In this document: piece after piece, positions 1-64,000 of the stretch
Position numbering within the stretch: the first letter of the stretch is position 1
Layout of the letters: every line of letters begins with the position of its first letter
Assembly: GCF_006345805.1 (NCBI RefSeq)
Contig: NC_043004.1
Location: forward strand, 74,214,001 to 74,278,000
Reading direction: 5' to 3'
Source: Octopus sinensis
Lineage: Eukaryota
DNA: 64,000 bases
The notes under the pieces: generated by a model
Database searches by the model: none
Told to the model about the DNA's origin: nothing
What the model saw: the letters and a program-made list of their open reading frames with translations, nothing else
Program-made: the position numbers and the translations under genes

Positions 1-492
1 TTGACGATTTGCTGGAGCTTGGTGTCATCAGCGAATATTTTCACTTTGCAGTAATGTACGACACTGGAAAGGTCGTTTATGTAGATTATGAAGAGTAGCG
101 AACCCAAGACAGTCCTCTGGGGGACACCGCTGGTGACTTTTGCTGGGCTTGAGTGGACTCCATCAACTACAACATGTTGTGTTCTATTCGCCAGGAAATA
201 CTTGATCCAGTGTAGAACTTTTCCACGGATTCCAACATTTGCCAATTTTGAGAGTAGGATATGATGGTCTACCCTGTCGAACGCTTTACTGAAGTCAAGA
301 TATATGACATCAGAGTTCGAACCTGTTCCCAAGGCTTTGAGTACATCTTCAATGTGGTGTAAGAGCTGTGTTAGACAGTCCCTGCCACAGCGAAAGCCAT
401 GCTGATTTGCATTTAGGAGTTTCTGGGTCTCCAGGAAGTCAGCCATCCTTGATCTTAACACTCTTTCAAACACTTTGATGATGTGGGAGGTG
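1..492 (-). mobile_element. CR1/L2-type LINE reverse transcriptase fragment (duplicate of 14447-14940)
   Basis: Essentially identical to 14447-14940, which encodes QHGFR..YLDFSKAFD..SGVPQ..FADD RT motifs; ends in a (TA)n tract. Confidence 0.9.
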
Positions 493-556
<64 letters not shown>

Positions 557-650
557 GCTCGTTTCAAGCGGTTGCAATTAATTTAACAATGCAATCATTA
601 CATGTGTATGTGTGTGTGTATTTATTTATTTTATATATGTATATATAGAG

Positions 651-717
<67 letters not shown>

Positions 718-1386
718 AGGAAGCGTAGCAATGTGGTAAGAAGTTTCCTTCGTAATCACACGGCTCCGCGGTTGGGATTTTCTATCGGGTTCTCTTTCTC
801 TGGTGTTCCTCTCTTTATTTCTCGATCTTTCTCAAGCATCTTTGATGGAACGCCTCTAGTTTTCTCTTTTCACAATGCTCTTCCTTGTCCTTGTTGTCGT
901 GAACAGCTGTTGAGAGGTACATTCTATTATAGATTTGTATCATTGTGTATAGACCGTTGTTGGTAAAGAACTATATACCACAGATTCTCCGGAATACTGT
1001 GCAGATCCCAGATCAAATTACCCAAAACGGAAAAATAGCATTCAGCCAAAATAGCTTTAAACGTAGCAAAGTTTTACAATAATAGTTAATTACAAGTATA
1101 CTTTTATTAGTTTCTATTTAATAGATTTAATGTTTCTATTAGTTACAGGTAAGTTTACATTAATGAGTATGCAGTGTTTTTATTATTAACTTTTGATTTA
1201 TGAAATGATGTATTTCACTCATAATTAGTTTATTATTCGTAAATTCAATTCAATCAATTGTGTTTTCTTTTGGAGAGGAAATAAAGTTTTCATCTTTTAT
1301 TATAGTAGTAACTATGGAAGACTGACGGGATGCATATTTGTAAGGACTTTAAGATTGCTGGTTATTTAGTATATAATTTAGTTATT

Positions 1387-1697
1387 ATATTGTTGTATTT
1401 AGGAATGGTCATTTTGCCAGTTTAGCCAATAAAAACACACGCACTATATATTTGGAGTTACTTTGCTTCAGCGTTATTTATTTTTTTACTTTTTTACATT
1501 AATCTTAATCTTATTTCGGCCCCAGTTCTTTCGGCACACACCTGTGACCTCATCAGTGGTCCTTTGCTGTCTTCTTTCTTATTTGTGTGTCTCTCCTTAC
1601 TAACGGTCAGCCATTTTGTATTTTGTATTCCTATTGTATGTGTCTTCATTTGCGCATATTAAACTGGCAAAATGACCATTCCTAAATACAACAATAT
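1387..1697 (-). mobile_element. 312-bp-class element with perfect 38-bp inverted repeats and a hammerhead-like core (copy of 15826-16137)
   Basis: IRs at 1387-1424 and 1660-1697. The minus strand has CTGATGA..GAAA at 1518-1561, but the cleavage triplet reads CUG in this copy. Confidence 0.7.
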
Positions 1698-2151
1698 CTG
1701 TTTCAACACACGATTTCGCATAAAAATTCTTGAAAAGCAATATATTAGTTATTATAGGTTTACTATTATACTGATACAGATATACATAGATTTATGTATA
1801 TCTTTTTTGTGTAGTTTAATTTTAAAGTTAGTGTTTAAATCCTGCCTTTACTTAAAGGTTTGGTCGCTGTTTAGTTACATATTTAGGAGTTGGTTTTTGG
1901 TTTACTTATTGAATTTTTTATTGATACTGTTGTACATTGGGTAAATGTGTTTGAAATTTGTTGTTTCTTTGGCATGTTTGTTCCCAAACAACACTTATTT
2001 TGTGATGTTGACACCGCCCCGATTGATGGTATTTACTGCCCAAGTCTCGAAACCATAAGGATGTCCGTGGGGCAGCTGATGATAGATTTATGTTGGATTG
2101 TTGTATGATTGTTTTTGTATATGTGAAATCGTGTTATAACACATCCTGTTG

Positions 2152-2198
<47 letters not shown>

Positions 2199-3479
2199 GC
2201 TATGTATAAATATATTCTTTGTACACATTCATAGATGTATATATACTGAGAGAGATTTTGGGTAGCTTTGATCATGTTATTTCCAATGTTTGTTCAAGAA
2301 CGGAGCCTTATAACCTATGCTAGAAGTGATCTATACATCCATTTCAAAATGATTCGATTGTTTTCTAACGAACGCGCGATCCTGCACAAACGCTCGCCGT
2401 ATCAGACTGAAATATTTATTCTAATGGATAGCAAACGCCAAGTATGTGTGTGTATGTGTGTATGTATTTTTTAAATCTTGTTGTTGCTGCTGTTTTTTTG
2501 CATCATTGTTTTGGCGTTTGTTTTTATTCATTTTATTTCTTTCACCTTTCTCGGAATTCCCTTGGGAAATTTATGAGCAGCTTCATAGATAAATGTTTTA
2601 AATTTTCTTTGTTCTTTGAAAAGTAAAGTAATCAAAAATTAAGAAAGATGGGATTTCTAGCAACATTTTTCAGAAGTTGTTTTTTTTAAACAAGTTTCTA
2701 AGCCTAAGAATGCACTAACCGGAAAGTTAGAAGACAGGTCCACATTGAAATTTACTAGTCTGAAGTATTATTTTTTCATGACCCCTGAAAATCTACCGTA
2801 GACTTCCAATTTACTACATTGTATCCGTGGACCACTAAAAATCTTATATGGACCTGGGTTCAGAACCCTTGGTCTAAAGCAATCTTACATTTTATTATTT
2901 TCAACGTTTGTTTATAGAGGACGAGATCCACTTATAATACAGATGCTAGAGGGAAGCAAGTACATCCTGCTGTAACATTATTCGATTGTTTTCTGACGAC
3001 GCTATTGTGCACAAATGTGTGCTGTGTCATACGGAAATATTTCTTCCATAGATTTAAACATATTTAAACTTGTATTTTAACTTCAAAATTTACAAGCTTA
3101 ATATATTTCTCATTTTAAAGGCGACATATCTTCTACTGATCCATTCTCTGTATTGAAATATTTGGCAAGGCATAATGGTATTTCTATCAAGTGTTATAAA
3201 ACGTGATGATTTCAAATGCCACCAATACAGCTTGCCTTAATGTAAACAATTAATGCTTCTATAAACAAAAGCAAATGATTAAAATAACCTCCAGATGTTC
3301 ATATTTCTGATAATATTTGTTAGTCTTAATTTGCATCTTTTGTTTTCACAATTATTTTCGTGAGAAATTCCCATCCCGCACGTTTTGGAGTTCGTTTCAA
3401 TTGTTCAGTAAACGCATAAGTATCGATGGTAAACCTTCCAGAATCATTTGTGGTGTTGCCAATTGACCAAACGACAACC

Positions 3480-3527
3480 ATGGTGCAAGAACATTAATTA
3501 TTTTTGCTATCCTGCTGTTTGTAACAG
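3480..3527 (+). pseudogene. Orphan, frameshifted copy of gene A exon 1 (possibly an assembly artefact)
   Basis: Same sequence as 17919-17967 with one A missing (GTGCAAGA vs GTGCAAAGA), giving ATG GTG CAA GAA CAT TAA. GT donor retained; no matching exon 2 found before 14447. Confidence 0.6.
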
Positions 3528-4349
3528 GTAAAAAAGTAAAATAGTATATATATTCAACTTATCACTTCTCTTTCTTATTCATTTATTGATATTGTGTTGC
3601 AGTCATGAGAGAATGTTCATAACATTGTAGTATTTAGTTAAAGCTTTTTCTATCCTTTCAATTGGGCCAGGTTTGAATGTTAACTTCCAGACATCAGTGG
3701 GTTGATTATATACTGTCAAGTCAATTTTTATCCCTTTTCTAAGTATGAATCTTGTGCGTATATTATTAAATTATTATTTTGTTTGAGTCAGTAAAAGTCT
3801 CACAAAATCATTACACAGCAGTCCATCAGTTTGTGGTCAATTCTTGCTAAGATTAACTTTGCCTTCTTAGTTTTCTGTTCGATAAATTAGTTTCAGATCC
3901 AGAACGAAATAGATTTCGTCGAGTTTACCCTTGCACCGATGTGTCCTGGCCATGTAATAAATTAATCATCAGTAGTTTGGCAGAGTCAGTGGAGTGTAGT
4001 TAATTCAAATCAGCTTTAATCTTTCTAGTGAATTCTGATTGGTGCAAAGAAGACTTCAAATGTGACTAGTGGCGATTTTTCTTGAAAATGGACAGTGTTG
4101 CATCGTGATGTTATCAAGTAACATGCAGAAAAAGTGTTTAGCGTCCAATGACAACATTCCAATGACTGGACATGGTTTGCTAACAAATAATAGGGGACTG
4201 AGCATCCAGCTTATCAACAATGCAAACCGTGGGAAGCTGAAATTTAGGGGAAGGGAGATCCGTCTGAAAATGATTGTATTCACAACGTTGTAAGAACGAC
4301 AGGTGACTGACTATAAATCGAACAGCCAAGATTTACAGTATCCTGTTCT

Positions 4350-6837
4350 ATCCAAATAATATATCAGTATGTTGATGTTAAATTTTATGAGCTCTTCATG
4401 GTTATTCAACCTGTATCCTTTTTATTATGAAGGCTATGGATTTATCACATTGATGGCGTTCTTATTTCTTTCTACTCGAGGATTCATCATTCCGACAGAT
4501 TTCATATAGAACGTCCTAGCTACAGCAGATGAATCAGCAGCATGATGGACATTTTCGGACAACTGTTAATGATATGGGCGATATCTTCCTTGTGAATTCC
4601 ACAAGCCTGCATCGATTGACACATTACAGCTTTTCCTGCATCTCTATCTCTTTTGTGCCATCAGGTGCTTGGTTGATATTTCCTATTGCTGGATTTCAAA
4701 CGCATACCCTTCAAAGTGGGAGATAGTAATCTTATGATATTATCGCCTCATGTATGTAATCTTCGTCAAAGGATGCACTCGTCATTTCGTAGTTAAAATA
4801 TGTTGCCGAAGGGATATGATGCGACATTAAAAGCATTTGGGATCGATGTTAAACTTCTGCTACCTTGTTTCATTTTAGGTGGATGCGGTCTACGTCAGTT
4901 TATGAGTAAATTATGTATGCTTGTTAGTATTTTTCGGATTTTCACGTCAATGACTCGGATCTCATCAAGCGTCAATCAAGTAGCCCAAATGTTGGGTATG
5001 AGTAGTGGCACTGAAGGCACATTGTGGGCCACTGTTTTATTGAATGCAGTGAGATCTGAGGCCCCAAAGTTTCTTTACTCGGCTGTATATTCTTTAGGAC
5101 AGGTGTCACTGTAGGATATATTTTCATTCACCCCCTGATACTGTAACATTCGTCGTCAGATACGGGAGAAACAGTCAAACCTTAATAGAGATGTTACCAG
5201 TCTAGTGTACAGTTTGCCCCCTTTTCACAACCATATAACATTTATTTGACCAAACTCTAGCCCTACATATTTTGCGTATATTGTGACTAGGTCAAGGCTT
5301 TTTTTCATCTCATATATATTCTTTTGCATAAAGTTTCAAGTCATCCACAAAGAAACAGTGTGTAATTTGGTATTTCTGTTTCCTTGTGATCCAATGAGAT
5401 ATCCCTTCAGACTTTCTTAACATGTAATGATAAAGGGTTTACAGAATTTATAAACAACATCATAGAGGATCTGTCTCTTGGAATATGCCTTTGAGCTACT
5501 GTTTTCTAACTGTGATAATACAGTCACTCTGCGTGTAATTTCAAGGTGGTGGCAGAGAAACTTTAGCAAGTTAAAAAGCTTCTAAGCATCCATGAGTGGG
5601 GAACAGAGTCAAAGGCTTTCTTATAGTCTAGCCACATTGAAACTAGGTTCCTCCTATGCTCTCGCACCTCTGACATCACAATTTATTAACAATTGATTAA
5701 CAATTGTGCGCACATCCCAGACTCCCTTCCAGCTGCTTGTTCTGCTGTGATAATGCTATTGGTCTTATATGGTCCTGGAAGAAGAAGGTTTAAACATGCA
5801 TGCTATATATTTTATACATTAAGTTCTGGCATTCATTGGCCGGTAGTTTTTTTTTTTGCCATGTGGGTGGTCTGCATTTGGGGATCAATTTTGTCTCTAA
5901 CAAAGCTAACAGTGTGGTATGCTACTGTTCCCCATGAAGGCTTGCTGGTACAAAATTGATCAGATATGGTGTTAGAGTGTTAGCTGCTTGTACAAATATC
6001 CAAAAATCAAGTGTCTCAAGGGAGCTTTTCCATCCTGGAGTTCTGGATCAGAATGTAAGTTTCACCATGAATTCTATGTCTTGGATGTTACGCAGGAGCA
6101 ATAACTTTTTCAGATTTCTTCCAGCCACAGAGTATCTGGTTAAAACTCCTCCGCTTCACTCCAGATTTTCCTCCAGAAGAGTATGTGCCTTCTCGTGAAG
6201 GAGCTTTCATGATGTTTACTGCTCTCTTCAAATGTCTCTGTAAACTGCTGCTGGTACGCGTTAAATGTTTTGTTTATTGTGGTCTCTCGGTTATTCTCTT
6301 CTGATGTCGGATTTTTTCATTGACAGCTTTTAGCTCCTACTTGAGGGTAATCAGTTTTCAAGTGAGTATTCTCATTTTACTGTCCCAAAAATCATTTCCA
6401 TCACCTTCTTTACTTTCTGTTGTTGTTGGGACGTATAGTGATTGCTTGTTGCATACAATAAGCATCATTACATGACTGATGGTCTTCCGTAAACACTTAT
6501 CTTTTTCTCCTTCAAAACCAATGATGGTACTTTCTATGTTTCCGTTTTGTTTACCTTTTGAATATCATTCATGTATGCGTTACTGTAGTAAATAGAACAT
6601 ACAGACAGGCATTAATCTGCCAGTATGTAGGTTCATTACACTGTTGTAAATACTCATCACCAATTTCGTTAACAGCTTTAAATACCGTATCTGATGCGGT
6701 GTTTTTACTTACTTTGAGAGAGAATACTCTCTCCTCGAGAGAGTCCTTCAGAGCCGAAGTTATTTTTTCTCGGAAAATTTAAGGGCACGTTCACTGGCAT
6801 ATAATCTAGATACTACTACTACTACTACATACTACTA

Positions 6838-6870
<33 letters not shown>

Positions 6871-7100
6871 AACAATAATCATTGCGGTTGTGCCTCCTAA
6901 TTACCATAGCCGTAGTAGGGGGACAGTGGCCAGTTACTTGAGCTGGTAATGTCGTTTGTTGGCAGGCACTACAGAATCTGTTGGAATGTCGCTAGCTGCA
7001 AAACCGCGTTATGGTCTCATATCATTCACGTTTTTTCATAAAGTAACAGTACTAACCTTCTTCCTATGTTCTGCAATTGTCGTTTGTTGGCGTAGGTGCT
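4350..7100 (-). mobile_element. Degenerate R4/Dong-like (RLE-type) non-LTR retrotransposon fossil
   Basis: Minus-strand remnants with stops and frameshifts: ITAEQAAGR (about 5720-5750), and NKTVAHNV..DEIRVIDVKIRKIL (about 4920-5045). An (ACT)n tract lies near the 5' end. Confidence 0.6.
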
Positions 7101-9442
7101 TCGCGGGTAAAATGATTTAATTCTGGATGCAGATCGTCCCAATATGATTTCAATCGATTCATATAGCCAACAGCGGAGTTTTGTTTCGCTTTTTCGTTGC
7201 AGTTAAAACAGATCAGTATTCAATTCATAACTCCAAAAGAAATGAGTTTTGTAGTTACGCTTTCTTCTATTACAACAGCTAAAAAGAATCTGTTTATCCG
7301 TTGAGCTTTTGTTTTCGTTCTGTTCCTCGATTGTGTTGTTGATGTTGATGTCCAGTCATGTTGTTTGTAGTAACTCTCTGCAAGTTCAAGTTTCAGTCGA
7401 AAATCACTACGATCGTAAATAAAAAGCTCCCTCAGTTAATTCATTGAGATTAACCAGTTATTAACAAGGCTGATAGCTGTGGCTCAACGTTGGAGATATT
7501 ATTCATCGTATTTTCGATAAATAACTTCCCACGCCAAAACGCGACTTGTCGTTTCGAATGCATGTATGATGTATGTCTGTATGTATGTATGTATGTATGT
7601 ATGTATGTATGTATGTATGTATGTATGTATGTATGTATGTACGATGAGAGAGGATCGTCTCCTGGATATGAAATTAAACTTCATCCAGTTTAAAGGTCCA
7701 GTTAGAAAGTTCTGAAACTGTGTGGGGCATGAAATCCACCCTTAATTACTATTTCTCCCCGATCCATTCTGACCTGGAACGTTAATACTGTCAGGGTCAC
7801 ATCTAAGTGTTATATTTCACTGGGGGTGAAGAGGCTACCGTTATCATTGACAAAGCCGTGGAGAAGGAAGCATTTCTATGAGAAAGATTCTCTGACATAA
7901 AGCTTGCAGTCAAAATTGTGCCAGTCCTGTTGCAATGCTTGTCACTGGAACCTACTATAGTGTCTGGGCGAATACAGGGAGATGTTGAAATGTTCCTGGT
8001 TTTCAGTAAAAGAAAATACAAGAAGATCAGTTAATTATGATTATATTCAAAATATTCCCCTCACAATCACACACTGGTTGCAGCGGTCCTTCAGTAAAAT
8101 AACTCAGAATGTTGGGGAGGGGGGGGTCTAACCAGAAACTTTTCAGCACCTCCACGTAGCAAGTGTATTGCACAAGCTTTTCTTACTAGAAACAATCACC
8201 TACGGATTTCTCTCTATCATTTCCCTTCTTGATCGCTTCTGTATTTTATATAGTCTTATGGCGATGGATATCCACGCACTTGCAATGATGAAAGTAAATC
8301 AGAACAACCAGGCCGAGTGTGAGACGATTATCATCAACACGATGAAGCAACTTATGATACGATGTAGCTTCAAAGATTATAAGAATCACATACGATACTG
8401 AAGTCACGTTTGAGTTAACAATTCCAACAGAAACTTAGCTATACTGAGATGTTTTGTGCCTTTCTGTATGAATTGTGGCCTAGCCTAAACATCTCTTCGT
8501 CTCTTTAAATGATCGTTTAGGCAATGTTTGTCAGACATTTTGTCATTTCACTCTCGAATTTTTCTGTTCCTGCCTTCTTTACATCTACTAGTTCTGCTAC
8601 CACGATTCTTTTACACTTATCCTTCACCCATTGATTTTCTAGTTTCCATCTCAATTGAAATACAACACACAGTGCGTATCAACACGCATACTGAGCACTT
8701 GTGAGTACATTCGAGATGATAAAGGAACACGTATAGGCACAGATACAAAAGAGATGCTGAGTGAGAGAGAAGCAAATGTATTTTATAAGTAATTATTTCA
8801 TGTCTGCATAAACCTCATGTAGGGGCATGGCTTGGTGACTGGTAGGTTCATCTGAACGTCATAAGATCGTTCTTTCGATCCCTTGACATTTGATGTGTTG
8901 AATCCTTCATTACATAATTTCATCTACGCAGGTGAAATGAGTCCTAGTACTGTTCACTCTCACTCCTCGTCTACCATTATGTCGCTGTTTCTCTGGAGCA
9001 TGTGTGATTAACCCAGAAAATACCTATGACGATGGTGACGCCTAAATCTTAGAGTGAAACCATGATGCATGTTACCATCTCACACTCTCCTAAGCGTGAC
9101 ATATACTCTCCCTCGTTATTTATTCTATAAATAAATTACTTACGGAATTTTATTACAATCAGTTTAACCATATTTTCAATCATATGTTAAATATGTTAAT
9201 TATGTTTCTAATTATATGTTGAAGGACTATGCACAATTCTGATTTATAATTTAGAACCGGATTTCAAGCTGTACAAATTTTTCTGCAATTTAACAATAGA
9301 ACATGAAAACCACCAAGTGCAATTGAGATATTTAAATTTAGCACGTTGCTTACAATACTTTGGAGTTTAAATTTGGAACAATACATTACTGGTTGTTAAT
9401 GCTTGTGAATTTACAATGTCCTTGAAATGAACAAGTTTATGA

Positions 9443-10734
9443 TACGAGGGACGTTCAATAAGTAATGCCCCTGACCCACTTCCCATAGCAGTAGAGCAAC
9501 GACACTTGGCACAGTTATTAGTCTTTTCCCACATAGGAACTACCCAGAGTTATGCATTTCTCCCCATCGTTTGATACAGCTCTGAAGACCGTTTTTGTAG
9601 AAGACCCCAGCTTGGTCCTCCAACCACGACGTGACTTCAGAATCAAGGCTGCATCATCTGTGAAACGCTTTCCTTTCAAAAACAACTTCATGGCTGGAAG
9701 AGATGAAAATCAGAGGGTGCAAGGTCAGGAAAGTAGGGGGGATGGGGGATGAGTTCATAGCCGCACGCCTGTGCTTCTGATCTGGCAACAAGCGAGTTGT
9801 GGATCGGTGCGTTGTCCTGCAAGAGGAGGATGCCTTTGCTGATCTTGCCCCGCCGCTTGATTTTGATAGCTTCTCTTAATTTCCTCAAAAATGAAGCACA
9901 TAGACTCCTGTAATGTGGCACCCTTTGCCAGGAAATCTGTCTTCACTACTCCGTCCTGGTCCCAGAAGACTGTAAGCATGACCTTACCAGCGGAGGGCTG
10001 CACCCTTGCCTTCTTTGGAGGAGGTGAGTCACGGTGCTTCCACTGCATTGACTGGGCTTTGGTCTCTGGATCATAGTGATGGACCCGGTTTTATCCTATG
10101 CAATCAGTCTTTTGAAAAATGTTGACTCATCTTCTTGGCACATCTCCAAATTCATCCACGAGCAATCGACGCGTTCTTGCTTCTGGAAAGGTGTGAGCAG
10201 CCTGGGAATCCATCTGGCAGACACCTTTTGCATATGCAAATGGTCATGAATGATAGTTTCCTCAGACCCGGTACTAATCTTGACCTCATGGGCTATTTGG
10301 CGAATAGTTATGCGTCGATCTTCCAAAATGGCAGCCTCAACTTGACAGACAGATGCTTCATCAATGGCAGAAGGGGGCGACCAGATCTGGGAGCTGTTTC
10401 CACAGAGTTCCGACCATGTTTGAATTCACGATGCCAGCGTTTTACAAGGTTATATGATGGGGCATCATCACCATAAGTTACTTTCATTTCATCAAAAGTC
10501 TCCCGTGGTGTGCGTCCTTTCAAATACAAAAACCGGATCACTGCTCGACACTCAACATGCGCCATTTCACACTTGACTCAGTTCAAACACCGGTAAATCG
10601 GAAACCACAATTAGTTCAGAGCTGTAATTTGCTACTTCATCTATAGAGATATAAATAATTGCACATGCAAAATTTCAGCTAGATCAAACAACTGTAAGGG
10701 GATCAGAAGCACTACTTATTGAACGCCCCTCGTA
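9443..10734 (-). mobile_element. Full-length mariner element copy 1, transposase broken by frameshifts
   Basis: TIRs TACGAGGGACGTTCAATAAGTA.. and ..TACTTATTGAACGCCCCTCGTA with terminal TA. Fragments read CRAVIRFLYLKG (HTH), WIPRLL, LQDNAP, PHPPYFPDLAPSDFHLF. Confidence 0.95.
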
Positions 10735-11613
10735 CGGTTTCAAATGAAGGTACATTGTGCTTCGATAGATATCAACGGTTTTAATTTTTCAATAATATCT
10801 CATGAATTAATTCAAAGATTCGATAACGAAACATTAAATAAAATACAGAATATTGGAAAATATTTGTTTCATTTTCTAGTTTCAGCTCAGAGCTGCGCCT
10901 ATGCTGATGCGCCGCCGTGTTGTGCTACACTGTTATTACTAAGAGCGTCCACTAATATGTGGCACTTGGTGAAGAATGGAGTTTGATATAGCTACCCTCA
11001 TTTGCACCTCTTGCCGTGAGGTAGGTTCATCTGGGACTCTCGACAGGAAGAGGTCCAATTTTGATTTAAAAACACCTACATCTACTTTGCGCAATTTCCT
11101 CAAACTCTTTTTAAATAATTTAAATCAAATAATTTTAATCAAATAGTGTATTGAATGGAATTACTAACAACACAAAGAGATCTGAAATAGACAGTATAAT
11201 AAATGACAGGGCTAAGTTGTATAGTCGACGATAATTATCCATATATAAAGTCAGAGTATGAAAATGTATGGATTCCACGAATGGTTTATATGGTGAGCTT
11301 AGCTTACATGTATCAGTTAAGCCAGCTTATATAATTTATAGATATATAATTATGTTTTTGCTGGGGTCTAACCAGATATCTCGTACTTGTAGCCAGTTGT
11401 GAATAGAACATTAGCAATTGCCTTCCTTAGTAAACCTGTTTCCTCAGTTTTTGTTTTTTTGGCATTTCTAAGATAGCGTATGTTCCACTGCATCAAAATT
11501 CTTTTCCTGCTAAGTCTTATTCAATATGTCACTATCCCAAGTATTTCTTCATGAATACATATTTTAGCATTTTTACCTGTTTCATGTTTAATCATCTTTC
11601 TGTACAATAGAGT

Positions 11614-11838
11614 AAGGGCACGTTCACTGGCATATAATCTTGACTACCACTACTACTACTATTACTACAATAATCATTGCGGTTGTGCCTTCTAATTACC
11701 ATAGTCGTAGTTGGGAGACAGTGGCCAGTTACTTGAGCTGGTAATGTTGTTTGGCTGGCAGGCACTACAGAATCTGTTGGAATGTCGTTAGCTGCAAAAC
11801 CGCGTTGTGGTCTCATATCATTCACGTTTTTCATAAAG
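11614..11838 (-). repeat. Second copy of the 6781-7044 segment (5' region of the R4/Dong-like element)
   Basis: Direct repeat of 6781-7044, differing mainly in the length of the (ACT)n tract. Confidence 0.75.
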
Positions 11839-12774
11839 TTTTCATAAGTGTGAGTGAATCTTTAGCACATTGGCATTTTTTCCTGCCGTCTATGCTATGA
11901 TTTCAAATCCTGACAATGACCAACATTTCGCTTCGTCCTTTATGATAAACCACTCCCTTCAATTTGCCAATATACTTTACGCATCCCTTGAATCAACATG
12001 TGCTCGTCTTTCGTACTTTCTCTCTCGCCCTTCTTTATACTGAGATAGTCTTGTTCACCCTGCAATCTAGTTCCTGCTTCAGCCTTTGATCACTACTGAT
12101 TATGCCTACCAAGTACGTTAAATGATCTCCTTCTACCAGTTATGATGACGATAGGTTGAGTTTGTCCTGCTTGGATTCATCGAGTTAGGACTCGAAAGAA
12201 ATTAAAAATTTTCTAAATATTAATATTTAAATCTAATTTTCCGACAACAACGACAAAAACATCCATCTTGTTTTATATGTCCACCGCACAATAAGAATTA
12301 GAAATGCCATTATCGACGAAAAACATTCATCCCACGAATACACGTGTAATCTTGGTCATAGTTTTGGGCTGTGGCACTATAATTTGCTTAATATCATGTC
12401 TTGTTTGTTTGTGTATACCTTTAGTTGAGCTGCAGAATGCTTCTGTAAGTATCGCTGATATATTGAGCAAGAGTAATTTTGATACTAATACTCACACCTG
12501 CTCAAATTACGCAGCAATATACGTATTCAGAACCCTAGTTCTAACGTGTGTTATTAGAAAGAACTTTACCGAATACCAAAATTTCTAAGTAACAACACAG
12601 TTCTTATCATTATTTCGTATTCAGTATTTTCCTTGTGATTTTATCCTCTTTCTTCCGTACATTTCAGTCAATGATGTCAGCGCAAATCAGGTAGTATCAC
12701 ACTCTTTACACTTAGCTTTCTTTTGTATTAGAATTAACAATTTGATGACAATTCGTGGAGCTTTTAGGTGTTTT

Positions 12775-12870
12775 CGCTCAATAAACACACACAACGCTCG
12801 GTCTGGGAATCGAAACCGCGATCCTGCGACCGCGACTCCGCTGCCCTAACCACTAGGCCATTGCGCCTCC
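12775..12870 (-). mobile_element. tRNA-derived SINE 5' fragment
   Basis: Minus strand reads GGCGCAATGGCCTAGTGGTTAGGGCAGCGG..GGTTTCGATTCCC (A and B boxes); same family as 55220 and 58800. Confidence 0.8.
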
Positions 12871-12900
12871 ATATATGTATATATATATATATATATATAT

Positions 12901-13422
12901 ACCAATTAAGGACTGAACGCGAAAAGTGGACAGTCAACATGCTAGATATAGACGTCAAATCGCCATTCTCCACAAAAAGTTTATGTTCTCAGATCAAACT
13001 CAACACAAACCAAAGCAATAAACAAGTGAAAATATACGAAATAAATATTTACCCATGTACTAATTTAGTTTCGGCTGTTATTTTCCGCAAGGAAAAGTGC
13101 AGCCATCATCAGCATGGTCCCATATAAAATGCAATTTGCTGGACTAGATGCCAACACGATACCGAAATATCGCGTGCATGGAGTACGGCCTATTACATTT
13201 GAAATGTATATTTCAAATGTCTTTACTTTTGGCGCGATGAGACACGAGAAAACTAGCCTGCAGCTAATAGTTAGCAGCAGTTAATTTATCGGTTAGAGAA
13301 CAAATATTTATATAAAATTAAATTTAGGGTAGAAATTGATATTTATCAATTAGAACCAGTGGTCTAGCATATTAAAGAAAGAATCCGAAGATTAAAATAT
13401 TTATATATACCAATTAAGGACT
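12901..13422 (-). mobile_element. 508-bp hammerhead-bearing repeat monomer (retrozyme / Penelope pseudo-LTR-like) between (TA)n tracts
   Basis: Terminal direct repeat ACCAATTAAGGACT at 12901 and 13409 (period 508). Homologous to 46184-47235; contains a complete type I hammerhead. Confidence 0.8.
13045..13125 (-). ncRNA. Type I hammerhead ribozyme, canonical core
   Basis: Minus strand: CCAUG-CUGAUGA-U-GGCUG[cac UUUUCC uugc GGAAAA uaa]CAGCC-GAAA-CUAAAUUAG-UA-CAUGG. Predicted cleavage after GUA, between 13058 and 13057. Confidence 0.85.
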
Positions 13423-13425
13423 ATA

Positions 13426-13460
<35 letters not shown>

Positions 13461-13462
<2 letters not shown>

Positions 13463-14938
13463 AACTTAGATAAACTTAGATATGTTTCGACCAAAGATTG
13501 GTCCAGGCCATGTCTAACTTAATAGCACCACCTGCTAGGATTATTCGAATCCTGTTTAAGTCAAGTTTTGTTTAAGTCAAGTTTTGTTTAAGTCAAGTTT
13601 TGTTTAAGTCAAGTTTTGTTCAAGTAGTGAGTTCTTGTTGGGTGAGTTGTATCCAATTATGGGTGGCTTATCTGGTATTCTTTGAAGGAATCTATCCAGA
13701 CTCTGTTTAAAGTTGATGGGATCCTTTTCCTCTTTGATCTCTCTCGGGACAATGTTAAATAGGGCAGGGCCTGTTGAGGAAAGAAATTATGTTGTAGTGT
13801 ACATGTATGTTGTGATCTTGAATTGGGCAGGGGACGTATAGCCCGTGGTCCAAGTCTTGGATGGACCTTGAAGCTAATGTTTAGGTCGTTTGGGCAAAGT
13901 TGGCGGTATATTTTCCACATCGTACAAATGATGTACCGCTCACGGCGACGCTGTAGGGAGTAACGTTTCAAGGCTTTAAGGCGATCCCAATAATCGAGAG
14001 CAGCCATGCCTTCAATTCGTTTAGTGAGTGCCCTCTGGGGTGACTCAATTCTGGAGATGTTTTGTCTTGTGTGAGGAGACCACAGTGGGCAGCAGTATTC
14101 AAGGTGTAGCCGTACAAAGGAGGAAAAATGTGGTATGATGACACCTTGTTCTCTGGACCGGAAAGTTCTTAAGATCCAGGAACACATCCTACGAGCTATA
14201 TCGACCTTCTTGTTGATGTGTGCACTCCAACTGAGATCGTCATCAACAATTACACCCAGGTCTCTGATATTGTTAGAGGCTGTGAGCGGTTCCCCTGAAG
14301 GAAGAGAGTATGGCTGTTTTAGTGAGGAGTTTCTTCCAAAATGCATCAGCTCAAATTTTCCCTCGTTCAGTTGCATTTTGTTTCTGTCTGCCCATTGACT
14401 CACAGCATATAGATCAGACTGGAGTTGAGTTCGGTCTGCTTCTTCATTGACGATTTGCTGGAGCTTGGTGTCATCAGCGAATATTTTCACTTTGCAGTAA
14501 TGTACGACACTGGAAAGGTCGTTTATGTAGATTATGAAGAGTAGCGAACCCAAGACAGTCCTCTGGGGGACACCGCTGGTGACTTTTGCTGGGCTTGAGT
14601 GGACTCCATCAACTACAACATGTTGTGTTCTATTCGCCAGGAAATACTTGATCCAGTGTAGAACTTTTCCACGGATTCCAACATTTGCCAATTTTGAGAG
14701 TAGGATATGATGGTCTACCCTGTCGAACGCTTTACTGAAGTCAAGATATATGACATCAGAGTTCGAACCTGTTCCCAAGGCTTTGAGTACATCTTCAATG
14801 TGGTGTAAGAGCTGTGTTAGACAGTCCCTGCCACAGCGAAAGCCATGCTGATTTGCATTTAGGAGTTTCTGGGTCTCCAGGAAGTCAGCCATCCTTGATC
14901 TTAACACTCTTTCAAACACTTTGATGATGTGGGAGGTG

Positions 14939-14940
<2 letters not shown>
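13461..14940 (-). mobile_element. 5'-truncated CR1/L2-type LINE with open RT frame and intact 3' end
   Basis: The real part of ORF 13657-15009 carries RT motifs (NQHGFR, YLDFSKAFD, SGVPQ, FADDTK, LEYCCPLWSP). The 3' UTR has 4x a 16-bp repeat, a stem-loop and a (TATCTAAGTT)2 tail; (TA)n on both sides. Confidence 0.92.
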
Positions 14941-14998
<58 letters not shown>

Positions 14999-15092
14999 GC
15001 TCGTTTCAAGCGGTTGCAATTAATTTAACAATGCAATCATTACATGTGTATGTGTGTGTGTATTTATTTATTTTATATATGTATATATAGAG

Positions 15093-15159
<67 letters not shown>

Positions 15160-15204
15160 AGGAAGCGTAGCAATGTGGTAAGAAGTTTCCTTCGTAATCA
15201 CACG

Positions 15205-15470
15205 GCTCCGCGGTTGGGATTTTCTATCGGGTTCTCTTTTCTCTGGTGTTCCTCTCTTTATTTCTCGATCTTTCTCAAGCATCTTTGATGGAACGCCTCT
15301 AGTTTTCTCTTTTCACAATGCTCTTCCTTGTCCTTGTTGTCGTGAACAGCTGTTGAGAGGTACATTCTATTATAGATTTGTATCATTGTGTATAGACCGT
15401 TGTTGGTAAAGAACTATATACCACAGATTCTCCGGAATACTGTGCAGATCCCAGATCAAATTACCCAAAA
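15205..15470 (-). mobile_element. RTE-like LINE remnant (also at about 760-1010)
   Basis: Minus strand encodes CEKRKLEAFHQRCLRK, typical of the post-RT region of RTE; similar to 31480-31800. Confidence 0.5.
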
Positions 15471-15825
15471 CGGAAAAATAGCATTCAGCCAAAATAGCTT
15501 TAAACGTAGCAAAGTTTTACAATAATAGTTAATTACAAGTATACTTTTATTAGTTTCTATTTAATAGATTTAATGTTTCTATTAGTTACAGGTAAGTTTA
15601 CATTAATGAGTATGCAGTGTTTTTATTATTAACTTTTGATTTATGAAATGATGTATTTCACTCATAATTAGTTTATTATTCGTAAATTCAATTCAATTGT
15701 GTTTTCTTTTGGAGAGGAAATAAAGTTTTCATCTTTTATTATAGTAGTAACTATGGAAGACTGACGGGATGCATATTTGTAAGGACTTTAAGATTGCTGG
15801 TTATTTAGTATATAATTTAGTTATT

Positions 15826-16137
15826 ATATTGTTGTATTTAGGAATGGTCATTTTGCCAGTTTAGCCAATAAAAACACACGCACTATATATTTGGAGTTAC
15901 TTTGCTTCAGCGTTATTTATTTTTTTACTTTTTTTACATTAATCTTAATCTTATTTCGGCCAGAGTTCTTTCGGCACACACCTGTGACCTCATCAGTGGT
16001 CCTTTGCTGTCTTCTTTCTTATTTGTGTGTCTCTCCTTACTAACGGTCAGCCATTTTGTATTTTGTATTCCTATTGTATGTGTCTTCATTTGCGCATATT
16101 AAACTGGCAAAATGACCATTCCTAAATACAACAATAT
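15826..16137 (-). mobile_element. 312-bp element bounded by perfect 38-bp inverted repeats with a minimal hammerhead motif
   Basis: IRs at 15826-15863 and 16100-16137. Minus strand 16002-15958 reads GGACCA-CUGAUGA-GGUCACAGGUGUGUGCC-GAAA-GAAC-UC-UGGCC. Confidence 0.75.
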
Positions 16138-16588
16138 CTGTTTCAACACACGATTTCGCATAAAAATTCTTGAAAAGCAAATATATTAGTTATTATAGGT
16201 TTACTATTAATACTGATACAGATATACATAGATTTATGTATATCTTTGTTGTAGTTTAATTTTAAAGTTAGTGTTTAATCCTGCCTTTACTTAAAGGTTT
16301 GGTCGCTGTTTAGTTACATATTTAGGAGTTGGTTATTGGTTTACTTATTGAATTTTTTATTGATACTGTTGTACATTGGGTAAATGTGTTTGAAATTTGT
16401 TGTTTCTTTGGCATGTTTGTTCCCAAACAACACTTATTTTAGTGATGTTGACACCGCCGGATTGAATGGTACTGCCCAAGTCTCGAAACCATAAGGATGT
16501 CCGTGGGGCAGCTGATGATAGATTTATGTTGGATTGTTGGTATGATTGTTTTTGTATATGTGAAATCGTGTTATAACACATCCTGTTG

Positions 16589-16633
<45 letters not shown>

Positions 16634-17853
16634 GCTATGTATAAATATATTCTTTGTACACATTCATAGATGTATATATACTGAGAGAGATTTTGGGTAG
16701 CTTTGATCATGTTATTTCCAATGTTTGTTCAGAGAACGGAGCCTTATAACCTATGCTAGAAGTGATCTAGTACATCCAGTTTCAAAATGATTCGATTGTT
16801 TTCTAACGACGCGATCCTGCACAAACGCTCGCCGTATCAGACTGAAATATTTATTCTAATGGATAGCAAACGCCAAGTATGTGTGTGTATGTGTGTATGT
16901 ATTTTTTAAATCTTGTTGTTGCTGCTGTTTTTTTGCATCATTGTTGTTGGCGTTGTTTTTATTCAGTTTTATTTCTTTCACCTTTCTCGGGAATTCCCTT
17001 GGGAAATTTATGAGCAGCTTCATAGATAAATGTTTTAAATTTTCTTTGTTCTTTGAAAAGTAAAGTAATCAAAAAATTAAGAAAGATGGGATTTCTAGCA
17101 ACATTTTTCAGGAAGTTGTTTTTTTTAAACAAGTTTCTAAGCCTAAGAATGCACTACCGGAAAGTTAGAAGACAGGTCCACATTGAAATTTACTAGTCTG
17201 AAGTATTATTTTTTCATGACCCCTGAAAATCTACCGTAGACTTCCAATTTACTACATTGTATCCGTGGACCACTAAAAATCTTATATGGACCTGGGTTCA
17301 GAACCCTTGGTCTAAGCAATCTTACATTTTATTATTTTCAACGTTTGTTTATAGGACGGAGATCCACTTATAATAACAGATGCTAGAGGGAAGCAAGTAC
17401 ATCCTGCTGTAACATTATTCGATTGTTTTCTGACGACGCTATTGTGCACAAATGTGTGCTGTGTCATACGGAAATATTTCTTCCAGTAGATTTAAACATA
17501 TTTAAACTTGTATTTTAACTTCAAAATTTACAAGCTTAATATATTTCTCATTTTAAAGGCGACATATCTTCTACTGATCCATTCTCTGTATTGAAATATT
17601 TGGCAAGGCATAATGGTATTTCTATCAAGTGTTATAAAACGTGATGATTTCAAATGCCACCAATACAGCTTGCCTTAATGTAAACAATTAATGCTTCTAT
17701 AAACAAAAGCAAATGATTAAAAATAACCTCCAGATGTTCATATTTCTGATAATATTTGTTAGTCTTAATTTGCATCTTTTGTTTTCACAATTATTTTCGT
17801 GAGAAATTCCCATCCCGCACGTTTTGGAGTTCGTTTCAATTGTTCAGTAAACG

Positions 17854-17888
17854 CATAAGTATCGATGGTAAACCTTCCAGAATCAGTT
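17854..17888 (+). promoter_or_regulatory. Gene A core promoter: variant TATA (CATAAGTA) and Inr TCAGTT
   Basis: CATAAGTA at 17854-17861 lies 31 nt before the A of TCAGTT (17885), positionally equivalent to the TATAAATA/TCAGTT pair of gene B. Confidence 0.6.
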
Positions 17889-17918
17889 GTGGTGTTGCCA
17901 ATTGACCAAACGACAACC

Positions 17919-17967
17919 ATGGTGCAAAGAACATTAATTATTTTTGCTATCCTGCTGTTTGTAACAG
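17919..17967 (+). CDS. Gene A exon 1: signal peptide MVQRTLIIFAILLFVT(A)
   Basis: ATG, hydrophobic core, phase-1 G|GTAAG donor. 43/49 nt identical to gene B exon 1; 4 of the 6 changes are synonymous. Confidence 0.9.
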
Positions 17968-18479
17968 GTAAGAAAAAGTAAAATAGTATATATATTCAAC
18001 TTATCACTTCTCTTTCTTATTCATTTATTGATATTGTGTTGCAGTCATGAGAGAATGTTCATAACATTGTAGTATTTAGTTAAAGCTTTTTCTATCCCTT
18101 TCAATTGGGCCAGGGTTGATGTTAACTTCCAGACATCAGTGGGTTGATTATATACTGTCAAGTCAAATTTTATCCCTTTTCTTAAGTATGAAATCTTGTG
18201 CGTATATTATTAAATTATTATTTTGTTTGAGTCAGTAAAAGTCTCACAAAATCATTACCAGCAGTCCATCAGTTTGTGGTCAATTCTTGCTAAGATTAAC
18301 TTTGCCTTCTTAGTTTTCTGTTCGATAAAATTAGTTTCAGATCCAGAACGAAGATAGATTTCGTCGAGTTTACCCTTGCACCGATGTGTCTGGCCATGTA
18401 ATAAATTAATCATCAGTAGTTTGGCAGAGTCAGTGGAGTGTAGTTAATTCAAATCAGCTTTAATCTTTCTAGGTGAATT

Positions 18480-19380
18480 GCTGATTGTGCAAAGAAGACT
18501 TCAAATGTGACTAGTGGCGATTTTTCTTGAAAATGGACAGTGTTGCATCGTGATGTTATCAAGTACATGCAGAAAAAGTGTTTAGCGTCCAATGACATTC
18601 ATGCTGACATGGTTGCTACATTAGGGGATGAAGCTCCAGCTTTATCAACAATGCAAAAGTGGGAAGCTGAATTTAGGGGAAGGGAGATTCTTGAAAATTG
18701 ATTGTATTCACAACGTTGTGAAGAACGACAGGTGACTGACTATAAATCGAACAGCCAAAGATTTTACAGTATCCTGTGAGAGAGTAGAAACTATTCTGAA
18801 TAATACAATTGGCGTGCTCGGTGGATGCCATTCTCCTAACAACTGATCTAAAGCGCACCAGGCTGATCACATCATGAGAAAATCTGACATTTACACAGAT
18901 CCAGCTGCTTTCCTTAAACATTTCTATTCTATATTGAGTAATGGTTTCATCACTTTGAGCCAGAGGCAAAGAGACAATGCATGCAGTAGAAACAATCCCT
19001 CTTACCTCCTACAAAGAAGGCCAAGGTAGTTTCATCTGCATGGAAGATAATGGCGTCAGTGTTTCGAGATACGAAAGGTACTGCGTTGACTGACTATCTT
19101 CAAAAGAGGCACACCATCAAAGGAGAGTATTATTCGAAATTGATGGAGCAGTGACGAAAAACTACGAAGATCAAGTGTTCCAGAAAACTGACGGACGGGG
19201 TATTTTTCATCAGGACAATGCTCCAGCACACAAATACTGTGTTTAAATGGCTGCTGTACGTGACTGGGGGTTTGAACTAGTTGATCAACTCCCAATTCTC
19301 CTGACTTGGCCCTGTCAGACTATCATCCTCCACATCTAAAAACACTTCGCTGGGAACCAGTATTGCAGTGATGATATATG
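18480..19380 (+). mobile_element. Old mariner remnant (family 2) in gene A intron
   Basis: Remnants DIHADMVATLGDEAPALSTMQKW, HQDNAP and a degenerate PxSPDL-type motif. Homolog in gene B intron (37320-39540); partial copy at 4040-4346. Confidence 0.8.
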
Positions 19381-20876
19381 TTGTTGCTACTAGTTACTTC
19401 TGAAATCTGTTTTTCAAAGGACAGATATCAATTTACCTGTAATGAAGTAATTTTGTTATTAAAAAGGGTTACAATTAATGTATGCAGCATTTCATAGCTC
19501 TAGCGTCACTCTCACATAGTCAGCATATGAAATTTTCAGCCCTCCCTCGCAACAAATCAATGAAACTCACACATATGGACACGGCCCATACATATGTATA
19601 CATATACATTCATATGCATATTTGTGAAGGTGGGAGTGTGTGTATAATTTTGTCTTTCATAAATGCCTGCTGAAAAGTACCAATTACAAGTTAAACGATT
19701 ACTAATGGAAATCATTCCATCTACTTCTCTACACAGATGTTATTGTATTTCATAAAATACATGATTTTGGCGATGTTAGAAAACCCAAAGTGTTACCGTA
19801 TGATATTTAAAGAGACAAAAATAAGATTATAAAGCCACTTAGACAGCAATCAAACGTTGGGTAATCCTATAGATAATGCGGTTTTTTATACTTCTTTTAT
19901 TTTTCAAAATTAAGATAACCAAAGTTCTTTTATAATCTAAAATATACTCTGCTTAATTTTCTACAATACTTTTCCATCTGTCTGCTAGACCTGCAAAGCC
20001 CCTCTTCCAAAATTCACCTGTGCATGATGAAAAATACTCTTCCAGTACTGTTCTGATCTCGTCAGCTTATTTCTGTTACAAATCTATGGATAATTCTGTA
20101 CACATTCGATGCATGAGTTATTCAAATGGGATAAAGAGAATACAATTTAGTCAACTTTCTTAGTGTCACATTTAAATATCAAATGTTGAATAACAACTGT
20201 GTCAGGTCTATGACACACATTAATTTGTTTTATGATCAAGTATGAAAAGTCGAGTAATTAGAAAAAAAAGAAATAGGTATGTCCTAACTACAGTTAAAAT
20301 GTTTTTATTTATAAGTACGGATGATGAGAGAGAAAGAAGGTGAGTGCTGTGTATTATGTCTATGAAATTATTCCTTCCCCAAGCGGATATCATTGTATAT
20401 AAAATTTGTATCATATTCTCACCTCCATGTTTGAAATACACAGCAGTAATAACATCCAGGCAAGGGGATATATTATAATAAATACACAAGTGTATATACA
20501 GCAATTACAATAATAATCCATCGATGGAATTTATAAATATTTTATTGCATCGCTACGCACGTTTCCACAAATTACAAGTTTCTTAATAGCATAGACCATA
20601 TTCTTAGGATAAATGGACTGTAGTCCATGGGCAACCAGTGTCCTCGTTTACATCATGTTCATGCATTCAGTTCTTCGAGCAAAATAATATTAATACATGC
20701 TTAACGGATGTTTTTTTTACGAATTTTGACAAATGAGAAAGTAGACTGGGGTATGTGGGCAGTTTTATAGCAGACTGGTGGGTTGTATGTTCCATTTCAT
20801 TGCGTTTGAGCCTCAGGATGAAGTTAGCATATGTGTGTGTGTGTGTGTGTGTGTGTGTATGCATATATATATGTAC

Positions 20877-20938
<62 letters not shown>

Positions 20939-21054
20939 ATATATATATATATATGGATATGTATATATATATATATACATATATAAAGCAATACAATACG
21001 TGTGTCATAGAGCAAATATTCTATTGTGTGTGTGTGTGTGTATGCATATATATA

Positions 21055-21118
<64 letters not shown>

Positions 21119-21123
<5 letters not shown>

Positions 21124-22117
21124 TAGATAAAACTTAGATATGTTTCGACCAAAGATTGGTCCAGGCCATGTCTAACTTAATAGCACCACCTGATAGGATT
21201 ATTCGAATCCTGTTTAAGTCAAGTTTTGTTTAAGTCAAGTTTTGTTCAAGTAGTGAGTTCTTGTTGGGTGAGTTGTATCCAATTATGGGTGGCTTATCTG
21301 GTATTCTTTGAAGGAATCTATCCAGACTCTGTTTAAAGTTGATGGGATCCTTTTACTCTTTGATCTCCCTCGGGACAATGTTAAATAGGGCAGGGCCTGT
21401 TGAGGAAAAGAAATTATGTTGTTGTGTACATGTATGTTGTGATCTTGAATTTAACAGGGGACGTATAGCCCGTGGTCCAAGTCTTGGATGGACCTTGAAG
21501 CTAATGTTTAGGTCGTTTGGGCAAAGTTGGCGGTATATTTTCCACATCGTACAAATGATGTACCGCTCACGGCGACGCTGTAGGGAGTAAAGTTTCAAGG
21601 CTTTAAGGCGATCCCAATAATCGAGAGCAGCCATGCCTTCAATTTGTTTAGTGAGAGCCCTCTGGGGTGACTCAATTCTGGAGATGTTTTGTCTTGTGTG
21701 AGGAGACCACAGTGGGCAGCAGTATTCAAGGTGTGGCCGTACAAAGGAGGAAAAATGTGGTATGATGACACCTTGTTCTCTGGACCGGAAAGTTCTTAAG
21801 ATCCAGGAACACATCCTACGAGCTATATCGACCTTCTTGTTGATGTGTGCACTCCAACTGAGATCGTCATCAACAATTACACCCAGGTCTCTGATATTGT
21901 TAGAGGCTGCGAGCGGTTCCCCTGAAGGAAGAGAGTATGGTTGTTTTAGTGAGGAATTTCTTCCAAAATGCATCAGCTCAAATTTTCCCTCTTTCAGTTG
22001 CATTTTGTTTCTGTCTGCCCATTGACTCACAGCATATAGATCAGACTGGAGTTGAGTTCGGTCTGCTTCTTCATTGACGATTTGCTGGAACTTAGTGTCA
22101 TCAGCGAATATTTTCAC
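21119..22117 (-). mobile_element. Shorter 5'-truncated copy of the CR1/L2-type LINE in gene A intron
   Basis: Near-identical to 13461-14490; begins at VKIFADDTK, has 2 copies of the 16-bp UTR repeat and sits inside (TA)n. Confidence 0.92.
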
Positions 22118-22120
22118 TGA

Positions 22121-22210
<90 letters not shown>

Positions 22211-22680
22211 ATATGTATATATATATGTATACATATATAAAGGAATACAATACGTGTGTCATAGAGCAAATATTCTATCGTAGGACTTAAACTACGGCAT
22301 TCATCTCGAGAAAACATCTCTTAAAAACATATAGTATTAATAAAGTACTGAAGTATATCACTAGCAAGCGATAATAGCAGCTTCATAATGGCATAGTTAA
22401 ATACAAATGTCTTTCTTCTGCTTTAGATATATGTAGGAGCAAGTATCCTTAAGCAATCGCATGCTAAAATTAATTACTACTAATATACTGTGGGACACAC
22501 AAAAAAAAAAACTGGTTCAGGAGTATCCAGTGGTACAGACGTATCTCGTTGGGTGATAAATAAATAAATAATGTCGTTAAAATGACTGTTCCATAATACA
22601 ACTGTAGAGAGAAAAACAGCCAGACGGAGGAGAATTTTTCATATATACATATAGAAGATCCCAAAATAAAATTGCATAAG

Positions 22681-22722
<42 letters not shown>

Positions 22723-22726
22723 CGTT

Positions 22727-22763
<37 letters not shown>

Positions 22764-23640
22764 ATTATGTATGTATGTATAATGATATTATTGTTTATAA
22801 TAATAATATCAGTGGCTTAGCATGCGTTAAAACCGATAACTGTGAAAAGAAATTATCAATTAATAATTAAGTGTACTAACGTGCTAAATATAGCAGCCAA
22901 GGTAACCAAACCACAAATTTTTCACTAAAACACCAAGTTGAAAGCAAGTAAATGACAGAAAATCCTAAATCCCCGTACCAATGATGAAAATAATCGAAAA
23001 CTGAAAAAGGCATCGTGATTTCGAACGTTGAGAAAAATTCTTAGTTTATCTTTGTGGTTTGGTCATTTTGACTGCTATATTTATAAGCCAGTACTGTTTG
23101 TTAGTACCCTTAATTATTAATCGATATTTTTTTAACGCTATGGGCATTTTATGCATGTTAAGCCACTGATATTATCATAAATAACATTATCCTCATATAT
23201 ATTTAAATAATTTTTATTCACTTCTATCATTTTCTAAAATTTGCTTCGGCATTAAAAACGGTCATCGTACAAATTGGTGAGATGAATAATCTCTATAACC
23301 CTGTAGCAATAAGACTCATTGAAGATAAACTCATTGAAGTTCGATATGACGGTGATACGGGTATGTCTGGCTTCTTCAACTTTCGATTATTTTCCTCATT
23401 GGTAGAGGATTTTGGGATATTTATTCGTTTGCCCGCGTCCACTATTGCGTCTAAATGAAATTTTGTGGTTTGGTCATTTTGACTGCTATATTTAGCATGC
23501 TGGTACTGTTTGTCAGGACCCTCAAGTATTAATATATATATATATAAACCTATTTTCAAATTCACATAATGAATTAAATGTTTCACACACACGCATATAT
23601 ATATATATATGTATGTTTCTACATATTTATATGTATGTGC

Positions 23641-23700
<60 letters not shown>

Positions 23701-23702
<2 letters not shown>

Positions 23703-24420
23703 AGGAGTATCAGGTTCTGTTTGATTTCTTACATCTCATTTTTCAAGACAACTCGATATTTTGATGAACAGCTTAAAGTTGTAACTATCAGATAAATGTT
23801 AGCTGCCATGCAGGGCTAGAATATTGAAAAAGATTTATCTACATCATGATGAATTGTCCCGGGTAAAAAAAATGTCGATATCATGAGTGCTGCCAAATGC
23901 ACTGTGATCACTTTTAAGACGGAGACTACGAAACTGGCCGGTAGGAAGGGACAGAGCAGGCGTTCTGACTGTGCCTGCGCTTCGAAGTTCATCCATCTTC
24001 TTTGAACAGAATGTAAGTCTCAATTCAGATGGTATGAGAATCTTCTGGAGATTGGTCAAACCATAGCCGGAAAGGGTTACTGATTGATCACCATATATGT
24101 GACGGAAAGAAACAGAATAGTTGTCGGAGAATTTCTACGAGTGTACATGCCCTGATTTCTGGCCTCCTACTTCCTCCTATTGTCATCCTATGGATTACTG
24201 TATGTGGGGTGCGGTTTAAGAAGACACCAGCCACTGTGCCTGTAATACAAAGATCGTACTGGTGGTAAAGATCAAGGAGCTCGAAAGTGAAAGTGTTTGA
24301 AAATCTTTCCAAAGATATAGTGAGGGACGCACTACTAGGTTCCGGAAAAGACTCGACGCCGTGGTGGAAGATGTGGACGGCTACCTTGAGTCGACTGTTA
24401 TCTCCAGGCCATAAGCTAGT
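23701..24420 (+). mobile_element. Degenerate Tc1/mariner-superfamily remnant, homolog at 41215-42010
   Basis: Degenerate WPP.SPD..PMDY.MWG-like segment near 24150-24210; aligned to 41215-42010, both preceded by (GT)n and CAGG. Confidence 0.6.
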
Positions 24421-24619
24421 GGATGGTTTTTTTAATAATTTCATTTCTGGATAAGAGATTAAGTTTTCTTTTCCTTTTATGCAATCTTTTAAGTTTGCCC
24501 GCATAACCTTTGATGCATGCACACGCACACACATATACACACATACACATACAAATAAACACACACATAAACATAAATTCATACACACATACATATATAT
24601 TGTCATCGTTCATTTTATT

Positions 24620-25290
24620 TCAAGATTTCTTGCCAATAGAGGAAGAACCGGTTTCTAACCTAGATTCAAGGCTCCTTCATTGAAATTTCAACATTAACAA
24701 CAGGGTATTTCTGTTTGTATGTATGTATGTGTACAGATTTGTATGTTTTGCTTTATGTATGTATTCTCGTGCATATGGTTGCATATCTAGACATGCTCAT
24801 ATATATTTAAATGATAAACTTCCGGAAATTTTTACAGATTTTTACAGTTCCAGTGATGGATTGGATCTGTAGTCTTCGAATTAGTTTTTTCCATTCTGGT
24901 TTTGAGAAGCCAAATTTCTCAAGATTGGTATTTAGGCAGTGCGTTACATATCCCAGTGTGCCAATAATTGCAAGTATAAACCTGAACTTGTAATCTGGAT
25001 AGAGTAAGTGCACATTTCTCAATAGTTCAGTGTAGGTATTCTCTTTTTCACTGATCTTCAGCTTTATGTTAACATCCGCTGGGCAGCTAATTTCCACAAC
25101 TGTACACGGTTTCTCTTCTCTATCCCAAATCATAATATCAGGTCTATCGTGCTTACATTTTATTGAGCTCTTTGGTATATTTCACCAGTATTCCTTTTTA
25201 TTATGAGTGAATATAGCTTCTACCATACTGTGGGTTCTTATTTCTTTGTCCTCGGGGCCATCCCTCCGACGGATTTCATCATAGAGTGTC
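24620..25290 (-). mobile_element. 3' end of an R4/Dong-like LINE (restriction-like endonuclease)
   Basis: HDRPDIMIWDREEKPCTVVEISCPADVN..IIGTLGYV..ITGTVKICKNF (ORF 24807-25133), a PD..E-type RLE motif. Confidence 0.8.
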
Positions 25291-25457
25291 CTAGCTACAA
25301 CGTCGTGTCTCATCGGTAGATAATACCGTGATGACATTTTCAGACAACTGCTTATGATGTGGGTGACTTCTATGAATGTGTGTATTTATGTATATGCATT
25401 TGTAGATATAAATTTGACAAAAATATTTTTCCTTTCCTTTTATATTAAGAATATATA

Positions 25458-25860
25458 GGCGCAGGAGTGGCTGTGTGGTAAGTAGCTTGTTTACCAACCA
25501 CATGGTTCCGGGTTCAGTCTCACTGTGTGGCACCTTGGGCAAGTGTCTTCTACTATAGCCTCGGACCGACCAAAGCCTTTTGAGTGGATTTGGTGGACGG
25601 AAACTGAAAGAAGCCAGTCGTATATATGTATATATATGTATATATGTGTGTGCGTATATGTTTGAGTTTGTCCTCCTAGCATTGTTTGACAACCGATGCT
25701 GGTGTGTTTATGTCCCCGTAACTCAGCGGTTCGGCAAAAGAGACCGATAGAATAAGTACTGGGCTTACAAAGAATAAGTCCCGGGGTCGAGTTGCTCGAT
25801 TAAAGGCGATGCTCCAGCATGGCCGCAGTCAAATGACTGAAACAGTAAAAGAGAGTAAAG
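25458..25860 (+). mobile_element. Full-length tRNA-derived SINE
   Basis: GGCGCAGGAGTGGCTGTGTGGTAAG..GGTTCAGTC head, central (TA/TG) tract, tail CCAGCATGGCCGCAGTCAAATGACTGAAAC. Fragments at 46080-46160 and 62821-62970. Confidence 0.85.
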
Positions 25861-26036
25861 AGAGATATGAAAATAGATTTCAAATTTAATTTTGTTTCTA
25901 AAAATATGCAAAATAACACAAATTTCAGGTATGAATATTTGACCAAGAGACTTTTCTTCGTTTTCCACTTTCCAAACACGTGTTATAATGTTTACCTGAT
26001 AACATGTTCGAATAAAATGCTAAAGGCCGCGAAAAA

Positions 26037-26357
26037 TGCTTCCATATGATCTCCGTACGTTGACCTCTTCGGTTTGGCTGCAATTTTTGAAATTTTAAAA
26101 TTAAGTGAAAATATTCAAATTTGGTGTATTGATGTAATTTTTGACGCTGCATTGCAAGGTTTAATTCCTTTGATCCAGAAAAATTTTGAAAATAGTTACA
26201 GAGGTTTGAATTGTGGTAATTTATATTCAGTCGACAAAAAAGAAAGCATTTGGGAGTTGTCGTTTTGTGCGTGACTGCGATCGTAAGACGACTGAGCTAT
26301 AATGTGAACGTTGCAGCCAAACCGAAGAGGTCAACGTACGGAGATCATATGGAAGCA
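26037..26357. repeat. Perfect 47-bp inverted repeat with 227-bp spacer
   Basis: 26037-26083 is the exact reverse complement of 26311-26357. Confidence 0.9.
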
Positions 26358-26954
26358 CATGTTTTAAGTATTTAATAAGCGAAAATGATTTTAAGAAACC
26401 GTGTAAGCAGCATATTTTGTAGGTTTTCACAATCAGTATGCATTTAATTCGAAAAAGGATTAAACAACACATTATTTTTAAGAGTAGAAAAAGATGGGCA
26501 CAAGCTGGAAAACAGCACAAAAATCACGTGGTCTTTTGTAATCACTTTTCCAGCGTTATATATATATCTATGGGTTTCGATCGGCTAAAACAACTCAAAA
26601 TTTGCAATCCTTTAGAGCTATTAGTTCTTAATTTATTGACTTATGACGAAAGTTCATCTCATGTCAATAATGAGCATACTTAACAACACCAAACTTGAAA
26701 TCAATTGGAACAAAATTGCAGAAATTGAAAAACCGGCAGCCAAACAAAAAAGGACCACGGGCATTTCCATACATTCAGATCTTTGTGAATTAGCTTTTCT
26801 AAAACAAGTTTTCATATAATTTAGATAGATTTCATATAGCTTTTTAATGCAATAAGAACTTCTTGACTGAATAAATTTTATTTTTTTAAATGTGTGTGTA
26901 TTTGTGTATAATACACTTTCCTGTACTCATTTCGATTATTTTCTTACTTTACAG

Positions 26955-27124
26955 CAGTGCAGTCTTGCTATTGGAATTACTGTGGTGGTCACTGGTATAA
27001 TCCATATACTCAGAGGTGTTGTGGAACAACGATAATCCCCTGGTGGAGAGCACATTGTTGTCGTGGATGGTTGCATGGGTGGCCTTGGTGGAATAGGCAT
27101 TGGCATTGGTATCTCGTATGTTGA
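26955..27124 (+). CDS. Gene A exon 2: Trp/His/Cys-rich mature peptide (A)VQSCYWNYCGGHWYNPYTQRCCGTTIIPWWRAHCCRGWLHGWPWWNRHWHWYLVC*
   Basis: Pyrimidine tract and TTTACAG acceptor, phase matches exon 1, same CAGTGCAGTCT start as gene B exon 2. 3' UTR and AATAAA (27440) are homologous to gene B. Confidence 0.88.
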
Positions 27125-27651
27125 GATAAATCCCAGCAAGATACTAATTCTGTAAGCGACCAAGGATGAAATATGACAAATTGCTCGATCCTCTCTCAAT
27201 GATCCAATCACTTATATAATAACTTTCGTTATATAGATTACTAATGTTCCCATGCGATAAATGATGCTATTATTCATATAGTTTATATAATGCCGCTGAC
27301 ACCGACATTTCAAACCTTTTTCGTCTATAACATAAAACTTAACAAAATATTTGTCTTCATACAAATATTTTGTTATCTTTCTTTCGTCAGTCATAGATAA
27401 TTTGTTTAAATTGAGAAAGCATCATCGCACACAGAATTTAATAAAAAACTAAAATAAAATTTGGTGTATTCTAGTTTCTTTTTCGTTTTTAATAAGACAA
27501 AGTCTAAATGAATATAAGGACTCCCAATTTATATGAGTTGCAATCAAATTACACTTTGACATCAACATAGATTTGAAACAGTCTCTTCAAGATCCTAAAG
27601 TCAACAAAAATTTGCCATTATTGCAAGGTTTATCATATAGTTTTAAATGTA

Positions 27652-27708
<57 letters not shown>

Positions 27709-27711
27709 ACA

Positions 27712-28993
27712 TACGAGGGGCGTTCGATAAGTAATGCCCCTGACCCACTTCCCATAGCAGTAGAGAAACGAAACTTGGCACAGTTATTAGTCTTTTTCTA
27801 CATAGGAACCACCCAGAGTTACGCATTTCTCCCATCGTTTGATGCAGCTTTGGAGACCGTTTTATTAGAAGACCCCAGCTTGGTCATCCGACCACGACGT
27901 GACTTCAGAAATCAAGGCTGCATCATCTGGGAAACGCTTTTCCTTTCAAAAACAACTTCATGGCTGGGAAGAGGTGAAAATCAGAAGGTGCAAGGTCAGG
28001 AGAGTAGGGGGATGCGGAAGGAGTTCATAACCGCACGCCCGTGCTTCTGATCTGGCGACAAGCGAGTTATGGACCGGAGCGTTATCCTGCAGAAGGAGGA
28101 TATCTTTGCTGATCTTGCCCCGCCTCTTGATTTTTATAGCTTCTCTTAATTTCCTCAAAAGTGAAGCACAATAGGCTCCTGTAATTGTGGTACCCTTTGC
28201 CAGGAAATCTGTCATCACTACTCCGTCCTGGTCCCTAAAGACTGTGAGCATGACCTTACCAGCGGAGGGCTGCACCCTTGCCTTCTTTGGAGAAGGTGAA
28301 TCACGGTGCTTCCACTGCATTGACTGGGCTTTGGTCTCTGGATCATAGTGATGGACCCAGGTTTTATCCTGTGTAATCAGTCTTTTGAAAAATTTTGACT
28401 CATCTTCTTGGCACATCTCCAAATTCATCCTCGAGCACTCGACGCGTTCTTGCTTCTGGAAAGGTGTGAGCAACCTGGGAATCCATCTGGCAGACACCTT
28501 TTGCATATGAAAATGGTCATGAATGATAGTTTCCACAGACCCGGTACTAATCTTGACCTCATGGGCTATTTGGCGAATAGTTATGCGTCGATCTTCCAAA
28601 ATGGCAGCCTCAACCTGACGGACAGATGCCTCATCGACGGCAGATCTGGGAGCTGTTTCCACAGAGTTCCGACCATGTTTGAATTCACGATGCCAGCGTT
28701 TTACAAGGTCATATGATGGGGCATCATCACCATAAGTTACTTTCATTTCATCAAAAGTCTCCCGTGGTGTGCGTCCTTTCAAATACAAAAACCGGATCAC
28801 TGCTCGACACTCAACAGGCTCCATTTCACACTTGACTCAGTTCAAACACCTGTAAATCAGAAACCACAATTAGTTCAAAGATGTTATTTGCCACTTCATC
28901 TATAGAGATATAAATAATTGCACATGCAAAATTTCAGCTAGATCAAACAACTGCAAGTGGGTCTGGGGAATTACTTATTGAACGTCCCTCGTA
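27712..28993 (-). mobile_element. Full-length mariner element copy 2 (longest ORF, 288 aa; D,D34D after restoring one frameshift)
   Basis: TIRs with terminal TA; ORF 27958-28824. One C is missing in the PHPP C-run, and a TAA TAA follows downstream. Confidence 0.95.
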
Positions 28994-29083
28994 AATATGT
29001 ATTTGTGTGTGCATGCGTGCATGTCTATGTGTTTTTATGCATGTATATATGTGTATGTATATACGTATATATATACATGTATA

Positions 29084-29128
<45 letters not shown>

Positions 29129-29223
29129 TGTTGTAAGTATGTATATGTATATATGATTGTGCGTGTATTGTGATATGTTGTGTCTGTGTGTGAATATGTG
29201 TGTGTATGTCTCTCTCTCTCTCT

Positions 29224-29290
<67 letters not shown>

Positions 29291-29722
29291 ATAGTTGTAT
29301 ATACAACAAACAGGTGTATTAGTTTGATGCTCGGGAAAGTGAGAAAGTCTTTTATGTTTCGAATCAACGAAACATAAAGGTATAAGAGAAATAAACAGGG
29401 ACAGGATTAAAAAAAAGCACGCGTGGATTTAGCGATCAAGCACATTATATACATATATTCTCATCTCTTTCAACCCTGTCTTTTTTTTATCTCCCTTTCT
29501 TTCAAGCATTTTTCTACAGGTTTTTTTTTTTTGTTCTCTCTCACTTTATTTTCTCTTCTTGTTTTCTGTTGAAGAGCGCAGGCACGAAATATAAATGACT
29601 TTTTTCATTTTCCTGGGCGTCAAACTAAAATACTTGCTTGCAGTTCACACACCTGTCTTCGTCTTTTCTATAAATTTCAACTACACACACACACACACAT
29701 ACGTATATATGTATATGTATAC

Positions 29723-29816
<94 letters not shown>

Positions 29817-30139
29817 ATGCGTGTGTGTGTGTGTGTGTGTGTGTATGCATGTATATATATTATCGGGATTAGTATAAGTTTAAAGCTTATAGTGATCGCT
29901 GTGCAATGACTAGGGAAAATAGTCGAATAATGGGGCATATAAGAGAAACAGGAAGTAAAAGTGAGAGAAACTTGTGGTGAATGAGTACAGCATTAATATG
30001 TTACCGTGCAGACTTTTTACTACTTATATCTCGTTCGGAGATTTTATATATATATATATATATATATATGTCATACTAATACATCTGTTCGTTTTGTACA
30101 CCACCTGTCTTCGTCTTTTGTTTTTTTTTCGTAAACTCT

Positions 30140-30166
<27 letters not shown>

Positions 30167-30176
<10 letters not shown>

Positions 30177-30333
30177 TATTTGAGACAAACCACTATTTTG
30201 CAAAACAAACAAGGAAAGACTTAATCAATACATAAAATTTAATAAATAGTCATTTATTAAATTTTATGTATTGATTAAGTCTTTCCTTGTTTGTTTTGCA
30301 AAATAGTGGTTTTGTCTCAAATAATATTTTATA
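30167..30333. repeat. Near-perfect palindrome (about 81-bp arms, 4-nt loop AGTC)
   Basis: 30171-30247 pairs with 30252-30329 except for one homopolymer indel; pairing extends a few bases into the TA flanks. Confidence 0.92.
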
Positions 30334-30421
30334 ATATTTACTATAAAATTGGATTTAATCCTAAATCTGATTTTTTTTCCCTGTAAATTTGGATATATTC
30401 CCTAATATTTATTATATATAT

Positions 30422-30483
<62 letters not shown>

Positions 30484-30610
30484 TTCAGCAAAATTTAGAT
30501 TCGAATGAATATGGTACTTAATTTAGATGCACCAGAATTTTGAATGGTGTTATCCAAAAATTTGCGGGTTGATTATAATCAAAATAAGCAACAAGAATGA
30601 CTCCGGTAAT

Positions 30611-30696
30611 TTGGTACAATTGTTTCGCACTACATCATTTTATTAAAAGTTGTAAGTATTACAGCAGATGTAAGATGCTGAGTGCTAATCAGCCAA
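30611..30696 (-). ncRNA. Degenerate type I hammerhead (G8U) in a TA-flanked repeat
   Basis: Minus strand: UUGG-CUGAUUA-GCAC..UACAUC..GAUGUAGUGC-GAAA-CAAUUG-UA-CCAA. Confidence 0.7.
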
Positions 30697-30838
30697 TTAT
30701 ATAAGTTTTCCATAAATACAAAAGCTTTCAAATCAAGTAGCAACATTATAGAGAAGGTAGATATACAGACAAAGATGTAGATTTAAATTTTAAGAACATA
30801 AGAGGTAGTTCCATTAACCTAGTTCCTCTCACCAAATA

Positions 30839-30888
<50 letters not shown>

Positions 30889-31021
30889 ATGTATATATAT
30901 ATATATATATATAGGTAGATATATCCATATATATTCACACACGCACACATAAATACATATAATTACATATGTGTGTGTATGTATGTATATGCACATATCA
31001 AAAGATAGCAATACGTACATG

Positions 31022-31072
<51 letters not shown>

Positions 31073-31479
31073 TATATATATATATATATATATATATCAT
31101 ACACAGAGACACACAGACACACACACACACTTATATACACACATATATCAGTACTGACATGACAGAAGTAAATAGACAGCCTTATAATCATATGCACATT
31201 TATAAGTTTCAACTCAAAACCTGTTATGTAACATGAATTGTCTTAAGTTCACTTGCATGATGCATAAAGCAGTTTTTCTTTGTTTTTGTGTGAGAAAATT
31301 GCCATAACGTTGTCTGATTTGTTACAAGGTCGACTATACCTGTTATTCTTCTTGAGGCTCGATAAAATATCATCATCATTTTCCCTGGGGTGAAGAACAC
31401 ATAGGGTAGGTAATACTTTGTCACTGGTGTCTATTGGCTGCGCTTTTCGCTGGTGTTTTTCTCTTTCGTTTTCAGTCCG

Positions 31480-32265
31480 TTGATTTTGAATGGTATTGTT
31501 TTGGTAGCCGGAATTTATGGCTTACTAATTTTAATCTTCATTCTCTAACGATTTTGCTGTCGTCAATATATAAATGGTGTTGCCAGAACGATCGCAGGAT
31601 CTTTCTCAAGGATCTTTCATGGAACGCATCTAGTTTTCTCTTTTCACAATGTTCTTCGATGTCTCGCTGGCATAAAGAACTGTTGGGAGAACTATTCTAT
31701 TGTAGATTTTCCGATGGTGGTGGAAGACCAAATAGCACAGATTCTCAGGAATACATCTGCAGCTTTACTAATTCCACGGTTGTCGACAGATTCAAGTGTA
31801 ATTTCAATAAAGAACAAAATATGAATTTTTAGCAATAACGTAAAAGCGGTGTTATTGTATGGGGCTGGGACATGGCGAACAACAGTTAAGTCAAATAAGC
31901 AAATACAATCATTCATCAACAGATGCTTGCGTAGAATACTTAAAATTAGATGGCCCAAACACATAAGCAATATGGAGCTATGGCAAAGAACAAATCAAGT
32001 TTCGATTAGGGAGCAAATATTTAAGAAAAATTGGAAGTGGATTGGTAGCACAATTAGAAAAGACACAGCAAATGTAGCAAAAAGTTATTTACAGTGGAAT
32101 CCGGATGGATATAGAAAGAAAGGTAGGCCTAAGAACTCGTGGCGTAGATTAACACAAAAAGAACAAGAGAAAGAGGGACTTTCATAGCAGAGTATAAGTA
32201 CAGAAGCGAAAAAGTATGCGACATGGAATTCAATTATGAGTGGCCTATACTCCGTGTTGGAGGGT
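31480..32265. mobile_element. Two adjacent RTE-like LINE 3' remnants in opposite orientation
   Basis: Plus strand: LLYGAGTW..RCLRRILKIRW..WNPDGYRKKGRPKNSW (31849-32187). Minus strand: KLDAFHERSLRKIL (about 31600-31640). Confidence 0.75.
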
Positions 32266-33052
32266 TAAAGACAGAAAAAAATCTGTCGAAGAAGTCTATT
32301 TTCCTTGTTTCCATTGGAAAAAGGCATAGCGAATTTGTGTAAAATACTTTAAAGAGATTGACAAGGTATTAAGGAAAGCCATAGTTCCAAGCATTTCTAC
32401 ACAAGGACTCTTTGTAGATACTATAAACTGCCTTTCTAAAGTCAATAAATTTTAGCTTTTGTGATATTTGATACTCAACATACTGTTCAATTAAATTTCT
32501 GAGTGGGAAGATTTGCTCAGGACAGAATAAGTTGTTGCGAAACTCATCTTGTTCCTCTTGTGTTACAGTTTAACTTCTACAGCTTCCCTTGTCTTGTTTA
32601 GAAGTACTGCACCAAAAAATTGACCCGACACTAAAAGCCAGTTACTGTTGATGGACAGATCTCCATTATTTCGCAATTCCACAGTGATTCCCTCTCGCCA
32701 CTTCTATTACACCTTCTGCCCACACCAGCAGTAATTCACCAGACATAGCAATTAACTCACTACGGTATTTTCTCTATCTATGAGCACTCCTACGGTGATT
32801 TCATCGAATTCAGTAGCCTCGTTGTATTTTCACTCTTTGATTGCTTTCGTTGTCCGCTCCTTATTTGATCTGTATCTACATCTAGGGCTAGCTTATTCTT
32901 TTGCTGGCTATTTCTGTACAGTTCGTTAAATATTTCTTGAAAGTGTTCCAGCCATCGGTAATTTAGTTATTTTTGTCAGCAATGTTGTTACCTGCCAATT
33001 CTTCACTGCCGCATTTGAGCTGTTCTTTGTTCGAATTACATCTCATAGAATA

Positions 33053-33400
33053 TATTGGGTTGTCCAGAAAGTTCATGCGAATTTTTAAAGGAAAGAAAAA
33101 GGTCAATAAATACTTGCCATTACATTTTAATCAACCAAATATGAAACATTTTGTTGCACAATGCGTCTCCATCTTTCCTTTAACTTGAAAATACCCTCTT
33201 CCCAGAATTAAGGTGGTTTCATGGCAAAGAATTCATCAAGGTATCTTTTTACGTCATCCAGGGAATTGAAATTTTTACCATTAAGACTATTCTGCAGAGA
33301 CCTGAATAAGTGGAAATCCTAAAGAGCAATATCTGGTGAATATGGAGGGTGGGGTAACACATCTCAGGTGAGTTGCGGCAATTTTTGTCTGGTTCCCAAA
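33053..33400 (-). mobile_element. Mariner 3' remnant (family 3)
   Basis: Minus strand encodes HPPYSPDIA..DFHLFRSLQN; TIR-like TATTGGGTTGTCCAGAAAGTTC. Confidence 0.75.
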
Positions 33401-34589
33401 GCATCAAGTGCCGAAAAGGAACTTTCTTATCTTCATTTTAAAGGGTTATAGGAACGTAAACCTTCTTCCACGAAAAGATAGCTTAAACTGTGCTCTAAAT
33501 GGAAGTGTAGTCAAATCTTATTTTATGGACTCAACCATGTTCTAAAATAAGTCGAAAGGTAAGCTACTATAAATCGGCAGGAACTTTCCGGATAACCCAA
33601 TACTATAAAATTCTTGAATGATTTCGGCAGGCTGCTACTTCTGCAGACGCCATTATTTTATTCACAGTTTTTCACAACTTGTCTTTTCTCCTTAGCTGCA
33701 GTGCAGGATTCAGCATAGGTCGAGGCAGAGTGCCTGGCGCCAAGTGTATCTTCAGGCTTTCATGGCCTTCTGTTAGTAGGGCAATGTAATCGGTGGATGA
33801 TCCATCATGGCCTTCTATAAAGGCAATTGCGATGATGACTTAGGTAAGATTCTCGGAATTTAAAAGAATCAACTATCTGGTCTCTCCAGTAGGACGTCCA
33901 GCCTTCCAAAAATCCTTAACCTGGCTATTCTGTTGGAAGGAGTAGGAGCATTGCCAGTTCAAGGTACGGTCTACCGTTTCGGTAGTGCCGTCTGCTGGGC
34001 TTGCCTGAAATATGCACAGAGCAACGCATGCGTTCTGCATGTAGTTGTACAAAGTCCGAGCATTGTTGGCGTGTGGAATTATATCAAAACAGCTGCTGTG
34101 ACATGTATAACCGAACTGTTTATAATCCAGGATGATACCTTGCCTTCCACCTTTGCCTAGAATGGCAAGAGTTCCTTTAGTGATAAGCTTGTGAGAATGA
34201 CGGACTTCCGTTAGTGATAATCTGGTGGTGAAATTTCGCTGACATTTCGAAAGTGTAGCATGAGCGTTACCAATATATTTCAGACAAATCTCCTAGTTTG
34301 CAGCGAATATTTTCTCATCCACCAAGCGCAACGTTTCCTACGTAGTTTTCAGTTTCATTTTCAGTCCCAGATTGATAGATAGACGTCGAAGTATTGTTCA
34401 ATTTAATATCTATTTATTAGAAATAGCATCGCGCACTTCTTTGGGTTTAATAAAAGCGGTAACTTTAATTTATTTATAAATCAACATATTCCATTGTCCC
34501 CTGTTCTCCAATAAAGACCGGCATATAATATCTAATAAGATGCAGATTTTTTCTCAAAATAAATATTCTTTAAGTCAAGATCACTCTTT

Positions 34590-35450
34590 AGCTATTCAGG
34601 GCTCAATGAAAATGTACTGGTGGTTACGAGCACGGTGGCCCATCTAACCTAAACATGGTTTGGGAGGAAGCTATCCCTGACAGGAAGGGTGGAGGTGGCA
34701 AATGTGTTCATCGCATCTGTCATCATTTACCTGGGTTCGTTGCAAGCGGAGTGCCGTCAAGCACCTTCGCTTCTCTCCTAGACGGCCAATACGAGCAGTG
34801 GGGGTTCCACCTCGTCCTTCTATAGAGGGTTCGTTACAAGCACATGTGATGACGTCCTACGGGAGACTCTGGGTTTCGATGACAGTCAACTTGCCGGTCT
34901 GTTCCGGCGGACTTTTGGACGACGCCTATCAATAACTATCGGAAACCCCTGGCCTGGCAGTGCTACCGAGGAGCATTACACGTTCGAGATAAGCTTTTTA
35001 GACCCAGTAGTTCTACCATGCCGACATGTCCGAGATGCGAGCAGAGACGTGAAACTGTTTTGCACGCGATCGTACAGTGCCCGCAGATATCAGAACTAAG
35101 AGTTTATGTCGAATACCTGCTACCACGCATAGCAAGAGTACAACTATCTACCGAGTCCCTTATCAAGATCGATCCACCGCCTTCTCTTAACAAGGAAAGG
35201 TTGGTAACTTTTCTCTGCATTGTGGATGTCGCAAAAGAGGTCGTATGGTTGACATGCGTGAAAGGAATCACTACATGTATCTTTCTCTGCAGCCTTAGTT
35301 TGGTAAACTATTTTAAATACCAACTAAAAAGGAAAATAAGGATGGAGAGAAAGTACCTCCTACCGCGGAAGTTTGCAGTAAGATAGAAGAGTGTGGAGCG
35401 TTTGATGAGCATGAATGATCTAACTTGAGCGCAAATATCTATAGACAAAT
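34590..35450 (+). mobile_element. Tx1/L1-like LINE 3' remnant with CCHC zinc knuckle
   Basis: ORF 35018-35386 reads CPRC..ETVLHAIVQC..KEVVW. Confidence 0.7.
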
Positions 35451-35568
35451 AGAAAAGTGATCAGTGACGGTACGTGGCTTGTGGCGTCCCCACGACCCCA
35501 ATTCATTCTTGTTAATCATACGTTATCCACATTTTTCCATTAATTTCAATCCCGATATCTAATTAGTA

Positions 35569-35631
<63 letters not shown>

Positions 35632-36788
35632 TACACATAGATGCACATATACTCTGATAGAGATTGGGTAGCGTTCAACGTTTTATTTTCATTGTTTGTA
35701 GAACGGAGGCTTATAACAGACGCTAGAAGTGAGCTAGTACATCCTGTAGCAATATTATTCGATTAACGACGCTATGGAGCACAAATGCATGCCGTATCAG
35801 ACTGAAATATTTGTTCCAGTAGATAGTAAACGATATGTCTGTGTGTATGTGTGTTTGCTTTTTTAAAATTTATTTTTTGTTGTTGCTACTGTTCTCGGCA
35901 TCCTTGTTGTTGACGTTGTTTTTGCTAAGTATTATGCCCAGCTTCACATATAAATGTTATGTTTTTTTTTTATTAATTATCTTTTCATTGACCTTGTTTT
36001 GGAAAGTAAATTAGGAAAAACAGGTTTTCTAGCAACATTTTTCAAGACATTTTTCTTAAACAAGTTTCTAAGCCTGAGAGTGCAGCATTGGAAATTTAAA
36101 AGACAAGGTCCACATTGGAAACAACTGTTATAAAGCACAATTTTTTATGAACCTGAAAAATTTCCCTGAACTCCCAATTTACTATATTGCATCCGGTGAC
36201 CCCTAAAAATATTTTTATATATACTCCGGCTGAAAATTCCTGTTCTGAGCAGTCTTACATTTTATTATCTTAAATATTTGTTTATAGAACGGAGGACATT
36301 TAACTGATGCTAAAAGTGAGCTAATACATCCTGTACCAACATTATTTGATTGTTTTCTAACGACGCTTTTGTACATAAATCAATAAAATATCATATTGAA
36401 AGATTTGTACCAGTAGATAGTGAACGTTTAAACATGTTTGAATTTGCATTTTGATTTCAAAATTTACAAAGTAAGACATTATTCATTTTAAATGTGAGAT
36501 GTCGTCTACTGACCCATTCTCTGTATGGAAAAATTTGTCAAGGCATAATGGTATTGCTATCAGGTGTCACAAAACATGATTATTTCAAACGCCACCAATC
36601 AAGTTTGCTTTAATGAAAACAATTAATACTTCCACAAACAAAAGCATATGTTTAAAAATAACCTTCAGACATTCGTATTTCGGATGATATTTGTCAGTCT
36701 TAATTTGCAACTTTTGTTTTCTTAATTATTTTCGTGAGATATTCCCATCACACTCGTTTTGCAATTCGTTTCAATTGTTCACCAAATG

Positions 36789-36824
36789 TATAAATACCGA
36801 CGCTAAAGCCTTCCCGGATCAGTT
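36789..36824 (+). promoter_or_regulatory. Gene B core promoter: TATAAATA and Inr TCAGTT
   Basis: TATAAATA at 36789-36796 lies 32 nt before the A of TCAGTT (36821), which is 24 nt before the ATG. Confidence 0.75.
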
Positions 36825-36844
36825 TTTGATCTGGCAATTTGACC

Positions 36845-36893
36845 ATGATGCAACGAACATTAATCATCTTCGCTCTCCTGCTGTTTGTAACAG
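36845..36893 (+). CDS. Gene B exon 1: signal peptide MMQRTLIIFALLLFVT(A)
   Basis: ATG, hydrophobic core, phase-1 G|GTAAG donor; paralog of 17919-17967. Confidence 0.9.
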
Positions 36894-37319
36894 GTAAGAA
36901 AAATAGACAAACATTTGCATTCCACTTATCTCTTCTCTCTCTCATTTGTGTATTCGTTTTGTGCTGTAGCTATCACTTGGTGGACTGAGAGAATGTTCCT
37001 AACGTTGTGGTATTGGTTAAGGTTTTTTATGTTCCTCGTTTGATAAGGGCCAAGCCGATGTTAACTTTTACTCATCAGTGGGGGTCGATGATAGACAGTC
37101 AAGTCTAGTCTTATCCCTTTCCTTAACCTATGAAATCTTGTGCGTATGTTATTAAATCACGATTACATGAGATATTTAATTAATTATATTCTGCCTTAAA
37201 CTTTGTTCTGCTGGATTTTCTGAAAACTAGCAAAATACGAAGGTAGACGGAATGAATTTTGGATGTATTCATTTCAACTTTTCTAATTAATAACTACACT
37301 TTCCCTTCAAGCTAGCCTG

Positions 37320-39540
37320 AAGTCTGACTAAAGAAGACTTCAAAAGTAATTTTTTGGCCACTTTCCTTGAAAAAGGAAGACGTTTCGCATCGTGGTTTTA
37401 TAAACTAAATGCAGAAAAATGGTTTATCCCACAATGACATTCATGCTAACATGGTTGCTACATGTGTGGATTACTCTCTAGCTTCATCAACGGTGCAAAA
37501 GTGAGTAGCTGAATTTAGGAGGGGAAGGGTGTGACTTGAAGATAACCAAAGGTCCAGACGTCCTGCAACTACGACGCCAAAAAAAACATTGACCATGTAT
37601 GTATACTACGTGTTGCAGGATGACAGGTGACTGACTATAAATCAAACAGCTAATAGTTTTATTCCGTGAGAGAGTTGAGTATATTCTGCACAATAACCAT
37701 GGCATGCTCGGTGCATGCTAGTTTTATCCCGGTGGTCATATTACGATGAAATCTAACATTTAGACACATCCAGTTGGCTTCCATAAATGTTTCCTAACCT
37801 ATGTTAGGTGTTGGCTTCATCACTTTGAACCAGAGACAAAGAGACAATCCATGCAAAAGGAACACCCATGCTCACATGCCACAAAGAAGGCCAAGGTTGT
37901 TTCGTCTGCAGAGAAGATAGTCGTCTCGGATTTTGAGAATAGAAAAGGTACTGCGTTTATTGACTATCTTGAAAAGGGTCTCACTGTCAATGGAGAGTAT
38001 TACGTGATCTTGCTGCAGAAGTTACGAAACGCTACCAAGATCAAACGTCCAGGAAAACTGACGAAAAGGAGAATAATCTTTTCATCGGAACAATGCTCCA
38101 GCACACAAGTCCTTCGTTTCAATGGCTGTTGAGCATGACTGTGGCTTTGAACTACGAGGGGCGTTCAATAAGTAATGCCCCTGACCCACTTCCCATAGCA
38201 GTAGAGCAACGAAACTTGGCACAGTTATTAGTCTTTTTCTACATAGCAACCACCCAGAGATACACATTTCTCCCATTGTTTGATGCAGCTCTGGAGACCG
38301 TTTTTGTAGAAGACCCCAGCTTGGTCCTCCAACCTGAACGTGACTTCAGAAATCAAGGCTGCATCATCTGGGAAACGCTTTGCTTTCAAAAACAACTTCA
38401 TGATTGGGAAGAGGTGAAAATCAGAGGGTGCAAGGTCAGGAAAGTAGGGGGATGGGGGAGGAGTTCATAGCCATACGCCTGTGCTTCTGATATGGCGACA
38501 AGCGAGTTGTGGACCGGAGCGTTGTCCTGCAGGAGGAGGATGTCTTTGCTGATCTTGCCCCACCTCTTGTTTTTGATAGCTTCTCTTAATTTCCTCAAAA
38601 GTGAAGCATAATAGGCTCCTGCAATTGTGGTACCCTTTGCCAAGAAATCTGTCATCACTACTCCGTCCTGGTCCCAGAAGACTGTGAGCATGACCTTGCC
38701 AGCGGAGGGCTGCACCCATGCCTTCTTTGGAGGGGGTGAGTCACGGTGCTTCCACTGCATTGACTGGGCTTTGGTCTCTGGATCATCGTGATGGACCCAG
38801 GTTTCATCCTGTGTAATCAGTCTTTTGAAAGATTTTGACTCATCTTCTTGGCACATCTCCAAATTCACCCTCGAGCACTCGACGCGTTCTTGCTTCTGGA
38901 AAGGCGTGAGCAACCTGGGAATCAATCTGGCAGACACCTTTTGCATATGCAAATGGTCATGAATGATAGTTTCCACAGACCCGGTACTAATCTTGACCTC
39001 ATGGGCTATTAGCGAATAATTATGCGTCGATCTTCCAAAATGGCAGCCTCAACTTGACGGACAGATGCCTCATCAATGGCAGAAGGGGCAACCAGATCTG
39101 GGAGCTGTTTCCACAGAGTTCCGACCATGTTTGAATTCACGATGCCAGCGTTTTACAAGGTCATATGATGGGGCATCATCACCATAAGTTACTTTCATTT
39201 CATCAAAAGTCTCCCGTGGTGTGCGTCCTTTCAAATACAAAAACCGGATCACTGCTCGACACTCAACAGGCTCCATTTCACACTTGACTCGGTTCAAACA
39301 CCTGTAAATCAGAAACCACAATTAATTCAGAGCTGTAATTTGCCACTTACTCTATAGAGATATAAATGATTGCACATGCAAAATTTCCAACAACTGCAAG
39401 TGGGTCAGAGGCATTACTTATTGAACGTCCCTCGTACTTGATCGCCTCCCAAATCTCATTGACTTGGCCCTATCTGACTATCATCTTTTCCCCGAGTAAA
39501 ATCTACTTTGCTGGAAATTAGTATTGCAGTGATGATGACG
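37320..39540 (+). mobile_element. Old mariner remnant (family 2) split by the copy-3 insertion
   Basis: Homolog of 18480-19380, interrupted at GAAC-TA (38153) and resuming at 39437. Confidence 0.8.
38153..39436 (-). mobile_element. Full-length mariner element copy 3, nested in an older mariner
   Basis: TIRs with TA duplication; ORF fragments 38398-38976 (QDETW, QDNAP) and 39073-39321. Confidence 0.95.
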
Positions 39541-40239
39541 TTATGTCTGTTGTTGCAACTAGTTACATTTGAAATCTTCTTGAAGGGTCAGACATCAGTT
39601 TATCTGGAAAGACACAGAGCAGCTATTAAGAAGAAGGGCATCAATTAAAGCGCACAAGATTTCACAGCTCTAGCATCTCTCCATCGTAATAATCCTTTGA
39701 AATTTTCAGCCCCATCCCCTCAAAGTAAATTTGTCCCAGTTGACCAATCTCTATTGAAATATGTGTGAGTATTTTACCGATTATAGAAACGTATGAATAT
39801 CCTAAACTTAATTCCTTTCATCTGCTTTTGTATGTGGAAACTTTTATATGAAGTAGATATATATTTCACCTGATAGATTTTCATACAGTCTAACACAATA
39901 ATCACATGAAGTTAAGCATCCTTTAAAAGTCGTTGATAACCATTCACACCAGATTTCTCAGCTGCATAGACGAATATCCGCTTACACAAATTTATGCAAT
40001 CAAACATATGGACACATGCACATACATATCTGTACGTATACATTCATATGCACGTATGTGAAGGTGGGTGTGTGTGCATAATTTTGTCTTAATAAACGCC
40101 TGCTGAAAAGTTTACCTTACCTTTTCAATTCATGTCGGCTTCCCGGTTTCATAAATATTTTTCAAAATTTTTTATCAGTGGCCAGCATATTAAAATACCT
40201 CTTGAGGTGAAAATTATAAACAATTATAAATAAGTGTAA

Positions 40240-41050
40240 ATGGAAAATTCTATGCCAGTATTCTGAAAAAATAGACTATACTCTCGCGGCGTCCAACAAC
40301 ATCAGAGACTTGGGAGTAATTGTGGACAACAACGTAAGCTGGGCCACTCATATAAACACCAAAGTTGACATGGCCCGCAGAATGTGTTCCTGGATTCTCA
40401 GAACTTTCCAGTCGAGAGATATCCACACCATTATCCTTCTCTTCTCCACTTTTGCCCGACCCCACCTTGAATACTGTTGTCCACTGTGGTCTCCCCACAC
40501 AATACAAGGTATCATAAAAGTTGAAGCACCTCAAAGGGCAATCACAAAAAAGATAGATGGCATGACAGGCCTCGACTATTGGGGTCGGCTAGAAAAGCTA
40601 AAACTCTATTCTCTCCAACGTCCTCGTGAGCGCTACATCATCTGCATGATGTGGAAAATATTCCATCAGCATTGCCCAATGATGTTGGCATCACCTTTAA
40701 GGTACATCCAAGGCTTGGGCCCCGTGCAATCCGCCCAAAACAAAATCGCACTCTCATCTCATAACAACAATACGGCACAATTATTTCACCTCAATTGGCC
40801 CCGCTCTCTTTAACATTACACCAAAACACATTAAAACAGAAACTGACCCTATAGGGTTCAAGAAGTCTTTGGACAGATTCCTTCAAGAAATCCCGGATAA
40901 ACCCCCTACACCCGGATATGTCTCTGTAAACAATAACTCTCTACTTGAGTGGGCCATAGTGCCCAAATTCTGACTTGAAAGACTTCACCAGGTGGTGCTA
41001 TTAAGTTAGACATGGCCTGGGCCAATAATGGCCGAAACCTATCAAAGTAT
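40240..41050 (+). mobile_element. Diverged subfamily copy of the CR1/L2-type LINE 3' part
   Basis: ORF 40310-40813 reads RPHLEYCCPLWSP..LEKLKLYSLQR. The 3' end GGTGGTGCTATTAAGTTAGACATGGCC is shared with 13461 and 21119. Confidence 0.9.
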
Positions 41051-42010
41051 CAAAGTATATATATATACATATATAATGTGTTTTATATATATGTATACAT
41101 TTATGTATATATATATACATATTGCACCTTCACATGTTTACTTAACTTATACATACAACCACACAGACTTATATACATGTATGTTTCTATATATTTATAT
41201 GTGTGTGTGTGTGTGCAGGGGCTACGGGCTGCATTTGGCCCCTTTTCGCGTCTCATTTTTCAAAACCAACTTGATGTATTTGGTGAACAGTCGACGGCGA
41301 CGAAGAGCATGAATCCTAAATTTGTAGCTGAGCAAAAGTTACCTGCCATGCAGGACTAAAACACTGGAAGCGATTTACTTACAGCATGACGATTTGCACC
41401 GGGTGAAATAAGGCCGACATCATGAATGCTGCTCAGTGCACTGAGAACACTGTAAAGACAAAAGACGTGAGATAGCCAGCTGCAACGAAGACTACGAAAC
41501 TGTGACCAACAAGATGGAGTGGGGTACACCACAGACTTTTTCACTGTTTCCACATCCCGAAATTCAACCGACATCTCTGAACAGAGTGTTACTTTCTATT
41601 CAGATGGTTATAAGAAGCTACTAAAAGTTGTGGTCAAATCCTGTCTAGAAATGATTGCTGCGTAAGAGCTGTGTGGCAGCAGGATTCGATTCCTTGTCAT
41701 ATTTTCGGAAAGAAGCAGAAGAGTTGTCGGAGAACTTCTACGACTTTGCTCGCTCCAAATCCTTGCCTTGTACTTCCGCTCACCATCATGCCATAAATTA
41801 CTATGTGGGCGGAGGGGGAGTGATTTAGAAAGACATTGACCATTCTGCCTGTAACACAACAAAGGTCATGCTTCTGGTCAAGATCAAGAAGCTCGAAATT
41901 CCCTGTGCTCAAAGATCTTTTCGGGGACATAATGAGGAACGCATGCACTAGGCTCCGGAACTGTCTTGAGACCGTGATGGACGCTGATGATTGCTATATT
42001 GAGTCAAGAA

Positions 42011-42600
42011 CGGTGAGCTGGCAGAACCGTTAGCACGCCGGGCGAACAGCTTAGCGGTATTTCGTCTGCCGTTACGTTCTGAGTTCAAATTCCATCGAGG
42101 TCGACTTTGCCTTTCATCCTTTCGGGGTCGATTAAATAAGTACCAGTTACGCACTGGGGTTGATATAATCGATTTAATCCGTTTGCCTGTCCTTGTCTTT
42201 CCCCTCTGTGTTTAGCCCCTTGTGGGTAGTAAAGAAATAGGTATTTCGTCAACCGCTACGTTCTGAGTTCAAATTCCGCCGAGATCGACTTTGCCTTTCA
42301 TCCTTTCGGGATCGATTAAATAAGTACCAGTTCCGCACTGGGGTCGATATAATCGACTTAATCCGTTTGTCTGTCCCAGTTTGTCCCCTCTGTGTTTCGC
42401 CCCTTGTGGATAGTAAAGAAATAAGTATTTCGTCTGCCGTTACGCTCTGAGTGCGCCGAGGTCGATTTTGCCTTTCATCCTTTCGGGATCGATTAAATAA
42501 TTACCAGTTCCGCACTGGGGTTGATCTAATCGACTTAATCCCTTTGTCTGTCCTTGTCCCCTCTATGTTTAGCCTCCTGTGGGCAATAAAGAAATATATA
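42011..42600 (+). mobile_element. SINE with one head and three tandem body units of about 180 bp
   Basis: GGTGAGCTGGCAGAACCGTTAGCACGCCGGG head, then GTATTTCGTC..GTAAAGAAATA repeated at about 42057, 42241 and 42425. Confidence 0.85.
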
Positions 42601-43429
42601 TTGAGTCGATTGTTATCTCCCAGCCACATTTCACTTGATATCTTTTTTAATACTTTCATTTGTGAATGAGAGACTGTTTCCTTTTCAATTTATGCAAACT
42701 GTTAAGTTAACACGAATACCATTACATGCGCGCGAGCTCACACACACATATGCATACATACATACATACATACATACATACATACATACATACATACATA
42801 CATACATACATACATACATACATACATACATACTTGCGTTTTCTTATCTCATCGGTATTGCAGAGCAGTTTTCGTCGGTGGTGGTTTTGTTAGATTCAGG
42901 CATAATCGTGTTCGCGAAATTCCACGTAGTATAAGAAATATCTTTGAAATCCACTTTGGATAATGCTACGTTGGAATAATCCTACGTTCTCTTATAATGG
43001 TAGAAATAAACCAGTTACCGATTTATGCTGAGAGTCGGCATAAATGTTTAAAGGAACGTTCAAAAATTATATTTTTAAACGGCTATCTACACCTACACGT
43101 TTGAACTCAGAACATAACGGCAGACGAAATACGGTTACGCATTTCGCCCGGGGTGCTAACGTTTCTGCCAGCTCGCGCCTAAATACAATTTGTAAGTGAA
43201 ACAGTAAAACTCTGCAAGATTTTGCACAAGTATAAACTGTAAATTTTTTTTATCTACAAGGCGGTGCTCCAGCATGGCCACAGTCACATGACTGAAACAA
43301 ATAAAAGAATGCAAAAGACAGAGCGTTGTATCTTTATTAGAAATCACCTCTTCCTTCAGAGGAAAATTTTAAATGATAAAATAGAGAAGATACGTACATA
43401 CATACATAAATTCGTACATACCTAAGTAT

Positions 43430-43454
43430 ACATGTATGTATGTATGTATGTATG

Positions 43455-43488
<34 letters not shown>

Positions 43489-43546
43489 TGTATGTATGTA
43501 TGTATGTATGTATGTATGTATGTATGTATGTATGTATGTATGTATG

Positions 43547-43580
<34 letters not shown>

Positions 43581-43582
43581 TG

Positions 43583-43616
<34 letters not shown>

Positions 43617-43871
43617 TGTATGAATGAATGTATGTATGTATGAATGCATGTATGTATGTATGTATGTATGTATGTATGCATATATGTATTATGCATGTAT
43701 GTATGTATGTATGTATGTGTGTGTGTATGTATGTTTGTATGTATATATGTTTGTATGTATGTATGTGTGTACGTATGTATATATGTATGTTTGTGTGTAT
43801 GTATGTATGTGTGTATGTATGTGTGTATGTATATATGTATGTATATATGTATGTATATGTATATATGTATG

Positions 43872-43902
<31 letters not shown>

Positions 43903-43907
43903 GTATG

Positions 43908-43939
<32 letters not shown>

Positions 43940-43947
43940 TGTATGTA
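43430..43947. repeat. Long compound (TATG)n microsatellite
   Basis: About 520 bp of TATG/TGTA variants; further tracts at 7562-7640, 42750-42835 and 44880-45110. Confidence 0.95.
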
Positions 43948-44880
43948 GAAAAGCGCCTCTAGAGTCGGCGAGACATATGCAGAAAGACAAAGATAAAGGT
44001 GTACAAGGCATGTGTGCTCCCTTCTCTTCTCTATGCCTGCGAAACGTGGGTCACATATCGATACCACCTTAAACGACTGGAACGTTTCCATCAGATGTGT
44101 CTCAGACGGATCTATGGCATTAAGTGGAAGGACCTCATCAGTGATCTTGAAATATTGGAAGGCTCTCGGTGTGAAAGTATAGAAGCTCTTGTGTTAAAGC
44201 AAAGGCTCAAATGGAGTGGTCATCTGGTCAGAATGAAGGATTCAAGGATGCCAAAACAACTCTTTTATGGAGAACGTCCTCCACATAAACCAAAAAAGAG
44301 GTATAAGGACTTGCTGAAGGCTTCCTTAAGAGATGCTTGAATCTATCCTGACACATGGGAAGGCATAGCTATTGAGCATAGCAGGTGAAGAAGGATTGTG
44401 CACGAGCGGACAGCCACTTTTTGAGAAATCTCGAGTTGCACATGAGAAAGTAAGGAAGGATGTTAGGAAGGGCATCACTGTTACACTTCTAGAAGGGAAG
44501 GGTCTTCCTTTGATGCTGACATGCAGTCTCTGTGCAAGACCCTGTCTCAGTAAAGCTGGACTCATGAGTCATCTTCGCAGTCATAAAACGAGACAGATGA
44601 GTGACAACCTGGCCACTGCTGTGGTGTAACACACCATACTAATCATATCTGTCGGGCATGTGGAAGAGAGTGTAATTCGGCAGGAGGACTTAAACGACAT
44701 GCAAAGGTACATGAAGCCCAGTTACAACTACAGCCGGCTATTACCAGTAAAGGTAATTGCCAATTCTGTACAAAACATTGTAGATCTTTGGCTGGGCTAA
44801 AAAGTCACATTCGATCACAGCACCAGTAACAGTTAAGCTTCGTGCAATGGCCATACTCGATAACGAGGAGGCAGCCATAA
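43948..44880 (+). mobile_element. RTE-clade LINE 3' end with three C2H2 zinc fingers, followed by (TATG)n
   Basis: VYKACVLPSLLYACETW..WSGHLVRM..PKQLFYGE, then CSLC..HLRSH, CRAC..HAKVH and CQFC..HIRSQH (stop at 44829). Confidence 0.85.
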
Positions 44881-45331
44881 TGTATGTATGTATGTATGTA
44901 TGTATGTATGTATGTATGTATGTATGTATGTATGTATGTATGTATGTATGCATGTATCAATATATGTATGAATGAATGTATGTATATATGTATGCCTGTA
45001 ACTGCATATGTATGTATTATGTATGTATGTATGTATTATGTATGTATGTATGTATGTATGTATGTATGTATGTATGTATGTATGTATGTATGTATGTATG
45101 TATGTATGTGCGTGCATATATAGATACAGATTTGAGAAGAAAATTACTTTCTTTGAATGTTCACATTATATGAAAGTAGATTTCTAATTTAATTTTTTCT
45201 CTAAAATATGTGAATTAATATGGATGTGATGTGTGGATATTTGACCAAGCGACTCTTTCTTGTTTTCCACTTTCCAAACGCATGTGTTGTAAGGTTTACT
45301 GATAACATTTATTTATTTTCTTCATTTACAG

Positions 45332-45573
45332 CAGTGCAGTCTTTTCATCCATGGTATTACTGTTATCCTGGAGGTTGGTATAATTCACTGACTCACCTCT
45401 GTTGCAGCAACGGCATCGTGGTTAAAGGTCCGAATAATGCCTGCTGTGGAACAACCCCTTTTATTTACCCAACTCAAAGATGTTGTGGATCGCAAGTATA
45501 CCCAGTGGGTAATTTGAATCACTGTTGTTATGATGTTCATTGGCCTGGTTATATCCATTATTACTTATGTTAA
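45332..45573 (+). CDS. Gene B exon 2: galaxin-like di-cysteine repeat peptide (A)VQSFHPWYYCYPGGWYNSLTHLCCSNGIVVKGPNNACCGTTPFIYPTQRCCGSQVYPVGNLNHCCYDVHWPGYIHYYLC*
   Basis: TTTACAG acceptor, phase matches exon 1. Four CC pairs spaced by 11-12 residues; AATAAA at 45858. Confidence 0.9.
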
Positions 45574-46442
45574 CAACTGATTCTTGAATTGTCTAAGAAT
45601 GTAAAGTGCCAATTTTCTCAATACTGTCCCAGTAATTCAATGACTTATATAATAAAATTCTTTATGTAAATTATTAATTTTAAAAATGTAATAAATGAGG
45701 CTATTATTAATGTAAGGTATATGAAATGCTGTTGACGCTAACTTTGAAACCGTTTTTAATGTATCACATAAAACGCTGTAAAACATTTAGTTAACTTCCT
45801 CTCGTTAATCAAAGATAATTCGTTTAAATTTTGAAAGAATCATCGTATAGAAAATTTAATAAATGAGTATCATGAATCATATTAAATTTTGTTTGTTCTT
45901 CTCTATCCTTTAATAAGACAAACTCTAATTGACTACAAGACCGATAAGTTATATGTATTGAAATCAAAGCATTATTTCACATCCACATATCTTTGAAACT
46001 GTGGTTACCCTTCCCTAAATTCAACACAAAAATGAAACATTTTTGCAAAATATATAATACGGTTGTGCATGTACAAATATGCGTGGCACCTTGGTCAAGT
46101 GTCTTCTACTATAGCCGCGAGCTAACCAAAGCCTTCTAAGTAGATTTGGTAGACAAAGCTGAAAGAACGACATATATATATATAATTGAATAAGGGTAGA
46201 AATTGATATTAATCAATTAAAACCAGTGGCCTAGCATATTTAAAAAAACGAAGATTAAAATAATTTTTTGCATACAAAATTTAAAGGACTGACCACTAAA
46301 AGTGGACGGTCAATATGCTAGATATAGACGTCAAAATCGCTATTTTCCACGAAGAATGTGTTTTCCCGAAAAAACTCAGCACAAAACCAAAGTGTAAAAA
46401 ATAAGCAAGACAAATGAAAATATACGAAATAAATACGATTAC

Positions 46443-46517
46443 CTCTGTACCGATCAGTTTCGCTTGTTAATATTCACGTATATGTATACGCGAAAATCTG
46501 CAAGCTCATCAGCATAG
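46443..46517 (-). ncRNA. Type I hammerhead ribozyme (left arm)
   Basis: CUAUG-CUGAUGA-GCUUG..CAAGC-GAAA-CUGAUCGG-UA-CAGAG. Confidence 0.8.
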
Positions 46518-46985
46518 TCTGTCGTTTACAAACATAATTTCCAGAACTAGATACAAAACGTTTGACCGGAGTCCTGCATGCATAGAGTTCAACAAATTAT
46601 ATTTATGTGTATCCTTTAAATTATATTTATGTGTATCCTTCAAATGCCTTCACTTTGGCGCGCTGAGATCGGAAATCCACCCTGCAGTTAATAAACTACA
46701 GCAGTCAACTTACCGGTTAGAGAACATTTTTTTATTATTCAAAATTGAATAAGGGCAGAAACTGATATTAATCAATTAAAACCAGTGGCCTAGCATATTA
46801 AAAAAATCCGAAGATTAAAATAATTGCAGGGTAGATTTCCGATCTCAGCATGCCAAAGTGAAGGCATTTGAAGGATACACATAAATATAATTTAAAGGAT
46901 ACACATAAATATAATTTGTTGAACTCTATGCATGCAGGACTCCGGTCAAACGTTTTGTATCTAGTTCTGGAAATTATGTTTGTAA

Positions 46986-47076
46986 ACGACAGACTATGCT
47001 GATGAGCTTGCAGATTTTCACGTATGCATATACGTGAATATTAACAAGCGAAACTGATCGGTACAGAGGTAATCGT
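46986..47076 (+). ncRNA. Type I hammerhead ribozyme (right arm)
   Basis: ACGA-caga-CUAUG-CUGAUGA-GCUUG[..UUCACGUAU gcau AUACGUGAA..]CAAGC-GAAA-CUGAUCGG-UA-CAGAG-guaa-UCGU. Predicted cleavage after 47063. Confidence 0.82.
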
Positions 47077-47234
47077 ATTTATTTCGTATATTTTCATTTG
47101 TCTTGCTTATTTTTTACACTTTGGTTTTGTGCTGAGTTTTTTCGGGAAAACACATTCTTCGTGGAAAATAGCGATTTTGACGTCTATATCTAGCATATTG
47201 ACCGTCCACTTTTAGTGGTCAGTCCTTTAAATTT

Positions 47235-47267
<33 letters not shown>

Positions 47268-47268
<1 letters not shown>

Positions 47269-48075
47269 CTAGCAGCATTGCCCGGCGTTGCCCGAGTATG
47301 TAAGAGCCCCTAGTAGGCAACGACTAATCCCAATCTAGTCCTTTCCCTCTAGGGAACAAAGGCGCATGTGTAGGTTGCAATGTCTTCTCTTCACTCCCAA
47401 ATAACTATCAAACAGCTATCGATAATTCAACCCAACCAATTCCTACCAGGAAGAAATTACATTCGAGAATTTACCCCCAACACCGCCACTTCTGCTAATA
47501 GCTGCTGCAGCCGCAACTTATTCGAATACTTTTTTTGTTTACACTTTCTTTATAACTACCACCTCAAACGTTTTACCTTAAATTTTTGACGTACCCTAAG
47601 GGTCCTCGGACGCTACTTGCAAACTCTTGGTTTATTATAAACCGCTTTTGTCGTGTGCATCAAAAAACCTTTTCCATTCGTTTGTTCAGTTTGGTCACTT
47701 TTGACTTTTTCGTTGTTGTCACTCACATTGCTGCCCGCTTTTTTGCTGTTTTTGTACATTTTTATACATTTTGGGATACTTACCCCACGTGTTCCGAAAG
47801 TTAAAAAGGTCGAGTTGCGTCCCCTAGACAGTCTGTAGAAAATGTGTTGCATATAAAAAGCTTAGATTCTCGACCCATGTCGAATTTATCGATTTTTTTC
47901 AGAACCAGGGGAACTTTTCAAAATTTTCGCTGCGTTAGTTTTGAATTATGACATTGGGCTATGTGTGTGTCAAGTTTCATCAGAATCGGTTGAAAGCCGT
48001 GGTCAGGGTGAGGGTACAACCTGACAGACACACAAACACACAGACAGATAAGCTGCCGTTTATATATAGAGAGAT
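47268..48075 (+). mobile_element. Non-autonomous Helitron/Helentron-like element
   Basis: Starts ACTAGCAG..CCCGGCGTTGCCCG within (TA)n and ends with GACAGACA..TTTATATATAGAGAT. A related element lies on the minus strand at about 50414-50811. Class assigned from end motifs only. Confidence 0.5.
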
Positions 48076-48250
48076 ATAAATGTATGTGCGTATTTGTATA
48101 TATTAGTGTGTCTTTGTTTATCGGCCTACCATCGCTTGACAACCTATCTTCACGTCCCTGTATCTTAGCAGATCGGCGAAAAGGTTAAATAACTGTAGAA
48201 CTAGAAATGTAGTTTACAGCATAAGATGCATAGAAGGTCTTTTTAAAGAC

Positions 48251-48463
48251 ATGAACATGACATACAAAAGGGAGACATCTAGGAGCATTGCAGAACGACT
48301 AAATGAACATTTGAGACAAATGGCGACAAAGAAATTGTCCTCCATACTCTACCAACAGGCCAAGGACCAACATGGAGGCAACCTGGGTCGACTTGACATC
48401 CGCATCTTATCCAAGCACCCAAAGGACCCAAGACTCAGACAAAACTTCCCCAATACTAAATAG
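48251..48463 (+). mobile_element. Penelope-like GIY-YIG endonuclease remnant
   Basis: YKRETSRSIAERLNEH matches the Y.GET.R....R..EH part of GIY-YIG domains. Confidence 0.6.
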
Positions 48464-50951
48464 AAAATATACATAGTAGATATCATACCCTCATACCTAC
48501 AGTTTACACAGGTAGAGTAGAATAGTTAGTGGTCTTTTATGGAGATAGATGTATGTATGTGTGTATGGAGGGATGTATGTATATATGTATATGCACATGT
48601 ATGTAAGCATATGGATACGAAAATAAAGAGATCAACATACAGACAGATAGGTACATAATTTATATGGACAGACAAGAACACATGCACAAATAAAGACTGA
48701 AATACATTACCATATATACACACACACTTTACTCAACACAAGGACACATATGGAGACACACGTCCACACATATGGAGATGCACATGTATACATACAAACA
48801 CGGTACACAGTTGTAAAACACACACACGCTCAGACATGCACACACAAGGAGACAGAGGTACACACACATATACAAGCACACGCACACACACACACACACG
48901 CACACCCACATACACACACACGCACACAGACACGCACATACACATATAAGAAACCACACAAACATGGACACGCAAACACATGAATATGCAGAATACATAC
49001 ATACAAATATACATTCATACATATATACATATGCACACACACATATATGCATACACACATGCACACATGCATACATGCGTGCATGTATAGGCACACACAT
49101 TGACCCACACACATGCGAACAAACAAAAAGGAACAGTGTGAATAGCGGACGGAGTCAAATCTATTGGAAAGGTTGCAAGACGCAACGAAAATTTTAGAAA
49201 AATAAAACAATGAAATAAGTGGAAATTTTACCGGTGAGTGTGTTAAATTATAAAGCACCAAAGGAGAATGACTCTTCCCAGACACAACAGAATATGCATC
49301 AACACACGAACTCACATAGAGAATCTTGCAAAGCAAATCCCAAAACGAAATATCTCTTATTATAAAAGGCAGATTTTATCAGCCTCCCTTTGTCTCTTAT
49401 AGAAATCTACAATATAGAATTTCTTCAATTACAATTTACCTAGCATTTTTAAGAGTAGAATGCATCGGGTCGTGCCAGGTCCAGTTTTTAAAATTTCAAC
49501 CCCAAATTAAGCAAAATTTAGAGAAAACTCACATTGTGGTGTGTATGTCAAATGCTTTTCTTAGTGTGGGCTACAACACACGCACACGCACACACACAAA
49601 AACGGAGCGAACTGTTTCACTGACGCTATCACCCTAATTTCTCCTTTCTCTTTGCAAGTGTGCAACGATTAAAGTGAAAACAGTGAATCCGACAGCGATA
49701 AAGAAAATGAATTGGCACCTGAATGGAGTGAAAATTTAAAAACTGTTTCTTTCGGTGATTTTTCTGAAGAAACTGGACCAAGCCACAGACTTTCCCAGGA
49801 GACTAAAGCCTTAGACTATTTCTTTTTACTTTTTCGAATGAGCCTATTTGAAATCGTTACGCTAAATGTAAACAAAGCGAAAGAAAGGATAGTTTGTTAT
49901 TTCCCACAACCTTAAATGAAATTAAGGCCTATTTTGCCATAAATATTATTATGGGTATCAGAAAGTTACCCAGAATAACAAATTCTATCGTAAAATTTTG
50001 TTGTATACCCAACTGAATATTAGCTAATAATCCATTTTCTATAGCGATGTTTGAACAAAATTTTAATAATTTTATATATTGTTGAATTTACCTGTATCTA
50101 CCTGCAATTAGAGTCACTTTGTGACAAAAATTATAGTATAGAATTGGTTGAGAACATTTCATTAAATTATCTTCCAAAATTCATGTTAATATATTGATAA
50201 ATAAAAAAAAGTTATAGTTGTTTAATGAAACCAGACTAAATTTATGATTACGTTAGAAATTAATTGAAACATATTTTGGTCAGAAATATAGTAACGAAAG
50301 GGTTAAGAAAAACCAAAATATATTTTATTCTTTATAAATGTTGTGTTCAAAATAACATTTTCTTTTTAAAATGTGTATATAACAAAGTATGTGTATATAA
50401 CTACGTGGCTTATATCTTTATATATAAAACTGAAGTTGTGTGTCTGTCTCCTACGATTTAGATTCGTAACTACTCCCACATTTTGCGGTGCAGTTTCACC
50501 AAAAGCGGGTATCTTAAAGTCGTGAGTCATATCGAGCCCTTCTGGGTATTAGCGCGCGTCTACGATGAGTCTACGATTTAAAAAAAATTACCATCATATT
50601 TTTCCATTTTAATGCATTTTTTCGCTATTATATAAGGGAAGTAACTCTCTAAAAATATCTACGATGTGTCAACGATTTAAAAAAAAATTTACCTTAATTT
50701 TTTTTCGATTTTTAATGCATTTTTTTGCTATTTTTTGGCTATAACTCTCTAAAAATGCTTATATAGTTATTTCCCTTACAAACCCGAGCAACGCCGGGCG
50801 ATACTGCTAGTATATATATATATATATATATGTATATGAATATATATGTATGTATGTATGTATATACATATGTATATGTATATATATATATATATGTATA
50901 TGTGTGTGTGTGTGCGTGCGTGTGTAGAAGGTTGAAAATGAACACACGAGT

Positions 50952-50982
<31 letters not shown>

Positions 50983-51257
50983 CGAAGTTCGTGGATGTTG
51001 AGTTGTTGGACACGTTGAAAGCATATATCAATTAGTGAAGGTGGGGTTAATTATAATTATGATTAATTTAATTTTTTCTATGTTTCTTACATGTTAGTGC
51101 TATCATTTGAAACGATCGTATGCATGGATTAAAATTTTATAAAACTTTTAACATCTCTTCTCTATCTTAATTGTTAGTTGAGTTTATACAATATTATATC
51201 CTACAAACGTTCATAACAAACCTTATAAACACCTTCCACGCTGCAATTGTGTGTGTG

Positions 51258-51321
<64 letters not shown>

Positions 51322-51550
51322 CCATTTAAGAAACACACAAAAACCGTTAGATACACTGACATTGAACAGGTGGCGGTCTCAAAGCGGCGAAAATATTTTG
51401 GCAAATTAAATTTAAATGTTGAAGTGAATCTATCGGTTTTTTGTGTATTTTTAAATAGCTTATAAACACCTTCCACGTTGCAAAATTGTTTTCCTTCCAG
51501 CACACAATCTCAGATCAGGTCACATGCTATGCAAGTACATCTCTGTTATA

Positions 51551-51646
<96 letters not shown>

Positions 51647-51924
51647 ATTTTGTTTCTTTTACTGTCTGTTTTGGGTTACATTACTTCCATTACGTCATCC
51701 ATCATATTTTATATATATTTATTTCTCTGCATTGAACTCCTTCAAATGTACGAAACACATTAAGCACACAATATACGTTGCTGCTCCGGATTGTTAATTA
51801 TTTAATGAAAGGCGACACTTCACCCGGCTGATACTCCGAACATCACAGTTGGAAAATGCACAGATCTATGCGTTGCAAATTTTCCTGCTTGTCTCTTAAT
51901 TTGACATCTTCAGATCAGCGAAGA

Positions 51925-51957
<33 letters not shown>

Positions 51958-52049
51958 AATACTACTACTACTACTACTACTGCTACTGCTACTACTACTA
52001 CTAGCGAAAGTGCTACATTGGAAACTGTGCGAAAAGCGGGGGCTAGAAA

Positions 52050-52430
52050 TAGACAAGATGTGGTATGAGCACAAACCGCAGAGAGTGGCGGAGTCAGAGA
52101 CTAGCAAAATTCTCTGGGTGTTTCCCAATCCAAACAGATGATGTGCTACAGCCTAACAGAACGGACCAAGTGGTGGTGGACAAGGGGCAACACATATGCT
52201 ATATAGTTGGTGTTGCGTGCTCCTTTGACCCACTAATAGTTAAGAAGATTAAGTACGAAATAGCCTGACTATGGAAAATGAAGAAGGTGAAGATAGTGCC
52301 AATTATTGTTGGGTCCTTGGGAACTGTATCAGAAAGCATCAAGGAAAATATGGAAATTGGAATAGAGTGCCTAGTAGAACTGTTACAAAAGGTTTGCCTC
52401 TTTGGCAAGGCCAGAATAAACAGGACAGGA
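52050..52430 (+). mobile_element. RLE-type LINE 3' remnant
   Basis: NRTDQVVVDK..VACSFD and KIVPIIVGSLGTV resemble RLE C-termini. Confidence 0.6.
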
Positions 52431-52559
52431 ACGGATGTCATAGTCCAGTAGGTTGCAGGCAGTAAGTCCGCAATGCATGCGAGACTCCAGGAGCACCAAC
52501 AAAATCTGTGATAAAATGTAATGATAATAATGATAATAATGATCATTTCTACTGGAGGT

Positions 52560-52915
52560 ACAAGGTCTTAAATTTGGTGGGGGAGGGGAATAGTCAATTA
52601 CATCGGTACTTAATTCATCGCCCCCGAAATGATGAAAGGCAAAGTCGACCTCGGCGGAATTTGAACTCACAACATAAAGACAGGCAAAATACCTGTTTCT
52701 TTATTACCCACAAGGGGCTAAACATAGAGAGGACAAGGATAGACAAAGGTATTAAATCGATTACATCGACCCCAGTGCGTAACTGGTACTTATTTAATCG
52801 ACCCCGAAAGGATGAATGGCAAAGTTGGTCTATGCAGAATTTGAGCTCAGAACGTAGTGACGGACGAAATACCACTAAGCATTTTCTCCGGCATGCTAAC
52901 GCCTCTGCCAGCTCG
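52560..52915 (-). mobile_element. SINE with duplicated body unit (same family as 42011)
   Basis: Two tandem GGTACTTA..GGCAAAGT..GAACTC units, followed by the reverse head. Confidence 0.8.
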
Positions 52916-52920
52916 CAACT

Positions 52921-53044
52921 TGAAGAAGAAGAAGAAGAAGAAGAAGAAGAAGAAGAAGAAGAAGAAGAAGAAGAAGAAGAAGAAGAAGAAGAAGAAGAAG
53001 AAGAAGAAGAAGAAGAAGAAGAAGAAGAAGAAGAAGAAGAAGAA
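52921..53044. repeat. Pure (GAA)n microsatellite, about 41 units
   Basis: Direct reading of the sequence. Confidence 0.97.
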
Positions 53045-53879
53045 TATTCTCTAGTGACGTCACTTCATCCATACCCCCGTCGGCATTTCGACGAGGAACA
53101 GGAATAGTTTTTCTTTATCGAATGAATAAATAGACAAATAAACAGATTGCGATTCAGAAGTACCAACGATGTCCATGGAATCCAGACAAACTGGAAACAT
53201 TAAATTCCGTTTAAGCAATTCCTTTTAACTTGATTTGTTGCTAAGAGACTTTCCCGTTATTATATTATGCAATGTTAAACCTCCATTGATTTGGCAATAT
53301 TTTTAGAAATATTATAGTTTGATATTAATGAAAAAATGCAATATTTTTTTTATATTTCGTAACTGAAGAAAGGCTGTGTCTCCTTCAGATTCAATATTTA
53401 TCAAACTGTCCGAAAGCATATTGGACCAGCTATTCGTAACTACCAGGATTGCTTTCGTTGAGAATGACGAGTTGAAATGCGTTCGATTTCCTGGCGAGAA
53501 TCAACGATACCGATTCCATTGGAAATATCCGTCGGTAACAAGTAATACGGCATTTTTTAAATCTAGATTCCCCATGCTGTACTGGGGAGGCTTCGAGAGA
53601 TGCAAGACTTCTGAATTAGTGCTAAAGTAGACGAAATTCAGGTGGTGGTGGGGGGGGGGCGGTTCCAGACATGAGAGATCTGAGATGATACACACTGAAA
53701 ACTGTCTACGGTCTACAGTTCTTGGGATCATCCCACTTTTTTGTTTTTCCGGTTATGAAAACCAAACATTGCTCAAAGACAAGCAGCTGTTACTAGAGAG
53801 ATAGAAACCTTGATAATGCACTCAACCGACCATCTTTAATCAATGAGGCTAATGTAACTCGCTTTTCACGGGAGAAGTA

Positions 53880-54600
53880 AACCACAAGCCTGACTTCCCA
53901 CCTACACTCCCTGAAGCCATGAAGATTATCTCGTTGATATCCAGCGCCAAAATCCCTAATGCTGACGTCATTCCTGATGGTGTATACAAAATAGTTGTGA
54001 CGTTCGCCCATGCACCGCTGACTGACATCTTCCCCGATGGAGCAAAGAGAAAATTCTCCAGAACTTCAAACATTCCGACATTGCGCAAGAAAAGGGAAAC
54101 ACCAGCTATGCGACAACTCTCCTGTTCATCGCAGAGTAAAATCCTGGCCCGTTTCCTGCTCAAGTGTCAACTGGAACACGTACAACAAGATCTCTTTTCA
54201 GAGAGTCAATGTATCTTCCGTGCCGATCGTGGGGCTATAGACAAGATTCTTCGTAGTATATCAACGCCAACAAAAATTCTGACAACAACTCTGCGATCTC
54301 TACACGACATTTGTCGACTTGACAAAGACTCATTGCAAATTCAGCGAGGACGTCTCTTGGAAGATCACAGAGAAGTTTCGCTTCCCCAGCAGATTTATTA
54401 CAATAGGCCGACATTTCCATAAGCACGATGGTCAGCGTATTTGATGCCGAACAAATATGTGACACCTTCCCAGTAAAATAAAAGGTGCCCATCAAGATAG
54501 AATGCCATCGGGGTGCCTGTGACACCCCGTTCATCTGCTTCAGGTACCATATTGATGGCAAGTTATGCAAGTTTTCCGACGCCCACTGTCTTCAGTGAGT
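53880..54600 (+). mobile_element. Degenerate RTE-like RT remnant (continues at about 55610-55920)
   Basis: QQDLFSESQCIFRADRGAID motif and downstream fragments. Confidence 0.6.
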
Positions 54601-55219
54601 CTGTTCTCGGGGTCTTCCTCTTCGCCGACAACCATTCTCTCAAAGCGGATAACGATTAGAAGATAGAGAGGGAGATGGACCTGTTGTGAACAACCTGCGA
54701 CACCTTTGACCTCATAATAAACATAAAGATGAAGGTCATTCGCCTGGAAACCTATAGCATGATTGTCAGATTTTGTAAAGGGACAAAAGAAAAAAATACA
54801 TATTGTTGACAGATTCACGTGTCTCGGTTGCACACTGTTAAGAGCAGTAAATATCGATTGAGAAGAGGTCGGCTGTTAGACCACAAAGTGGAGATATATC
54901 GTAGGGGTTTCGGCTGTGCGAGATGCGTGGGGTGTGCGGATCCCATCGGGGTGGCAACTTGATATGCGTGTGTTTGCTCTAGTCAATGTTATGTTCCATA
55001 CAAGGAAAGAGAGGACTAAAACACGAATCGATCAAGTTTACGTATAAATATTCTTTTTATATGTTTGTTTCCTTCTACACAATATTAAAACAACAGCTAA
55101 AAATTTTCTGAAGCAGCACCCCAACTAGTTTTATCTACGAGTCGCCACTGATTCTAAATAATCAGTAGATATGCAAAACAACTCAATTATTTCCACACAC
55201 GGTATTTTGGCGGCGTGTA

Positions 55220-55605
55220 GGTGCAATGGCCCAATGGTTAGGGCAGCGAACTCGCGGTCGTAAGATCGCAGTTTCGATTCCCAGACTGGGCGTTGTGAGT
55301 GTTTTTTTTTGTTTTTTGAGCAAAAGCCCCTAAAGCTCCTCAAGGCTCCGGATGGGGGATGGTGGCGATCTCTGCTGTACTTTTTCACCACAACTTCCTC
55401 TCACTCTTTCTTCCTGTTTCTGTTGTACTTGTATTTCAAAGAGGCCAGCCTTGTCACACTCTGTGTCACGTTGAATATCCCCCAAGAACTATGTTAAGGT
55501 AACACGTGTCTGTGGAGTGCTCAGCCACTTGCGCGTTAATTTCGCGAACAGGCTGTTCCGTTGATCGGATCAACTGGAATGCTCGTCGTCGTAACCAACG
55601 GAGTG
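55220..55605 (+). mobile_element. tRNA-derived SINE; inverse copy at 58800-59114
   Basis: A/B-box head plus body GAACTATGTTAAGGTAACACGTGTCTGTGGAGTGCTCAGCC..GTCGTCGTAACC. Confidence 0.85.
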
Positions 55606-55961
55606 CCACGTACCTTGGCAGCATCCTGCACTTCCGCCGGCAGGACAAGATCCCTAACATCCTCATGCTTCAGGAAACCAACATTCTAATCGTGTACCTT
55701 TGTTTGCTGATAGTCTGCATGCCAGACCACTGTATTCCAAAGCAACTTCTCCGTAACGAATTCTGTCTCGGGAACCACGATATTAACAGAAATTCGAGGG
55801 CGGCCTAAAATATCTCTTAAAAACTGCCAAAGTGTGATTGACGTCTGGGAGATGCATGCCTCGAACCAACTTCACTGGCGGGACCTGATTCACATTGGTA
55901 CCGAAGACACTGACATGAAAAGAACTACTACTGTTGCTGCTAAGAAAAAACCATACATTCC

Positions 55962-56055
<94 letters not shown>

Positions 56056-56222
56056 GTTTTCGGTCGACTGCATTAAATTTAGTTTGAATAACAAACGAAA
56101 CAGAAAAATGTTTGTATTGGGACTGAAAATATTGTTGCTAAGAGACAATGACGTCATCGCTGATAACGAAAAGTCGAAGTAACTTTGACCTGCTCAGATT
56201 TCTCCGTTAGTGAGGTTATTCA

Positions 56223-57350
56223 TACAAGAGGCAGTCAAAAATTATCTGCACTTTCACCAAAGATTCACTAGATTGGTCGCACTGCTTCCAGCACTCGCGT
56301 GCTTACTGGTGGCACTCCTGTGGTTACGATTGCTCCAGTTTTCCTTTTTGTGTTACAAAGAAAACACGGTCACACCGTGGGCATAAAAGGACCGAGATCA
56401 GTGATACAATTTCTCTGCTCTGAAGGTATGTCAAGGGCTGAAATTCATCGCAGGCCTTCGGTGCAATTTGGGGACAGCACTCTATCGCCTAGGAGTGTGT
56501 ATGGGTGAACCAAAGAGTTTCGAAATGGCCGGACAAGCATAAAGCACGAAGAAGGAGCAGGATGACCAACTTCCACCATTGACGTGAAGATTCGACGAGC
56601 TCGCGAGATGGTTCTGGTAAACTGACGAGTGACCATCAATGAGAAGGCATGTTCTCTGCAAATTAGTCATGGTTCTACAAAGGAAATCAGCCGCCACAAA
56701 CTTCGCTTCTGTAAAGAGATGGGTGCCAAGAGCGCTCACCGAAGCGCATAAGCGCAATCGTGTGGAAATCTGTCAATGCTTACTCAACCGCAACAAGGGT
56801 GAAGGCAAAACTTAGTTTTTGGAGAGAACAGTCACAGGTGATGAAGCATGGGTTTATCACTTTGAGCCAGAATCCAAAATGTAGAATATGGAATGGAAAC
56901 ACGGAATCGCCAGCGAAAAAGAAATTCAAGACTTGACCTTCTGCAGGAAAAGCAATGGCAAACGTGTTTTTTTGTGGGGGAGGGATCCAAAGGGGCCTCT
57001 ACAGGAACATTACCTGGAAAAGGGGTTTACAGTCACCAGTGTAGGTTACAGTGAAATATTGGCCAACAAACTGAAACCAGCAATTTGCACCAAATGCTGG
57101 GCCCTATTGTCAACAATGCACGTGCACTTATGGCCGTCCACACTGTTGAAACAATTAAGAAGTTGGGCTTTGAGTTGCTGAGTCCAGATCTCCCCACTTT
57201 CGACTATCACCTCTTTGGACCTTTACAAGGTCGTCAGTTTGCTACGGACAAAGACGTGCACGAAGCGCTGCATAAATTGCTGCATGTGATGGAATAAGCA
57301 AGGCTGAAGACCTCTGGAAGAACTGCTTCGAAAAGCAAGGTAACTGCAAC
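56223..57350 (+). mobile_element. Degenerate mariner (family 4)
   Basis: RSVIQFLCSEG, VTGDEAWVYHFEPES, MEWKH and SPDLPTFDYHLFGPL fragments. Confidence 0.85.
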
Positions 57351-58640
57351 GAGACTGCATTACATGTCCTGGGTGACTACTGAGTTACAGATACCTTCAG
57401 CAAGCCCTGCTAACATCTGTATTACGAATCATTAAATATGCTACATAACAAATGGATCCGCAAACAAATTATACTCCAAAATAATGTCAGATAGAACTTA
57501 TTCAAATTTTTACCAGACTAATAACTGTTTTCTTGATATTATCCATGCATTTATCAACGATGATTTATTCCAGGTGACATCACAATAAACTACACTCTAG
57601 TCTGCAATTGTTGCAGAATGGTTTACTGCATACACACACACACATTCGCTTCTGAACTCCAATTGCCTTCAACCAAATTCACTCTGTTGGAACCTCTTGG
57701 GACCACAAACATGGTTTGAGAACAACAAAAATATTTCTTGACCTGTTTCTCAACCAGGAGGGATGGAAAGGTAAAGCTGACCTGGACGAGATTTGAACTC
57801 AGAATGTAGAGAGATGGAATCAATGTTGCTAAGGATTTTGACCAAAATGCCAACGATTCTGTCAGCTTTAATCCTTACTTACTTGCTTGTACTTGTGATG
57901 GTGTTTGCCTGGGGCAGGCTGAGGTTGCTCTGACCAACAAGTTCATACCTCCCTCATGAAGGATGACCACATCCAACAGTCAGCTGCAGTTGAGGTTCTA
58001 ATGGATACCCACTTCTGGTTCCAGTGCCAGAAACCATAGAGACAAAGCCCATAAAATTTAGTGTTGAAGTTATGATCTAAGGTGTAAGAGATCAAAGGAA
58101 TAAATACCTATCTTAAAAATTAATACTGGGGTCAATGTGTTCAGCTAAACTCCTCAAGGTGGTGCCCCAGCATGACCACAGTCCAATGACTGAAACAAGT
58201 GTAACATAATAGATATCTTGATTTTAATTTCCTATTATCGCTTTACTGTGGAGGAAGGGGTTATGCCTTGTGACCTTTGCAAACCCTTTTAGACAGAGGA
58301 ACAAAATATTCTTTTCTACTTTAGGCACAAGGCCTGAAATTTTCAGGGGAGGGGGCCATTCGATTAGATCGACCCCAGTACACAACTGGTACTTAATTCA
58401 TCAACCCCGAAAGGATGAAAGGCAAAGTTGACCACAGCGGAATTTGATCTCAGAATGTAAAGACAGACGAAGTAACGCTAAGCATTTCGCCCAGCATGCT
58501 AACGATTCTACCAACTCGCCACCTTAGAGAGGAACAACATATCAACAATCCTATTAAACAGTTGAAATACGCAGACGAACATACGTTTTTGTTAAACTTG
58601 CTTATTTCTATTATATGTTGATTTTTTTTATATAAAACCT

Positions 58641-58646
58641 TTTATT
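58641..58646 (-). terminator. Probable MRPS9 polyadenylation signal AATAAA
   Basis: TTTATT on the + strand, 77 nt past the stop codon. Confidence 0.6.
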
Positions 58647-58722
58647 TTACAGCTACATTCACTTTGAAACCAATAAAACATGGATGTGTTACAATATTGA
58701 TCTGAAGACTTTCATTCCATCT

Positions 58723-58735
58723 TCAACGCTTTTTC
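58723..58735 (-). CDS. MRPS9: Mitochondrial ribosomal protein S9, last coding exon (W)KKR*
   Basis: Pyrimidine tract and TAG acceptor, then G AAA AAG CGT TGA, completing TG|G from the previous exon; matches the conserved uS9m WKKR end. Confidence 0.9.
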
Positions 58736-60291
58736 CTAAAAAACAAAGAAAAAAGATACAGTAAACAATAAGAATAAAACTATCTAAAGACTAAAGAAGA
58801 CTCCACCGGTTACGACGACGAGGGTCCCAGCTGATACGATCAACGGAACAGCTTGCTCGTGAAATTAACGTGCAAATGGCTGAGCATTCCACAGACACGT
58901 GTACCCTTAACGTAGTTCTCAGAGATAATCAGCGTGACACAGAGAGTGACAAGGCTGACCCTTTGAAATACAAGTACAACTCATTTTTGCCAGCTGAGTG
59001 GACTGGAGCAACGTGAAATAAAGTGTCTTGCTCAAGGACACAACGCGTCGCCGGGAATCGAACTCACAACCTTACGATCATGAGCCGAATGCCCTAACCA
59101 CTAAGCCACGCGCCCTCACATGAATAAAACTATACACATTCAAAGAACAATGAAGTCAATATATTCTTTTCTACTCTAGGCACAAGGACTGAAATTTTGG
59201 GGGCAGAGGGGGACCATTCGATTAGATTGACCCCAGTATGCATCTGGTTCTTAATTTATTGACTCCAAAAGGATGAAAGTGAAAGTCAACCTCAGCAGAA
59301 TTTAAACTCAGAACGTAAAGACAGACAAAATATCACTAAGCATTTTGCCGGACATGCTAACAATTCGGCCAACTTGCCACCTTAATGAAGTCAATATATT
59401 GCGGCTATGAAGGTGGTGAGCTAACAGAATTGTTACAGCACCAGGAAAAATGTTTGGCAGCATTTCTGCCCACTTTATGTTGTGAATTCAAATGGTGCTG
59501 GGGCCAACTGTGCCTTCCATCTTTTCAGGGTCAATAAAATAAGGACCAGTTGAGCACTGCGGTCAATGTAATTGTCTTAACCCCTCCCTCAAATTTACTG
59601 ACCTTGTACTAAAATCTGAACCCAGGATATCACATCATCATCACCGTTTAACATCCACTTTCCATGCTGGCATGGGTTGGATGGTTTGACTGAGGATTGG
59701 CAAGCCAGGAGGTTGTACCAGGCTCCAATCAGATCTGGCAAAGTTTCTACAGCTGGATACCCTTCCTAATGCCAACCATTCCAAGAGTGTAGTGAGTGCT
59801 TTTTAGTTCCACTGGCACACGAGCCAATCAGGTGGCATTGGCATCAGCCATGCTCAAATGTTGCTTTTTATGTGCCACCGTAAAAACTCTATCAGTATCA
59901 ATTGAAGTTTCAGTTTTTGTTTTAATTTCTTTCTCCTGAGCCTATCCAGACCTCATGATGTATAAGTGACCAAGATCACAACATTGACCACTGAATGGGA
60001 CACCTGTCTGTTGCAGTGTTCAAGGCCAGCAATTCTGAAGGGAGGGGACAATTACATCATCCCTGTTCCTGACAGGTCCTTTCTCTTTATCACCCCAGAA
60101 AGAGATGAAAGACAAAGCTGACCTCAACAGGATTTGAACTCAGAATGTAGAGAGCCAAAAGACATGCCATTAAGTACTTTGCCCAACATGCAAATGATTC
60201 TGCTACCTTAACTGACCCTTTTACTCATGTCTTACAACAAGCAGGAAGGAACATGGGGGACCTATCTAAAACCAACAGATACATTACTTAC

Positions 60292-60370
60292 CAAGTACTC
60301 TTCTTCCTAGCTTTTGGTTGACCAGGCTTTTTACGTTCTTTGCGGCGCAAATCTCTCATCAAAAGTCCAG
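60292..60370 (-). CDS. MRPS9: Mitochondrial ribosomal protein S9 exon (A)[25 protein letters not shown](W)
   Basis: AG acceptor, GTAAGT donor, ERKKPG..AR uS9 signature, phases consistent. Confidence 0.95.
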
Positions 60371-61582
60371 CTGCAATATAGAAACAGGAAATTACTTTTC
60401 TTCTTCTGGTTCTTTTCTTTCAGCAACACGGCTAACTAAAGCATTCTTCAATAAGCTACACTTGTCTGTTTAACCCTTTCATTACTGTATTTATTTTGAA
60501 ATGCTCTGGGTTTCTTTCAATTACTTTAAATATAACAAAGAATTTAGTAAAACAATTTCATTGTCATTAAGCTAGTGTTAGGAACATAAATTGTGACTAA
60601 GATTTTAATTGTGGAAGATTCTAATTCAAAACTTATGAAAATGAGACATTTGTACTCAGAGCCAGTTTCAGCTGGGTTGGTAGCGAAAGGGTTTAAAAAA
60701 TGGTTTAAATTACGCTACAGTACACAGACTTATCCCTTATTCTAGTCAGGCAGACATTCAACTAATGTCTTAATAATATTTAATTATAAAAATAGGATTT
60801 TTAAAAATATTGAATGACTATGAAGGTCCAGTAGGGTAAAAGAGGAAACAGGGTTCCAGAGGAGAAAAATGGTTGAGGAACACAGGTTTGTATGGTTCGA
60901 CAAGATCCAACTAACCCGAGGGCCATGTGGGTCTCCAATATCTCCCTCAGCAAGGTTTCTATGGTTGGTTGCTCTTCCTAACACGAACCACTTTACCAGA
61001 GTGTACTGGGTGCTTTTTTCATAGCACCAGCACTGGTAGGGTCGCTAAGTAACATGCAAGTAAACCCCCTTCACAGAGTGGGAATGCAGTATTGAGGGTG
61101 GGTGGCATCGTACAAGTGTAGAGATGCTTAAGTAGGAAAGAGGAACAGGAATAGATGTCTTGTTGCAAAGGAGATACATGGGAGCAGACGAGTTTTATTA
61201 ACTTTATCAGATACACTGAGATGAGAATACTTAAGAGGCAGACACTTTGATTTTCATTTTCCTGAAATGAAGAAACATAATTTGCTGTTAATGTGACATA
61301 ATTTGCTGTTAATGACCTTAGTCTGTGGGTGTCTTTCAGGGACACAAGTTTTTACCATACCAAAATTCTTCTTTTTCTGTAGACATTCAAAAGATATTTG
61401 CAATAATATTCACTTGCTAGAAATAGCCAAATTTTCCCACAAATCACACAATACTACAACTTTAAAAGGCACATGGCACAGTGACACAATGGTTAGAGCG
61501 TTGGGCTCACAATTATGGGGTAGTGAACATTTTTTACATTATTTACATTTGACGGATATTTGTCCTCATCTTGTTTGTTGTT

Positions 61583-61628
61583 AACACAAAGTTTCAGCTG
61601 ATATACCCTTAAGCCTTCATCAGGTGTC
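61583..61628 (-). ncRNA. Minimal hammerhead-like motif in a repeat within an MRPS9 intron
   Basis: GACAC-CUGAUGA-A-GGCU..AGCU-GAAA-CU-UU-GUGUU. Confidence 0.55.
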
Positions 61629-62323
61629 TTGGGGAAATTTCAAACCTGGGTTCTCATTCCTAAGGTATTTTTCGATGTTGTTGCTATTATTATTATTATT
61701 ATTATTATTCAGGTCACTGCCTGGAATTGAACTCAGAATCTTGGGGTTAGTAGCCCATGCTTTTAACCACAACGCCATATGCCCGTGTGTTCAATTCCTG
61801 GCTTGTGCTGTTTGTTGTCTTCTTGAGCAAGTCAATTTATTTCATGTTGCTCCAGTTCATTCAGCTGTAGAAATGAGTTGCAACATCACTGGTGCCAAGC
61901 TGTATCGGCCTTTACTTTTCCCTTTGATGACATCAGTGGTATGGAGTCGAGAGGCTGGTATGCAGGGGCGATTGCTGGTCTTCCATAAACAACTTTGCCT
62001 GGATTTGTGCCTTGGAAGGTAACTTCCCAGGTGCAATCCCACAGTCATTCATGACCGAAGGGGGTCATTTACAATTTTAAAAGGAGGACATATTTGATAA
62101 TGTTGATGATGATGATGATCTTAGATATATTATGCCTGAAAACAAAGATGGGTAATCATGGCTAGAATGCTTATCCACAGGATCAAAACTGACCTAGGGT
62201 TACACAATAACAGCTAGATGAATATAGCAGTGCTCCAGCATGGCCAAGTCAAATGACTGAGACAAGTAAAAGAATAAAAGAACAGCTGAATTTAAAAGAA
62301 TATTGGAAACGAAAATCCCTTAC

Positions 62324-62493
62324 CTAACCGCATCTTCTCAACTGTTGCACTGTCCATAAAAGAAGCCAAGGCCTTTGACAACGCAAATCGAATGGACCCA
62401 GCCTGACTGGTGTGGCCACCACCTTCGACAGTAGCTTCCACATCAACTTCTCCAATTTTCTTCACAAACTGAAGTGGATACAGCAATTGGGCT
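62324..62493 (-). CDS. MRPS9: Mitochondrial ribosomal protein S9 exon AQLLYPLQF..VEGGGHTSQAGSIRFALSKAL..EKMRL
   Basis: GGG.SQAG.IR.ALS uS9 signature; AG and GTAAG splice sites; 170 nt with consistent phases. Confidence 0.95.
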
Positions 62494-62981
62494 CTAAATA
62501 AATAAAAATAGTTTTTATAGTCAGATACACTGCCAGATCAGACTGGGCCTGGTGCAGCCGCCTGGCTTCCCAGACCCCAGTCGAACCGTCCAACCCATGC
62601 TAGCATGGAAAGCAGACGTTAAACGATAATGATGATGATGATAATGATAAGAGGGTGGATGAAATCCAACAGGGTGTGAATAAACATCGACTTTAGTGAA
62701 GCATTATAAGCAAAGTGATTACAAATAAAAAGTGGAAGAATGGGATGATTGGGTGCAGCTGTTTGGACACTGGTGATGTGGTACAGCCAACTGGACACTG
62801 AGCCTGTTCTGAAGATAGTAGTTTCCGTCTACCAAATCCACTCACAAGGCATTGGTCAGCCCGGGGCTATAGCAGAAGACACTTGCCCAAGATGCCACGC
62901 AGTGGGATTGAACCCGGAACCATGTGGTTGGTTAGCAAGCTACTTACCACACAGCCACTCCTGCGCCTATATATCTCTCTT

Positions 62982-63018
<37 letters not shown>

Positions 63019-63271
63019 TATATATTTTATATAATATTCTTTATGTTTTTTTTTCTTTTATCACCTATTAGACTTACTTCCCTTATATTTAACGGATTTT
63101 TATAGCTTCTGTTGCCATTGATAGCCAACAAGAATGTACCATAGCTCTTCACTCCAGCATTCGAAACTCTGAGTACTATAATGACAACCTTTTACTGTTT
63201 ATTCTAAATTATACCATATATAAACAACCCTCTATTTCTCTAATATCTACGTCTCATTCTTTTGTTGTTAC

Positions 63272-63304
<33 letters not shown>

Positions 63305-63580
63305 CTATATGCATGCACACACACATATATGTATGCATGTGTACTCTTGTTGAGACATGACATGATGATCGTAAATGAGTGTCACTGTCACACAAGCAGT
63401 GTTGTTCACTTCCAATATTCTGCAAAGAAAGGGTTCGGCCATGGGGAAACATTATCTTTCTTAGAAACTGATGAGGGTTGGCAACAGGGAGGGAGGGGGG
63501 GTCTGGCTGTAGAAGATCTGCAAGGCTGGATTAGAATGGAGAAAGGAACAATTTGAGACAAGGAAAAAAACTATTCTTAC

Positions 63581-63686
63581 CTTGATGATTTCGATCTAAA
63601 GTAAAGTAAGTCTTGACCATTGATTGTAAACTTCCCACTGCCTTGAATCCACAGCGTAAGAGAAGTCAGACATGATTTTCTTTTTC
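63581..63686 (-). CDS. MRPS9: Mitochondrial ribosomal protein S9 exon (G)KRKSCLTSLTLWIQGSGKFTINGQDLLYFRSKSS(R)
   Basis: GKRK..GSG..TING N-terminal uS9-domain motif; CAG and GTAAG splice sites; upstream exons lie outside the window. Confidence 0.92.
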
Positions 63687-64000
63687 CTGGGAAGAAAATA
63701 AAATGACCTTACAAAAATGTGAACTCGGAATATATTTTAACAAAATAATACTCTTTATTGTCATCATCATCATCATCATCATCCTCACCATTATAGTAAC
63801 ATTTGTTTTACCATGGTGACGTGGTTTGGCTAGGTCAGCAATACAACCATTCTGTTCATGGGTGTGTTTTGTCACGGCCATTCTGGTGCTACCTAATCGG
63901 TACTGCTGAGATGACACTGATATATTTGGTGTCAGACTTTTTAATGTTTCTCTCCTTCTCTCTCTCTTTCTCTATCTCTCTCTCTCTGTTTGTGTGTATG

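What the first reader, a model, noticed from the sequence alone, without database searches (positions are those of the whole stretch)
17919..45573. Tandem family of secreted Cys-rich peptides with a conserved signal exon and a rapidly diverging mature exon
Seen: two genes 18.9 kb apart share promoter, exon structure, colinear intron fossils, 3' UTR and polyA position. Signal peptides are 18/20 identical with mostly synonymous changes, while mature regions differ in CC-repeat number (2 vs 4 pairs) and composition (10 Trp in A vs 10 Tyr in B). Gene A is absent from the ORF track because of its short exons and long intron. Established: this pattern is typical of toxin and antimicrobial peptide families. 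Inference: a lineage-specific defence, venom or secreted-matrix family, possibly unannotated.
Basis: partly seen in the sequence, partly recalled or inferred. Interest (0 to 1): 0.85.

Follow-up and report, generated by a model that had tools for sequence, protein, structure and literature searches.

The report
Octopus tandem mini-galaxin peptide genes
Two neighbouring two-exon octopus genes encode small secreted cysteine-rich peptides of the known galaxin-like family; they are real and evolve in a modular way, but relatives are already in databases and their function is untested.

Summary
Two same-strand, two-exon genes 18.9 kb apart (A, 72 aa; B, 96 aa) share promoter, a 49-nt signal exon, phase-1 intron, colinear intron remnants, 3'UTR and polyA signal. 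Their mature exons differ in CC-pair number (2 vs 4) and composition (10 Trp vs 10 Tyr).

It is not an unknown family. B passes Pfam's Galaxin_repeat cutoff and has an 86% identical orthologue named "galaxin-like" in Octopus sinensis. A has a 71/72 identical "hypothetical protein" in O. vulgaris. A third member lies about 63 kb downstream of A in O. vulgaris, outside this window, and three short relatives exist in O. bimaculoides. Relatives of this short subfamily were found only in Octopus.

"Rapidly diverging mature exon" is only partly right. Between species, A's exon 2 is unchanged (0/171 nt). B's loops change at about the neutral rate or faster, with all 10 Cys fixed; positive selection is not proven. 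A third "copy" of A's 5' end (window 1-4346) has an error-like indel profile and is probably an assembly artefact.

Most likely these are secreted disulfide-laddered beta-hairpin peptides acting at epithelial surfaces, perhaps antimicrobial like squid galaxins. Expression and function are untested. This is a new member of a known kind, of modest interest.

The parts
17595..17918 (+). Gene A proximal promoter and 5'UTR. It contains an ATTTGCAT octamer-like motif (17768-17775), a CAATTG motif and a TATA-like CATAAGTA (17854-17861).
   Evidence: This block is 83-84% identical to the promoters of B and C, and 76% to that of the unlinked gene D, against about 70% further upstream.
17919..17967 (+). 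Gene A exon 1: 49 nt, encoding M-V-Q-R-T-L-I-I-F-A-I-L-L-F-V-T plus the first base of the next codon. This is most of the signal peptide. The donor is GTAAGA.
   Evidence: It is 49/49 identical in O. vulgaris. The same exon is used in the O. vulgaris model CAI9727409.1.
17968..26954 (+). Gene A intron: 8,987 nt, phase 1. It carries remnants colinear with B's intron, a LINE reverse-transcriptase fragment (about 21077-22118) and microsatellites.
26955..27124 (+). Gene A exon 2 CDS: the end of the signal peptide (A-V-Q-S) and a 52-aa mature peptide with 7 Cys, 2 CC pairs, 10 Trp, net charge about +4. Stop TGA at 27122-27124.
   Evidence: It shows 0/171 nt differences from O. sinensis and 1/171 from O. 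vulgaris.
27125..27445 (+). Gene A 3'UTR up to the AATAAA polyA signal (27440-27445).
   Evidence: It is homologous to B's 3'UTR (27143-27658 vs 45576-46080, 68%; z=22).
36560..36844 (+). Gene B proximal promoter and 5'UTR, with TATAAATA at 36789-36796. The stretch from about 36590 to 36830 is 93-100% identical to the promoter of paralogue C in O. vulgaris.
36845..36893 (+). Gene B exon 1 (49 nt, signal peptide), donor GTAAGA.
   Evidence: It is 47/49 identical in O. sinensis and is part of the NCBI model XP_036361356.1.
36894..45331 (+). Gene B intron: 8,438 nt, phase 1. It contains a mariner-type transposon (38153-39437), a 184-bp SINE-like unit in 3 copies (42056-42596) and (ATGT)n arrays (43432-43947, 44880-45109).
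45332..45573 (+). Gene B exon 2 CDS: the end of the signal peptide plus a 76-aa mature peptide with 10 Cys, 4 CC pairs 11-13 residues apart and 10 Tyr. Stop TAA at 45571-45573.
   Evidence: Pfam Galaxin_repeat 33.6 bits against a cutoff of 28. It shows 16/242 nt differences from O. sinensis, 14.5 nonsynonymous against 1.5 synonymous in the mature part, with all Cys kept.
45574..45863 (+). Gene B 3'UTR up to the AATAAA signal (45858-45863).
1..4346 (+). 'Copy 0': a 97.7% duplicate of 14447-18777, which is A's upstream region, exon 1 and 0.8 kb of intron. The exon-1-like piece at 3480-3527 has a 1-nt deletion. No exon 2 follows it. It is probably an assembly artefact or a badly polished recent duplicate.
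   Evidence: It differs from A by 45 indel events but only 7 isolated substitutions, whereas A against O. vulgaris over the same columns shows 7 indels and 31 isolated substitutions. No site is private to A.

Best explanation
The locus holds two functional members (A and B) of an Octopus-specific tandem cluster of 'mini-galaxin' genes.

Gene plan. Each gene has the same two-exon plan. A conserved proximal promoter of about 250 bp and a 49-nt exon supply the signal peptide. A phase-1 intron of about 8-9 kb follows. One further exon carries the last four signal-peptide residues, the whole mature peptide and the 3'UTR.

The peptides. The mature peptides are short versions of the galaxin di-cysteine repeat (single Cys, then CC pairs every 11-13 residues, then a C-terminal Cys). 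They are predicted to fold as a disulfide-laddered stack of beta-hairpins.

How the family grew. It expanded by tandem duplication, followed by gain or loss of whole CC repeats (2 in A, 4 in B and C, 5 in the O. bimaculoides B orthologue). Inter-Cys loops were replaced freely, while the Cys framework, signal peptide and promoter stayed fixed, partly perhaps through gene conversion.

A and B are now under different regimes. A (Trp/His/Arg-rich, cationic) is conserved between species. B (Tyr-rich, near neutral) changes its loops at or above the neutral rate.

Shown versus inferred. Shown here: gene structure, family membership of B, orthologues, synteny, conservation patterns. Inferred: secretion, from heuristic signal-peptide features. 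Also inferred is the function. I think the most likely role (about 40%) is an extracellular one at epithelial or mucosal surfaces in host-microbe interaction or antimicrobial defence, by analogy with Euprymna scolopes galaxins. A role as a cross-linked structural matrix component comes next (about 30%).
For: Structure and duplication.

Family:
- Pfam Galaxin_repeat scores against a cutoff of 28 bits: B 33.6, C 36.8, P0004 50.1, P0003 41.5, D 68.3.
- The profile search found 169 relatives, mostly long multi-repeat galaxins with the CCG...CC pattern.

Orthologues and independent gene models:
- XP_036361356.1 'galaxin-like' in O. sinensis, 86% identical to B.
- CAI9727409.1 in O. vulgaris, 71/72 identical to A.
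- A's exon 2 is present and identical in O. sinensis DNA.

Cluster extent: gene C lies 63 kb downstream of A on the same strand in O. vulgaris.

Constraint pattern:
- All 10 Cys are conserved while 42-44% of non-Cys residues differ between O. bimaculoides and O. vulgaris-group orthologues (p=0.006-0.008).
- Between paralogues B and C, all 10 Cys are conserved while 70% of the other residues differ (p=3e-5).
- A's exon 2 shows 0/171 differences against 28/967 in its flanks (p=0.007). B's shows 16/242 against 82/2306 (p=0.014). A against B gives p=3e-4.

Promoter module.

Signal peptide: Arg4, a 12-residue hydrophobic core (mean Kyte-Doolittle 2.9), V-Q-S at positions -3 to -1, and a confident helix at residues 2-21 in the model.

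Fold: a 7-sequence AlphaFold model with mean pLDDT 74.9 and ten short strands forming five hairpins.

Functional analogy: ten EsGal genes are highly expressed in the symbiotic organs of E. scolopes, and repeat-derived peptides inhibit bacteria (PMC12773714).
Against: No transcript, tissue or peptide evidence was obtainable. The exact A and B proteins are absent from the 15-billion-protein collection, and no transcript-derived copy was found.

A itself is below the Pfam cutoff (16 bits), so it is placed in the family only by paralogy.

Both proteins are far shorter than described galaxins. B is nearly uncharged (+1), unlike the cationic EsGal proteins (+5 to +21.5), which weakens the antimicrobial analogy for B.

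The apparent faster-than-neutral rate of B rests on clustered multi-nucleotide changes. Counted as events, it is 11/291, no different from the flanks (p=0.46). The N:S excess alone is not significant (p=0.13).

The structure model is of moderate confidence only (pTM 0.48), and its disulfide pairing could not be inspected.
Confidence: 0.7

Rival explanations
1. Structural matrix role. The peptides are secreted building blocks or cross-linkers of an extracellular material such as cuticle, sucker lining, beak or radula, stylet or statolith matrix, or egg capsule. They would work like coral galaxin or bivalve galaxin-like shell proteins, with aromatic and His residues and A's unpaired Cys mediating cross-links.
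For: - Galaxin was first described as a coral skeletal organic-matrix protein, and Cys-rich repeats are typical of framework proteins (PMC2726143).
- A galaxin-like protein, Cysrichin, is a mussel shell matrix protein (PMC10045328).
- The mature peptides are 24-38% Trp/Tyr/Phe/His. A has an odd Cys count (7), which leaves one Cys free for intermolecular bonds.
- A's strong conservation fits a structural partner better than an arms-race molecule.
Against: Octopus has little mineralised tissue, and no proteome or paper links these proteins to any matrix. B's freely changing loops are unusual for a framework protein. Tissue of expression is unknown.
Confidence: 0.3
2. Venom or salivary toxin family. 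This would be a conotoxin-like superfamily with a conserved signal sequence and a hypervariable disulfide-rich mature toxin, expressed in the posterior salivary gland.
For: The signal exon and promoter are conserved while the mature exon diverges. The Cys framework is fixed and the loops are variable. The family expanded in tandem within one lineage.
Against: There is no propeptide or dibasic processing site (sequence). The family scaffold is galaxin, which has no known toxin member in the papers searched. Gene A is highly conserved between species. There are no expression data.
Confidence: 0.1
3. The ORFs are not functional genes. They would be decaying remnants of a duplicated galaxin gene, or chance ORFs that gene predictors picked up.
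For: B evolves at about the neutral rate between the window species and O. sinensis. No transcript evidence was found.
Against: - The ORFs, GT/AG sites and every Cys are intact in the window, O. sinensis and O. vulgaris, and for the B and C lineages also in O. bimaculoides, despite 42-44% loop divergence.
- A's exon is more conserved than its flanks (p=0.007).
- The proximal promoter is more conserved than the surrounding DNA in all paralogues.
- B passes a curated Pfam threshold.
Confidence: 0.05

Closest known systems
Galaxin / galaxin-like proteins (Pfam PF24748 Galaxin_repeat): coral Galaxea and Acropora galaxins, bivalve Cysrichin
   Same: An N-terminal signal peptide followed by tandem units built around di-cysteine (CC) motifs with the CCG...(Y/F)(D/N)...CC pattern and 11-13 residue spacing. 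They are extracellular. B, C and the O. bimaculoides relatives score above Pfam's curated cutoff.
   Different: The octopus proteins are much shorter: 72-96 aa with 2-4 CC pairs, against about 300-660 aa with many 30-aa repeats. They are very rich in aromatic residues and His, have no acidic domain and no dibasic processing site, and end on a Cys. A is below the Pfam cutoff. No link to mineralisation is known in octopus.
Euprymna scolopes galaxins EsGal1-10 (PMC12773714)
   Same: Cephalopod members of the same repeat family that expanded within a lineage. They are secreted by epithelia. Short repeat-derived peptides are antimicrobial, which is the best functional precedent for short CC-repeat peptides.
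   Different: EsGal proteins are longer, have up to 7 repeats and are strongly cationic (+5 to +21.5), whereas A is +4 and B +1. Octopus has no light organ or accessory nidamental gland. The profile searches returned no squid protein among the short signal-peptide-sharing members.
Conotoxin-type gene superfamilies and other toxin or antimicrobial peptide families (works like; not a member)
   Same: A conserved signal sequence, a fixed Cys framework and rapidly changing inter-Cys loops, with expansion by tandem duplication.
   Different: There is no propeptide exon. The plan has two exons rather than three. There is no sequence relationship. One member (A) is slow-evolving. Positive selection is not demonstrated.
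Granulin and IGFL small CC-containing secreted proteins
   Same: Small secreted proteins with several CC pairs. Granulins fold as disulfide-laddered beta-hairpin stacks, as this model suggests for B.
   Different: There is no Pfam hit to granulin at E<=10. The IGFL hits are below cutoff (12.7-16.9 bits against 25). Foldseek against the PDB found no match and neither did the PDB sequence search.

Membership tests
Galaxin-like repeat family (Pfam PF24748) | Score at or above Pfam's curated gathering threshold (28 bits): gene B | tested here: met
   B scores 33.6 bits, E=4.3e-8. The orthologue P0001 carries PF24748 in the precomputed annotation. Paralogue C scores 36.8 bits.
Galaxin-like repeat family (Pfam PF24748) | Score at or above Pfam's curated gathering threshold (28 bits): gene A | tested here: not met
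   A scores 16.0 bits, E=0.012, and its O. vulgaris orthologue scores the same. A is linked to the family only by paralogy: shared promoter, signal exon, intron phase, 3'UTR and tandem position. Its C-terminal half also resembles that of C and P0004.
Galaxin-like repeat family (Pfam PF24748) | Tandem units with di-cysteine motifs at regular spacing | tested here: met
   B has the pattern C, CC, CC, CC, CC, C with spacings of 12, 12, 11, 12 and 13 residues. A has C, C, CC, CC, C with spacings of 4, 11, 11 and 19. Long relatives show the same CCG...CC pattern.
Galaxin-like repeat family (Pfam PF24748) | N-terminal signal peptide / extracellular protein | tested here: met
   This was a heuristic test only, as no SignalP was available. 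The N-terminus has Arg4, a 12-residue hydrophobic core (mean Kyte-Doolittle 2.9) and V-Q-S at positions -3 to -1. The model has a confident helix at residues 2-21. Secretion itself was not tested.
Canonical galaxins (coral type) | Protein of about 300 aa or more made mostly of repeats of about 30 aa, each with two CC motifs (PMC2726143) | tested here: not met
   A is 72 aa and B is 96 aa, so the mature parts are 52 and 76 aa with 2 and 4 CC motifs.
Canonical galaxins (coral type) | Component of a biomineral organic matrix | not testable with these tools
   No expression or proteome data were available, and no paper mentions these accessions.
Cephalopod antimicrobial galaxins (EsGal type) | Strong net positive charge (+5 to +21.5) and antibacterial activity of repeat peptides | tested here: inconclusive
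   Mature A has charge +4.1 and pI 8.8. Mature B has +1.1 and pI 7.7, against the EsGal values in PMC12773714. Activity cannot be tested here.
Conotoxin-like toxin superfamily architecture | Signal, propeptide and mature toxin regions, with a dibasic cleavage site | tested here: not met
   There is no pro-region and no KR/RR site. The mature peptide starts directly after the predicted signal cleavage site (sequences).

The most novel reading that the evidence does not exclude
The Octopus mini-galaxin cluster is a previously undescribed class of epithelial or glandular effector peptides that evolved by shrinking a galaxin gene to 2-4 CC repeats. A promoter and signal-exon cassette, kept uniform by gene conversion, drives co-expression. 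The mature exon diversifies by repeat gain and loss and by loop replacement. A (Trp/His/Arg-rich) would be a conserved membrane-active antimicrobial peptide. B and C would be fast-evolving partners engaged with changing microbial or prey targets.
Probability: 0.25. Interest if true: 0.55.

Novelty: new member of a known kind. Interest (0 to 1): 0.35.

Why it matters
If expressed, these would be the shortest galaxin-repeat proteins described, with essentially one to two repeats as a free-standing secreted peptide. They would therefore be a tractable system for finding out what the di-cysteine repeat does and how it folds. No solved structure resembles it.

The cluster also shows modular evolution clearly. 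Promoter, signal exon and Cys framework are frozen, while repeat number and loops are free. The two neighbours are under opposite regimes.

Practically, the work shows that short two-exon genes with 8-9 kb introns are annotated inconsistently across Octopus assemblies: A only in O. vulgaris, B only in O. sinensis, and C as a chimeric model. It also flags a probable false duplication in this assembly.

Tried and rejected
1. A third functional gene from 'copy 0' (window 1-4346). tblastn, a CC-rich ORF scan, a sensitive blastn and an acceptor-motif search found no exon 2 between 4347 and 14446. Its differences from A are dominated by indels and look like errors. I do not call it a pseudogene.

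2. My own error. In one search I read hits at 25231-25716 as a fourth gene (D) next to C in O. vulgaris. One search showed that the file held two records and that those hits belong to O. sinensis locus L004, 36 Mb from B's orthologue. The claim is withdrawn.

3. Positive selection on B. Counted per nucleotide, the nonsynonymous rate is 2.2 times the flank rate (p=0.002). But the changes cluster in codons 42-44, 60-61 and 79-80, and an event-based count equals the flanks (p=0.46). The N:S test alone gives p=0.13. I therefore claim only omega of about 1 or above.

4. B and C as a recent duplicate pair. Their overall non-coding identity is about 73%, like A-B and A-C. Only about 240 bp of promoter plus exon 1 is near-identical.

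5. Structure. The 4-sequence model was unusable, with pLDDT 49. The 7-sequence model is moderate, with pLDDT 74.9. Foldseek against the PDB and a PDB sequence search both gave nothing.

6. Granulin and IGFL membership: no hits, or hits below threshold.

7. The bacterial promoter/terminator scan does not apply to a eukaryotic locus. Rfam gave no hits.

8. Literature searches for octopus galaxins or for the accessions found no study of these peptides.

9. The window's species could not be named. It is about 97% identical to O. vulgaris GCA_951406725.2 and about 95% to O. sinensis.

Full report
**1. The observation**

- Gene A starts at ATG 17919. Its 49-nt first exon ends at 17967 before a GTAAGA donor. 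After an 8,987-nt phase-1 intron, a polypyrimidine tract and TTTACAG acceptor lead into exon 2 at 26955, which runs to a TGA at 27122-27124.
- Gene B repeats this plan: exon 1 at 36845-36893, exon 2 at 45332-45573, stop TAA at 45571-45573.
- The spliced products are 72 and 96 aa.
- The first 20 residues are 18/20 identical. Exon 1 differs at 6 of 49 nt (4 synonymous), and the first 12 nt of exon 2 are identical.
- The 19-nt acceptor/exon-2 junction occurs exactly twice in the window, against none in 100 shuffles.

A self-comparison of the window gives a colinear chain:
- promoter and exon 1: 16599-18215 against 35573-37157, 74%
- four intron blocks
- the 3'UTR: 27143-27658 against 45576-46080, 68%

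AATAAA signals lie at homologous positions (27440 and 45858). The composition claims are exact: 10 Trp and 2 CC pairs in mature A, 10 Tyr and 4 CC pairs in mature B. By alignment z-score against shuffles, the mature-coding part is the least alignable part of the unit apart from the intron's last 150 nt (z=1.3): z=6, against 50 for the promoter, 26 for the start of the intron and 22 for the 3'UTR.

**2. What it is**

Pfam places B in PF24748, Galaxin-like repeats, above the curated cutoff (33.6 against 28 bits). A scores 16 bits, below it.

B has a full-length, 86% identical orthologue that NCBI names 'galaxin-like' (XP_036361356.1, Octopus sinensis). A has a 71/72 identical 'hypothetical predicted protein' in O. 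vulgaris (CAI9727409.1).

The window is about 97% identical to the O. vulgaris chromosome and about 95% to O. sinensis in non-coding DNA. It therefore comes from an Octopus of the vulgaris group; the exact A and B proteins are not in the protein collection.

Annotation is patchy:
- O. sinensis DNA contains A's exon 2 unchanged, but no A model was found.
- O. vulgaris has no B model between the consecutive accessions CAI9727408 and CAI9727409.

**3. Extent of the family**

An exhaustive profile search found 169 relatives at E<=0.001. Most are 200-1,100 aa multi-repeat galaxins with the CCG...(Y/F)(D/N)...CC pattern. Only a handful are short and share the signal peptide MMQRTLIIF..LLFVTAVQS, and all are from Octopus:
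- O. bimaculoides A0A0L8FU16 (94 aa)
- O. bimaculoides A0A0L8G8N6 (85 aa)
- O. bimaculoides A0A0L8FGL5, an exon-2-only ORF call of a B orthologue with five CC pairs
- the N-terminus of O. vulgaris CAI9727408.1

In O. vulgaris, CAI9727408.1 starts about 63 kb downstream of A on the same strand. Read as a two-exon gene (L003 10001-10049 and 14229-14467), it gives a 95-aa family member, which I call C. The annotated 350-aa model leaves exon 2 at an internal site and joins exons more than 22 kb away, so it is probably chimeric. The tandem cluster therefore has at least three members and runs past the right end of this window.

A longer relative, which I call D (168 aa, 10 CC pairs, 'galaxin-like' XP_036361078.1), lies 36 Mb away in O. 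sinensis. It has the same two-exon plan and a recognisably homologous promoter and signal exon.

I first mis-assigned D to the O. vulgaris cluster because two loci were stored in one file. One search corrected this.

**4. How it evolves**

The proximal 250 bp or so of promoter is 83-84% identical among A, B and C, and 76% identical to D, against about 70% further out. It holds an ATTTGCAT octamer-like motif, two CAATTG motifs and a TATA-like box. Within it, B (window) and C (O. vulgaris) are 93-100% identical from about 36590 to 36830. This fits a gene-conversion tract or very strong constraint.

In the mature exon the Cys framework is frozen and the rest is free:
- B against its O. bimaculoides orthologue keeps 10/10 Cys while 42% of the other aligned residues differ (p=0.008). 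That orthologue also has one extra CC repeat.
- C against its O. bimaculoides counterpart keeps 10/10 Cys with 44% of other residues changed (p=0.006).
- B against C keeps 10/10 Cys with 70% of other residues changed (p=3e-5).

A looks like a C-type gene that lost its two middle repeats and extended a Trp/His tail.

Between the window and O. sinensis the two neighbours behave in opposite ways:
- A's exon 2 has 0/171 differences, against 28/967 in its flanks (p=0.007).
- B's exon 2 has 16/242 differences, against 82/2306 in its flanks (p=0.014). In the mature part this is 14.5 nonsynonymous against 1.5 synonymous changes, giving dN 0.085 and dS 0.033.
- A against B directly gives p=3e-4.

There is a caveat. 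B's changes cluster in adjacent codons (42-44, 60-61, 79-80). Counted as 11 events in 291 nt, the rate equals the flanks (p=0.46), and the N:S excess alone is not significant (p=0.13). I therefore claim only that B's loops evolve at about the neutral rate or faster, under purifying selection on the Cys scaffold. I do not claim positive selection.

**5. How it probably works**

The N-terminus has the features of a cleavable signal peptide: Arg4, a 12-residue hydrophobic core, and V-Q-S before the predicted cleavage site. It is a confident helix in the model.

With a 7-sequence alignment, AlphaFold gives mean pLDDT 74.9 and pTM 0.48 for B. The model has ten short strands, that is five beta-hairpins, with the CC pairs in or next to the strands. 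This suggests a disulfide-laddered hairpin stack. No solved structure matches by fold or by sequence.

Mature A is cationic (+4), 38% aromatic plus His, and has an odd number of Cys (7). Mature B is near neutral.

For function there is only analogy:
- In Euprymna scolopes, ten galaxins are among the most specifically expressed genes of the symbiotic organs, and repeat-derived peptides inhibit bacteria (PMC12773714).
- In corals and a mussel, galaxin-type proteins are skeletal matrix components (PMC2726143, PMC10045328).

My estimates are about 40% for an epithelial host-microbe or antimicrobial role, about 30% for a structural matrix or cross-linking role, about 10% for a salivary toxin role, and the remainder for other or no function. 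No paper deals with these octopus peptides or cites their accessions.

**6. The third copy**

Window 1-4346 duplicates 14447-18777 at 97.7%, and its left end is cut by the window edge. Its exon-1-like piece (3480-3527) has a 1-nt deletion and a 2-nt deletion at the donor. No exon 2 follows.

In a three-way comparison with O. vulgaris, 56 sites are private to copy 0, 43 to O. vulgaris and none to gene A. Copy 0 differs from A by 45 indel events (35 of 1 bp) but only 7 isolated substitutions. Over the same columns, the real species divergence shows 7 indels and 31 isolated substitutions. This is the signature of consensus error, not evolution. Copy 0 is probably a false or badly polished duplication, and its 'frameshift' should not be read as pseudogenisation.

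**7. Verdict**

This is a tandem, lineage-restricted family of small secreted Cys-rich peptides with a conserved signal module. However, it belongs to the known galaxin-like repeat family, relatives are already in public databases under that name, one of the two genes is slow-evolving, and the function is untested. I rate it a new member of a known kind, with modest interest (0.35).

Noticed in passing
window 1-4346 (against 14447-18777): A 97.7% duplicate of gene A's upstream region, exon 1 and the start of its intron. Its private differences are 45 indels against 7 isolated substitutions, and no site is private to gene A. It is probably a false duplication or an unpolished segment in the assembly. 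Its left end is cut by the window edge.
   Followed up: yes
window 38153-39437 (also 9442-10734 and 27711-28993): Three copies, about 92.5% identical, of a 1.3-kb Mos1/mariner-type transposon (Pfam Transposase_1 and HTH_48). The copy in gene B's intron is absent from the orthologous O. sinensis site. It is flanked by a TA duplication and inverted terminal repeats, so it looks like a lineage-specific insertion of a recently active element.
   Followed up: partly
window 36590-36830 against L003 about 9740-9990 (O. vulgaris gene C): About 240 bp of proximal promoter is 93-100% identical between paralogues B and C, whose other non-coding DNA is about 70-73% identical. This is a candidate gene-conversion tract or a very strongly constrained regulatory module. 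Conserved motifs include ATTTGCAT, CAATTG (twice) and a TATA-like box.
   Followed up: partly
L003 10001-105956 (O. vulgaris OX597821.1, model CAI9727408.1): The annotated 350-aa protein joins the signal exon and half of a mini-galaxin mature exon to exons more than 22 kb downstream ('Seven cysteines N-terminal domain'). The complete two-exon reading gives a 95-aa family member ending in the conserved C-terminal Cys, so the model looks chimeric.
   Followed up: partly
L004 (O. sinensis CM016866.1, about 38.5 Mb), gene XP_036361078.1: A 168-aa, 10-CC-pair 'galaxin-like' gene 36 Mb from the A/B locus. It shares the two-exon plan, a phase-1 signal exon (46 nt) and a 76% identical proximal promoter. 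It may resemble the longer ancestor of the mini-galaxins.
   Followed up: partly
proteins P0107, P0014, P0095 (profile search hits): Galaxin-type CC-repeat proteins also occur in records labelled bacterial or metagenomic. One example is HEV7506427.1 from a Thermoanaerobaculia MAG, on a 140-kb contig. Another is a 17-member cluster from ENA, Logan and JGI contigs. Whether these are true bacterial genes or eukaryotic contamination was not examined.
   Followed up: no
window 62295-62537 (- strand): An open segment matching Pfam Ribosomal_S9 (51 bits).
   Followed up: partly
window 42056-42596; also 52605-52914, 58360-58537, 59218-59398: A 184-bp unit repeated three times in tandem in B's intron, with dispersed copies (75-84% identical) elsewhere in the window. 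It looks like a SINE. Rfam gave no hit.
   Followed up: no
window 13422-14491 and 21077-22118; ORF 13657-15009 (-): Two LINE-type reverse transcriptase fragments, 95% identical (Pfam RVT_1). One lies just upstream of the copy 0/A duplication boundary and one lies inside gene A's intron. Such repeats could have mediated the duplication or confused the assembler.
   Followed up: no
gene A mature peptide (window 26967-27121): Mature A has 7 Cys, because of an extra Cys at mature position 1 that is kept in O. vulgaris. All other family members have even counts. This suggests a free thiol or an intermolecular disulfide (dimer or cross-link).
   Followed up: no

Follow-up and report, generated by a model that had tools for sequence, protein, structure and literature searches.

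A two-exon octopus gene predicted to encode a short, tryptophan-rich galaxin-like peptide

The galaxin family was first described from the coral skeletal matrix, and a role in mollusc shell formation has been proposed for it (PMC12773714). In the squid E. scolopes, EsGal1 and EsGal2 are epithelial, cationic proteins, and the repeat peptides EsGal1R3 and EsGal2R4 inhibit bacteria at 50-300 uM (PMC12773714). These two are the only cephalopod galaxins with functional data, and their epithelial expression lies in symbiotic organs. Cephalopod innate immunity is poorly charted, and the tie between galaxins and antimicrobial activity is recent and comes from the bobtail squid only. The literature on octopus galaxins that we searched consisted of passing mentions, with no paper on the short genes described below among them, and a search by accession number was empty. 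Here we describe one of these genes, named gene A, and its relatives, which we call mini-galaxins.

Exon structure of gene A and its orthologous loci

The window, that is, the whole stretch of DNA that was analysed, is 64,000 nt long. It has 37% GC, is rich in microsatellites and contains mariner and LINE copies; an Rfam scan of its entire length returned zero families. Gene A lies within it as follows.

17760..17918, + strand: promoter and 5′UTR, with 86% mean column identity across A and the related loci copy0, B and C
17919..17967, + strand: coding part of exon 1, MVQRTLIIFAILLFVT and the first base of Ala17
17968..26954, + strand: phase-1 intron of 8,987 nt, whose removal gives a precursor identical in 71/72 residues to the O. 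vulgaris protein CAI9727409.1 (P0001)
26955..27124, + strand: coding part of exon 2, comprising AVQS (the end of the signal peptide), a 52-aa mature peptide and TGA
27125..27460, + strand: probable 3′UTR with an approximate 3′ end, aligned with the 3′UTRs of B and C

Exon 1 codes for the larger part of the signal peptide, with residues 1-16 (MVQRTLIIFAILLFVT) encoded at 17919-17966, and ends at the donor G|GTAAGA. Against exon 1 as modelled in O. vulgaris it matches at 48/48 positions. LINE fragments and microsatellites were found inside the intron, the last ~55 nt of which are conserved with paralogue C and end in a polypyrimidine tract and acceptor, ttcttactttacag|CA, at 26940-26954. The reading frame of exon 2 runs from 26955 to the stop codon TGA at 27122-27124. 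In the 3′UTR there is a polyadenylation signal AATAAA at 27440-27445, and 70-73% of the alignment with B and C is identical, the AATTTAATAAA block included. The precursor of 72 aa thus comprises a signal peptide of ~20 aa and a Cys-rich peptide of 52 aa.

At a GC content of 37% the length of this reading frame would not by itself be significant, and the evidence for coding comes from the splice and paralogue data. The segment 26955-27124 is regarded as a coding exon because the spliced product matches P0001 and because paralogue B has the same exon structure. Reading frames of 55-70 codons occur often in a window as rich in AT and microsatellites as this one, and the frame might have been open by chance within non-coding DNA. 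This explanation is scarcely credible: the acceptor, the phase-matched exon 1, the paralogous gene structure, the annotated orthologue and the Cys framework of the family effectively refute it through homology and splice evidence. An antisense ORF at 26936-27211 (− strand) had no Pfam match and is a Pro-rich mirror of the TGG codons. A microsatellite artefact was rejected for exon 2 on the splice and homology evidence. TRF found no tandem repeat in the exon, so the Trp richness of its product is not a simple-repeat artefact either. Judged by its sequence, 26955-27124 is the second and final exon of a genuine octopus gene, whose product is predicted to be a small, secreted, Cys-laddered peptide of the galaxin family. 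That gene A gives a real secreted mini-galaxin product is, in our estimation, highly probable.

A word-indexed search of 5.8 billion proteins recovered one relative, the 72-aa CAI9727409.1, which was 98% identical to the exon 2 query over 56 aa. An earlier note, made from the letters of the window, had described the coding frame at 26955-27124 and presented its product as a candidate new antimicrobial, metal-binding or self-assembling peptide of 52 residues with 10 Trp, 5 His, 4 Arg, 7 Cys and no acidic residues. Translation confirmed the frame to the base and bore out the composition. The novelty did not hold, since the sequence had already been deposited as the O. vulgaris 'hypothetical predicted protein' CAI9727409.1.

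Collinear loci were found in O. vulgaris (OX597821.1 near 118.4 Mb; L001) and O. sinensis (CM016866.1 near 74.7 Mb; L002). Exon 2 of A matched O. sinensis at 170/170 positions and O. vulgaris at 169/170, the difference being a single Tyr-to-His change at 27110. Among the variable sites of 26559-27672, seven distinguish the window from O. vulgaris and O. sinensis alike, six occur in O. vulgaris alone and three in O. sinensis alone; we concluded that the window represents a putative third lineage or haplotype within the O. vulgaris complex. A search for an orthologue of A outside this complex found none. The O. vulgaris gene model is called with a correct 8.3-kb intron, and in the gene set of the O. 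sinensis assembly the identical exon has no gene called over it. The O. vulgaris models were built by an EVM pipeline that combines Iso-Seq and RNA-seq, protein alignments and ab initio predictions (PMC10700109). As ab initio predictions enter this pipeline too, the model is not proof of expression, although it suggests transcript support for A.

The mini-galaxin family and the derivation of peptide A

By sequence comparison, A and B in the window, together with gene C downstream in O. vulgaris, form an octopus tandem family of mini-galaxins. So far the family has been found only in octopus. The related loci and proteins were as follows.

3480..3527, + strand: copy0, a dead duplicate of exon 1 within a 14.4-kb tandem segmental duplication
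36845..36893, + strand: exon 1 of paralogue B, MMQRTLIIFALLLFVT and G
45332..45573, + strand: exon 2 of paralogue B (earlier called 'peptide B'), with a 76-aa mature peptide
L005:10001-10049, same strand as A: exon 1 of gene C
L005:14228-14467: exon 2 of gene C, encoding AVQSYYPWYRCYNEHYNPYTHYCCNNVVHPKTNSLNACCNGITPYNAQFDGCCAGTLIPWWKNTCCVRHPWWNFEYLTC
O. vulgaris CAI9727408.1 (P0016): chimeric model with the intact paralogue gene C inside
O. bimaculoides A0A0L8FU16 (P0004), 94 aa: short octopus relative with the same signal peptide
O. bimaculoides A0A0L8G8N6 (P0080), 85 aa: short octopus relative with the same signal peptide
O. bimaculoides A0A0L8FGL5 (P0003): orthologue of B with five CC repeats
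O. sinensis XP_036361078.1 (P0073): relative with the same signal peptide, with an O. vulgaris orthologue, P0151

The P0016 locus (L005) starts ~45 kb downstream of the stop codon of gene A on the same strand, and the P0016 gene itself starts ~55 kb downstream of that stop. P0073 is on the same chromosome in O. sinensis at a distance of 36 Mb, and P0151 lies further away still in O. vulgaris. P0004 was rejected as an orthologue of A, because it pairs with gene C of O. vulgaris, of which it is the orthologue at 59% identity. The B protein is 85% identical to the galaxin-like XP_036361356.1 of O. sinensis. In the P0003 model a stretch of intron, ~94% identical to the window, was translated by mistake, while about half of the mature region is identical. 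Errors in the annotation of this family were exposed in three public octopus gene sets.

The family framework consists of a signal peptide, one Cys, a number of CC pairs and a terminal Cys, which gives an even Cys count. It is followed by a tail rich in aromatic residues and His that carries a W-P motif (HWP, WWWP, HHWP or LWP; a variant was present in all paralogues) and ends in L/F/I-x-C. In mature B there are four CC repeats and 10 Cys. Promoter, signal-peptide exon, phase-1 intron and 3′UTR are retained from member to member, while the mature regions diverge fast. Between family loci the intron and 3′UTR were 70-82% identical and the mature coding region aligned worse. The A and B loci share promoter and exon 1, and parts of the intron at 82%, and blastn gave no alignment of their mature coding regions past the first 12 nt.

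On the Pfam family Galaxin_repeat (PF24748), for which the cutoff is 28 bits, B scored 33.6, C 37.1 and P0004 50.1 bits. P0080 (22.2 bits) and precursor A (16.0 bits, E = 0.012) were below this gathering threshold. The only other Pfam hit of A was to IGFL (PF14653), and membership of that family was rejected at 16.8 bits against a threshold of 25; the weak match reflects the CC pattern, as it is also seen for other galaxin-like proteins. A shares descent with the members that pass the threshold through promoter and exon 1 (86% mean column identity), intron phase, the 3′ end of the intron and the 3′UTR. The galaxin-type scaffold proposed in the earlier note is therefore sustained by paralogues B, C and P0004 and the shared gene parts, although A itself fails the threshold. 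A profile built from A and B had 169 matches among 1.84 billion representative proteins, mostly long multi-repeat galaxin-like proteins, and most were of 200-1,200 aa. Only in octopus proteins did the match begin at the signal-peptide side of the profile and include a similar signal sequence.

A was shown by sequence comparison to be the sister of C. Common to both are ~55 nt at the 3′ end of the intron, the start of the 3′UTR, and the motifs YNPYT..CC, IPWW plus a basic residue..CC, PWWN and YL.C. Relative to C, CC repeats 2 and 3 (29 aa) have been lost from A in frame. The tail has gained the small in-frame insertions GWL, GW and WHW, by which four Trp were added; five of the ten Trp of A are inherited and five are new relative to C. 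Replacements removed all acidic residues and added two Arg, and two of them are Glu-to-His changes that took two base changes each. At mature residue 1 there is Cys in A, Tyr in C and Phe in B (TAC or TTT to TGC). The odd count of seven Cys, pointed out previously, was confirmed against the other short members examined, in which the count is even, at 8-12, and it results from this single-base change to Cys.

The segment TQRCCGTT had been taken for a fusion of two repeats of B. A junction of repeats does exist at the DNA level, the 5′ half matching B repeat 3 (16/18) and the 3′ half B repeat 2 (11/11). Its description as a fusion of B repeats did not stand. The order of the halves, repeat 3 and then repeat 2, does not fit a simple deletion in a B-like ancestor, and for this reason the loss of two internal repeats from a C-like ancestor was preferred. 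In-frame loss of repeats 2 and 3 from such an ancestor is probably the better description of the junction.

Over 48 aligned codons, A and C differ with dN 0.40, dS ~1.0 and omega ~0.4, where dS comes from few sites and is saturated. The well-separated indels are all in frame, the six scaffold Cys are kept and the stop codon is at the homologous position, which indicates that the ORF of A has been maintained since the split from C. This dN is close to the distance between A and C in non-coding sequence (~0.34), so the residues outside the scaffold evolve at or above the neutral rate. Among three close octopus genomes, exon 2 of A had 1 substitution in 170 nt compared with ~1% in the flanks (P = 0.49), a comparison that has no power because the flanks are just ~1% diverged. 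Between gene B and O. sinensis, 14.5 changes are nonsynonymous and 1.5 synonymous (dN/dS ~2.6), and no Cys is lost. The B exon is 6.6% diverged and its flanks 3.7% (Fisher P = 0.037), while the nonsynonymous to synonymous ratio of B is not significant alone (P ~0.13-0.32). These data suggest that the mature mini-galaxin peptides are probably undergoing rapid, positively selected divergence.

The promoters of the family differ in their TATA element. B and C carry the canonical TATA box GTATAAATA, located at 36788-36796 in B, and gene A has the TATA-like element GCATAAGTA at 17853-17861. The window and O. vulgaris, the two genomes examined, both have the degraded form of the element in A, and that of copy0 is degraded also. 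In copy0 a 1-nt deletion after ATGGTGC causes a frameshift, and tblastn found in the window no exon 2 for copy0 and no further exon 2. The presence of a dead exon 1 copy near A indicates that the region is still duplicating and decaying.

Gene A might then be a young duplicate that is itself drifting or decaying, intact but weakly expressed or silent, in which the repeat loss, the odd Cys and the Trp-rich tail are neutral accidents and not adaptations. The degraded TATA of A and copy0, as opposed to the intact one of B and C, and the dead exon 1 nearby are consistent with this. So are the loss of half of the repeats, the unpaired Cys, the Pfam score under threshold, the O. sinensis gene set with no call over the exon, the three genomes with no measurable constraint and an A-C dN close to the non-coding distance. 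On the other hand, the frame is open throughout in three genomes and the several separate indels relative to C are all in frame; none of the six scaffold Cys has been lost, the stop codon has kept its position and omega is ~0.4. The two acidic residues of C with a counterpart in A became His by two-base changes, in a consistent cationic and aromatic direction, and the O. vulgaris annotation has the gene with its correct 8.3-kb intron. Many promoters are functional without a TATA box. We consider decay of gene A unlikely, and a maintained, secreted mini-galaxin the preferred reading.

Composition and predicted structure of peptide A

The mature peptide after AVQS, obtained by translation, is CYWNYCGGHWYNPYTQRCCGTTIIPWWRAHCCRGWLHGWPWWNRHWHWYLVC, of 52 aa. 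It contains W10, C7, Y5, G5, H5 and R4 and is free of D, E and K, so that Trp makes up 19% of the residues. Its net charge is +4.1 at pH 7 and +7.8 at pH 5.5, with pI 8.8; the charge depends on pH since the basic character comes partly from His. For comparison, the net charge of C is +1.0 and that of B +1.1, and aromaticity is 0.29 in A and 0.20-0.21 in B and C. Among the best 150 galaxin-like representatives from 1.84 billion proteins, peptide A is the most Trp-rich sequence and an extreme outlier (10 W in 52 aa). P0004 is second with 6 Trp, the other 148 have ≤4, and the median Trp fraction of the 150 is 0.6%.

Cleavage of the signal peptide after AVQS is an assumption. In the precursor, MVQR forms the n-region, the hydrophobic core spans 11 residues and position −1 is taken by a small residue, as it is across the paralogues (S/A/S). 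The alternative cleavage after VTA (Ala17) is impossible in P0073. The mature N-terminus would be C-Y-W, or V-Q-S with cleavage after Ala17. Neither a propeptide nor a dibasic processing site was found in the sequence of A.

The two CC pairs of the peptide are 11 residues apart (CC-GTTIIPWWRAH-CC) and are flanked by single Cys as in the paralogues. The spacing falls in the range of galaxin repeats (~11-14 residues), and two is the minimum possible repeat number. From the family pattern the disulfides may form a ladder C6-C18, C19-C31 and C32-C52 (mature numbering), with Cys1 unpaired. A search for metal motifs found no ATCUN N-terminus and no HExxH; the sole His cluster, H45-W-H47, reads H-W-H-W-H in O. 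vulgaris. In the stretch W39-W48 (WPWWNRHWHW) the spacing is W(i), W(i+2), N(i+4), W(i+7) and W(i+9).

AlphaFold2 with a nine-sequence family alignment predicted precursor A at a mean pLDDT of 67.6. The model has a signal helix at residues 3-21 and beta-hairpins made up of strands at 24-26, 29-31, 36-39 and 42-45 (block-mean pLDDT ~71-79), and residues 55-72, the Trp-rich tail, had no confident structure (pLDDT <50). Prediction of the mature peptide alone gave an uninformative pLDDT of 52.9 and no confident tail hairpin, which speaks neither for nor against a trpzip-like fold. Foldseek against PDB returned 0 matches for the predicted structure, and a PDB sequence search with A gave nothing significant. 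The best match with an antimicrobial name was MiAMP1 (PDB 1c01), which was rejected as a relative at E = 0.54.

Possible function and comparison with known systems

Taken as a whole, A is best explained as an extracellular mini-galaxin peptide for host defence or surface binding, a reading to which we give a probability of about 0.55. It is the best single reading because of the shift to Trp, Arg and His, the loss of acidic residues and the effector-like evolution of the cluster. The marks of the latter are a conserved signal exon, gain and loss of repeats, and dN/dS >1 in one member. In the mechanism envisaged, the six scaffold Cys would form a galaxin-type disulfide ladder holding two short beta-hairpins, and Cys1 would be left unpaired and available for a dimer or an adduct. 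The tail of Trp, His and Arg would be exposed and flexible, and by analogy with EsGal this aromatic, cationic tail might insert at microbial membrane interfaces or stack on polysaccharide. The EsGal peptides were active only at 50-300 uM, so the analogy itself points to weak activity. The degraded TATA element, the O. sinensis gene set with no gene at the exon and the dead copy of exon 1 nearby speak against a strong role; the Pfam score of 16 bits, the tail with no confident predicted structure and the lack of any PDB fold match also count against the reading. An antimicrobial function of A specifically is possible, and we would advance it only tentatively.

A stronger version makes A a neofunctionalised member of an undescribed, fast-diversifying octopus effector family. 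It would have a stapled hairpin core, a trpzip-like, His-switchable tail and a free N-terminal Cys, and would be a potent defence peptide targeted to membranes or chitin, of a structural type unseen in other animals. All of this together is improbable.

Peptide A could instead be a structural or matrix peptide associated with chitin, cuticle or mineral and binding through stacked Trp, Tyr and His, for example in the sucker lining, beak or radula, egg coat or statolith matrix. The galaxins were first defined from coral skeletal matrix, with the shell role proposed in molluscs (PMC12773714). The W-P tail with aromatic residues and His occurs in all paralogues, which suggests a common binding surface and not a lineage-specific weapon. 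The aromatic-rich, Cys-knit make-up is like that of small carbohydrate-binding peptides. However, matrix galaxins are long and have many repeats, and a conserved signal with a hypervariable, probably positively selected mature region fits defence, venom or recognition better. A matrix role is for these reasons quite unlikely.

Toxin and reproductive peptide families commonly have a conserved signal, a hypervariable Cys region, a tandem cluster and dN/dS >1. A could by the same marks be a secreted effector of a different type, for instance a venom peptide of the saliva or one for reproductive or chemosensory recognition that evolves fast. Its conserved signal-peptide exon is joined to a hypervariable exon with a Cys framework, the repeat number changes within the tandem cluster and dN/dS of B is >1. 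Yet there was no similarity to known toxin families in Pfam or PDB, the sequence has no propeptide or dibasic site, and the related squid proteins are epithelial immune factors. We regard such a role as very unlikely and retain host defence or surface binding as the preferred reading.

EsGal1 and EsGal2 (Heath-Heckman et al. 2014; PMC12773714) are secreted cephalopod proteins, as A is predicted to be, and like A have CC tandem repeats and a net positive charge. They differ in being long, with up to 7 repeats and a charge of +5 to +21.5, whereas A has two CC units. The activity of EsGal was that of excised single repeats, and A is a whole gene product. A has a 20-residue Trp/His/Arg tail and the squid paper describes none for EsGal; the comparison is drawn as an analogy.

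Closer to A are its octopus paralogues. Gene C, A0A0L8FU16 and B/XP_036361356.1 share with it the signal peptide, the two-exon phase-1 structure, the pattern C + n x CC + C and a W-P aromatic/His tail that finishes with L-x-C; IPWW..CC and a Trp-rich tail are further features that gene C and A0A0L8FU16 have in common with A. These paralogues have four CC repeats, 10 Cys, 3-6 Trp and a charge of ~+1 and pass PF24748, whereas A has two, 7, 10 and +4 and fails it. Octopuses thus maintain, in tandem, a group of very short genes derived from galaxins, and these evolve like effector families. The coral galaxin, a skeletal organic matrix protein of Galaxea fascicularis and founder of PF24748, has regular CC repeats, as has A, and is secreted, as A is predicted to be. 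It is a long multi-repeat protein of the aragonite skeleton matrix with no Trp-rich tail, and its similarity to A is weak (16 bits). If expressed and active, A would clearly exemplify how a repeat protein of the matrix type can become a cationic peptide through repeat loss and small insertions.

Outside the galaxins, indolicidin, tritrpticin and the Trp-rich domain of puroindoline resemble A in their high Trp content and basic residues with no acidic ones. With 19% Trp, no D or E and a net charge of +4.1, peptide A is of the Trp-rich cationic type; it has no sequence homology to these peptides and is analogous only. Indolicidin and tritrpticin are 13-residue linear peptides, and puroindolines display a Trp-rich basic loop on a disulfide-rich scaffold. 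Designed tryptophan-zipper (trpzip) beta-hairpins with cross-strand Trp pairs were reportedly described by Cochran et al. in 2001. The Trp/Asn spacing of W39-W48 is like theirs in pattern only, the turn being N-R in A and not N-G. If expressed and active, A would offer antimicrobial-peptide research a compact 6.7-kDa disulfide-stabilised scaffold bearing Trp, His and Arg. Set against these systems, A is, on its sequence relationships, a derived member of the galaxin-like family by descent, and it is plausible as a reasonable candidate for a host-defence peptide.

Repeats and segmental duplication around genes A and B

As listed below, transposons, retroelement fragments and microsatellites occur along the window.

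Repeat features of the window
9442-10734, 27711-28993 and 38153-39437: Mos1/mariner-type transposon, three copies of ~1.29 kb with mutual identity of ~93%
13660-15024 (-), 21356-22258 (-), 34883-35383 (+) and 44369-44826 (+): retroelement fragments, consisting of ORFs for reverse transcriptase (Pfam RVT_1), a piece of zf-RVT and fragments of C2H2 zinc-finger ORFs
43385-45120 and many others, e.g. 22597-22867, 23496-23792 and 48732-49375: compound (TGTA/TATG/TG)n-type microsatellites of very great length

The mariner copy directly downstream of gene A, the gene of the Trp-rich peptide, retains a 288-amino-acid ORF (27958-28824, minus strand) that matches Pfam Transposase_1 and HTH_48. The long introns of gene A and its paralogue B hold the retroelement fragments at 21356-22258 and 44369-44826, respectively. 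A microsatellite array of ~1.7 kb lies in the gene B intron, directly upstream of exon 2, and accounts in part for the difference in intron spacing between A and B.

Positions 1-4346 and 14447-18777 form a direct tandem segmental duplication with 97.8% identity and a period of 14,446 bp. The upstream copy carries copy0 (3480-3527), a duplicate of the signal-peptide exon that is frameshifted by a 1-nt deletion after ATGGTGC. No exon 2 partner for copy0 was found in this upstream copy. At the TATA box, copy0 reads GCATAAGTA. The same sequence stands at the TATA position of gene A (17853-17861), both in the window and in O. vulgaris, whereas paralogues B (36788-36796) and C, the latter from O. 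vulgaris, have the canonical GTATAAATA. The presence of GCATAAGTA in place of the canonical box suggests that gene A is transcribed differently or more weakly.

Divergence of gene B and public models of the family

Exon 2 of gene B (45332-45573) differs at 16 of 243 nt from the O. sinensis locus CM016866.1 (L002:19021-19263). These differences give 12 amino-acid changes with a dN/dS of ~2.6, and every Cys is conserved. Flank divergence is ~3.7% at gene B and ~1% around gene A, 18 kb away, so divergence along the window is strikingly uneven. This unevenness could reflect old haplotypes, selection (balancing or positive) or microsatellite alignment noise.

The number of CC repeats varies between species, with five in the O. 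bimaculoides orthologue of B (A0A0L8FGL5) and four in gene B of the window. The A0A0L8FGL5 model lacks the true signal-peptide exon and begins within the intron (compared with window 45229-45570); its residues 1-33 (MCGYLTKRLF...) are translated intron with ~94% identity to the window. The O. vulgaris model CAI9727408.1 (L005:10001-14467, OX597821.1), titled 'Seven cysteines N-terminal domain-containing protein' and 350 amino acids long, is chimeric: exon 1 of the mini-galaxin paralogue C and a portion of its exon 2 come first, and a splice from mid-exon 2 then leads to exons that lie over 22 kb further downstream. For paralogue C itself, the intact precursor of 95 amino acids is without annotation in O. 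vulgaris.

The Trp-rich tail of peptide A

The segment WPWWNRHWHW (mature residues W39-W48, window 27080-27109) shows a spacing pattern that is specific to A because tail insertions created it. The Tyr that follows it is replaced by His in O. vulgaris, making H-W-H-W-H. AlphaFold gave no confident structure for this segment of peptide A. Its Trp and Asn spacing is that of designed tryptophan-zipper beta-hairpins.
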